Part shown: one piece after another, positions 1-64,000 of the stretch
Layout of the letters: each line of letters opens with the position of its first letter
Numbering within the stretch: position 1 is the stretch's first letter
Assembly (NCBI RefSeq): GCF_964194155.1
Contig: NC_135882.1
Span: 71,796,001-71,860,000, forward strand
Direction of reading: 5' to 3'
DNA length: 64,000 bases
Source of the DNA: Cetorhinus maximus
Lineage: Eukaryota
Program-made: the position numbers and the translations under genes
The notes under the pieces: model-generated
What the model was told of the DNA's origin: nothing
The model's input: only the letters and a program-made list of their open reading frames with translations
Databases searched by the model: none

Positions 1-357
1 TTGACGCAAGCAATATAGGCATTGGGGCTGTACTGTTACAAGAAGATGACACTGGAATTGAAAACTGATAGGGTTTTTTCACGGAAGCTGAATGTACAAC
101 AGAGAAGATATTCAACGATCGAAAAAGGGACTTTGAGTTTGGTGTTAGCAATGCAGCATTTTGAAATTTATGTTGCAAATAATGCATCAGGAACAATTGT
201 TTATACAGACCATAATCCTTTGAAGTTTTTGGACAAATTTCAAGACAAAAGTATCAGGCTTTTCAGATGGAGTCTATTATTACAACCATTTAATATATGG
301 ATTATACATATTGCTGGAAGAGAAAATATGCTCGCAGATGCATTATCAAGAGTTTGA
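1..357 (+). mobile_element. Ty3/Gypsy pol C-terminus (RNase H domain), frameshifted; pol ends at RNase H
   Basis: DASNIGIG at window start; FSRKLN..QRRYSTIEK..L, VYTDHNPL, RLFRWSLLLQ, GRENMLADALSRV* are Gypsy RNase H motifs; no integrase follows. Confidence 0.9.
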
Positions 358-575
358 AGCTTAAAGGAAATTTGTACATTTTTTAAAAAAGCATGGATGC
401 TGAACTGGAGGGATTTCTGTTGATACCAAGGATTTGTGTATATATATATTGTTATGTAAGGCATGCATCTGGTAATGTAATAGTGTAATAAGTATAGAAG
501 ATAGTGTGAGATGGGTTATTAAAGTGAAGCTGTCTTTTAGAATTATGATGGTTCATTTTTCAATAGGGAGGGGGA

Positions 576-1279
576 TGTCATGAAGCTACTAATGTATATA
601 ATATTATTGGAAAATATTTTTATTTTAAAATAGAGGTTTAGTCTGTGGGTGTGTCTTAATTGGATTAAAGCCAGCTAGTCTGGGTGCTTTGATGTGTACT
701 AGGTTTGAGATGTAAGAGAGGTAGAGTGTATTTGCATTTTTTGAATAGACCATTCAAGAAGTGGGGTGAAATATGGCACCTAGCTAGCAGAGACCAAGCA
801 ATATGTTTATATTACTAATAAAATTGGTACTATGAAAGGGGTTTTATGGTGATACAATGAGAATTTACATTCATTGAGCTGTGTTATGTATAACTTCAGC
901 AGCTTTGTGTGTGCAGAGCAGAGGCAATATAAGGTCAAAGTAGCTGTAAGCCTACAACTGTCTCCACAGGAACCAAAGTGAAAGGAACCTCATTTTTAAT
1001 TCATAAGGTAAAATTGCTTTGCCTGGTGTCTGGTTAAATCTATGGGTTGCTGTTGTCTTAATGGAGATTTGCAGCCATGTGTATATATTTAACATGTGTA
1101 AATTAATAAAATGTTTCCTTTAGTTTCATACAAAACCTCTCGAACCGGTGATCTGATTCTTGAATTTAGAGTTGCATCTCAAACATAGCCACTTAAAAAT
1201 ATAGGTTATGACAGTTGTTTAAAGTTTCCCTCTGGGATTTTTAAATAACTCAGCTTTACCGAAAGGCTGTCTTATAACA
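576..1279 (+). mobile_element. 3' LTR of the Gypsy element at window start
   Basis: Polypurine tract AGGGAGGGGGA (565-575) immediately before TGTCATGA; ends TTATAACA; contains AATAAA. Confidence 0.85.
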
Positions 1280-1740
1280 CTTCACTGAATCCAATTCCTC
1301 CAGCATCGCAACTATGATAATGCAAAATCAGTTCCTCAAGTCTGGACACTGCATCCCCATGCCAAATAGTGGACTTCCAAATCAGATCCTCTTTTCGCAA
1401 GTTCAGGATGGCACCCAATCTCACAGAGGACAGAGAAAACATTTTACGTACTCTCTAAAGGCCTCATTGAAAAATTGACAAATTGATGCTTGGGAGGAAC
1501 TTGCCACAAACCATGCCATGTGGCAGCTTCTCATCTGACAAGCCACAACATGGTCAGAAACTGACCTCATACATTCTGCTGTGGAGAAGCAACGAAGGTG
1601 GAAGGAGAAGGAACAGAACCTTCGCTCGAGAACCCCTTCCATTCCTCAGGACTACTCTTGTCCTCTCTGTCCAAAGACCTGTGGCTCCAGGATTGGCCTG
1701 CTGAGTCACCTGAGGACACAAATTTCATCCTCGTTTCAAG
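1280..1740 (+). mobile_element. RTE-clade LINE 3' fragment, degenerate
   Basis: Decayed GH...MP...LP.QILF.Q...G....GQRK.F..SLKASLK motif and C-terminal C2H2-like CPLCPKTCGSRIGLLSHLRT. Confidence 0.75.
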
Positions 1741-1756
1741 AAACTGACAACCATCA

Positions 1757-1957
1757 GACTATAAGACCATAAGACATAGGAGCAAAATTAGGCCATTTGG
1801 CCCATATAGTCCGCTCAGCCATTCAATGAGATTATGGTTGATCTGATAATCCTCTGCTCCACTTTCCTACCTTTTCCCCATAACCCTTGATTCCCTTACT
1901 GATTAAAAATCTGTCTGTCTCAGCCTTGAATATACTTAATGACTCAGTCTCTGCAGC
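1757..1957 (-). mobile_element. CR1 LINE 3' end fragment
   Basis: ATAAGACCATAAGACATAGGAGC tail and GGCCATT(C/T)GGCCC stem, matching the 3' ends of the CR1 copies at 11700-11820 and 48905-49100. Confidence 0.85.
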
Positions 1958-2135
1958 GATGACTTTTGGGATTGTTATTTATTACATTCAGCATATTACA
2001 GTAGCATTTAGGCCTGAATTTTCTTCTGCTATTCCTCAGCACAAACACAAAGGAAAATCAGTCAGCAATGCCTGCCTTTCCATCCCAATATTGATTTTCC
2101 TTCCCCCACTCATACTAGGACTAACTCCAACCAAC

Positions 2136-2245
2136 GATAAAAACAAATAACTGCGGATGCTGGAAATCCAGAACAAAAACAGAATTACCTGGAAAAACTC
2201 AGCAGGTCTGGCAGCATCGGCGGAGAAGAAAAGAGTTGACGTTTC
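2136..2245 (-). mobile_element. Penelope-like element terminal (pLTR) fragment, truncated at the hammerhead GAAAC
   Basis: Near-identical to the arm of 28124-28365; minus strand reads GAAACGTCAACT...GGATTTCCAGCATCCGCAG..TTTGTTTTTATC. Confidence 0.75.
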
Positions 2246-2461
2246 CCTGCCCACCATGTGCTAATGTTGGGGGAGATGGGTGTGCAGCAGGGCCCCAGGA
2301 CATGTCCCATTGAGCTCCTTTTTCACCCACCCCATCCAGACAGCCACCTCTTACCACTGTTCCCAAAGTTAGTTGTTGTGATATGCCAATGATAGCAGCC
2401 ACAATGTCCCTGAATGTTAAAATTGAAAGTAGAGGCTTCCTCTTAATTTTAAATTCTTTCA

Positions 2462-2595
2462 TAGAGTGTGGATGTTGCTAGCTAGGCCAGAATTTATTGC
2501 CCATCCCTAATTGCCCTTGAGAAGGTGGTGGCGAGCCGCTTTCTTGAACCGTTGTAGTCCATGTAATGTAAGTACACCCACAGTGCTGTTAGGAT
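2462..2595 (-). mobile_element. LINE 3' end fragment (CR1/L2 group, second tail type)
   Basis: GCTAGGCCAG.ATTTATTGCCCATCCCTAA..CCTTGAGAAGGTGGTGG shared with 27570-27880. Confidence 0.65.
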
Positions 2596-2827
2596 TTCAG
2601 CTTAACCAATTAATTGCTGAAGGACTCAGTTTTACCCATAGCTTCAGTGAAAGAGTTGGTGCCATCTTCAGAGCTTTGGGGCAGCTTTTACCCTGTCACT
2701 TTGGATGATGCTGGTGTGGTTCCATGGCAACAGTGCCTGGAACTTCCAGGAGACACTACTGGGCTCTCACTTGTTGGAAGGTATCCATCTGGGAGCCCAG
2801 CATGGATAGATAATGATCTCAACCTTG

Positions 2828-3176
2828 TGTCATGAAAAGCCGATTACCGCCACAAATTACTTAACAGGCATATTGAACTTTTTAAGGAAGACTTGTGTGT
2901 TTTTAAAGAAATACAAGCAAGGACACTGAGCAGAAGCTGGCTAATAATGTAAAGTGATCATTTTCTGGAAAACTCCTATGTGGATTATTCTGACAGGCCT
3001 GTTCTGCGAGCACATGGAATGTCTCACCAGGAAAGGTGACATGGTCTTCTTCAAGCAGAAACACTTGAAAGGGAGACAGGAAAAGGCAAAAGACTGAATA
3101 TCACATTTCAGCAGTCATCTAAAATTCTTCTCCTGTTGATTTATATCTCGGAATATGTAAAGTGTTTGGAGATGAA
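2828..3176 (+). mobile_element. 5' LTR (type A), first ~350 bp, of a Gmr1-like Gypsy element
   Basis: Starts TGTCATGAAAAGCCGATTAC; colinear with 13585-13933 (TGTCAAGAAAAGCCGATTAC...GGAGATGAA). Confidence 0.85.
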
Positions 3177-3190
3177 TCTCTCTCTCTCTC

Positions 3191-4147
3191 AAATTATGAC
3201 AGTTCATTTCCTAAAAAAAGAGGGAGGTGTAAGGAAAACAAGAAATTGCAACATTTTTCTTCTGGCAATAAACCTGGCATATTTTCTTATGTACTGGAAG
3301 TCAAGCTGTAATTGGATTAAGAGCTAGAGTGACAGAAAGAGTCTAAAGTCAACAGTAAGAAGTTGTTTTGTTATGTTAATGAACCAAGAGGAACTTCAAT
3401 CAGAGTTTTACATAAAGCAATAACAGAAATAGCTTGAATTGAGTTGTTTTAGTCCAAAGGGGGGATGTATGCAGGTTGTAAAAAGGTGTTGGGAAGTGAG
3501 GTAAACATACAGTAAGTTTGTTTTTACAAGTCTAATAGCTAAAGTAAAGAATGATTTAAGCAATTCTGAGAAGAAAGCATTTCTGAAGGGACAGGCTGAA
3601 ACAATTGAGAGATCAAAGGGAAGGTACGCATTTGAGGAAATACAGAAGCCTATGTGAGGGGCTAACTGATTAGATCTCCCAGAAGGCAGCAGGATAGCTT
3701 GGCAGAACTCCAAGAAGACAGTGTGAACAAGGTCAGACTGGGAGAACCAGTTGCTGTCAGCCTCAGAGGACACTCCAAGGAAAAAAAGCACAGTGCGATA
3801 AAAATTACTAGAAAACTATAGATTTTAAAATCTATAAGGATAGTTGCTGGACAGAAAAGGGGAGGGTTAGCTCTAAGGGTAGTTAAGTTAAGATCTTGTG
3901 GAACTGTTTTAAAATACTGTTTTCTGGGTGAAACCATTCTAGTATTTAAGTGTAATTGTGTTTTTTTCTTTATTTTTTTAATAAACATTTACTCTACTAT
4001 AAAATCATCACAAGTAGTCGGGGACATAATTTCCTGATTTCAGAACTTCTCATTCTATGCAAATTGCACAAACCATTTTGGCAGCAGTTTCAAGTTTCCC
4101 TCTGGGATTTGAGCAGCTCAGCATTTACCATCCTCCATGCCATAACA
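3191..4147 (+). mobile_element. PPT plus LTR (type B, 3228-4147) of a different Gypsy element
   Basis: AATTATGAcaGTTCATTTc..AGAGGGAGG|TGTAAGG parallels 541-580; TAATTGGATTAA and 3' AAGTTTCCCTCTGGGATTT..ATAACA shared with LTR 576-1279. Confidence 0.7.
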
Positions 4148-6965
4148 GGGGTACTTAGGCTTAGAATTTCGCCCAAAAGCCAGAAAACCCAAAATTTTAA
4201 ACGGGGTGGCCAACAGTTTACAAGTGGAAATTGAGGATAATGAAATGGATAGAGTAGCAATAGAGAGATTAAAATTGGAGCAGTGAAAATTAGAATTTCA
4301 GGAAAGAGAAAAGGAAAGCGGGACAGAGAAAGAGGAAAATGACAAGGAAAAGGAGAAAGAGGAAAGGCAGGAAACGGCACAGAGAAGAGAGAGAATTTCA
4401 GGTCTAGAGAAGGAAAGGGAGTTTAAACTAAAACAGTTCGAGCTGAGGGGCAGGAATCCTACTGTGTACCTTGAAGACACCACAAGCTCAGACTTAAGGG
4501 CTGAGGCAACCCGGTTTGCTCATTTAATCCCTAAGTTTGATGAAGCAGAGGTGGAAACCTTCTTTATCTCCTTCGAGCAGTTAGCACGGCTATTAAAGTG
4601 GCCAGTCCAACGTTGGTCCCTACTTCTGCAAAGCAGGCTTTCAGGAAAAGCTCATGAGGTTTACTCCCTTGCCTGAGGAAGGTGCGGCTGACTATGAGGC
4701 AGCAAAAAGGGTTAATTTAATATGCACAAATTTATTGTAACACCCAATCCAAGTATTTATGTGGCTCGTCCATGTTGTGACTTAACTCCAGGAGTGACCA
4801 CAACCAAGGGAAGTGACTCAGGTGAAAGCGGAGCTCAGGAATAACTGACCATGACCCTCGATGTCTACCAAGCATGAATGTTCATCACATAGGTGCTGAT
4901 GATGACTATGTAGCCAATCACATAGTTAGTGGTCCGAAGTCCTACCCTGAATTACATCATATGATCATGATGCCATCTTTATTAATTAATTACATTAACA
5001 TAGGAAAAGTCACTTTAGTTGACTTATGTTTATAATTAATATCATGCACCCACCACCCAAAATAATGACAAAGGTAACTGCCAAAATCATTATGCTAGAC
5101 TAACATGATCACCGCACATATATAAACAAATTATCCACCCTACCCGCCCACCAGGGATTAGGAGCTGGACTTCTCACTCTGGAGATATATAATACTCTTC
5201 TCGTAGCACCTTCCCGTCCTTCATCTTGGGTCTTGCGATATCAAACCAGAGCATACCGAGGTGTACCATCAGCAATTCCGTACCTCCAGGAAATGACCTG
5301 ACTAGACATACCTGGAATTTGAAAGGCTTAAGCAACTTGTTTTTGACCAGTGGGTACAGGCACTTAAAACAAAAGCCACTTATGAAAATCTCTATGAAAT
5401 AATCCTCCTTAAGGAGTTTAAAAACTCCATATTCTTCCCAATAAGAACACACCTAAAGGAGCAGAGGGTACCAGGGGCCAGGGAGGCAGCCAAAATAGCT
5501 GATGATTATGAGCCGATCCACAAACCCTGTCCCAGAAGAGGCCCTCCCCAAGTCAACCCCAACCAAATGGAAAGCTTAGAGTCGGAAAGAGTGATAGAAA
5601 ACTAAGTACCCATGGGCGAGAAGGAGATGCTGGGGGGCCCTCTTCAGGTCGGAAAGGTTGATGCTGAGCGAAAAAGTGAGGTCAAGAAGCCTGTGTGTTT
5701 TAACTGCCTAAAGTTAGGGCACCTCTGGGCCAGCTGCTGGAGGTTATGGGAAAAACCAGTGGGATTAATCGGGGCAGAGAATGAAAGTCAGTCAGAGAGC
5801 ATAGCAGACCAGGCTATGGCTCTGACTGCGGCTGCAGATCCCCGTAGGTGCACTCCTGAGAGTGCAGATGAGGCTAAACACATCCCTGAGAGTTACAAGG
5901 ATTTTGTATTTGAAGGAAGGGTGGCCGCATATCCCCAGGATGAGGCGAATAAGCCTGTAGTGATACTGAGGGATACAGGGGCCAGTCAAACTCTACTGTT
6001 GGGAAAAGGCATGACCTTTCCACCAGAGAGTGCACTAAGTGCCAACATGTTGGTAAAGGGGATTGAAGGAGGGTACATGCCCATCCCCTTGTACCGGGTG
6101 CATCTGGAGTGAGACCTTTCGTCAGGACCAGTGACCATGGGAGTCATTCCCAGTTTGCCTGTGGTTGGGGCCAACCTGCTTCTCAGAAATGACCTGTCGG
6201 GATCAAAGGCCATAGCATCCCCAGTGGTCTCTGAGGTCAAGGAGACAGAACAGCTGCAGGGGAAAGTGTCTGACATTTTCCCTGACTGCGTGGTAACATG
6301 GTCTATGGCCAGACAAGCTCTGTCAGTGGAGGCTGAAGTGGCACCACAGAGAGAAGACCCTACAGTCTGGTTATCTGAAACCTTTTTTGGGAGTCTAGAA
6401 GACCCTAAGGAGGTAATAAGTAGATCTTCCTTGGTAGCGGCTCAAGCAAGCTGACTCACTGTTAAAAACATTAACTCAGACTTTCCACACTGAAGCTAAG
6501 GCAGAAGCAGTCCCTGAATGCTATTACATTAAAAATTAGGTGCTAATGAGGAAATGGAGACACCCCTCACAGACCTCCAAATGAGCAGTGGACAGTGATT
6601 CATCAGGTAGTGGTGCCGCCAAGGTACCATAAGGAAATATTACAGCTAGCTCAAGAAATTATATGGCTGGACATGTTAGTATACACAAAACCCAAGACAG
6701 CATTTTTACTGGCCATACCTCTATGGGGATGTAGTTAAGGTTTTGCAGAACCTGCCACACCTGCCAGGTTGTGGGAAAACCCCTAGCCTGCAATAAAACT
6801 TGCACCCATGATTCCTGTGCCGGCTTTGGGGAATCATTCAGCAAGGTGTTAGTGTATTGTATAGGCCCCCTGCCCAAAAGGGGGCTACCGGTATATCCTT
6901 ACCATCATGGATGTGGCTACCTGCTTCCCAGAGGCTATTCCCCTGAGAACCATATCTTCTATGAT
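4148..6965 (+). mobile_element. Gmr1-like Gypsy gag, protease and integrase N-terminus (pseudogenised)
   Basis: Gag IPKFDEAEVETFFISFE..W...LLQSRLSGKA; zinc knuckle CFNCLKLGHLWASC; protease LRDTGASQTL; integrase HHCC remnant (AGH...CRTCHTCQVVGK). Confidence 0.9.
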
Positions 6966-8705
6966 TAACAGTGAGAGAGCAAGAGGAGCAGTGTGGCCAT
7001 TAACAGTGAGAGAGTGAGAGGAGCAACGAGGCCTTTAAAAGTGAGAGAGCGAGAGGACATACGAACATACAAAATAGGAGCAGAAGGAGGCCATTCGGCC
7101 CCTCGAACCTGCTCTGCCATTCAATAAGATCATGGCTGATCTGTTTGTGCTTTGAATTCTACATTCTTATCTACCGCCAATAACCTTTGATTCCCCTGCC
7201 TAATAAGAATCTATCTCCCTCCACCTTAAAAATATTCAATGACCCCACCTCCTCTGCCTTCAAAGGCAGATCCGCAAAACCCTCAGAGAAAAAAATTCTC
7301 CTCATCTCTGTCCTAAAAGGGCAACCCCTAATTTTAAAACTGTAGCCCTTAGTTCTGGACTCACCAACAAAAGGAAACATCCTTTCCACATGCACCTTGT
7401 CAATACCATTCAGGATCCTATATACTTCAATCAAGTCACCCCTCACTCTTCTAAGCTCCAGTGGAAACAAGCTCAGCCTGTCCAACCTATCCTCATGAGA
7501 CAACTTGCTCATTTCAGGTATCAATCGAGTATACCTCCTCTTAACCGCCTCCAACCAATTTACATCCTTCTTTAAATAAGGAGACCAAAACTGCACACAA
7601 TATTCAGATGTGGTTCCACCAATGCACTGTATAACTCAAGCATAACATCCTTATTTTTATGTTTAATTCCTCTTGTAATAAAGGATAGCATTCCATTAGC
7701 TTAATCGTCCTTCTTGATTACTTGCTATACCTGCATGCTAAGATTTTGTGACTCACGCATGAGAACAACTAGATCTCTCTACAGCTCGGAATCCTGCAGC
7801 CATTAAAGAAATACTTTTTAAAATTCTTCCTATCAAAATGAACAACTTCACACTTTGCTACATGATACACCACCTGCCAGATTTTTGCCCACTCACTCAA
7901 ACTATCTATATCCATCTGCAACCTCTTTATGTCCTTTTCACAACATAGTTTCCTACCTATCTTTGTGTCATCTGCAAATGCCTTAGCTACCATGCCTTCA
8001 CTCCCCTCATCCAAGTCATTGATGTAAATTGCAAAAAGTTGAGGCCCCAGCACAAATCCCTGTGGGACTCCATTTGTCACATCCTGTCAATCAGAAAAAG
8101 ACCCATTTATGCATACTCTCTGTTTTCTGCCAGCCAGCCAATCTTCTATTCAGGTTAATATGTTACCCCCTACACTATTCGCTTTTATTTTCCGCAATAA
8201 CCTTTGATGTAGCACCTTATCAAATGCCTTCTGGAAAATCCAAGTACAGCACGCCTACAGGCTCCCCTTTATCCATGGAGCATGTTACCCCTTCAAAGAA
8301 CTCCAATAAATTGGTTAAATATGATTTCCCTTGCACAAAACCATGCTGACTCTTCCCGATTAATTTGAGTTTCTCTAAGTGCCGGGCTATAACCTCCTTA
8401 ATGATCAATTTTAAAACCTTCCCCACAACAGAGAAGCAGGGCCATTAACATTGAGAGAGTGCAAGAGGAGCAGTAGGGCCAATAACAGTGAGAGGGTGAG
8501 AGGAGCAGTGGGACCTTTAACAGTGAGAGAATGAGAGGAGCAGCAGGGCCATTAACAGTGAGGGAGTGTGAGAAGCAGCATAGCCATTAACAGTGAGAGA
8601 GTGCGAGAAAAGTGAGAGACCATTAAAGAGCATGGAGAGAGAGGTGAGAGACCATTAAAGAGTGCGAAGACAGAGGCGAGAGACCATTAAAGAGCGCAGA
8701 GAGCA
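6964..8705 (+). repeat. Purine-rich tandem array (~33-bp then ~28-bp units) at the CR1 5' end, split by a nested CR1
   Basis: Units GCCATTAACAGTGAGAGAGTGAGAGGAGCAG... at 6964-7057 and 8431-8615, then GACCATTAAAGAG.. units to 8705. Confidence 0.85.
7058..8430 (-). mobile_element. 5'-truncated CR1 LINE (RT and 3' UTR) nested in the tandem array
   Basis: ORFs 8220-8426, 7769-8080 (GVPQGFVLGP, FADDTK) and 7171-7596; tail CATACGAACATAC. Confidence 0.92.
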
Positions 8706-10180
8706 GCCAATTGGTGAGTAGGATTGGTGAGTATTTCTGGTCTTTAAAGTCAAAGTAAGGTCTTTAGTTTGTGTTTGGGTTTTTAGCCTTTTTTTTCTTT
8801 TCTCTTTTTTCTTAAAAATAGCTTGTTAAGTATAAGATTGATACTGGGGTATAAAAAAATTGCAAATATAGTGTGAAGAGAGGGGGATTCTTCAAGTGTA
8901 AAGAGCAGGGATACTAGAGTAAGTAATTAAGTAATTAAATAAAATACGATAGCGATGGCAGGAAGGGTAATGTGTTGCTGCTGCAGCATGTGGGGTCTGT
9001 TGGAAACCAAGTTGATCCAGAACGAACACATCTGTAGTAAGTGTTTGCAGCTTGAGGAACTTTGGATCCCAGTTGAGGAGCTGGAGTCTGAGCTGCAGAC
9101 ATTGTGTCACATCAGGGAGGGGGAAAGTTACCTTGTCACTTTGCTCCAGGAGGTGGTCACACCCCTCAGATTAGGTCATTCAAATTTGGCCTGTGATCAG
9201 GGACAGGAGGGTGTGACTGCAGGTGAGGCAGGTATGGGAACCCAGTGAGGTAGTGTTCAAGGGGACTCAGCCTGTGAAACTGTCCAACAGTTACAACGTT
9301 CTTGCAAGCTGTGTGGACGAGAGCAGGGATTGCAGGGAGGATGAGTGAACTGACCACGGCACCGTGGTACAGGGAGCCATTCAAGTGGAGGGAGGAAATA
9401 GGAACGTAGTAGTGGTAGAGGACAGTATAATTAGGGGTATAGATATTGTTCTCTACAGCCTTGAGCATGTGTCCCGAAGGCTATGATACAGGATGAGGTT
9501 GGAAAAATAATAATGGGGAACCAGGAAATGGCAGAGGAGTTGAATAAGTAGTTTCCATCAGTGTTCATGGCATTCCAAAATTACTAAATAATCAAGGGAC
9601 AAAAGTGGCAGGGGAAATAAATGCAATAACTATCACTAGAGAAAAAGTACTAGGGAAACTAATGGGGCTAAAGGCCGATAAGTCACCTGGACTTGATGCG
9701 TTGCATCCTAGGATATTAAAGGAAGTAGTTACACAAATAGTGGATGCACTGGTAGTAATCTTCCACGAATCTTTAGATTCTGGAAAAGTCTCAAAAGACT
9801 GGAAAACTGCCAATGTAACACTTTTATTCAAAAAGGGAGGGAGACAAAAAACAGGTAACTATAGGCCAGTTAGCTTAACATCCATCATCGGGAAAATGTT
9901 AGAGTCTATTATAAAGGATGTAATAGCAGAGCATGTAGAAATAATAATACAATCAAGCAGAGTCACCATGGCTTCATGAAGGGGAAATCATGCTTGACAA
10001 ATTTATTGGAATTCTTTGAGGAGGTAACAATCGGGATAGATAAAGGGGAACCAGTAGATGTAATATATTTGGATTTCCAAAAGGCACTCGATAAGGTACT
10101 GCACATAAGATAAGAGCCCATGGTGCTGGGGGTAGCATTTTAGCATGAATAGTGAATTGGCTAACTAATAGAAGACAGAA

Positions 10181-10746
10181 GGGAGAATTTTCTCCCCATC
10201 ATGCGGGCTGGGCGAGAGCAGGCGCGGACAAGCGCGCAGCCAATCACTGCCCGTGATCAGCTGCACATTGCCATTTTACATTGGCGAGCCAATTAAGGCC
10301 CACCCAGCGTGACTCACACCCGGAAGTGCTCAGTGCTCCCTGTGCGGGCGGGGTGAGGAGGGAGAGTCGGGGCCTGTCACATGAGCTGGGACGTGCCTAT
10401 GAATTTTATTTAAAAATTTTATTAAAGTTATAAAACCTTCATGAAACCTCATCCCGCCGGTGGATGAGGTTCCATGAAAAATGCAAAGGCCACCTGGGCT
10501 CTTCGCCTGCCTGCTAACATTAAGGTTGGATAAGCAGCCCTGAGAATCAGCTTAATTAGTTAATTAATGGCCTTAATAGGTCTTTAACAGTTCAGCAGGC
10601 GCATAGCCGACTCCGCTGTGCGCCTGCCGAACTGAGGATCGGAATGATGCGCGGTGACATCGGGGCGCACGCCTGAAGTCACTGCGTGTCATTTTAGGCG
10701 TCGGTGTGCAGCGCCCACCCCTACGCGCTGACCAGAAGATTCAGGC
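10181..10746. mobile_element. GC-rich MITE-like non-autonomous DNA element (PIF/Harbinger-like termini)
   Basis: Interrupts CR1 RT between AGAAGACAG and AGAGTTGGG; termini GGGAGAATTTTCT / AGAAGATTCAGGC; internal TTAATT/GGCC palindromic motifs like 53187-53928. Confidence 0.6.
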
Positions 10747-11820
10747 TAGAGAGTTGGGATAAGGGGGGCATTTTCAGGATGGCAACCTGTAACTAGTGGA
10801 GTGCCACAAGGATCAGTGCTGGGGCCACAATTATTTACAATATATATTAATGACTTAGATGAGGGAAGTGTAAGTACTATCGACAAGTTTGCAGATCACA
10901 CAAAAATAGGTGGGAAGGCAAATGGTGAGGATGACACAAAGAGACTACAGAAGGATATAGACAGGTTAAGTGAATGGGCAAAAGCTTGGCAGATGGAATA
11001 TAATGTGGGAAAATGTGAGGTTATGCACTTTGGCAGGAAGAATAGAGGAACTGAATATTATTTAAATGGAGAAAGACTGCAGAAAGCTACAGCACAGTGG
11101 GATTTGAGAGTCCTCGTGCTTGAATCCCAAAAAGCTAACATGCAAGTTCAGCAGGTAATAGGTTAGGCAAATGGAACGTTGGCCTTTATTTCAAAGGGAA
11201 TGGAATATAAAAATAGGGAAGTCTTGCTAAAACTATACAAGGCACTAATTAGACCACACCCAGAATATTGTGAACAGTTTTGGGTCCCCTTATCTAAGGA
11301 AAAATATACTGGCATTGGAGGCAGTCCAGAGAAGGTTCATTAGGTTGATCCTGGGTATGGAGGGACTTTCTTATGAGGAGAGGTTGAGTAGGTTGGGCCT
11401 GTACTCATTGGAGTTTAGAAGAATGAGAGACGACTTTATTGAAATGTATACGATTCTTAGGGGGCTTGCCAGAGTAGGTGCTGAGAGGTTGTTTCCCCTT
11501 GTAGGAGAGTCTAGGACCAGAGGGCATAATCTCAGAGTAAGGGATCACCCATATAAAACAGAGATGAGGAGGAATTTCTTCTGTCAGAGGGTAGTGAATC
11601 TGTGGGATTCTTTACCGCAGAGGGCTGTAGAGGCTGGGTCGTTAAGTATATTTAAGGCTGACATGGACAGGTTTTCAATCAGTAAGGGAATCAAGGGTTA
11701 TGGGGAAAAGGCAGGAAAGTGGAGTTGAGGATTATCAGATCAGCCATGATGTCATTGAATGGCAGAGCAGATGTGGTGGGCCAAATGGCCTTCTTCTGCT
11801 CCTACGTCTTATGGTCTTAT

Positions 11821-13470
11821 AACAGTGGTAAGGGAATTAACCCAATTCTTTAACAGGCTTTGGCCGCCTACCAAGATCCTGTCTGATCAGGGCTCAAATT
11901 TCATACCCAAAATATTCCAGCAAGTCATGGGTAATCTAGGCATGACTCAGTTGAAGTCTTCAGTGTATCACCCACAGTCACAGGGGGCGCTGGAACGGTA
12001 CCACCAGACCCTAAAAACCATGATCAGGGCATACTGCCATGAGTACCATGACTGGGATAAAGGACTGGGTTTTCTTCTGTTCACCACCAGGTACTCACCC
12101 AATGACTCCACCTGTTCTACCGCTTGAATTAATTTACAGGCACCAAGTGTGGAGGTCCCCTGAAACTAATCAAGGAGAGGTTTTTTAGAACAGAAGGAGG
12201 AACTCTCCATGTTAGACTACATAACGGTATTCCAGGAGCGACTCATAAGAGCCTGTGATATAGCCCGAGAACACTTAAAAATCTCTCAGACAGCTATGAA
12301 GAAACAGGCAGACGTGCCAGGGCCAAACCTTTCAGCGTGTTAGTGCTCCTACCAATACCAGGTGAAACTTTAAAAGCTCTCTTCAGGGTAGCAAAGAGGT
12401 TCGGGGAAGTAAACTATCTAACTGAGACCCCAGATTGGGGGATAAAGCAAATGCTGCATCACGTCAACATGATAAAGCAATATCACGGCCGAGAAGGGGT
12501 CAAGCAGTTAACAGTCTGTCCCATTGCCACTGACCTAGAGGATAAGGGTAGCAGTGGGGATGAATTGGAGGGCGACATGGACGAGGCCTACATTGAGCCC
12601 CCTACTACCCGGCTAACCAACACAGAGATACTAGCAAACCTATACTCCTTATTCACCCACCTAACTGTAGAACAGTGAGCAGACTTGACAAGCCAGGCTG
12701 CATCACACTAGCTCTACATGATGTGGATGTGGGGGAGGCCCCTCCCATAAGGCAACATCCCTATCGTCTAGGCCCAGAAAAGCTGGCCCAGGTTCGGGAA
12801 GAGATTAACTACTTGCTGGAGCACCAACTAATAGAGCTTACTCGCAGTTGCTGGTGCTCCCAGGTTGTGCTTGTGCCCACAAGGTTCTGCATTGACTACC
12901 AAAAAATTAATACAGTGACTAGAGCCGACTCCTACATGATAACCCGCCTGGAAGCCTACCTAGATATGGTAGATAAAGCAGCCTACATTACAAAGATAGA
13001 TTTACTCAAGGGATACTGGCAGATTCCCTTAACTGCCCACGCGAAGAAAATCTCTGCGTTCCTAACTCCGGATAGCTTATACCAGTGTCAAGTCATGGCA
13101 TTTGGACACCAAAATGCCCCAGCCACCCTTCAAAGAATGATGAACCAGGTAATGGTGGGCTTATCCAATTGCGTAGTGTACCTAGCCGATCTCCTAGGGT
13201 ACAGCAACACCTGGGAAACTCACTTAGAGCAACTGGAAGCCCTTTTCCAGAAAATACAATCACCTGACATAGTGGTCAATCTCGCAAAGTGTGAGTTCAC
13301 TAAGACTCAAGTGACCTATCTAGGACAGTAGTGGGTCCAAGAATAAGCCCAGAGCCACGACGATGCAAGCAATAGCACAGTTCCCCATTCCCACAACAGA
13401 ATGGGAAATCATGAAGTTCTTGGGGATGTGTGGGTTCTACTGCAAGTTCGCCCCAAATTTCAGCACAGTA
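11821..13470 (+). mobile_element. Gmr1-like Gypsy integrase core, then reverse transcriptase (pseudogenised; RNase H deleted)
   Basis: SDQGSNF, YHPQSQGALERYHQTLKTM; then HDVDVGEAPPIRQHPYR, RFCIDYQKIN, KIDLLKGYWQIPL, VVYLAD. Confidence 0.92.
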
Positions 13471-13584
13471 GCCTGAACTTAAAGTGACTCGGTTAGAACT
13501 GAAGAGATAATATTAACCAAGGCTAGGAGAATGAATGTGTGTGTGTGTTTGTTGAATCTCATTTCATTCAGGGTGCAGGGGAAG

Positions 13585-14296
13585 TGTCAAGAAAAGCCGA
13601 TTACAGCCATAAATTATTCACAGGCATATTGAACTTCTTAAGGAAGACTTGTGTGTTTTTAAAGAAATCCCAGCAAGGACACTGAGCAAAAGATGGCTGA
13701 TAATGTAAAGTAGCCACCTTCTGGAAAATTCCTATGTGGATTATACTGACAGACCTGTCCTGAGAACACATGGAATGTCGTATTAGAAAAGGCGTCATGG
13801 CCTTTTTCAAGCAGAGATACTTAAAAGGGAAACGGGAAAGAGACAAAAGACTGAATATCACGTCTCAGCAGTCGTCTAAAATCCATCCCCTGTTGATTTA
13901 TATTTCAGAATATGTAAAATCATCGGAGATGAAAGAAAACAGACTTGGTCTATTTTTTTTCCCCTTACAGGAATACACAGGGGAAAATGGGTTAAAAAGC
14001 TAGCTGCAGAGCACTGCTGGCGTGCTGTGAGAGTGACAGCACAAGAAGACCAACTAGTCATCCCTACAGTTTCAGGCAAAGTCTCTCTCTCTCTCTCTCT
14101 GTTGCTGGAGGGAAGGCTCAGCAAAAGCCACAATCTAAAAGGAAATAGGACAGTCTCTTCAGCTGCCTGCAAACCAACTGCAAAACTGCCAAAATTAGTG
14201 AACTTGGCTAAGAGGGAATTTGTTGCAACCAACCCACGAGGTTGGATAAAGACAGGGAGCCAGCTCATTCCTCCTCACCCATTTGGGAAGTTAACA
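13585..14296 (+). mobile_element. LTR type A, second copy
   Basis: Preceded by purine-rich AGGGGAAG; TGTCA...GTTAACA termini; homologous to 2828-3176. Confidence 0.75.
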
Positions 14297-14299
14297 AAT

Positions 14300-14317
14300 T
14301 GGGGGACCTCACCCGGG
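14300..14317 (+). other. tRNA-Pro-like primer binding site, degenerate
   Basis: TGGGGGACCTCACCCGGG 3 nt after the LTR end; canonical PBS-Pro is TGGGGGCTCGTCCGGGAT. Confidence 0.55.
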
Positions 14318-14499
14318 GGCCAGTCATAATACTAGGAAACTTGTCTGAAGACATGGCAGGATTGCAACGACGAGCAAAATGTTGTCAAAACCTGTGAGGG
14401 TTGGAAAAAGAAGTTCCACCAAAATTGTTGAATAAGGTCATGGTGAAGTGTTCCCTACAAATCCAGCATGTGCATTGACCCGTTAAAAAGGGCACCAAG

Positions 14500-14860
14500 C
14501 CATCGGTGGCATACTGCCACCAGCCTGCCTGCCCCTGTCCCCACCAGAATTTTACAAGCGGTGCAAGAGGTATCGGGAGGGCTGCCCACTTAAGGGCATC
14601 ATCCTGCCACTGCTCAGATTTAACAGGCAGCAGGAGAAGCCCACACCCAAAGTGCAACCTGGCAGATTTGACCCTGAGGGCTGCTGAAAGGGAGGGGGTC
14701 CCTCTTTCTGGATCCCTGGTGCCAATTGGAGGCCCCACCCCACAGTTATCCCTCCCCATGACCACCCTCGCACCCCACTCTTGCCAACATGCCCCCCCAA
14801 CCCCCTCAACACCTCACCGGGGCCAGGATTTACCTGGAGGTTCTGGTCCATCATGAACAA
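14500..14860. mobile_element. MITE-like element fragment, same group as 53187-53928
   Basis: CCACTTAAGGGC, GAATTTTAC, CCC-rich tract and ACTT/TTTACCTGG motifs shared with the 53-kb copy. Confidence 0.4.
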
Positions 14861-14892
14861 CTCCTCAATGTACTCAATGTAATATTGGCAGT

Positions 14893-16065
14893 AAGAACAT
14901 ATGATATAGGAGCAGGAGAAGATCGCATGGCCAGTCGAGCCTGCTCCACAATTTCGTATGATCCTGGCTGATCTTGGACTTCAACTTCACTTTCCTGTCC
15001 ACTCCCCATATCCCTTGTTTCCCTGAGAGACAAAAAATATCTCTTTCTCAGCCTTAAATATGTTCAATGATGGCGCATCCACAACCCTCTGGTATATACA
15101 ATTCCAAAGATTCATAAACCTTTGAGTGAAGAAATTTCTCTTCCTCTCAGTCCTAAATGATCGGCCCCTTATCAGCCAGGGAAAACAACATCTCAGTATC
15201 TACCCTGTCAAGTTTCTTCATAACCCTAAATGCTTCAGCAAGATCACCTCTCATTTTCTAAGCTCCAGGGAGTTTAGACCTAGCCCAGAAATATCCCCCC
15301 ATCGTGGGAGTTGTGCAGGGGTAGATGGGGGTGGGCGCGAACCCAATTGGCACCCCCGATCGGGTCCGTGCCGTCATTTTACGTGGGCGGGCCGGAAGCG
15401 CTGAGCATACACATACTCCAGATGTGGTCTCATATAATGGTAAAATGGTGGCAAAACTTCAAGACTTTTATATTCCAGTCCCCTTTCAATAAACAACAAC
15501 ATTCCATTTGCCTTTCTAATCACTTGCTGTATCTGCACGCTAATTTGTTGTGATTCATGTACCAGGACACCCAGATCCCCCTGTTCCACAGAGCTTTGCA
15601 ATCTTTCTCTATTTAAATAATATACTGCTTTTCTATTCCTGCCAAAGTGGATGAGTTCACATTTTCTCACATTGTACTCCGCCTGCCAATTTTTTGCCCA
15701 CTCACTTAATCTACCTGAATCCCTTTGTAGACTCTTTATGTCCTCCTCACAATTTACTTTCTTACCTATCTTTGTGTCATCAGCAATTTAGCAAATTTAT
15801 ATTCGATCCCTTCAAATAAGTCATTTATATAGATTATAAATAGTTGAGGGCCCAGCCCTGATCCCTGTGGCACTCCAATAGTTACAGTTTATCAGCCCAA
15901 AAATTACCCATTTTTCTCTACTCTCTGCTTCCTGTTAGCTAATCAATCCTCTATCCATAATAATATGTTAGCCCCTGCACCATGAACTCTTATTTTGTGT
16001 ATTATCCTTTGATGTGGCACCTTGTCAAAAGCCTTTTGGAAATGGAAGTACACCACATCTACAGG
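14893..16065 (-). mobile_element. Degenerate CR1 LINE (3' UTR and RT) with a MITE-like piece at ~15285-15402
   Basis: Tail AAGAACATATGATATAGGAGC; ORF 15374-15670 KCELIHFGRN..GLEYKS; [10 protein letters not shown] on the minus strand near 15850. Confidence 0.85.
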
Positions 16066-16199
16066 CTGTAGATGCAGGTATGAATGGCTACACAAAAACC
16101 ATCCAAATGTAGCATGAAGAGAAAAGGAAGAAACAAGACGAGACCAACCCAGTAAAACAAAAAAAAGAGGGGAAAAAAATCACCTAGGACGAGATAGAG

Positions 16200-16890
16200 G
16201 CAGCAATTATGATCTAAAGTTGTTGAACTCAATGTTGAGTCCAGAAGACTGTAGAGTGCTGAGTTTAAAAATAAGGTACTGTCTCTTGAGCTTGCATTAA
16301 GCCTCACTGGAACACTGTTGCAGGCCATGGACTGAAAAGTCAGCATAGGAACAAGGTAAAAGATTAAAGTGACAAGCAACTGAAAGCTCAGGGCTGTGCT
16401 TGTAGACTGAACAAAGGTATCCTGCAAAGCAGTCACCCAGTCTGCGCTTGATCTCCCCAGTATTGAGGAGACCACGTCATGAGCAGCGAATGCAGTATAC
16501 TAAATTAAAAGAAGTATAATTAAATTGCTGTTTCACTTGGAAGGAAAGTTTGGTGGCTTGGACAACGAGAAGGGAGGAGGTGAAAGGACAGGTGTTGGAT
16601 CTCCTGTCCTTGCATGGAAAGGTCCCAAAGGGAAGGGAGAGGTTGTTAGGGGTGACTGAGGAGTGGGCTAGGGTGTTGTGGAGGGAACAGTCCCTATGAA
16701 ATGCTGAAAGGGGAGGGCAGAGGAAGGTGTGTTTGGTGGTTGCATCACATTGGAGCTGATGGAAATGGCAGAGGATGATCCGTTGAATATGGAGGCTGAT
16801 GGGGTGGAAAATTAGGACAAGGGGAACCCTATCATGATCCTGGGAAGGAGGGAAGAGGTGAGAACAAAAGAGTGTGAAATGGATCAGACA
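16200..16890 (-). mobile_element. Penelope-like retroelement C-terminal region (linker and GIY-YIG endonuclease), degenerate
   Basis: DRVPLVLIFHP..IQRII..HF..LQ.D, GTFPC..R...TCP, NLVYCIRCS*..LL..GE.KRRLGD.F; GLNIEFNN-like end near 16220. Confidence 0.82.
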
Positions 16891-17260
16891 CATTTTTACA
16901 AGTTTCACACCTTTAAAAAAATATTTTGTTTTTCCATTCTTACGACCAAAGAGAATAACCTCACACTTGCCCACATTATACTCCATATTCCTGGCTGCCC
17001 ATTCACTTAACCTGTCTTTATCACTTTGCAGCTTCTTTGTGTCCTCCTCACAGCTTATATTCCCACCTAGCTTTGTATGATCAGCAAATGTAGATAGATT
17101 ATTCTATGGCTCTTTGTTTAAGTCATTAAAACAGCTTGTAAATAGCTGAGACTGCAACACTGATCCTTGCAGCACTCAACTGGTTTCAGCCAGCCAACTT
17201 GAAAATGCCCCACTTATTCCTGCTTTTTGCTTCCTGTCCATTGACAAATCCTCTATCAAC
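16890..17260 (-). mobile_element. CR1 RT fragment
   Basis: MEYNVGKCEVILFGRKN; FADHTKLGG. Confidence 0.8.
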
Positions 17261-17679
17261 TCCCAGTGGCACTGCTGGAACTGTGGAGCTGCTGGCCTCT
17301 ACTTGACTGGTTCACCTCTTAGGCAAGGCTCCCTCATGGACAGGGGTGGAAGTCTCACCATATAATAATTAAAGGCCATTGGTCGAAAATTTAAAGCAGG
17401 ACAAGCCAACCAAGTGGAGGCAGGCTCGGCCTGATATTTACAAAGCATTGTCACTTGCCATTAATCTCAAAGAGAGTTGTTCATAATGATCTGGTGATCT
17501 CTGTAGCATGGATTTCCATTTTCCTGATGTTAATTTAAATCTGCTGCTAAGTCAAGAGGGTTTTTAGGTATCCAGCAACAGTGATGTCAGCATGCAGGGT
17601 AAAAGCAGCTTACCACAATGAAAAATTCTCACAGACAGCCAACCTATAAGTTAAAAACACTGCTTATTCTTCACTAATT

Positions 17680-18670
17680 TCTCCTCTCACCATCCGTCCG
17701 TAAACACAAAAGTGTTTTGAATTGTTTCCCTCTTTGTAAGCGGTGGCGTATTTCCAAACCCCTCCAATTTTCTATTAATAACCCCACAGGATGATAGGAT
17801 GATCTCAAAGGGTTAGTTTATTGCACACACTGAAACCGCGAAAGGAGGGTCACAATGTCGCCTGCACACTCAGACAGTAAATGGAGGGATAGAGAGAAGA
17901 AGGTTTTATAGTAGAGATCACAGAGAAACTAAATATTGGTTCATGTGAGTTCAGAGTCCAGAATCAAAGTACAATGAGGAATTCCTTCACGGGGTTGGGT
18001 GGACCAAAAAACCAATGCTGGTTTTCTCACTTTTCTGGTGGTGTTGACTTTGCACAATGAGATAAGCATGCAGAGATTAATCAGTCTTGTGGTGATGGTA
18101 CCAAATTTCCAGCAGAAGCAATGTAGATTGGGGATAGGTATTCTGTCTGGGCAGAGCTCCTTGCCTATGAGGCTGTTAGATGATAAACAGCAGAATAAGC
18201 TGCTCAGTTCAGTAAGGCAATCTTACTTGTTCCACAAGCCAGAGGCACATGTCACATGACTCCCACCACTCTGCCATCTTTGACAAAGGATGTGTATCCA
18301 ATGTCTGGATTCCAAAGATTGTTGAATGTCTCGGCCATTAGGAATTGAAAGGAAGGTTGTGGGGCCTTTGTCTTAGCAGACGATCCATCTCCTCTGGCCA
18401 ACCTGGGTTATTAAATGCAGATGGTCTTTGTATAGCTCTCTTTGAAGTTGGGCTGTACAGTCCACCAGGGGTTGTTAGTGGCCCCTCAGAAATTGAGGTG
18501 TGAGTATTCCCGAAACTGCCAGGTAACTTCTTAAGTTTGGGGGTCACAGACAGACATAGATTCAGCCATTTAAAAGTCTTTGTTCAGTTTTAAAATTTTA
18601 GAAATAGCAATTAGCATATCCATATATACATATTATAACAATACACAGTGTGAGGTCTTAGTTCCTCACA
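17680..18670 (-). mobile_element. Truncated solo-LTR-like repeat related to 26613-28724
   Basis: Colinear blocks (GTGGCGTATTTCC..AATAACCCCACA..GGGTTAGTTTATT; GTGAGT(T/C)C.GAGTCCA.AATCAA; CAAAGGATGT) with 27075-28724; ends CCTCACA. Confidence 0.65.
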
Positions 18671-19079
18671 AGATAAAAATGTGGAACTTTTTTTATTATA
18701 ATGAAGAAATTTGAAATCCCACAAATATAAAATTAGTTTTTCAGGGCCAGAGAGATTGTTCAACCATAATTATGAATTTATTATGCTACTACAAATACAA
18801 TTACCCCTCATGCAACAAACATATAACTTTTTAAGGTTTTTACAGTGGGGCTAGTAGTGTAAAACTGTATGTTTTCATCAGTTCAGTGATTTCTAATTTA
18901 TTGCAAACTACAGGGACTTCAACAGTGCACCCTATGGAGAAGTAAAAAATTGCTGACAGAAACTTCTGGATTTCTGCATTTAACTGCACATATACAAATT
19001 CCAGAATTTGCTGTCTCTTTGAGGAATAAGAAGCCAAGCTAGCTGCCGTATGGTAGGTTTAAAGGTCCAGTTTGAATGG

Positions 19080-19210
19080 GTTAGTTGATGAATGAGTCAA
19101 TGGATAGGGTAGTAGGATGGGTAGGTAGGTGATGTAAGTGGGTGAGGTGGATGAGATAAGTTGGTAGGTGGGTGAGGTGGGTAAGTGGGTTGGTGGGTAA
19201 GAGGGTAGTT
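19080..19210. repeat. G/T-rich low-complexity array (GGGTGAGGTGGGTAAGT-like)
   Basis: Repeated GGGT(A/G)AG(G/T) units. Confidence 0.7.
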
Positions 19211-19322
19211 TTTCCATCATTACTACCGCAACATCTGGGTCATATTACCTCAGACATTTGTCAAGTAAATTTGGAATGCTGTTTTATTAGGAGTTAGGGT
19301 ATATTATTAAGTCACACAACTT

Positions 19323-21174
19323 AGAACCATAGAACCATAGAAAAGTTACAGCACAGAAGGAGGCCATTCAGCCCATCTTGTCCATGCCAGCCTGAGGACA
19401 CCCAGGTGCCCTTTCTAATCCCACCTTCCTGCACCTGGTCCATAGCGCTGCAGCTTACAGCACTTTAGGTGCAGATCCAGGTACTTTTTAAAAGAGTTTA
19501 AAAAGTTTCTGCCTCTACCACCAACTTGGGCAGCGAAGTCCAGACACTCACTACCCTCTGCGTAAAAAAGTTCTTCCTCATGTCCCCCCTACACCTTCTG
19601 CCGCTTATCTTGAATCTATGTCCCCTGGTTCTAGAATTTTCCACCAAGCGAAACAAATTTATCCTGTCCACTCTATCTATTCCCCTCATAATTCTGTACA
19701 CCTCAATCAAGTCACCTCTCAGCCTTCTTTGTTCTAAGGAAAATAACCCCAACCTATCCAATCTCTCCTTGTAGCTACACTTTTCTAACCCTGGCAACAT
19801 TCTTGTAAACCTCCTCTGCACTCTCTCCAGAACTATTACGTCCTTCATGTAATGTGGTGACCAGAATTGCACACAATACTCCAGTTGCGGCCTCACCAGT
19901 GTTTTATACAATTCCAACATTATATCCTTACTTTTATATTCTATACCTCTGCCAATGAAGGAGAGGATTCCATATGCCTTCTTTACAACCTTGTCTACTT
20001 GAACTGCTGCCTTCAGGGACCTGTATACTTGTACGCCAAGATCTCTCACTTCATCTACCCCTCTTAGTATATTCCCATTTATTGTGTAATCCCTGTAACT
20101 GTTTGACCTCCCTAAATGTATGACCTCACACTTCTCTATGTTAAAATCCATCTGCCACTTTATCGCCCACTCCACCAACCCATCTATATCGTTTTGGAGA
20201 TTATGGCTATCCTCTACACTATCCACTACTCGGCCAATCTTTGTGTCATCTGCAAATTTCCCAATCGTGCCCCCCACGTTCACGTCCAAATTGTTAACAT
20301 ATAACACAAACAGTAAGGGCCCCAACACCGAGTCCTGTGGAACACCACTTGAGACAACTTTCCATTCGCAAGGGCATCCATCGACCATTACCCTTTGTTT
20401 CCTGTTACAAAGCCAACCTTTTATCCAGTTTGCCTCATTACCCTGAATCCCATGGGCTTTTACATTCCTGACCAATCTGCCATGTGGGACCTTGTCAAAT
20501 GCCTTGCCAAAATCCATGTACACAACAACCACTGCACTACCTTCATCAACCCTTCTTGTCACTTCCTCAAAGAATCCAATCAAATTTGTGAGGCAAGACC
20601 TTCCTTTAACAAGTCCATGCTGACTATCCCTGACTAGTCCGTGCCTTTCCACATGACAGTTAATCCTATCTCTCAGGATTGATTCTACTAATTTGCTCAT
20701 CACCGATGTAAGACTAACTGACCTATAATTATTTGGCATTTCCTTTGATCGCTTTTTAAACAATGGAACTGCATTTCCATTTCTCCAGTCCTTCGGTACC
20801 TCCCCTGTATCTAGTGAAGATTGGAAAATCATCCTCAGAGCATCTGCTATCTCCTCCCTGACTTCCTTCAGCAGCCTCAGAAACAATCCATCTGGCCCTG
20901 GTGACATATCAACTTCCAAGGGTTTCAACCCTTCGAGTACTTCCTCTCTCTTTATGACTATCCCATCCAATATCTCGCAGTGTTCCTCCTGGACTACTAT
21001 ATCTACATCCTCCCTTTCCTTTGTAAACACGGAGACAAAATATTCATTCAAAATCCCTCCCACAGCCTCTGCCTCTACACACAAGTTTCCATCTTCATCT
21101 CTGATAGGTCCCACTTTTTCCTTAACTAACCTTTTAGCATTAATGTATTGGTAAAAGCATTAATGTATTGGTAA
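19323..21174 (-). mobile_element. Young 5'-truncated CR1 LINE with an uninterrupted 538-aa RT region
   Basis: ORF 19498-21114 with SPGPDG, QHGLVKGRSC, GVPQDSVLGP, KFADDTK; tail TAGAACCATAGAACCATAG. Confidence 0.95.
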
Positions 21175-22151
21175 TATATTGGAGATAGTTCTATTTTACA
21201 TCTGCCTATAATTGACTATTTTTTAACTGTAAGAAATTCTGGGAGTTGACTTTTTGTTAGCGACGAATCTTTTACGACCTATAACATAAATTATAGAATT
21301 AGGAGATAACTATACTGCCAAATTGGATCTTTTTCAAAAGAGCCAAGTTCTGCTGAGTAGCCACCCTTTCCACCAATAGTTTCCCTGGGACATTACTCGG
21401 GATGAAATCTCCACCCCCATCCCCATGACAAACAAGGTCATCCTTGTCAAAGGGGACAGGGCCAGGCTAGGAGTTATCTCATCTCTGGCCAGCCAACCAG
21501 TGGAACTTCAGCCCACCTCATGCTCTGGGCAAGGGTTGTACTTTCCCAATGACTTCAAAAATTCTTCACTTTCTTTCTGTCCCCATATAAAGGAATCAAT
21601 GAGCAAAATTCCTGGAATGTTTCCATGAGGGAAGCCCAACCCTTTGTTGGAGTAGCCACCATCCACTAGGATTCCCTGCCTCCTTCAGCTGGCAACTGCC
21701 TGAGATGTAGGATCATATGAAAATGACAGGCAAGAAAAAATCCACCTAGCCTGTAAGTGTGATGCACGATTCATTATAATACAGACACTCCCAAACCACC
21801 TGCAGACATATAGACCTGGATATTCCGAGGAGCAACAATCATCGTTGGATTGCCACTCCACTCAAAAATTCTCCAGACTCAACTCTGCTCCACATTTCTT
21901 CCAGGGTCTTATGAGCCCGGCTTTTATAGAAATGCAATAAACAGCATTCCTCCGCAAGCTCCTTCAAAGCAGAGTAGTCGGAGATAAGACAGGACAGTCC
22001 CATTTTTCACAGCACTAGCTGGTGTATGACAATTTACAGATCCAATTTGAATGTTAATGAATGGGCGAGTGGATGAATGAGTGAGTGAATGCGTAGGGTC
22101 GGTGAGGTAAGTGGGTAGGGTAGGTAGCTGGGTGCAGTGGGTTGGTGGGCA

Positions 22152-25100
22152 AACATAGGAACATATGAGGAGTAGGCCATTCAGTCCTTTGAGCCTCCAC
22201 TATTCAACTCTATCATGGTTGGTTGTCAACCTAAACACCATTTTCTCGTGTTATCCCCACATCCCTTGATGTTATTAGTATCTGGAAATCTACTGATCTC
22301 TGTCTTGAATATGTTCAATTCGTGAGCTTCCGCAACCCTCTGGGGTGGAGAATTCCAAATATTCACTGTCCTCTGAGTGAAGAAATTCCTCCTCATCTTA
22401 GTCCCCAGGAAGGGAGGTTCTAAACCCTGCAGCTAGGGGAAACATCCTTTCTGCATCTACACTGTCTAACCCCTTAACAGTTTCAATGAGGTCATCTCTC
22501 ATTCTTCCAAACTCTAGATAATGCAGGCCCAGTCTCCTCAATCTCTCCTTATAGGACAGTCCCCACCATCCCAGGAATTAGTCTGGTGAACCTACACTGC
22601 ACTTCTTCTATCACAAGTTTATGCTTCCTCAGGTAAGGTAACCAAAACTCCAATACTCCAGATGCAGTCTAACCAAGATTCTATACAATTGAAGCAAGAT
22701 ACCTTTACTCCTGTGCTCAAATCCTCTTACAATAAAGGCCAACGTACCAGTTGCCTTTCAGTGACTTATGAACCTGGACACCCAGGTCCCTTTGGACACT
22801 TCCTAATCTCTCATCATTTAAGAGATACTCTGCACCTCCGTTTCTCCTACCAAAATGGATAACCTCACACTTACCTATATTAGATTGAAGCTGCCATGTT
22901 CTTGCCCACTTATTAAGCTTGTCCAAATCCCCTTGAAGCCTCTTCACATCATCCTCACAACATACATTCCCACCTTGTTTTGTGTCATCTGCAAGCTTAG
23001 AATTACTACATTTGGCCCCCACATCCAAGTCATTGTTATAGGTTGCGAACAGCTGATCCTTAGGGTAGCCTGCTAGTCACAGCCTGCCAACCTGAGAATG
23101 ACCTGTTTGTTCCTACTCTCTGTTTTCTGTCCATTAACCAATCCACAATCCATGCCAGTATATTACCCCCTATCCCATGTGCTCTAATCTTGTTTACTAA
23201 CCTCCTGTGTGGGACCTTATCGAAAGACTTTTAAAATTCCATTGCACCATATCCACTGGTTCCCCCTTATCTATTCTGCTTGTAACATCCTCAAAACACT
23301 CCAACAGATTTGGCAAACATGATTTCCCTTTCATAAATCCATGGTGACTATGCAGAATCAGATTATTATTTTCTAAGTGTCCGATTATCACTTCCTTTAT
23401 AACAAATTCAAGCATTTTCCTACTACTGATGTCAGGGTAACAGGTCTGTAGTTCCCCATTTTCTCTCCCCCCCCCCCCACCCCTTTCGTAAATAGTGGGG
23501 CAACATTTGCTACCTTACAATCTGCAGGCACCATTCCAGAATCTGTAGAATATTGAAAGATGACCATCAATGTATCCATTTTCTCTATGTCCACCTCTTT
23601 CAGCACTCTGGAATGCAGATCATGTGGCCCCAGAGATTTGTCAACTTTCAGTCCCATTAATTTCTCCAGTACTACTTTTTTACGAATATTAATTTCTTGC
23701 AGTTTTTCAATCCCACTGGTCCCTTGGTTCTCTATTATTTCTAGTAGATGTTTTGTGTCTTCATCCACTTCATAGACTTTAAATAATTATTTAGCTTCCC
23801 TGCCATTTTCTTACTCTCCATTATAAATTCTCCTGTCTCAGCCTGTCATGGACCCACATTTGTCTTTGCTAATCTTTCCCTTTTTACATACTTATAGAAG
23901 CTTTTACAGTCAGATTTTATGTTTCTCGCTAGTTTGCTCTCATTTTATTTTCTTTTTCTTTATCAGTTTCTTGGTCCTCCTTTGCTGAATTCTAAAATGC
24001 CCTCAGTCCTCAGGTTTACTACCTTACTGGCAACTTTATAAGTTTCTACCTTTGATCAAAGACAATCTTTAACTTCCTTTGTTAGCTACAGTTTACTTAG
24101 TTTTCATGTTGGGTTTTTGTGCCTTAAAGGAATGTATATTTGTTGTAAGCCATGTTTTAATGCTTTACATACCAGCCATTGCCTAACTACAGTCATACCT
24201 ATTAATGTATTTTCCCAATCCACAACAGCCAACTTATCCCTCATATCCTCATAGTTTCCTTTCTTTAGATTTCAGACCCTATTTTCAGATTGAACTATAT
24301 CTTTTTTAAACTTAATGGAAAATGCTACCATATTATGGTCACTCTTCCCTAAAGGTTCTCCTAAAACAAGATTATTTCCACAAGGTATTTGATAAAGTGC
24401 CACATCAAAGGTTATTGCGGAAAATAAAAGCTCATGGTATAGGGGGTAACATGTTGGCATGGATAAAAGATTGGCTGGCTAATAGGAAGCAGAGAGTAGG
24501 CATAAATGGGTGTTTTTCAGGTTGGCAAGATGTAAAGAGTGGTGTGCCACAGGGATCAGTGCTGGGGCCTCAACTGTTTATAATTTATATAAATGACTTG
24601 GATGAAGGGATTGAAGGGATGGTTACAACAGTTGTTGATGACATAAAGATAGACAGGAAAGTAACTTGTGAAGAGGACATAAGGAGGCTACAAACAGATA
24701 TAGATAAGTTAAGTGAGTGGGCAAAGATCTGGTAGATGGAGTATAATGTGGGAAAATGTGAAAATGTCCATTTTGGCAGGAAGAATAAAGGAGAAGCATA
24801 TTATTTAAATGGTGAGAAATTGCAGAGCTCTGAAATGCAGAGGGATTTGTATGTCCTGGTGCATGAATCACAAAAGGCTAGTTTGCAAGTACAGCAAGTA
24901 ACTAGAGAAGCTAATAGAATGTTGTAATTTATTGTGAGGGAATTGAATACAAAAGTAGAGAGGTTATGCTTCAGTTGTACAGGGCACTAGTGAGACCACG
25001 TTTGGAGTACTGTGTACAGTATTGGTCACCTTATTTAAGGAAGGATGTAAATGCATTGGGAGCAGTTCAGAGAAGGTTTCCCAGACTAATACCTGGAATG

Positions 25101-25628
25101 GGTGAGTTGTCTTATAAGGTAAGATTGGACAAACTAGGCTTGTATCTGCTGGCGTTTAGAAGAGTAAGAAGAGACTTGGTTGAAACCTATAAAATCCTGA
25201 GAGGTCTTGACAGGGTGGATGTGGAAAGGATGTTTCCTCTTGTGGAAGAATCTAAAACTGGGGGTCACTGTTTAAAAATAAGGGGTCGCCTATTTAAAGC
25301 AGAAATGAGGAGAAATTTTTTCACTCAGAGGGTCGTGAGTCTTTGGAACTCTCTTCCTGAAATGGTGGTGGAAGCAGAGTCTTTGAATATTTCTAAGGCA
25401 GAGCTGGATAGATTCTTGGTAAGCAAGGGGGTGATAGGTTATTGTCGGTAGGCGGCATGCAGATTTAAGGTTACTAACAGGTCAGCCATGATCTTATTAA
25501 ATAGTGTAGCAGGCTCAAGGGGCTGAATGACCTACTCCTGCTCCTTGTTCGCATGTTCGTATGTATTAATTAATCCTTTCCCGTTGCATAATACTAGATC
25601 TAAAATAGAGTGTTCCTTAGTTGGTTTG
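22152..25628 (-). mobile_element. Old CR1 LINE (endonuclease end, RT, 3' UTR) interrupted at ~24375 by another CR1
   Basis: ORFs 22717-23028, 23197-23415, 23397-23768; EN motif PLGKSDHNMV stops at 24375 and resumes at ~25564 (ILDLVLCN..GLIN). Confidence 0.85.
24376..25563 (+). mobile_element. 5'-truncated CR1 LINE nested in opposite orientation
   Basis: FHKVFDKVPHQRLL, GVPQGSVLGP, LEYCVQYWSP; tail TGTTCGCATGTTCGTATGT. Confidence 0.92.
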
Positions 25629-26090
25629 GGTAGGAGGGTGAGGTGGGTAAGTGGGTGATGTGGGTAAGTGGCTAGGCGGTGATGTGAATAGGTGGGTGAG
25701 GTGGCTAAGTGGGTAGGAGTGTAAGGTGGGTTAGTGGGTAGGGTGAGTAGGTGGGAACTCATTGGGTTGGGATGGGGGCTGTTGGCAGCTCAGCGGGGCA
25801 GTTGAGTGGTCAGGGTGTAGTCAGGGGGCTAGATGGCTGGTCGGTGGCGGGGGGGAGTGGTCAGGTGATCGAGGAGTAGCTGGGTGATATGGGATAGTTG
25901 GATCAGGTCGGGTTGGGTAGGTCGTTAGGTCAGGGATGAGTAGGGTTGAGTCAGGGTGGTAGTCACATGGGTAGTTTGGTGGTTGAGATATATTTGGGGG
26001 CTCAAGGGGATAGTCAGGTGGTCAGGGTTGTAGTCGGGTTAGGTCAGTGGGGTAGTGAGTTGGGGTGATGATTGGGGGGGTCAGTTGTGG
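25628..26090. repeat. G-rich low-complexity array (GGGT/GGTCAGG units)
   Basis: Continues the 22060-22150 array on the other side of the CR1. Confidence 0.7.
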
Positions 26091-26640
26091 AGTTACCCAG
26101 ATGTTAGACAGATGTAACAGCCAGCTAAGTACATCAGAACTGCCTGATGGTCTCCTACTCTAATACAGAGTGAGAGACATCTGCGGAGGATCCTGGGGAG
26201 CAGGGGAGTTGCCATTGGAAGTTGAAACAAAGATACATTGTTAAGAAACCATTCCAGGACAGCAAAAGGAACCGATATCGGAAAATGCTTGGTGGGCCAA
26301 ACAAGCCAGAAAGCTTCAAGTCTACGCTGATGAGCACAACATGAATAATTTCTTTAAGCCCTGAAGACTGTGTATGTATGCTCACCTGTTCTCAATGCTG
26401 TTGGGAATCTTTCCTGATGGACAGGACCGTTATCAAAGAGGAACCAGATAGGAATGTCATCGCTTTCTAGGTGTCAAATATTCTGCTGCAATTCCTGACT
26501 TTCACAACCAGAAAGAGATTTCAAAAAAAATTTCAACATAATGGAGGTAAGTTGTTTATCAATTAAAGAAACAAGCTATCAAATTGTGCATTGCTTCTAG
26601 TCTTTAAGGAACTGTTATGGACAGGAGGGGGTGTAATTTA

Positions 26641-27060
26641 AAAGCAAAATTCTGCGGATGTTGGAAATCTGAAACAAAAATAAAAATAGCTGGAAAAATT
26701 CAGCAGGTCTGACAGCATCTGCGGAGAGGAAGATAGTTAACGTTTCGAGTCCGTATGACTCTTCATCAGAACTGAGGAAAAATAGAAATTAGGTGAAATA
26801 TAAGCTGGTTGAGGGGGATGGGACAGGTAGAGCTGGATAGAGGGCCAGAGATAGGTGGAGGCAAAGAAGAGATTGCCAAAGATGTCATAGACAAAAGGAC
26901 AAAGGGGTGTTGACGATGGTGATATTAGCTAAGAAATGTGCTAATGGTGACATTAAGGGTAGAAAGCAGAACTAGCAAGTGACAGATAGCCCTAGTGGGG
27001 GTGGGGTGGTGGGGAAGGGATCAAAATAGGCTAAAACGTGGAGATGAAACAATGGATAAT
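26641..27060 (-). mobile_element. Penelope-like pLTR copy with hammerhead ribozyme
   Basis: Reverse complement matches 31798-31981; imperfect TAATT(T)AAA duplication at the junctions. Confidence 0.8.
26735..26773 (-). ncRNA. Minimal type-I hammerhead ribozyme, core intact
   Basis: Minus strand AGTT-CTGATGA-A-GAGTC-ATACG-GACTC-GAAAC-GTT-AACT: stem I AGUU/AACU, core CUGAUGA..GAAA, stem II GAGUC/GACUC, palindromic ACGU helix III. Confidence 0.8.
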
Positions 27061-27561
27061 TAAACGGCTCTGATTTTTCCTCTCACCACCCATACATAAA
27101 CAGAAAGGTGTTTTTTGGTTTTTGATTTCCCCCTTTGTGAGCAGTGGCGTATTTCCCAACCCCTTAGTTTTGGTGTGATCCAATGCTGATTAATAACCCC
27201 ACAACAAACTTGAGATAGGATGAACTAAAAGGGTTAGTTTATTTTATATATAGTCAAAAGGTGGGAGAGAGTGTCGGTACATAGCCTCCAGTACATTCAT
27301 ACAATAAAAAAGGGATAAGGGACAGAAAGAACTACAGGGCAAAGACCTCAGAAAAGAAAAGAATTATTGCTTCGTGTGAGTCCGGAGTCCAAAATCAAGG
27401 TCCAATGATGTATTCTTACACAGAGTTGGCAGGATGATGCTGGATAATCCACTTTCCAGAAGAGATGACTTCCCCGATGGGATAGGCACATACAGATGAT
27501 ATAGTCTTGCAGGCTCTGGTACAGGAGTTCAGAAGCTCTCGTAGAAAGTGTAGATGTTCTT

Positions 27562-27880
27562 TTTTTATTCGCTCATGGGTTCTTGGTGTTGCTGGCTAGG
27601 CCAGCATTTATTGCCCATCCCCTAAATATCCTTGAGAAGGTGGTGGTGAGTTGCCTTCTTGAACTTCTGCAGTCCATGTGATGTAGGTACACCCACAGTG
27701 CTGTTAGGGAGGGAGCTCCAGGATTTTGAAGAAACGGCAATATATTTCCAAGTCAGGATGCTGAGTGGCTTAGTGGGTAACTTCCAGGTGGTGGTGTTCC
27801 CATATACTTGCTGCCCTTGTCCTTCTAGATGGTAGTGGTCGTGGGTTTGGAAGGTACAATCTAAGGAAGCTTGGTAGATG
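27562..27880 (-). mobile_element. LINE 3' fragment (CR1/L2 group) inside the solo LTR
   Basis: SWSSLPNSTVGVPTSHGLQKFKKATHHHLLK C-terminus; tail shared with 2462-2595. Confidence 0.75.
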
Positions 27881-28121
27881 AAGGCCAGGCAATTTAAACT
27901 TCGACAGAGCCCTGCTCCTGCTGCTGTTTGGTTGTTGGAAGATGGCAGCCTGTCTTCCTCAGCTCCACAAGGCAATATTACAGGTTCTAGCAGCTCGGGG
28001 AGTGGAGGGAGGAGGTGGGTGGTGTTGGGGAGGGGGGTTGTTTGTGGGGGGTGGGGGTCAGTGGTTCATGTGACATCACTCCACTTCTCCACTTGGTTTC
28101 AACAAAGGATGTATATTCCTT

Positions 28122-28365
28122 ACCAAAATAAAAACAGAATTACCTGGAAAAACTCAGCAAGTCTGGCAGCATCGGCGGAGAAGAAATCAGTCAACGTTTC
28201 GAGCCCTCATGGCCCTTCAGCAGAAGGGCCATGAGGGCTCGAAACGTTGACTGATTTCTTCTCCGCCGATGCTGCCAGACTTGCTGAGTTTTTCCAGGTA
28301 ATTCTGTTTTTATTTTGTTTTGGATTTCCAGCATCCGCAGTAGCTTTTAGCTTTTTGTTTTTATC
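28122..28365 (+). mobile_element. Fold-back Penelope-like insertion: perfect 95-bp inverted repeat with 14-bp TSD
   Basis: Arms 28124-28218 and 28223-28317, loop AGCA; TSD GATGTATATTCCTT at 28108-28121 and 28366-28379. Confidence 0.92.
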
Positions 28366-31300
28366 GATGTATATTCCTTGTCTGGATTCTTGAGAGGGTT
28401 AATGTTTTATCCATTAACAACTTCAACTGAGGTTTCAGGATCCTTTTGTCTTCACGGGCTGATTAGCCATGGCCTTGCCTTAGAAACGTAAAAGACCATT
28501 GTACATTTTCTTGGGATTTGATCTCTGCAGTCATGGGGGTGGGGCCGGGCCGGGGGGGGGGGGGGGGGATATTAGAGCCTCTTTAGAGATAACAGTGTTG
28601 CTACAGTTCTGAAGGCAGACATGGCATCAGTCATTTTAAAGCCTTTATCCATTTTTAAAGGTTTTATAACTAAGTCATGCTGATATATAAATATCATATA
28701 AAATGAGGTGTTAGCCACCTGACAGAACTGACAAAAATATTTGATGCTGTGTCATTGCCAGGTCCTGCAAAGAAGTGTTCTCACCAGGGAAAATGCATGG
28801 TTCAGTGAGTTACAATGCATTTTTTTTTTCCCTTCTGGGTTCTGGGTTTAAATCCAGGCTAAATTGATGGGATGATTGTCTTTGCTAGTTATAAGGGCTC
28901 TATATGAAATTAATTTGGCAAGTAGGTTCAGGAAAGGCTGAGGCACTTGTGACATGATCTTCACTCTTCAGAAAATACAAGAGAAATGCCACAAACAATA
29001 GATGGGACTCAACTGTGCCTTTGTTGACCTGACAAAGGTCTTTGACACATTAAATAGAGAGTCCTTGTGGAAAGTCTTAGCCAAACCTGGATGCCCTGCT
29101 AGAGCTGTAAATCTGATACAGCAATTTCATGATGGAATGACAGCCAGAGTCACTGACTGTGGTGGATGCACTGAACCCTTTGACATAACAAGTGGTGTGA
29201 AGCAGGAGTTTGTCATTGTTCCTGGGCTCTTCAGTATATTCTTTTTACCATGCTTTCTGGGGCATTTGTTGGCATGTTTCTATTCACAGCTCAAAGGTAG
29301 TTGTACTCACGACTACAAAAATTATAATTGGCACTGATTTTGTATGAATAATTACACTGTTAGAATACAGAAAAGGAATTAGTATACTGTATTAAATTTT
29401 ATATAAGCACAGTATCAATCATAATTTGTACCCTATGCTGGTAAAGGCATTTCTTGCCATGTACTCTATTTCTGATCAGCCTGCTATGATATTTCTTCAG
29501 CAGGATTCTCAGAACATAGAACTAGTTTGTAGTTCATGTTAATATTTTAGAGGTAATGTGTAGTTCTGGGAATATTAAAGTTATAATTAAAATACAGGGC
29601 TTTAGAGATTGCCAAAAACATCTCAAGAAATGGCAGTTCAGAAGATGAGCCCTGTTGTTTAATAGAGTCAGAGTAGAAAAGATGGAACCATAAAACAGCT
29701 TATCTAACCAGAGAACTGGAGACGTGATATCTGCACTGCTGGCAAAGCAATGCAATCCTGTCTTGTTTTGGGAGTTAGATCTAAATTAGCTTATGGTGCA
29801 ACATTCCAGGAAAAAGTTCTCAGCACTGTTTATGGACAGAAACCTGTGGTAAAATGAAGTGTTATACACATAATGATTGAATGTGGAGAAAATAGCTGTT
29901 GTACCTGGTCGGGTGCCAATTATTTGATTTGTATGTACAAGGGCCAGTTTCATATTCTGATAATCAAATGCAAGTATTTCTTCGGAAAACGAACAATGAT
30001 TGTATCAAAGTAGACAACTTTTCAATGAAGGTCTTCATTAGACGATGAAACGAGAGTTGTTAACAAACAAAACGGAATTTTAAAAAATCAAAGCGTATAT
30101 TATTTTGGAGCAGGAAGTATCTTGAGTTCAGCTGTGATATTATCTAAATGCCTTTGTTTGCATTTGCCTTCCCATATCCTCTCTTATATGTTTAATTACA
30201 GTGAAGAATTCGATAAAATCTTACGAATGCAGGTCAAATTAACACCTAAACCGATATGTGACAAGCGTCCATTTTTTCTCAGTTTAGCTACACGCGTGAT
30301 TGGCATAATCAGGATAATACAGTATACCACCACCGGCCCCCACCCCACCCGCCCTGCAGTTATATTTGATCCATAAATACTTTTCTTTCAAAAAATCTTC
30401 TAACTGCAGATTAACGAATCTCTGTGGACCCACCTGACTACTTGAGCCCCTCCCTGACCCTACTGACTTGACAGATCTCTGGAAAGTTGTGTAAGTTTGT
30501 GTGCGAGTGCCACGTTAGTCTCGTTTCCAGGCATCCCTACGTGAATGAATGCACTCTCACGAACATGACCCCCTCCAAGCCTCACCACTGCACAACTATG
30601 GCCATATTTATTCTTCCTTCTATTCTGGGAACCTCGTGACGCACTTTTTCTCCAATTACGTATTCCAGTTATAGTGTTTAACAGACTTTGAAAAGCAATT
30701 GGTGTTAGGCTCAACATGGTCAAAATCATAGTTTTTATGTTTTTAACATCATAATTGGTGCTTTTTCTTGCCAGTAGCATTAGTTCCTTAAAACTTGGAT
30801 CGGGAATACGTCTCACTTAATATATCAGTAATAGGTAGCCCACTTATAACAACATTCCTAAATTTGTAAAGTTCCGATTGCAAACACGATCAGTAGCTAA
30901 GGCGTCTACCTGAGTGTAGACGTTTGCAGTAAGCCTAGCTGGTACCCTGAACATGAGACACAAGATTCATTTCGCTATTGACGTAATTCAAAGCGAATGT
31001 AAATGATGATCTATAACCTGTCTCCCAGTCAACAAATGATTTTGTATCAAAATCTAAAGTTCAATCGGAAACTTATTACCAATTATTACAAATATTGGAA
31101 ATATTGTCCAGAAAAATGTAGTGCCCGGGTTAAGTGGAAAGGAGAGTGATGCAATTAGTTGTTGAAAATTAGTTCCACCATCAATGAATATTAATGAATC
31201 CACAATTTTAATTGCATCCTATTGGATGCATATTGGGTAGTGACTGGATTCCCCATCCCATCCAAGTCATTACCTTAAGCAATTTTTTAAAACAGTTTTT

Positions 31301-31797
31301 TTACGTTGGTACAACTATAATGTTATTGCTCCTTCATGATTTTTAAAACTTTTTACATCGTTACTGTTCGGAAGGATCATTTTGTACCCATTCTCGCGTG
31401 AATTTCTCAATTCCTTGCTCTTTTTTTGCTGTCTCCAACATCTATTTTCAAGTTTTCACTTCGCTTAGCTTCGTTTGATATTTTTCCTCCTTTTGATCTC
31501 ATTCGTTCCTCGTCGTCTTTGCTTTTTTTTTCCACGTTTTTCAACATTACCTTTCAACAAATCTTCACTCTCGATTTTTAAGCCTGTATTTCATCGTTCT
31601 TCTCGTCGCTCATTCATTACACTCAACTTTCGTTGCTCTTCGTCTAATCTTCAGCTTTTCTGGTGCTGCTTCCTACGTTTTCTTCATTTTAATCTCGTTC
31701 TGTTCCTGGTTCTCTCCATTCTTGCACTGTGTCCGCAGGGATACGGCTACTGGTCGTGATGATTTGCTCGGTCAGTACAACCAATCTCTCCAGTGCT

Positions 31798-31981
31798 ACC
31801 ACCTATCACTGGCCCTCTATCCAGCTCTACCTGTCCCACCCCCCCTGGACCAGCTTATATTTCACCTCATTTCTCTATTTCCTTAGTTCTGATGAAGAGT
31901 CATACGGACTCGAAATGATAACTGTGTTCCTCTCCGCAGATGCTGTCAGACCTGCTGAATTTTTCCAGCTCTTTTTGTTTT
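31798..31981 (+). mobile_element. Penelope-like pLTR insertion with a mutated hammerhead (31885-31923) and 11-bp TSD
   Basis: TSD TCTCCAGTGCT at 31787-31797 and 31982-31992; AGTTCTGATGAAGAGTCATACGGACTCGAAATGATAACT. Confidence 0.88.
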
Positions 31982-32234
31982 TCTCCAGTGCTGTGTTTAC
32001 ATCCCATCTAGTATCGCCAGTATGGTCCCCATTATCCAACTATGCCTACTTGCTTGCAAGTCTCTCGCACTGCGCCCTTCTCCAAGCCAAACCCTCACTC
32101 TGCCTAATTGCCTGTCAGTCTCTCTAGGCACAGTCTGTTGCCAGGTGTCTGTAGTCATTGCCTGCCTTTCTAGCTAGCCTCTCCTTGTCAGTATATCAGC
32201 CTCCTCCGCAAGTAATTCTAGTCAGTAATCCAAC

Positions 32235-33176
<942 letters not shown>

Positions 33177-36100
33177 TAAAATCATTCAGCAACTTGATTC
33201 CATTCAGATTGTTAAACATTGGGTTCAAGAAGCATTCAATTTCAGAAATATTCTCGCTCAATAATTTAACACATTTAGGAAAGACCAAGTTCTCTCTCCC
33301 CCCGCCCCCCCAGGAAAAGGTGGCGGCGGGGGGGTGGGGGGCTGTTCCGGGAAAGCCCGCGAGCTTTGCCGCCCGCACTTTATCCCGCGTTCCGCGCGCA
33401 ACCCCAGAAACTTGCTCCAAAAGAGTGAACTTCTTACCTGATCACCTTCTGGGCAACACCAACAATAACAACAACAAAAAAACAAGTTAAGTCTGTCAGA
33501 TTTATAGAGCAAGATTGAAGTGGAGAAAATACAAGCAACATATTCTGTAGTGGAGAGCGGTGGCGAGGGCTCTTGTCACTGGTGCTAGGAAGTAGCCACG
33601 CGCTATTGGTGATTTATAGTGAATTGTTTGGGAAGTGCACACTGGTCTCACTTCTGTTTATCATCCGTTCAGATGTCTGTAGTTTGAGGATTAGGGAGAG
33701 GGGTTTATTTAATATTTTATTTATTTTTAATTCACAAGCGAACACATAAGAGTTGAAGCTGGATTAAATTCGTGCAACCTTCACTATGTTTATTCCGCAG
33801 TCAGGGAGCATGGCGTGGGAGCATAAACTGCGTATGCATTAGAATTGTTTCCTTTAAAAACAAATGCTGTGTATGCAGCCAACCCCGTGAAATCTATCAG
33901 ATGTTCAAAATGTACGAGCTATTCCCCGGGTCCAAAGTATCCAAATTATTACATCGTTCCACAGAACCATGGTCGTAATTTCTTTTAGAAAATATCAGTA
34001 AAATTTGAAGCCACTGAAAAGGGTAGTTAAATGCTATAACAGATGTCTAGATCCACGTAAGCCATCCACAGCAATAGTGGAAGAGGTGAACATATAGGTG
34101 GGTGTATGTTCGTTGTCAAACGCCTCCAAAAGAAGTACTGAAACTGTATGGGGCGAGAGTGAAAGTTATGTACATTTTATAATCACGATTGCATAAAGAT
34201 CATTGTAACAGATAAGGACATTAACATTAGTAACTTAAAAATGGATCATGGATCATATGCTCATGTTTCTAATAACTTTGCTTACGAGGAATACTGATGC
34301 TATTCTAAACATCAGCAACACCTTTATGCATATGTTTAAAGGAAAATAAAACATTGAATGAAATTATTTCTTCCTTCGCCCTAATACCATGTTATAAAAT
34401 ACAGTCTAAATTGACCGTAGGCATTTGTTTTATCCCCTTTAATTCAATCATATAGAATTTCATCTAAATTCTTGCCCCAACTTCCCTTAGTGGTCCCTTC
34501 CAGTTTTGCTTCCCTGAAGGCACATTTGCACTGTTTGTCCATGCTCCCTCAGCTTTACTGGTGGCACTTTCACATGTCATCTCATGTGAAAAGTGCCATA
34601 GACATAACAAGTTGTTGCTACAACTTTTGAAAAGGCATATTGATTTATAAAAACTAGGATGCCACATTATTGGTTTGACTTTCAGACAGCAATATTGTTC
34701 CTATTTGGATATTTCACATCTACATAATATTTAATATTACAAGCACTGTTTTTGCTGGAGTGTTTCCGGAAGAGAAAGTGCTTGAATATTTAATTCCTGT
34801 GTAGCACTCCGATAGAATATTGCAGGAAAAGAAGCCAAAATTGTGCATGTTTGCTTTCAGTTAGAATCTTCAGAAGGCATCATGACAAGGTTGGTCATAG
34901 GATTGCAATTGTTTTGAATAATTTCCTAGGTAATTACTTGAAATGTTACATCCTCATACCTCATTTTCACAAAGGCGATTTTTAAGCATGTGTTATGAAA
35001 AAGTAACAGATGTGGTAACAGAGAAAATTCTTCCTGTGACTAAAGTGTAACATATGCTACTGCTTCATATGCTACTCGTTGTTCTAAAGATACACAATGA
35101 GTAGAATATATATATGTGAAAATGTTTTGCTGGTTTTAAAAATAAAGCAAGAGTTGGGATCACAATTTCATTTCCATTTCAAAGGCAACAGACTTGACCA
35201 TAACAAGAAGTAAATTTTAAGCCCACCTTTAGTTAGGATCAAAGTGTTTGAGATGGCTCAGCAATTAAATGTACTGCCTGGTGAATTATTGAACTGTGCA
35301 GAATAGGATTTCTGGTCTTCGTTCAGTTAGCTAACTCGGCTAAGTATGTGTCCTACAATATACTTCAGCGTTCATGAGTTAGAGAGGAAGAGAGAAGGCT
35401 CCCATTCCTAATCACAATCTTGAAATCCTTGGTGTGTCAATGTCAGGTACGGTCAGGATTGGGATGGTCAGCTTGGTCCAGTAGCCTGCTGGCATTTGCT
35501 TTCTAAGCTTAAATAAAGAAAGCAACTTGCATCATTTACAAGCAGGCTGATGATGTCCAAGGAATTATACTACAGCATGAATCTCTGTAAGAGAGGAGAG
35601 GAAACTTGGGAAACAAAATAAGATTAGGATGATGTTAGTCTTTTAACTATAAGTTAGATAAATTCATGGTGATGAGAAAAAAAGATTGTGTTAGGTTAGA
35701 CACTGATTGTTTTTCTACCTAATAAGGAATGTTAATGTTCATACACGGTACAGCTGCCAAAATGAAATCTTACTAACACTGAATTCATCTAATTTATTTC
35801 TTCCAAAAGGAGCACTGTAGATCATGATGTTCCTTCAGGTACTGAAATATTTAAAAAGAAATGTGAATCTAACATTGCTTTTCAAAAATAAATTTGTGAA
35901 CTTGGTTCAATACTCGTGTCCAAATGAACTGCTAATGGAAAGGACTAGAGGACTATTGAGGTAGTTGAGAGTGATCAGATCATCAACTAAAAATAGTTTT
36001 CTAACTTACAAACCCATGTCATCATTGACCAAAATACCCAACCTGGGAGCAGAATACTGAGTGTGACATTTAAACACACTCACAAACATAAGATAAAATC

Positions 36101-38334
36101 TGTATCACATCAAAGCAAAAATAAATAAAGTTTATGTGGATATGGATTGAAATGATAAGGCAGTGACGTACATACTGTGCATGATATGAGCAGTACTGAT
36201 AACTTTTTAAATCCTTAGTGAGAACTTCCAGAATATAAGATCCTCTATACTTTTCAAAATCTTCCAGAAGTAATATTGATTATATCCAGGATGCTACCAA
36301 TGAGGCAAAAATGTCAGCCTGTGAGTGAATTATTACATTATCCAGTAGAAATCCGTGAATTAAAATTCACTTCATGTTCATAGTATTACATTATAATCTT
36401 TCAGATCTGTTGGTTGAAATCCAATCTATCATAATTAACTTTAATGTTTGTTCATCCTAAAATATAATGCTTTTTTAAGAAAAATTGCTGTTATTCAGGT
36501 CATAAGTACAACACAATTATTATTGAATAAATCATTTACATACCTAACCTATCTAATGATTTGGTATCTCTGGGAATATTGCGTAGAGTGCTCGCTACTA
36601 TAAAATTTAATTTAGTAAAGTTAATCAAGGGATACTGTTAATTAAATGCAGTATTATATTGTTAATCTGAAGAAGTTCACTGCTTAAGGTGGTGTAGGGT
36701 TCAACTTCAGTGTTCTGGTTATGGAAGAACAATTCTGGTTTATAATGTACTTGTTATGTTATTGAAGTAGACTGCAGTATTGCTTTTTGTGATTCTATAC
36801 AGATTTTAGATCATTGAAAAGCAAGTCTATTCCATGATATGGTAGAGTAATTCCTAATGGTATCAGTTTTGCATTGTCCAGAATTTGAATTGATTTGCAG
36901 TGTTTGGAAATATTGTGGATGGTTGCTGCATTATTTTTTTTCTTGTTAATGTAAGGTATCTATTCTCCAAAAATTGGGATCAATCACTATTTGTTATAAG
37001 GTTTAAATCATTAAAGTTTAGTTTTGAAGCTTGCAGCCAACAGAAAGGTATTATATAATTTTATGGTGCAACACAGATTTTTAGCTCGAGTGGTAAGTTT
37101 CATCTCAAGGTTACCTCCCACACTTGAGATCAGCAATTAATTTTGGCACTGGAAGGCCCAAATCAATATCTTCATGGTCCGCCATTAAATCCTCACTATA
37201 CATTGTTTTATAATTCAGTCTTTCAAGCAAATGAATATTTTTGTTTTAGTTTCAATATTTGTTTCAAGAGATGCTACCCACTGTTAGAAATTCACTTGTC
37301 AATGTTGCCATGGAAACAGGATTTCTTTGGTTGAGAGTATATGCTCTAGGCATTTTATTTAGCTGGTTGTGTTTTGTTTTCTAGCTTTAGGAAGCATTTT
37401 TTTTTGGGGGGGGAGAAATTTCAGTTTGAAAAATGGATTCTATTATATTAGCAAACACCATTGGAAAATATTAGAAATGAGTAAGGGTTACTTGTCAGCA
37501 AAAATGAATTCTTAAATATATCTATTCTTGTTTATGTGGGTGTGAATTAACATAAAGTCTCTATTACCAATCAAGCAAACTATTAAAAATGTTGCATGGT
37601 AATTAAGATTTAAAAAAGTTAATAAGAATATCAACTGTTGTTCTTATAATTCAAGTTATTACTTAATACTCTGCACAAATCAGCTGCCATACACAGATTT
37701 TTTTGGGCCTCACATGCAAAATTCTGGTTAGTGTGTTACAATCAGGCCTTGATACTAATGTGTCATACATTAAAAATAATTGGTCAATGCAGTTTATACT
37801 CCTGATATCTCGAATTCAACAGAAAAAACACTATATTGACACACCATGTAACTCAGGCTGAAACTACTAATTTAAGGTTATTGTGAGAAATAAAATTATA
37901 CAGAACCATGTATATATTAGATAGCAAAGCATTCCTTAAGTTGCATTGGCACATTAAACTGTACTCTAAGTTTAACATGACAAACTGCTTTAGAGATACT
38001 TAATCGTTTTTCTTCAGAGTCCTTTAACCACCGTTATATTGCCATGCATAGGCTTCCAGGCACTTAGAAGCTCTGGCTCACCACTGCTACATGGAGCTCA
38101 AAAGTTGAGTCATGTGAGCTGCTTCTGGATAGAGATATGTGAATCAAAATAAGAACAAGATGATATGCATTTACAATAATTCTCTAGTGTATCAACAGAT
38201 CTTCCGCCAATGTTATGGCAGACAAAGAGGAGGACCCACCTTCCGGCCCTGTAGCATCTGTTGTTAGCAAATGCTATTTCTAGCAAAAAGACATTACTTC
38301 TCCCTTTATAGAAATACAGATTCCCATTATTATT

Positions 38335-39130
38335 AATTACCAACAATAACTTGTACATATGAAATGCCTTAAATGCGTTTCACGAGGCAAAATCAGACAA
38401 AAATGGAGGCCAAGCCAAAGAGGCAGATATTAGGAGGGCTGACCAAAAGCTTGATGAAAGAGGTAGGTTTTAAGGAGGGTCTTAAAATAGGAGAGGGAGG
38501 TGGAGAGACAGAGGTGATTGAGGGAGAGAATTCCCTAAATCTGGGTGCTCAGCTTGGGATTGAATAGGACAGCAAGGTGGTGAGCAGTCTGGTTCCTCCT
38601 GAGATAGTAGGTGTTGAGGATATGGAGTTTATGGCGTAGCCAAAAACAATGGCTTTGATCTTCCCAATGTTTAACTGTAGGAAATTATGGCTCATCCAAG
38701 AGTGAACATTTGCAAAGTGGTTTGGCAGTACAGTGGCTGTAAGGAAGTTGAGAGAAGTGGTGGAGGGGTGGAGCTGGCGGTTGTCCTCCAAGTGGAAGCA
38801 TGTAGATGAGGGAGGCCAAAGATAGGGGATTCCGAGAGGTAATGTTGTGGGGTCAGGGAAAGAAGTCATTGCTGGAGATGCTCTTGATATAAGGCATTGG
38901 ATGGTGTGGTAGACCGTTAAAGGCTGCAGAGAGGTTGAGGAGGGAAAAATACATCACAGTCATTTGTAACTTTGATTTGGGCTGGTCCAGTGCTGTAGCA
39001 GACAGAGGAATCAGATTGGAGAGAATCAAACATGGAGTTGCATGAAAGATAGGCACAGATTTAGCTGGCACCAACATGTTCAAGGAATTTGGAGGGGAAA
39101 GTGAGGTTGGAGTTGGGACAATAGTTTGTA
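38335..39130 (-). mobile_element. L2-type LINE 3' region, degenerate
   Basis: SWMSHNFLQLNIGKIKAIVFG; LLNLSAAF; AACAATAACTTG tail. Confidence 0.75.
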
Positions 39131-39923
39131 AGAATCAAACAGGCTGGCCTGCTTTCCTTCAGATAGATTGACCTCTTGTTATTGGCTGGTGTTCTCTTGA
39201 GGAAAGGATGTTTCCATTTTTAGCACCTGCTAATTCAAAATGAACCAGGATATGTCTGCTGTCTGTCCATTCTTTTGCTATAACGTGGCGACGTATAATC
39301 CATATTCCATTTTTACATATATAGTTTGAAGCGAGATGAATCTTGGACCCATTAGAATTACAATGAATAACTTTATGCCTTTTTTCTACAACAATACATT
39401 GTGTTTCATGTACACCCACTGATGGATCCAAAACAGCTCCGATTGTTTCAGCTCCACTGAGATCACTCAAAAGATGTGCTGAAGCAATGGAATAATGTTT
39501 CTGCTTGTTGACTCCAATGTAACACTTCATAGATAATTTTAATGTAACAAGCCAGGCAAGAAAACCATTGATTTCAATGGAGAGTAAAATCAGGCAGGTA
39601 CCTGATTCTGTTGGCTTCCCGATAGGTGGGTAAGCTTTAGAATTACTTCCGAATTGGAGTCTCCAGTTTCTTGCAATCCTTTGCACATTTTGCATTATAA
39701 GGCACAATATAGCTATAATTTTAACCTATTAATTAGAATGATTTTAGAATGGCCAGTAAGGGTGCATGGTCAGTGAGGGAGACTTCACCTGAGTGAGACA
39801 GAGACCGAGTGAGTGTAATTGAGAATTTGGTTCAAAGTGGGGATTCGGTACATAGGGGGAAAGAGGTGCTTTAGGTAAGGTTTACTGCAAGAAGTAGTGT
39901 GCTGAGTTGAGTTTGGTGAAGGG

Positions 39924-40076
39924 CTTACCTGGTGGGGGAGAGACCATGATCATGAAGGTAGTTCTCCCGGGACGAGGCTAGCCCATTGCACTTTGGGTGT
40001 GCTGACACCTGCGATCACCCCATATGCGGTATACTCGACTGCAAAATTTGTGGTAGTGGGGGACTGTGTTCACGCT
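39924..40076 (+). pseudogene. U1: U1 snRNA retrocopy, near full length
   Basis: CTTACCTGG..GGGAGAGACCATGATCATGAAGG..TTCTCCC, CCATTGCAC (U1A loop), Sm site AATTTGTGG, GGGGACTGTGTTCACGCT; lacks about the first 3 and last 8 nt. Confidence 0.95.
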
Positions 40077-40588
40077 GTAAGGATGTGATTGCACTAGAGA
40101 GAGTGCAGAGGAGATTTACCAGCATGTCGCCTGGGCTGGAGAGTTTTAGCTATGAGGAGAGATTGGATAGACTGGGGTTATTTTCCTTGGAGCAGAAGAG
40201 GTTGAGGGGCCACATGATTGAGATGTATAAAATTATGAGGGACATAGATAGGGTAGAAAGGAAGGAACTTTTCTCCTTGGTGGAGGGATCAATAACCAGG
40301 AGGCATAGTTTTAAGGTAAGGGGCAGGAGGTTTAGAGGGGGTGTGAGGAGGAATATTTTCATCCAGAAAGTGATGGGAATCTGGAACTCACTGCCTGAAA
40401 GGGTGGTAGAGGCAGAAGCCCTCATAATATTTAAGAAGTAGTTGGATGTGCACTTGCGATGCTATGGCATACAAGGCTATGGGCCTAGTGCTGGAAAATG
40501 GGATTAAAATAGTTAGGTACTTGTTTGACTGGCGCAGACTCGATAGGCCGAAGGGCCTTTTTCTGTGCTGTAGACCTCTATGACTCTC
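40077..40588 (+). mobile_element. CR1 3' fragment fused directly to the U1 copy
   Basis: KDVIALERVQRRFT...WNSLPERVVEA; tail CTCTATGACTCT. Confidence 0.93.
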
Positions 40589-43500
40589 TGGTGGTGAGGA
40601 GATGCTTTTTTCTTCAACTCTTTTTCAGCCTCCAGTATTTGATTTCCACTTTGGTGCAGCAGAAGGAGTAGGTAAATCAGTAACTGGTATTATTAGAAAC
40701 TGTGAGTTTTATCAATATTGTAAAGTTTACTAGCAGTGCCAAAACCTATTGGGAGGTGTAGGCTTTATTAATTGTAAATTAATTAGCAATTATTAATTAA
40801 CACATATTGGAGATGGCAGGGCAGATGTCATGCTGCGATTGCAGGATGTGGGAGCTACTGGACACCGGTGTGATCCAGAGTTATTGAGCTGGAAGCCGAG
40901 CTGCAGACATTGCAGCACATCAAGGAGGGGGAAAGTTACCTGGATGCTTTATTCCAGGAGGCAGTCACACCCCTTTGGATAGGGTCTTCTGATTTGGTCA
41001 CTGGTCAGGGACAGTAGGATGTGACTGTAAATGAGACAGGTAAGGGAACCCACAGGGTAGGAGCGCAGGAGCCTCGGCCAATGCAATTGTCCAACAAGTT
41101 TGAGGTTTTTTCAGTTTGTTTGGATGAGGGTGGAGGCCGCAGGGTGGATGAGCTAACTGGCCATGGCACCATAGTACAGGAAGCCATTCACATAGGGGGA
41201 GGAACAAGGAATGTAGTAGTAGTAAGGGACAGTATAGTTAGAAGGATTGACATCATTCTCTGCAGCAAAGCGCGTGAGTCCAGATGGCTGTGTTGCCTGC
41301 CTGGTGCTAGGGCTTAGGACCTCTGCTTGTGGATGGAGAGCAACTTGCAGTTGCAGGGGGAAGACCCAGTTGTCATGGTCCAAGTAGGTACCAACGACGT
41401 AGCCAGGACAAAGAATGAGGTTTAGTACGAGGAGCTTGACACCAAATTAGGAAGCAGAACCTCAAAGGTCATAATCTCTGGATTATCACCTGAGCCACAT
41501 GCAGATTGGCAAAGAACAAATCAGATTAGGGAGATGAATGCATGGCTTAAAGACTGGTGTGGGAGAAGTGGGTTCTGGTTTATGGGGCACTGGCACCAGT
41601 ACTGGGGAAAGTGGGAAATGTACCGTTGGGACAGTCTGCACCTGAACAGTGCTGGGACCAGTGTTCTTGTGAGCCACATAGCTAGAGAAGTAGAAAGGGT
41701 TTTAAACTAAGTAGTGGGGGCAAGGGATCAAATTTGGGAAGATGTGGTAAACCAAAGAGTAGAAACAAGACAAAAGAGAAAGCTATTATTACAGGAAATT
41801 AAAACCAGACCATGACAGGAAGGGATAGAGAGTACAAACCTAACAAATCCAACAGCTGAGACTAGAGGCTATAAAAAGAATAAAAGGACAAAACTAAAGG
41901 TCCTGTATCTGAATGCACAAAACATTCGAAACAAAACAGATGAACTGAGAGCGCACATAGAAATAAATAAGTACGATTTGATAGCCATTATGGAGACATG
42001 GCTGCATCAAGATATGGATTGGGACCTGAATATTGAAGGTTACAGGACATTTAGGAAGGACAGGAAGCAAGGAAAAGGTGGAGGGGTGGCTCTGTTAGTT
42101 AATGATGGTATTAGCACAATTGAGAGGAATGACCTAAGTTCAGGAAACCAGGGTGTGGAAACGGTTTGGGTAGAAATGAGAAACGGTAAAGGCAAGAAGT
42201 CACTTGTGGGAGTCGTGTATAGGCCCCTTAATAGTAACCGTATAGTAGGGTGGAGCATAAAGGAAGAAATAATAGGAGCTTGTCAGAAAGACAGGACGAT
42301 AATCATGGGAGATTTTAATCTACAAATAGACTGGAAAAGTCAGATAGGCAAAGATAACCTAGATGAGGAGTTCATAGAAAGTTTTTGGGATAGTTTCTTA
42401 GAACAGCACGTTCTGGAGCCAACCAGGGTGCAGGCTATACTAGACCTGGTATTATGCAATGAGATGGGATTAATTAATGATCTCATAGTGAAGGTGTCCC
42501 TAGTAGCAGCGACCATAATATGATTGAATTTTACATTCAGTTTGAGGGAGAGAGGAGTGGGTCCAAGACCATGTTTTTAAACTTAAATAAGGGCAATTAT
42601 GAGGACATGAAAGCAGAGCTGGCTAAAGTGAATTGGCAAATTAGGTTAAGGGATAGATGAATAGAGATGCAGTGGCAAACATTTAAGGGGATCTTTCAGA
42701 ATACACAGTATAGATACATTCCAACAAGTAAGAAAAAGTCCAAGGGATGGACACACCATCTGTGGTTAACTGGAAAAGTTAAAGATAGTATCAGACTTAA
42801 AGAAAATACTTATAATTGTGCAAAGACAGATGGAAGGTCATAAGATTGGACAGAATATAAGGAACAGCAAAGGATGACTAAGAGATTAATAAGGAGGGAA
42901 AATTCAGAGTACGAGGGAAAGCTAGCCAGAAATAGAAAAACAGATAGTAAGAGTTTCTATAAATATTTAAAAAAGAAACAAGTTAACAAAGTGAGCGTTG
43001 GTCCTATAGAAAATGAGTCTGGAGAATTGATAATGGAAAACCCAAGGAGATGGCAGATGAATTCAACAGGTTTTTTGCAAGAGTATTCACTATAGAGGAT
43101 ACAAGTAACATCCCAGAAGCAGCTGTAAATCAGGAAATGGAAGGGAGGGAGGAACTCAGGAAAATTACAATCACCAGAGAAATAGCACTGAGTAAATTGT
43201 TGGAACTGCGGGCTGACAAGTGTCCGGATCCTGATGGACTTCATCCTAGGATGTTAAAAGAAGCGGCTAGTGAGATAGTGGATGCATTGGTTTTAATTTT
43301 CCAAAACTCCCTAGATTCGGGGAAGGTCCCATTAGATTGGAAGATAGCAAATCTAACTCTGCTATTCAAAACAGGAGGGGGACAAAGCAAGAAACTACAG
43401 GCCATTTAGCTTAACATCTGTTGTAGGGAAAATGTTAGAAGCCATTATTAAAGAAGTTATAGCAAGGCATTTGGATAAATCCAAGGTCATCAGGCAGAGT

Positions 43501-45346
43501 CAGCATGGTTTTGTGAAAGGGAAATCATGTTTAACCAACTTATGTTACTTCCTCAAAGAACTCAAGTATGCCGTGGATAAAGGGGAACCGGTGGATGTAC
43601 TGTACTTAGATTTCCAGAAGGTATTTGATAAGGTGCCACATCAAAGGTAATTTCGGAAAATAAAAGCTCATGGTATAGGGCGTAAGATATTGGTATGGAT
43701 AGAAGACTGGCTGGCTAACAGGAAGTAGGGAGTAGGCATAATTGGGTCTTTTTCAGGTTGGCAAGGTATAATGAGTGGTGTGCCACAGGGATCAGCGCTG
43801 GGACTTCAACTGTACAATTTATATAAATGACTTGGATGAAGGGGTGGATGGGATGGTTGCTAAATTTGCTGATGACACAAAGATAAGTGGGAAAGTAAGT
43901 TGTGGAGAGGACGTAAGGAGGCTACAAAAAAGATATGGATAGATTAAGTAAGCGGGTAAAGATTTGACAAATGGAGTGTAATGTGGGAAAATGTGAAATT
44001 GTCCATTTTGGCAGGAAAATGAAAGAGAAAGAATATTATCTAAATTGTGACAGATTGCAGAGCTCTGAGATGCAGAGGGATCTGGGCGTCTTAATACATG
44101 AATCGCAAAAGGCTAGTATGTAGGTACAGCAAGTAATTGGGAAAGCTAATAGAATGTTATAATTATTGTGAGGGGAATTGAATACAAAAGCATGGATGTT
44201 ATGCTTCAGTTATACAGAGCACTAATGAGACCACATCTGGAGTACTGTGTTCAGTATTGGTCACCTTATTTAAGGAAGGATGTAAATGCATTGGAAGCAG
44301 GTCAGAGAAGATTTACCAGGCTAATACCTGGAATGGACGGGTTGTCTTATGAGGTAAAGTTGGATAGGCTGGGTTTATATCTGCTGGAGTTTAGAAGAGT
44401 AAGAGGTGACTTGATTGAAACCTATAAGACCCTGAGGGGTCCTGACAGGGTGGATCTGGAAAATGTGTTTCTTCTTATGGCAGAATCTAGAACCAGGCGT
44501 CACTCTTTAAAAATAAGGAGTTGCCCATTTGAAATGGAGATGAGGCAAAACTTTTTCTCTGAGGGTCGTGAGTCTTTAGAACTCTCTTCGTGAAAAGTCG
44601 GTGGAAGCAAAGTGTTTGAATATTTTTAAGGCAGAGGTGGATAGATCCTTGTAAACAAGGGGGTGTTAGCTTACCGGGTGTAGGGGGATGCAGAATTTTA
44701 AGTTACTATCAGATCAGCCGTGATCCTATTGAATGGCGGAGCAGGTTCGAGTGGCCGAATGGCCTACTCATGCTCCTTGTTTGTATGTTCGTATTTTGTT
44801 GGTAGATTTGTTGGTGTATTGGATGCACATGTTGGAACCTGTAAGTCTTTACCAATGACAAAACAACACAGCTAACAACAGTGAGAGTAACAGGGAGCAC
44901 TGAAGGTTACTTGTCTGACCCCACTAGAGCTTCTGAAAGATCTGTGATATGATTTCTTTCTTCTAGATAATTTGTAGCAATTTATGTGAATGGTTTGTTC
45001 GTAACTCACATTTGTGTATATATCTAGGGTTTCATTAACTAGGAGCTTTTTCATTCTTTATCATCTTAATGGCTTGATGTGTCTCTTTTTTCCATTTTGG
45101 GATGGTCAGGCTCCTCCTTGTGTTTTTGATCCACCAAGCCTATGGTATCTTTCTCTGGGGATAGGTTAATTATCATTTGAGCTCTCTATACTTCAATTCC
45201 TCAGATGCTGAGGTGTAGACAGCTTTTAGTGAGTCATATAAATTCTTTTAATTGTTCGTGTCTGCATAAAATTAGATTTTTCTTGCTTTGACATCCATCA
45301 ACTCTTTTTGCATCCTTCTAAGCTTTTACTGGGCCTCATTTCATAG

Positions 45347-46367
45347 ATAAGACCATAAGACATAGGAGCAGAAATTAGGCCATTCGGCCCATCGAGTCTG
45401 CTCCGCCATTCAATCATGGCTGATAAGTTTCTCAACCCCATTCTCCCGCTGTCTCCCCGTAACCTTTGATCCCCTTACCAGTCAAGAACCTATCTATCTC
45501 AGTCTTAAATACACTCAATGACCTGGCCTCCACAGCCTTCTGTGGCAATGAATTCCATAGATTCACCACTCTCTGGCTAAAGAAGTTTCTTCTCATCTCT
45601 GTTCTAAAAGGTCTTCCCTTTACTCTGAGGCTGTGCCCTCGGGTCCTAGTCTCTCCTACTAATGGAAACATCTTCCCCACGTCCACTCTATCCAGGCCTA
45701 TCAGTATTCTGTAAGTTTCAATCAGATCCCCCCCTCATCCTTCTAAACTCCATCGAGTATAGACCCAAGAGTCCTCAAACGTTCCTCATATGTTAAGCCT
45801 TTCATTCCTGGGATCATTCTCGTGAACCTCCCCTGGACCCTCTCCAGGGCCAGCACATCCTTCCTGAGATACGGGGCTCAAAATTGCTCACAATATTCTA
45901 AATGTGGTCTGACCAGAGCCTTATAAAACCTCAGCAGCACATCCCTGCTTTTATATTCTAGTCCTCGCGAAATAAATGTCAACATTGCATTTGCCTTCCT
46001 AACTACCGACTCAACCTGCAAGTTAACCTTAAGAGAATCCTGGACTAGGACTCCCAAGTCCCTTTGCACTCCAAATTTCTGAATTCTCTCCCTATTTACA
46101 AAATAGTCTATGCCTCTATTCTTCCTACCAAAGTGCATGACCTCACACTTGTCCACGTTGTATTCCATCTGCCACTTCTTTGCCCATTCTCCTAACCTGT
46201 CCAAATCCTTCTGCAGCCTCCCCACCTCCTCAATACTACCTGTCCCTCCACCTATCTTTGTGTCATCTGCAAACTTAGCCAGAATACCCTCAGTTCCTTC
46301 ATCTAGGTCATTAATGTATAAAGTGAAAAGTTGTAGTCCCAACACTGACCCTTGCGGAACTCCACTA
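45347..46367 (-). mobile_element. 5'-truncated CR1 LINE, relatively well preserved
   Basis: ORFs 45878-46367 (SGVPQGSVLG, KFADDTK) and 45432-45686; tail GATAAGACCATAAGACATAGG. Confidence 0.93.
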
Positions 46368-46689
46368 GATGAATGTAGCACATATCCTTCGTAGTGACTA
46401 TATTGTTTTTTGCCAGCTGAGCAATGTTGCCCTTTTCTGATGAGGAACGTTGTTTTTATTTTCATTCTCATCAAGCGACTTATAGTGGCCTCTAGAGCTT
46501 AAGATAGCGACCTAAAAATTTTTTGACACTGTCTATATTATAGGTGTAAAACAGAAACCTAAACACACACTACAATCGTCAGCTTTGTTAAACTTCTTAC
46601 AGCCAGTTGGTAAAGGAAAAGACCAGATGTCAATCTTTACTCAGTTTTAGATTGACCACCACTGGTGCCAATAATATCCTCTTTTGAGC

Positions 46690-47320
46690 AAACAATAATC
46701 AAATTAATTAACAACCCCTTAAAGGGGCACTGGAGTCTACCTCAGCTGGAATGGAGATTGAGTCGTGTGTTGTAGCTGTTAATCTAATCCACATACCAGC
46801 TCTCAAGCCAATGGAGTTAACTGGCTTAAAATGTGACCCTGGAACTAAAAGTCCATTATGTATCAATTCAATTGAGCTACCTGGGCTGTGTCTCTTTATA
46901 CTCTTTAGTATATCAATAAAACAAATGAACAAATTAACTAATGACAAGCCCATTAAAGGGGCACTGTAACAAACACAAAACTATAATAGAAACTTATTAC
47001 ATTAAAATGACATTTTTGGGGGAGATGAGGCACTCCATTCCCTGTGGTGCCCACTTGTTGCAGAAGGCAATGCCTTTTATTTATTTTTTGAGTAAACTAA
47101 CCCAAATAAACAAATTAATTAGTTAACAATCCCAGTGTCTGTTTATACTCTTGTGTAAAATCAAATAAACTAATTAATGATTTAACTGCCCCTTAAAGAT
47201 GCACTAGAACAAAAACAAAACTTTAAAGGAAACTTAACAAATTAAAATAACATTGACATTGACTGTAACTAAAAGCAAAAACTTCAACAGAAACTTGTCA
47301 AAATTAAATTAAAATAATAT
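46690..47320. repeat. Imperfect ~200-230-bp modular repeats (probable Tx1-like 3' UTR or target array)
   Basis: AAATTAA..AAC..CCC(T/A)TTAAAGGGGCACTG at ~46703, ~46931, ~47165; GTGTCT(C/G)TTTATA at ~46888, ~47135, ~47763. Confidence 0.5.
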
Positions 47321-47730
47321 TTTGGAGTCTGGTGATGCCCTGTGGCATCCACCAATCACAGAAGCCCTCAAGCATACAGGCAGACACCGGGTGCTTCCTC
47401 TCCAAGGACATCAGGGCTAGATGTAACCACTGGAGAGAGGCAGATAGTCAGGCCAAACAACCGCCTCGCTGCCTGGGCCTCTTAATGGCCGCCTTGACCA
47501 GGCCCAGGAGCAGGCTTACGAGAAAGTCCTCCTCCCTCCATGCCCCCCTCCATACCGGGTGACCAAAGATCAGGAATGTGGGGCTGAAGTGCAAACAGAA
47601 CTTGAGGAGCAGCTCCCTCATCAAGTGGGACAGGGTCTGTAAGCTCACACACCCTATGAAGACGTGGAACATGGACTCCTCGAGTCTGCAGAAAAGACAG
47701 GTGGCTTGGGATACTCTTTTGAGGAATCTA
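47320..47730 (-). mobile_element. L1/Tx1-clade LINE ORF2 C-terminal fragment
   Basis: CCHC-type CLFCRLEESMFHVFIGC followed by FSPTFLIFG..LLLGLVKAAI. Confidence 0.7.
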
Positions 47731-48904
47731 ATAAACAAATGAACAACCTCTTAAAGAGGTGGGTGTCTCTTTATATGTGTACACGTAATCCTTCAATGAG
47801 TGCCCCTCTACTTCTAGACACTTAACCATAATTTATACAATTAGTGAGCACAGCCCACATATTCCATTACCGCCAGGCATGTTGATAAATACAGAATTGT
47901 AGGCCTCCAGGTGTTATGCAAATAGAGGGCATAAAATCTTTTCAAGACCTCTTCCTCAAAAAAGCTGTCAGTCAGGTTACCATATTGCTTATCCAGTCAT
48001 CTTCAAAGGAATTGCTGGAGACTACCATCAAAAAGGTAAGTGGAACCACAATTCTATTGCAGTCTCTGTTGTCGGCATCCAAACTGTCCCCTACCAGCCA
48101 CCTCCCTCCTCCCCCATTCTTCTCCCAGGACCTACCTGAGGGCCACTGCTAGTGATGCAGTGTTGTAAAATTTAACTGCACCAGCAAGCTGTTTGGGGTC
48201 ATACAGCAGGCGTCTATAGCTTGCTGGTCTAATTTAAATAAAGCCTGAGGCTCAATATTGAGCGTGCCATGGACCTATTCGTCCCAGCACAAGGATGGCT
48301 TCCTGCACATAGTTCATGTTGGTAGGTCGGCAATATCCAGTTTCAACCAGTCTTCGTAAAGTAATCATCCATTACTGCTCACGCTGTCTGCCAGTTTTCA
48401 GAATAACATCTCGCCATGATTCTTGAAACTTCTTCAAATCGAAGCATCCACATCTTCAAGATCCATCAGTTTGTCTGGAGCTGCCTCTAACCTGGTAACT
48501 TCCAAGGCTGAGGGAGAACTTATTACAGCTGTATATCTCTTGTGTTGTTTATGCATTTTGGTTGACATATTAACCCAATGAGATAAACTGGATGATGTTT
48601 GTCTTATGGTAGGAGACAACAGAATGTCTTAATGACAAATATTATGGTTTGGGTCGTCTTCCTACAATTTAACTTGTGTTTAAAAGGCAGCTTTCATAAG
48701 AAGACCATCTCATGCAAAACCTGTACTCGTATGCATGCACTAGTGGAATAGCATGCTACAAGGCTACCATTTATCCTTTACTATATCTGGCAAGGTCAGT
48801 TTATCATTCTGCCAGCAAGGATTTGGACCCCGCATAGCTAGTTCCAGGAACTTTCAGCTGGTGTCTCTAAAACAGCCCTATAGTGTAAACAGAAATAATT
48901 TTTA

Positions 48905-51690
48905 GATAAGATAAGACAAGATGTAGGAGCAGAAATAGGTCATTCGGCCCATCGAGTCTGCTCCACCATTCCACGAGATCATGGCTGATCTGATAATCCT
49001 CAACTTCACTTTCCTGCCTTTTCCCCATATGCCTTGATTCCCTTACTGATTAAAAATCTGTATCTTAGCCTTGAATGTACTTAATGACCCAGCCTCTACA
49101 ACCCTCTGCGGTAAAGAATTCCACAGATTCACCACCCTCTGAGAGAAGAAATTCCTCTTCATCTCTGTTTTAAATGGACGCCCCCTTACTCTGAGATTAC
49201 GCCCTCTGGTCCTAGATTCTTCCACAAGGGGAAACAACCTCAGCATCTACCCTGTCAAGCCCCCTAAGAATCTTATATGTTTCAATAAAGTGGCCTCTCA
49301 TTCGTCTAAACTCCAATGAGTACAGGCTCAACCTCTTCTCATAAGAAAATCCCTTCATCCCTGGGATCAACCTAGCAAACCTTCTCTGGACTGCCTCCAA
49401 TGCCAGCACATCTTTCCTTAGATAAGGGAACGAAAACTATTCACAGTATTCTAGGTGTGGCCTAATTAGTGCCTTATATAGTTTTAGCAAGACTTCCCTA
49501 TTTTTATACTCCATTCCCTTTGAAATAAAGGCCAACGTTCCATTTGCCTCACCTATTATCTGCTGAACTTGTATGCTAGCTTTTTGGGATTCATGAGGGC
49601 CCCCAAATCCCTCTGTGCTGCAGCTTTCTTCAGTCTTTCTCCATTTAAATAATATTCTGCTCTATTCTTCCTGCCAAAGTGCATAACCTCACACTTTCCC
49701 ATATTTATATTCCATCTGCCACAATTTTTGCCCACTCACTTAACCTGTCTATATCCATCTGTAGACTCTTTGTGTCATCCTCACCACTTGCCTTCCCATC
49801 TATTTTTGTGTCATCCACAAACTTGGCGATAGTACATTCATTTCCCTCATCCAAGTCATTAATATACATTATAAATGATTGTGGCCCTAGCACTGATCCT
49901 TGTGGCACTCCACTAGTTAAAGGTTGCCATCCTGAAAATGCCCCTCGTACCCCAAATCTCTGTCGTCTATTAGTTAGCCAGTCCTCTATCCATACTAATA
50001 TACTGCCCCCAACACCATGGGCTCTTATCTTATTAAGTAGCCTTATGTGTGGTACCTTATCAAACACCTTTTGTAAATCTGAATATATTACACCTACTGG
50101 TTCCCCTTTACCTATCATGCTTGTTACCTCCTCAAAGAATTCTAATAAATTTGTCAGGCATGATTTCCCCTTCATGAAGCCATGTTGACTCTGCTTTATT
50201 AGATTATGCATTTCTAAATGCTCTGCTAATATGTCCTTTAAAATAGACTCCAACATTTTCCCAATGACAGATGTTAAGCTAACTTACCTATAGTTACCTG
50301 TTTTTTGCCTCCCTCCCTTTTTGAATAAGGGTGTTACATTGGCAGTTTTCCAATCCTCTGAAACTTTTCCAGAATCCAAGGACTCTTAGAAGATTACTAC
50401 CAGTGCACCCACTATCTCTGCAGCCATTTCCTTTAAGATCCTATGATGCAACCCATCAGGTCCAGGGGACTTATCAGCCTTTAGCCCTATTAGTTTCCCT
50501 TCCACTTCTTCTCTAGTGATAGTTATTGTATTTATTTCCCACCCCTTTTTGCCCCATGATTATTTAGTATTTTTGGTATACTATTAGTGTCTTCTACCAT
50601 GAATGCAAAGTATTTATTCAACTCCTCTGCCATTTCCTGGTTCCCCATTATTATTTCCCCAGCCTCATTCTCTAAGGGGCGTATACTGATTTTGGCACCT
50701 CTCTTTTTATATATTTAAAGAAGCTCTTACTCTCTGATTTTATATTACTTGCTAGTTTACCCTCAAAGCTTATTTTCTCCCTCCTTATTATTTTTTGGTC
50801 ATCTTCTGTTGGCTTTTAAAACTTTCCCAATCCTCTTGCTTACCACCAATCTTTGCCACATTTTATGATTTTTCTTTCACTTTGGTACTGTCCTTAACTT
50901 CCTTGGTTTATCCCCTTCCTACAATCCTTCTTCCTCACTGAGATATATCTTTGTTGTGAATCATGAACTATTTTCTTAAACGTCTGCCATTGTTCATCAA
51001 CCGCCTTTTCTGCTAAGCTGCTTTCTGAGTTCACTCCAGCCAACTCTGCCCTCATTTCTTTGTAATTACCCTTATTTAATTTTAGCACAGATGTTTCCAA
51101 ACTAAGTTTCTCACACACAAACTGAATGCTAAGTTCCACCATGTTATGGTCACTGTTTTCTAGGGGATCTTTTATTCTGAGATCATTTATTAAACCTGCC
51201 TCATTACACATTGCCAGATCCAAAATAGCCTGATCCCTGGTTGGATCCACAACATATTGTTCTAGGAAACTGTCCCGAATACACTATGAATTCTTGCTCG
51301 TGGATACCTCTGCCAATTTGATTTTCCCAATCTACATGAAGATTAAAATCACCCATGATTAATTCACTGCTTTTTTTACGTGCCCTCATTATTTCCTGAT
51401 TTATTCTCTGTCCGCCAGCATAGCTACTGTTAGGGGGCCTATAGATTACTCCCACCAGTGTTGTCTTCCCCTTGTTATTTCTTACCTCCACCCATGTGGA
51501 TTCTACACCTTCCGATCCAACATCATTTCTTGCTATCGCACTTACTCCATCTGATAATAACACCCTTTCCTTCCTTCCTACCTGTCTCGAAAAGTCACAT
51601 ACCTCTGAATATTTAGTTCCCAACTTTGATCTCCTTGTAATCGTGTCTCCGTAATGGCTATTAGATCACACCCATTAATCCCTATACTTA
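48905..51690 (-). mobile_element. CR1 LINE ORF2 (EN and RT) with 3' UTR, pseudogenised
   Basis: DLIAITETRLQ, GVIYRPPNS, IMGDFN, PLENSDHNMV, QHGFMKGKSC, GVPQGSVLGP; same subfamily as 9490-11820. Confidence 0.93.
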
Positions 51691-51834
51691 AGTGATGTTT
51701 ATGGAGCTGATCATGTGACTTATTGACATCATCCAAAGACTTTGTTGTCCATTCTGAAACCCTGTTAAAATTTCTAATCATAATTTCATAGTGAGGCAGC
51801 ACAATATCATAAAATAATATGCATGTTTAAAAGA

Positions 51835-52267
51835 AATTTGCATATATACAGCACCTTTCATGGGCTCAGGATATTCCAAACCACTTTACATAGCCAATTA
51901 AATGTTTTTGAAATGTAGCCGCTGTTTAACATAAGGAAGCACAGCAGCCAATCTGTGCACAAGGTTCCACAAATAACAATAAGGTAATGACCAGATCATT
52001 TATTTTAGTGATGTTGGTTGAGGGATAAGTGTTGGCCAGGCCCCCGAGGAAAACATCTTTGAATAGTGCTGGGAGATATTCGACGTCCACTTAAGAGGTC
52101 AGATGGAGCCTCGGTTTAGCATCTCATTCGAATGACAGCATCTTTGACAATGAGGGAGTGCTGCACTACTACACGGAAGCACCAGGCCAAATTGTGTGCA
52201 CAAGTCTCTAGAGAGGCACTTGGACCCATTTTCTTCTGACTCAGCAGCAAGAATGCCACCACTGAGA
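51835..52267 (-). mobile_element. tRNA-derived DeuSINE (SacSINE1/AmnSINE1-like)
   Basis: Minus strand: CTCAGTGG box A, GGGTCCAAGTGCC box-B-like, Deu-domain-like CTGGCCAACACTTATCCCTCAACCAACATCAC, L2-like tail. Confidence 0.72.
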
Positions 52268-52664
52268 TAGCTAAACTTAATTTTTCTTCCACTTGAATTC
52301 ATGTGAAAACTTAAGTTGCCCTTTCTATTTTCTCTATGATGTTAGTTCATTTCTTTTCTATCGACTAGATGTTGGACAATATTCCTCAGCTAACAGGACA
52401 TAGATGGGTTCCTATTCCCAGGCCTTTGTCAATGTAACTTTGTAACCAACTGTTTAGCGTATGCAAGAGTCGCCTGATTTGAATTCCTCATTGATTTTCT
52501 ATGACTCCACACACCAGGAACCCTGTCACAAGTGTGAGAAGCAAGCCAATCATTCCAACTGCTACACAAATACACATGCACACTGTTAAACACAGACACG
52601 TACTTGTGCACAAAATCATAGGAATAATGGCTTAAGCTATTCTCCCAAATCCCAGTGACCTATA

Positions 52665-52756
52665 ACAAAAGCAGAAAATGCTGGAAATACTCAGTGGGTC
52701 AGGCAGCATCTTTGGAGAGAGAAACAGTTAATTTTTCAGGTTGTTGAGCTTTCATC
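52665..52756 (-). mobile_element. Old Penelope-like pLTR fragment with a decayed hammerhead
   Basis: AAAATGCTGGAAATACTCAG..GGCAGCATC..GGAGAGAGAAACAGTTAA..TTTC..TTCATC. Confidence 0.65.
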
Positions 52757-53186
52757 TTCGCTTTGACTGCAACAGCAGCCAGTTGCCTCAAAGAATTATA
52801 GGTTCCACGATGTGGACTGGCAGAGAGGGAGTTCCTTCCAAGTTTTTATAGCTAATTAACAATACAGAGTTATGGCAGGCTTGGACAACTTAGATCCCAG
52901 TAAGCTTTTGTGCCATGTGCAGAATTTAAGTATGAGGGGTCATATGTATGATTAACAAACAACAAGAGAAAGTAGAAAAGCAGACAGAGCTTTTTTTCCC
53001 CTAAAAAGCTGGTTAATATCTAGAACAGCTTCCCAGCACCGGTGGTGGAAAAGCAACTGACGGATTTCAAGAAAAAAACTAGACAGGCTCTTATGGGATT
53101 CAAGGTTATTAGAAATGCACCATGGGAGTACTTTGGATAGGTGGGCCCAATGGATCATTGGTCTCCTGCCTGAAAATATCACAATG

Positions 53187-53928
53187 GCTGGAATTTTACA
53201 CTCCCACAAGGGCAGCTTAGCAAGCTGAGGGAGTGGGGGTGGGGGGGGTGTAAAATTGGCTGCCATGGCACTGGTGCCATGCCCAGTTGAGGCCCTTAAG
53301 CGGCCAATTAATTGCCACTTAAAGGCCTCTTCCTATTGCTGCTGGGATTTTACCTGTGGCGGGGCAGGCCGGTGCCAAGTGCCCAGGCCACCCAATAAAA
53401 CCTGGTGACCCTTGTGGCTGGATTGGGAGTGGGGAGGATGGTGGCTTTCTGTTCCGGCACCCTGTAGCCCATTGGAGGACCTCTCCCAAGTTATGTCACC
53501 TCAGCCCAACATTTCCCCTACCCACCCCAGCCATGTCAATCCTGGACTCTTCCACAGCCATGTCAATTCCAGCCTCCTACCCCATTGCCAGGAATGTCTG
53601 GGGTCTCAGCACCTGCCTGACTCTAATAAGACTTGCCTGGATGCCTGAGCTCTGTGCTGCTTGTCTTTGAGGACTGGCTGCAGTCCCACCAGAGACCACC
53701 GATCCTGGTGGGGCTGCCAGGACAACAGAGTTACCGTCCATTTGATTGGCTGGCAGCTTTTAAAGGTGGGTCTTCCTCTCCAATGGGACTGGAATACCCG
53801 CCTCAAGCCAATTAAAGGCTTGACGGCTGTTAAATGGCTGTGGGTTGAGCTGGCCAAGTGCAACTTGGTTTACCCCTCACTTTTATGCCAGGGGAAGGGA
53901 CCCCTCCTGCTGTGTGAAATTCAGCCCT
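53187..53928. mobile_element. MITE-like non-autonomous DNA element (PIF/Harbinger-like)
   Basis: TIR GGCTGGAATTTTAC / GTGAAATTCAGCCC; internal palindrome GAGGCCCTTAAGCGGCCAATT|AATTGCCACTTAAAGGCCTC (53289-53329). Confidence 0.68.
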
Positions 53929-54029
53929 ATGTTACAAATAAATAGGATGCGAAATTTAATTCGATTACTCAGAAGTAGTCAACAAAAACTTATGAAGCAA
54001 CTTGGGGAGTTTTATTATGAGTATTGTCA

Positions 54030-54790
54030 AACAAATTTGACACCAAGCCACCTGAGATATTTGGACAGATGGCCAAAAGTTTAGTCAAAGAGTAGGCTTT
54101 AAGGAATGCCTTAACGGAGAGACAGAGACGCTTAGGGAAGGAAGCCCAGAGCATAAGACCTAGGTAGCTGAAGGCATGGCCACCAATTTTGGAGTGATGA
54201 AAACCAGGGATGCCTAAAAGGCCAGATTCGGAGTGGCTCCGAGATCTCAGAGGGTCACAGGGCTGATGGAGATTACGGAGATAGGAGGGCTAAGGCAGTG
54301 GAAGGATTTCAAACCAAGTGAGAATTTTAATCCGTGTTGTTGGACCTGATGTAGATCAGGAATGTAGATCAGCAAACGCTGCAGGATGGGTGAATGTTTC
54401 TTGGCTTAATTATGGATATGGTAGCAGAATGTTGGATGAGCTCAAGTTATGGTGGGTGTAAGGTGGGAGGCCAGCCAGGAGAATTATGGAATAATCAATC
54501 TAGAGGCAACAAACTGAGGCAAGTGTAGAGATGGGCAATTGCTTGAAGGTGGGAGGAGCCTGTCTTGGTGATGGAGAAAATAGGACACTATGGTTACAGT
54601 CTGGTTCAGTCTCAGACATTGGCCAGGGAGGGAGATGAAGTTGGTGGCTAGGAAGTTGAGTTGGCGATGGGGCTAAAGGCAATGGCTTCAGATTAATTGG
54701 AATAAATGCCTGCTTTTCCAGTACTGGATGTTGGACAAGCGGTGTGACAAATCGGAGTTTGAGGAGGGGTTGACAAAGATGTTTGAGGTA
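54030..54790 (-). mobile_element. L2-type LINE 3' region, degenerate
   Basis: Colinear with 38390-38780 (CCAAAAG.TT.GTCAAAGAG..GG.TTTAAGGA). Confidence 0.65.
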
Positions 54791-56999
54791 GAGCCTTTCA
54801 TTATTTGGAGATGTTATCAGCTTTCACTGTATTTTGTAGCACATCTGAATGTTATAGATTAGAATTAGGGAGCTCAATGGAGCTACAGAACATTCTACAA
54901 TGTAAAATATATAACAAAATTAATCTTATCTAATTTTGCAGAAATTAAAGGACTAATTTGATAAATTATGGAGTTTTGATATGAAGTGATATTTCATATC
55001 TGGAAATTCAGGATGTATCTTTTATTAAGTAACAAACTGACCAATTCAGTGAATAAAATGATTAACTACAACTGGTCCAACTAACTGGCACAAATCATTG
55101 GATCAGTCACACAAAGATCAGTAACAATGTTATGGATCATTTTACAGTCCAGTGAATACAAGAATAAGAGGGTCCAAAGAAACTGAACTACTTATACAAC
55201 CTTGGCAACTCATCAGTTTCCCTGGATGCAGTTTTGATCAGATGATACTTTAACTTTGATAGGTTTCCGAAATTTTGCTTTGATGAAAATCTCTCCACAG
55301 CAAAACGCAATGCACTGAGAAATGAAAGAAAGAAAGAAAGAGAATTATTAAATGGCAGCTATTTCAGACAATGTTTAGCTATCAAACATTGAACAATAAG
55401 ATTCACTGAGTTTCATCTCTATTTCATTCTGTTCTAGTTAATGTACATTGAGTGTTTCTGATCTAAATAACTTTCTTGTTGCAAAGCTGGGGCTGAATTT
55501 GATGGCTTTGTGATCCTCAAGAACTGGTAAAAGGGGACTGTCTCTTTTTATGTTCTAATTTGGTACTATTAACTATATTGACCTAATGCTCTCAAAATTC
55601 ACCAAATATTTTGACTAAGATAGGGTGAAAGATATTGAAGTGCCTTGTATACTTACTTAAGTACCATATTTGAATGTTCCAAAGTGAAAAAGCCAGTTTT
55701 TCTTTCTGAAAAGCCAGAGGTGAATTGTTCAAAATTATATTTTCTGGAGTTTTCCAGTTCCCTTCAACTCTAATGTGTTAGTTAATTTTATAAATTCAGT
55801 TGAGACATTCAAGAGGGAATTACATAATTATTTGAAAAGAAACAACGTGCAGGGTTATGGCACTAGGTGAAATGCTCATTGAGAACCATTGCAGACATGA
55901 TGGGCAGAATGGCCTCCCTCTGCGCTGTAACAATTCTGTGATCTTTGAGTGTAATTAATAGCTTTGCAAAATCCTATGAGGATTAGTCTATATATGCTCG
56001 TGGCTTTAAGTAAACTTTTACATTGATTCCCAAATTTTTAAAATGCCACAGGCCTTTACATAGTATCTGTGAAAGGCGCAGTATTAGCTTCACCTTTGGT
56101 ATGCGCTAAAATTTTGTAAGACGCAGATATGCCTGAGCCACCTGAGTGGCTCATTACACAGATGAAGCTAAAATGATAGCTTAGCTGCACAAAGTCTGCA
56201 CAGTTGAGGTTGCCTGGATTGTAGAACTCCAATCGAGTTTTTCTACTGGCTTTTAGTTCCTCACACCACCACACAATTGCATAATATCTTGTTACGTCCT
56301 TTGTCCACTCATAGCAACAGTCTGATTTCTGTCTGTGAGACAGACACCTTTTTGTGGCACAGTCTAAGAATGTGACCAAGTGTTGAATTTCTAGGTAGCA
56401 GAAATTGATAACATAGATTATTCCATATACTTGGCAGATAAATGGCAAAATCACCAGCCCACATTACAATTTTCACTTTTTTATATATCATTCCTTATCT
56501 ATGAACATGTCTCTCACTTATTAGTATCGGCATTCAATAAGCAAACCTGGTAATGACATTACAACAAAAGCAGGATTGTGACACCTAATTGAATTGTTTG
56601 CCACAAATCCATGTTGTCCACGTAGTAAAATATGGAGTTATAATAGATTTGGTAGATACTGAAAATGCTTGATTCTATTTTTGAGATTCGGTATTGACTT
56701 TACAAACAAAAGATATTAAGGATGAGAAAATTATTTATCAATGTAGTTGTGCATAAACATTTTATCAAACAAAACACTAAAAGTTGGCATATAACTCCTG
56801 GTTTCAAATTCCAGTCTGATGTATTCACTAAAAGCTGAAAAACTGCACATAGTTGCTGAATATACTTTTTTTTTGAAGGGGCAATAACAACTGAATTATC
56901 ATAAAACATGGCCCAAATGTTGATTTAAATATGTGTGTTGGATATTTAAAGTTTAAGTTAAGTGCACATTGTAATTCATTTTTAATCCATGTTCTGAAG

Positions 57000-57759
57000 G
57001 AACCTACCAAGGACAGTGGGCTGGAGGAATGCGTCATGGATATGGTGTACGCCAGAGTGTGCCATTTGGTATGGCCACAGTTATCCGCTCACCTCTCCGC
57101 ACTTCCCTAGCATCCCTTCGAAGTGAACAGAGCAATGGCACAATTCTACACGATATATCTGCAGATAGTCCAGCTGGCACAAGAGGTGGTTTTGTCCTTA
57201 CATTTCACAGTGATACAGAATTAATGACTGGTAAGAAAAAGGGCTTTTTCAGAAGAGGATCACTCCTGGGAAATCTAAAGCTCAAAAGGTCCGAATCCAA
57301 GTCATCTTTGGCTAGCAAACGTAGCTCTGCTCGGAGTGAAGCATCAATGAGTAGAATAAGTTCAGCAAATAGTGATGCCAATTCGACAATCAGTTTTGGA
57401 GAAGGTGATTCTGAATATTTACCAGTGGAAGACCATGTCGATGCTACCACAACTGAATCATATATGGGAGAATGGAAAAATGATAAACGCAGTGGGTTTG
57501 GTGTAAGTGAGCGCTCAAATGGTATGAAGTACGAGGGTGAGTGGTTGAATAATCAGAGGAATGGTTATGGATGTACGACTTTTCCAGATGGCACAAAAGA
57601 AGAAGGAAAATATAAAAATAACATTTTAGTCCGAGGAAAGAAAAAGCACCTTATACCCATCAGAACCAGCAAAATTCAAGAAAAAGTGGGGAGAGCAACA
57701 GAAGGAGCACATCGAGCAGCAGCAATTGCCAGAACAAAAGTGGATATAGCAGCTTCGAG
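57000..57759 (+). CDS. JPH1: Junctophilin-1, coding exon 2 (MORN VI, joining region, MORN VII-VIII, start of helical region)
   Basis: Acceptor TTCTGAAG|GAACCTAC restores G-T-Y-Q-G-Q-W in phase with exon 1; [38 protein letters not shown]; 760 nt; donor CGAG|GTGAGT. Confidence 0.96.
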
Positions 57760-58714
57760 GTGAGTTATTATATTGTGTAGGTGACCTATGCCCTGACAAA
57801 CTTAAAGTTACTCTAAGCATGATTAATTTGAAACCAAATGAAATGTATGTGATTTAACGTTTGAAAGTTTTTGGAATTAAAGGTAGTAATCTACCTCAAA
57901 CCTACAATTATTCTAACAGTCTCACTATATAACAACTTAATGAGCCAATACAGATTTAGAAAACATTCCGAGTTTCTTTTTTTTTGCTGAATTTCCCCCA
58001 TCTCCTAAAAGTGATGACTCAATAATTATATCCCAATTTGCCCCCGACCTAGCCTGAGGCTAAAAATGACGCATTTTTGACTGTTATACTGGTCTCTAAA
58101 CTTGCCTCACTCTATTACTGAAATCTCTCAAGAACTGATCTTCCTTTGCAGCTTTCAAAATATGCATTGCTAAACTCTTATACATTGGCTGTTCAGGCTA
58201 TTTTGCACTATGGGCCTCACAGTAGGGATGAATATCTTCACTTCTTGTCCGTAGAACAATGCTTCTCTTGTCAAACAATTTTTTTTCTATGGCCATGCAT
58301 TTGCGGTAACAAGTATACTTTATGTTTGTCATTTTCCAGATACATAAAGTAAAATTGGAGAAATGTGTAGAATATTAGTCATAACATATATTTGTGCAAG
58401 TTGAAAATTGCAACATTGTTTCACAACCAGTTGAGGAATTCAACTATAGTTTTGAAAGTTTTTAATATTAAACAATTTTAAAGAAGAGGAATTGTGCTTG
58501 GCCACCTTCAAATCGTAACAAGTAATCTCTGAAACATATTGTTAAATTTATGTTGCTTTCTTGTTCTCAATTAAATGATTGCAGTTGTAATAGCTCCGCT
58601 TCTTGCATCGCCTGTTCAACCAATGATATTACTTGTTGAAACTGCCAATATGAAAATGGGGAAATGCATTATTTTGGCGAGATATAAATTCACGATTTTG
58701 ATGTAATCATTGAA

Positions 58715-59100
58715 GATAAGAGGTGATCTAGTTGAGTTCTTTAAGGTGATTAAACAATTTGATACTATTTTCTATGGTAGGAGAGTTAAGAACAAGGGCA
58801 CATAACCTTAAAATTAGAGGTAGGTCATTTGGGATGATTTCAGGAAACATTTCCTCACACAAAGGGTATTGGAAATCTGGAACTCTTAAACCCCTGCCAC
58901 CCTCCAAACAACTGTTCAGGCTAGGTCAATTGAAAATTTCAAAACTAAGGTTGATAGATTTTTGTTTTTATTTTGATAGATTTTTATTTGATAAGAATAT
59001 TAGGAAACCAAGCAGGATAGATGGAGTTAAGATAGAGATCAGCTATGATCTAATTGAATAGTGGAAGAGGCTCAAGGGGCCTAAATGGCCTATTCTAATA
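58715..59100 (+). mobile_element. Old CR1 3' fragment
   Basis: RGDL.E.FK, RTRAHNLKIRGR, AGGCTCAAGGGGCCTAAATGGCCT tail stem. Confidence 0.75.
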
Positions 59101-61099
59101 TTTTGACTTCTGGATTTTAGTAGAAAAATCAAGTGGTATGCTGTGTCCCTCTTCCCTCCCATTATTAATTCACTGTAAAGGCATATATTTGAGCTACAAG
59201 TATTCTTTTTAGAGAAACGACATCACTCGATAGGCCAAGAGGCCTCATTTTGTGTTATAACCATTCTATGATTCTACTTTTGTTAAGTCTGTGACGCTAA
59301 TTAATCTAAAGGATTAATTTACTTTTCACCATGAGCGCATTTGTAAATGTCAATGTAAATACAGATGATGTTGTAATCTCATCTAGGCTATTCCAGCAAT
59401 AGTAAAGTTAATGTCTGTTTCTCCCAGTGCTGCTCTTACTGCAACCATTGCCACTATGCATGCACCACTCAAACTGCCTTTTCTTTCCTACAGCAGTATG
59501 TGCTGCTGAAGATTTGGGACTCGAACCATTTATAGGCTCCATAAATTATATAATAACAAAAGAAATGCTGTTTGTCAGTTAAGCTTGTAAACATTTAATC
59601 CAGTGGCACAATATGTAACTGTCTGTAATGTGTATGTGATGTTTAGCCAAAAATATAATAGAATTGTGATTATGAGATCATTAGTTTCGGAACACTCAGA
59701 CATCTGAAAATTGGCCCTAGACTTGCTTATTGAGCTTCATTCCTCATGGTTATTATCAGTTATTGTTTGTGGATAATCTATTTGATATTTTGACTGCTTA
59801 TGTAGTATAATTAGGTCAGTAGTTTGGTCAAGCTAGTCATCTTTTGAGCTTCACTAAAAACCCACTTATATAATTTTGTGTAAAATTCAAAGAGACAAGT
59901 GGTAATTAAGAATATTATGTGGTCAAAATTCTACCCACATCCAGAAAGCAGCTTGTTTAGTTTTTAGAACACTTGAAAAGCAATATTTTTATCTGCTTTT
60001 ATTAATGTCATCTGTTTGAGTATTATCACTGTGGTATTGTCATCTTGTGCAGAATATGCTGCATGACATTTGCTGCTATACAAATTGCGTGTTCTTTTTT
60101 AAACTTCAGATACGTAATAATAATTGTGTTCCACAGTGATGCAGCTTTGTATGACAGTTCCCTGATATTCTATGGCATGAATCTCAGCTAAGCACTTACT
60201 TTGCCTAAAAATTTATCCTGTCATTTGCACTGCACTAGTTACAGTGGAGAGTTTCAGAACTCATGTAATTTGACTTTTTGTATATCTAAAAAGGGGTTAA
60301 ACCATATTTTGTTCATATGGATTACTGCAGTTCAGAAAGTTCCTTCTTGAACAGTTTACCCTAGCATAAAAGTTTCTAAATCAAACAACTGCAATGCAAA
60401 GCTTAGATTTATTTAACGGATTTAATTATAAGATTAAAATTTCATTCACTGTAAAATCCTAATCCTGCTTGCTCTCAAGAGGAAATGTTTGAATTCAGCA
60501 ACGTATTTATCTGAATTAGGTTTGAATCAATGCTTAAATTTACATTGTCTTCAACTTCTAGAAATATACTGCAATACATTTTTATTTGAGTTATTTTCTT
60601 CCTTCCTCCCATCTCCAGGTACCTTAAACCAGGTACTCTGCCAATATTACTCTGCAGCCAACTGATGGCAAAGTTGGACTGAAGTACTGCAGCTTTCAAT
60701 TTCTCTCCCTCTTTCAGGAAGTGTATAGTTTTGTCTTGTAATACACAGGTGTTGAACATGCACACATGTTAAAACTCCCCATATCATGTGTGGGGACAGG
60801 ACACCAAAGAAAATCTGCCCTTACACATACTGTTTTGGCACAATCAATCCAACAACAATTTATGTTTACTGCCAAAGGACTTTGAATTTCACTGTGGGTT
60901 AATAGCATGTGAAGACAGAGGCATTTGTCTAAATTCCTCATGCTATTTTAGAACGATCATTCACCTGCTGAATGTAAATGGGCTAACACCTTCACTAAAA
61001 TAGCAGGCAGAAGAATTCCAGACAAATGCATTAACTATTCAAATACTATTATCCCACAGCATAATTCCTTATGCTTAATCTTTTTAAACTGATCTTGCT

Positions 61100-61480
61100 T
61101 ATGGTGTCAGCCATAAGATTATGGGTTCAAATCCAACTCCAGAAACCAGGGCACAAAAATATAGGCTGCCACTCGGTGCAGTACTGAGCAAATGCTGCAC
61201 TGTCAAATTGTTTAATCTTTCAGATAAAACATGTAACCAACTCTGCTCCATTGGGTCGATTATAAAGGATCCCGTGTCACCATTTGAAAGAAGACCATGG
61301 AAGTTATCCCTGGTGATCTGGCTAACATTTATCCCTCAGTCAATATCATGAAACAGATTATGTGATCATTACCACATTTCTGTTTATGGGAGCTTGCTGT
61401 GTGCAAATTGGATGCTGAGTTTCCTATATTGCAACAGTAATACACTTTAAAAGTACCTCTGACTGTAAAACACTTTGGTT
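61100..61480 (+). mobile_element. tRNA-derived DeuSINE (SacSINE1/AmnSINE1-like)
   Basis: GGGTTCAAATCC box B; CTGGCTAACATTTATCCCTCAGTCAATATCA; TTTATGGGAGCTTGCTGTGTGCAAATTGG. Confidence 0.72.
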
Positions 61481-61544
61481 ATCAAACTTTGTTATCATCA
61501 GTCTTCCAGCTACAATCCTGATGTCATGAAAAACGCCATATTTA

Positions 61545-63800
61545 GAGTCATAGAATTACACAGCACAGAAACAGGCCCTTCAGCCCATCGTGTCCATGCT
61601 GGCCATCAAGCACCTATCTATTCTCATCCAATTTTCCAGCACTTAGCTCATAGCCCTGTATGCTATGGCGTTTCAAGTGCTCATCTAAATACTTCTTAAA
61701 TGTTATGAGGGTTCCTGCCTCTATCATGCCCTCAGGCAGTGTTCCAGATTCCAACCACCCTCTGGGTGAAAAGAAAATCCTCAAATCCCCTCTAAACCTC
61801 CTGCCCCTTACCTTAAATCTATGCCCCCTGGTTATTGACACCTCCGCTAAGGGGAAAAGTTTCTTCCTATCTATGCCCCTCATAATTTTGTATACTTCTA
61901 TCAGCAGAGGCTCTAAGGAAACCAACCCTAACCTATCCAGTCTCCCTTCATAGCTGAAATGCTCCAACCCAGGCAACATCCTGGTGAATCTCCTCTGCAC
62001 TACTCTCCAGTGCAATCACATTTTTCTTATAGTGTGGCAACCAGAACTGCACGCACTATTCCAGCTGTGGCCTAACAAGCGTTTTATGCAGCTCCAACAT
62101 AACCTCCCTGCTCTTGCCTTTATTAGCCAAGGCATAGAATATAAATATCCCATATGCTTTCTTAACCACCTTATCTACCTGTGCTGCTGCCTTCAAAGCT
62201 CAATGGACATGTACACCATGTCCCTCTGATCCTCTGTACCTCCTAGGGTCGTACCATTCATTGTGTATTCCCTTGCTGTGTTAGTCCTTCCAAAATGCAT
62301 CACCTCATAGTTCTCAAGGTTCAATTTCATTTGTCACTGCTCTGCCCATCTTAACAGTCATCTATATTGTCCTGTAATCTAAGGCTTTCCTCATTATTTA
62401 TGACACCACCAATTTTCGTGTCACCTGCAAACTTACTAATCATACTCCCTATCCCTGCGGTACACCACTCGTCACAGGCATCCAATCGCAAAAACAACCT
62501 TCGACCATCACTCTCTGCTTCCTGCCACTAAACCAATTTTGGATCCAAATTGCCCTGGATCCCATGGGCTCTTACCTTCTTGACATTCTTCCATGCGGGA
62601 CCTTGTCAAAAACCTTACTGAAGTCCATGTAGACTACATCAACTACACTACCCTCATCTACACAACTAGTCACTTCCTCAAAAAATTCAATCAAATTTGT
62701 TAGACATGATCCTTCCCTGAAAAAAACCATGCTGACTATCCCTGATTAACCCCTGCCTCTCCAAGTGGAGATTAATCCTGTCCCTCAATTTTCTCCAATA
62801 GTTTCCCTACCACTGATTTTAGACTGACTGGCCTGTAATTACCTGGTTTATCCCTACTATCCTTCTTGAATAATGGTACCACATTCGCTGTCCTCCAGTC
62901 CTCTGGCACCTCTCCTCTGGCCAGAGAGGATTTGGAAATTAGTGTCAGAGCCCCTGCAATCTCCTCCCTTGCCTCACACAGCAGCCTGGGACACATCTCG
63001 TCTGGGATACATCTCATCTGGGCCTGGGGATTTATCCACTTTTAAGCCTGCTAAAACTGCTAATACCTCTTCCCTTTCAATGCTAATTTGTTCAAGTATA
63101 TCGCAGTCGTCCTCCCTGATTTCTACACCTACATTGTCTTTCTCCATGGTGAACATAGATGAAAAGTAACCATTTAAAACCTCACCTATGTCGTCCAGCT
63201 CCGTGTACAGATTGCCACTTTGGTCCCTAATTGGCCCTACTCTTTCCCTGGTTATCCTCTTGCCCTTAATATATTTATAAAATGCCTTGGGATTTTCCCC
63301 TATCTTGCCCAGCAGTATTTTTTCATGCCCCTTCTTCGCTCTCCTAATTACTTTTTTTTAAGTATCTCCCTACACTTTCTAAACTTCTCTAGGGCTTCCA
63401 CTGTTTTCAGCCCTCCGTATCTGTCGTAACCCTCCTTTTTTTCTCTTATCCAATCCTTTATATTCCTTGACAGTCTAAGGTTCCCTGGACTTGTTGGTCC
63501 TACCCTTCACCTTTATGGGAACATGTTGGCCCTGAACTCTCACTACTTCCTTTTTGAATAACTCCCACTGGTCTGATGTAGACTTTCCTACAAGTAGCTG
63601 CTCCCAGTCCACTTTGGCCAGTTCCTGTCTGATCATATTGAAATCAGCCTTCCCCCAATTCAGGACCTTTATTTCCGGTCCATCTTTGTCCTTTTCCAAA
63701 ACTACCTTAAATCTTAGAGTTATGGCCACTATCCCCGAAATGCTCCCCCACTGACACTTCAACCACTTGCCCAGCATTATTCCCTAAGATTAGGTCCAGT
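61545..63800 (-). mobile_element. CR1 LINE ORF2 (EN end, RT, 3' UTR), pseudogenised
   Basis: KVLNWGKADF, KSPGPDE, PGNYRPVSL, VQRRFTRMLPGL; tail AGAGTCATAGAATTACACAGCACAG. Confidence 0.92.
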
Positions 63801-64000
63801 CTGAAAATCTATCAATCTACCATTGTCAAATTCTTGAATCATAGATTTTTCCATGAAAAATTTCTTACGTTAAGCTGCATTTTATTATTTATTTTCAAAA
63901 ATATGAAGGTTCAGGTATGAACTATGGATTTTATTGTAAACTCTGACACTGAAGGGGCTAAATGTTTGATTTACCTTGAACCACGACATGCTAGCTGATA

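Follow-up and report, generated by a model that had tools for sequence, protein, structure and literature searches.

The window analysed here, a 64,000-nt stretch of contig NC_135882.1 from Cetorhinus maximus (host genome of 4.0 Gb), contains five short insertions with a common 3' module, and it raises the question of whether these insertions form a ribozyme-bearing family of their own or are pieces of protein-coding Penelope elements (PLEs). The original prediction regarded them as an abundant non-autonomous family, derived from Penelope pLTRs and comparable to SINEs or retrozymes, which might produce self-cleaved or circular RNAs. Our analysis identified all five insertions at the predicted places (Table 1) and found them to be mutually related (pairwise blastn identity 74–92%, E-values from 7e-7 to 1e-74), with a module of ~110 nt shared at the 3' end, as had been claimed. 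The TSDs of 11 bp (copy 4) and 14 bp (copy 3) reported earlier are exact, and a search for convincing TSDs at copies 1, 2 and 5 found none. Copy 1 begins 7 nt ahead of the predicted cleavage site and hence lacks the core and stem II. Copy 3 (244 bp) has a tail on its right arm and none on its left arm. Copy 5 is located in intron 1 of a junctophilin gene. The GIY-YIG Penelope remnant noticed previously in the same window is present as well; it exhibits 68% amino-acid identity (E-value 9e-74) to residues 711–924 of P0001, the protein of a young element described below, and no module follows its stop codon.

Table 1. Penelope-derived features of the window, with positions counted from its first nucleotide
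Feature	Positions	Strand	Description	TSD
Copy 1	2136..2245	-	5'-truncated 3' end of a Penelope pLTR, with tail	
Older Penelope coding remnant	16207..16862	-	Zn-finger linker and GIY-YIG endonuclease	
Copy 2	26639..27057	-	5'-truncated Penelope 3' UTR/pLTR, with tail	
Intact minimal type I hammerhead	26733..26775	-	within copy 2	
Copy 3	28122..28365	.	two young autonomous PLE ends fused head-to-head	28108-28121/28366-28379
Copy 4	31798..31981	+	5'-truncated member of the copy-2 subfamily, without tail; 92% identity to copy 2	31787-31797/31982-31992
Hammerhead motif of copy 4	31883-31925		core same as in copy 2, palindromic stem III word mutated	
Copy 5	52662..52756	-	old, degraded, without tail; fourth subfamily (stem II of the AGGTC/GACCT type)	

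Collinearity of the insertions with coding Penelope elements

We sampled the genome at 340 loci, most of them chosen by searches. The relatives of the window copies fall into four subfamilies, and in all four there are members that extend upstream into PLE coding sequence, which bears out the proposed Penelope origin; the expected abundance and division into several subfamilies held as well. The copy-2 subfamily has 2,051 exact 29-mer matches in the genome, and its best 30 relatives share the 3' end and have scattered 5' ends, about 200 to >1,500 nt upstream (30/30). All five long relatives that were examined reach the endonuclease code, one of them also the RT code, and copy 2 is 89–92% identical over its full length to the longer copies L002, L013, L017, L018 and L024, which continue into endonuclease code. 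The copy-1 subfamily has 6,256 exact 36-mer matches, copy 1 itself being 98% identical to members; PLE protein matches (87–99% identity) were found within 1.5 kb at 7 of 20 loci, and at five of these seven the coding match runs straight into the module. The closest relatives of copy 5, which represents the oldest subfamily, are 84–91% identical over most of the query, and PLE protein matches lie upstream in only 4 of 29 relatives, many of which start near the ribozyme, a point that speaks against truncation as the sole origin. The ribozyme word of the copy-3 subfamily has 2,843 exact matches, the first 100 of which correspond to 68 loci with 26 head-to-head pairs (38–5,272 bp apart) and three unit-length tandems of 3,291–3,292 bp.

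The copy-3 subfamily is young and autonomous. The arms of copy 3 match the element in locus L121 at 98.7% (150 nt) and 100% (102 nt) identity, the tandem unit of this element is 3,291 bp long, and a stop-free frame of 924 codons is present in 6 of 20 loci selected for paired word matches. Its product (P0001, 924 aa) matches RVT_1 at residues 413–577 (E-value 2e-6) and GIY-YIG at residues 827–862 (E-value 4.5e-4), both just under the Pfam gathering score, and has a C-x4-C-x2-C linker before the GIY-YIG domain. In L121 the distance from the predicted cut to the end of the tail is 117 nt, near the module length given in the original prediction, and the first ATG of the element lies 153 nt past the predicted cut. 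In the accessible parts of PMC8557442 and PMC3846280, EN+ PLEs of the Neptune clade are described with a single frame for RT plus a GIY-YIG domain at the C-terminus, the CX2-5CxxC linker, tandem or partial-tandem copies forming pLTRs, 5' truncation, an inverted 5' copy, an optional tail at one end and palindromes at inverted junctions; all of these were found here, together with TSDs. The differences are that the subfamilies appear new and host-specific in a comparison made outside Repbase, and that the tail is somewhat longer here, at about 45 nt, versus the 30–40 bp described there. As far as the available text of PMC8557442 goes, the CX2-5CxxC linker before GIY-YIG defines Neptune and is common to Nematis, and by this definition the copy-3 element would be of the Neptune or Nematis type, an assignment based on the motif and not on a tree. 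In vertebrates, according to the part of bioRxiv 10.64898/2026.07.22.740005 that is accessible, only Neptune and Poseidon PLEs have been found. The coding PLEs from which the five insertions come are likely of the Neptune clade.

The window copies are thus collinear with protein-coding elements, and one subfamily of these preserves 3,291-bp tandem units intact. The ~110-nt module common to the copies forms the 3' end of the PLE terminal repeat and follows immediately behind the predicted minimal hammerhead. The original prediction had named beforehand an outcome that would speak against a separate family, namely that all copies are PLE truncations, and this is what the scattered 5' ends and the coding sequence upstream reveal. 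We regard it as highly improbable that the copies represent a non-autonomous pLTR family, either SINE-like or retrozyme-like, that is mobilised in trans and gives rise to self-cleaved or circular RNA. Such a family would account for the many very short copies (around half of the relatives of copy 5 start no farther than ~15 nt from the ribozyme core) and for the asymmetric junction of copy 3, which recurs at 42 loci, and pLTR-derived retrozymes are known from vertebrates, one cartilaginous fish among them (bioRxiv 10.64898/2026.07.22.740005, accessible part). However, the copies have no constant length or 5' end, every base of them aligns to coding elements, and the junction common to the 42 loci is found in either orientation and on several subfamily backgrounds. 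The fixed 5' end, fixed length and pol III-derived head of a SINE were not observed, and Rfam gave no tRNA, 5S or 7SL match at the copies. Non-LTR retrozymes, defined in the available portions of PMC7229834 and of the same preprint as short tandem arrays, resemble our copies in the type I hammerhead, the pLTR-related sequence and the co-occurrence with PLEs, but they form short arrays of head-to-tail units, each with its own ribozyme, whereas the pieces found here are dispersed, single or head-to-head, and collinear with coding elements. The tandem copies whose search had been proposed are nearly absent: we found one short tandem pair, 88 bp apart, among the 68 loci and none in the window, and same-strand pairs under 1.5 kb among the 340 loci are few and consist of two copies only. 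The non-autonomous reading is largely refuted for copies 1–4, and a minor non-autonomous derivative may exist, given that the genome was sampled.

The hammerhead motif and its predicted cleavage site

The proposal that the window copies carry a hammerhead proved right for copy 2, in which the minimal motif is intact (CUGAUGA core, extra A, 5-bp stem II, palindromic stem III word and 4-bp stem I), and not for copies 1, 3, 4 and 5, where it is not intact. The two pairing stem II sequences described earlier are present, GAGTC/GACTC in copies 2 and 4 and GGGCC/GGCTC in copy 3. Copy 3 has a CUGCUGA core and no 5' strand of stem I, and its predicted fold is a single hairpin of ~95 bp (-194.8 kcal/mol, z -30). 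In the window as a whole, a loose core pattern is barely over chance (13 matches versus 7.5 expected; 5 of 100 shuffles), and an Rfam search of the window yielded no hammerhead. The layout corresponds, as judged from the sequence, to the minimal, dimer-type hammerhead of pLTRs that had been predicted. The available part of PMC4209133 describes such motifs in metazoan PLE pLTRs as type I, with an extra base between positions 9 and 10.1, a palindromic 15.2–16.2 word and a short stem I, dispersed in large numbers as single motifs from truncated PLEs and weakly active as dimers; the motifs found here share these structural features and the dispersal, and differ in the 5-bp stem II and in the C or U at position 6 of the young subfamilies.

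The CUGANGA/GAAA core is kept in the two older subfamilies (copy-2 and copy-5), which have A at position 6, and deviates at this position in the two younger ones (copy-1 and copy-3), which have C or U. In an alignment of 22 hand-picked natural copies from the four subfamilies, which represent few independent events, 89.5% of the stem cells are paired, against 15–40% in slid controls, and double changes occur at two stem II pairs. The covariation sought by the original prediction is hence present, and these apparently compensatory stem II changes between subfamilies support a conserved hammerhead fold. For a phage hammerhead, the accessible text of PMC3088659 gives a rate down to under 0.1 per min after the A6C change. 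We suggest that in isolated truncated copies the hammerhead is likely a passenger, and that any role of the ribozyme would be played in tandem full-length transcripts, where it may act as a slow dimer. Assembled contigs from 4 of 23 runs, the RNA status of which was guessed, match along the element; such contigs cannot show ends, strand or circles.

If the ribozyme did act in vivo, the shortest copies could be reverse transcripts of its 3' cleavage product, from the cut to the tail, and the 5' ends of the copies would be a footprint of self-cleavage. The length of the module fits the cut-to-tail span, and 5' starts are most frequent at the base directly following the cut, with 29 of 100 listed arms (151 in total) in the young subfamily and 26 of 100 (171 in total) in the copy-1 subfamily, both tallied by hand; moreover, several head-to-head joints end both arms at the cut with little homology. 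Among non-inverted arms 8 of 28 start at the cut, a weak excess at an AT-rich word. This tally started from 90 of the 100 listed young-subfamily arms and has 83 rows; the arms included a genuinely duplicate locus, and seven loci whose junctions matched earlier rows exactly were left out. However, the base after the cut may be A or G, and stem I itself yields a 5-nt microhomology there. Upon removal of nine microhomology or deletion joints, positions 32 and 33 of the young subfamily together retain 23 arms versus about 8.5 per position elsewhere, and upon removal of 14 such joints those of the copy-1 subfamily retain 13 arms versus about 9 per position elsewhere. Another joint with poor homology recurs in 4 of 50 cases, copies that read through the site are far more numerous than those that start at it (2,843 vs 151), and the young subfamilies carry the altered base at core position 6. 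The apparent peak is largely accounted for by microhomology, an excess of 5' ends at the predicted cut is not established, and we consider a footprint of this kind unlikely. This agrees with PMC11167929, the available part of which reports no read ends at the cut and normal insertion of ribozyme mutants.

Head-to-head insertions and the placement of the tail

The presence of 99–100% identical copies of copy 3 on many contigs suggested a self-amplifying palindromic MITE-like family. We read 30 of the 42 palindromes with the fixed junction, and found the tail on the right arm in 14, on the left arm in 16 and never on both; the TSDs are all different (30/30; 12–16 bp) and the lengths vary from 151 to 245 bp. 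The same junction was seen on no fewer than three subfamily backgrounds, with the two arms of each locus in agreement. A MITE-like family was ruled out by the tail on either arm, the varying lengths and the several subfamily backgrounds. A single amplified master would yield one orientation, thus the 14:16 split speaks against it, and the junction was likely re-formed with each insertion instead of being amplified as a unit.

Among 50 listed loci (of 60) with short head-to-head insertions, nine joints lie at a 6-nt palindrome and six at a 4-nt palindrome, and other short joints are likewise placed on self-complementary words of the ribozyme. In long inverted insertions the two arms have unrelated, distant breakpoints inside one TSD, and 9 of 16 junctions contain filler bases while 7 of 16 overlap by 0–3 nt (these 16 derive from 21 loci, with four ambiguous and one mis-anchored set aside). 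Since there is little microhomology at the long junctions, annealing of palindromes explains the short junctions only. The simplest reading, which we infer from the junctions, is that two cDNAs were primed from both cut strands at two start sites and then joined. The GIY-YIG endonuclease of the element would cut the two strands of the target with an offset of about 14 nt. The RT would begin cDNA at either of two sites, so that the 40–50-nt tail is included or left out, and would mostly halt early, leaving a short 3' piece. Both cut strands would often prime cDNA, and the two products would then be joined head-to-head, the shortest preferentially at the self-complementary words that the ribozyme supplies.

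Such double priming fits the in vitro results in the accessible part of PMC11167929, where a Poseidon protein cleaves and extends both strands of the target and starts reverse transcription at two sites, which define the tail. In this Poseidon element (PAc from Anolis) the ribozyme lies about 110–150 nt upstream of the two start sites, similarly to the arrangement found here; PAc belongs to another clade, and its ORF begins inside the ribozyme, whereas our ATG follows the predicted cut. A different origin of inverted copies, fold-back self-priming of one strand (or an antisense template), is proposed in the available part of PMC3846280 and would agree with the placement of the short junctions on palindromic words. 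We find it doubtful, though less so than the cleavage footprint, as fold-back of a cDNA fixes the side of the tail at an asymmetric junction, while we observe it on either side, and as the arms united in long inverted insertions break at different positions, far from each other, within a single TSD.

Taken as a whole, the window is very probably best explained by 5'-truncated or 5'-inverted copies of coding PLEs from four subfamilies, with double priming as the proposed source of the head-to-head copies and the ribozyme as a likely passenger in isolated truncated ones. We are inclined, with far more reserve, to the view that the copy-3 subfamily is a young and probably mobile Neptune element whose thousands of near-identical insertions record double priming, one cDNA being begun with the tail and the other without it, and whose newest lineage has spread with a weakened (A6C) hammerhead. 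Hammerheads in pLTRs and their dispersal via truncated Penelope copies have been known since 2014; our literature search, with Repbase and most subscription journals outside its coverage, found no paper on this Penelope family. What deserves to be kept is the side result on double priming, together with the A6C core that a young element, itself intact, carries. This element, which has many fresh insertions, is a useful by-product: it makes testable how inverted ends and tails form and, in view of the core change in the youngest lineage, whether a PLE needs its ribozyme at all. If the double-priming reading is true, it would account for two features of Penelope elements that have long been puzzling, the inverted pLTR and the tail on one side only.

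Genes and repeats of the window

Most of the repeats in the window are LINE fragments, presumably of the CR1/L2 type, and the broken LTR-retroelement remnants are taken by us to be gypsy-like. The U1 snRNA-like copy is probably a retropseudogene; it lies within the 3' piece of a LINE that we again assume to be CR1/L2-type. Two tail-less Penelope pieces lie close to or within a junctophilin gene: copy 4 (5'-truncated) precedes the likely start codon by ~700 bp, and the degraded copy 5 sits between the first coding exon and the likely second exon.

Features of the window other than the Penelope copies
Feature	Position	Strand	Remarks
LTR-retroelement coding remnants	4287-6441; 11759-13328		broken; gag/protease-like, RT and integrase-like frames
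35-bp tandem repeat, family D4	6931-7090; 8448-8642		two separate blocks
LINE fragments	e.g. 19501-21159; 41816-42520	-; +	many places
Junctophilin, first coding exon	32598-33062	+	best PDB match junctophilin-1, E 3e-83
Junctophilin, likely second exon	56975-57760	+	
U1 snRNA-like copy	39921-40079	+	106 bits (Rfam)

Junction fillers and a ribozyme dimer

At seven sampled loci (L123, L125, L129, L130, L133, L136 and L140), the long inverted junctions, which join two Penelope arms head-to-head, contain filler of 11-37 nt, in some cases apparently copied from element sequence close by, a pattern that may resemble polymerase-theta end joining. Only one short dimer was seen among the 68 loci drawn from the first 100 of 2,843 matches to the ribozyme word of the young subfamily: in L111 (1495-1630), 88 bp are duplicated head-to-tail, which places two complete ribozyme motifs side by side. 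Such a duplication could be the seed of a retrozyme-like array.
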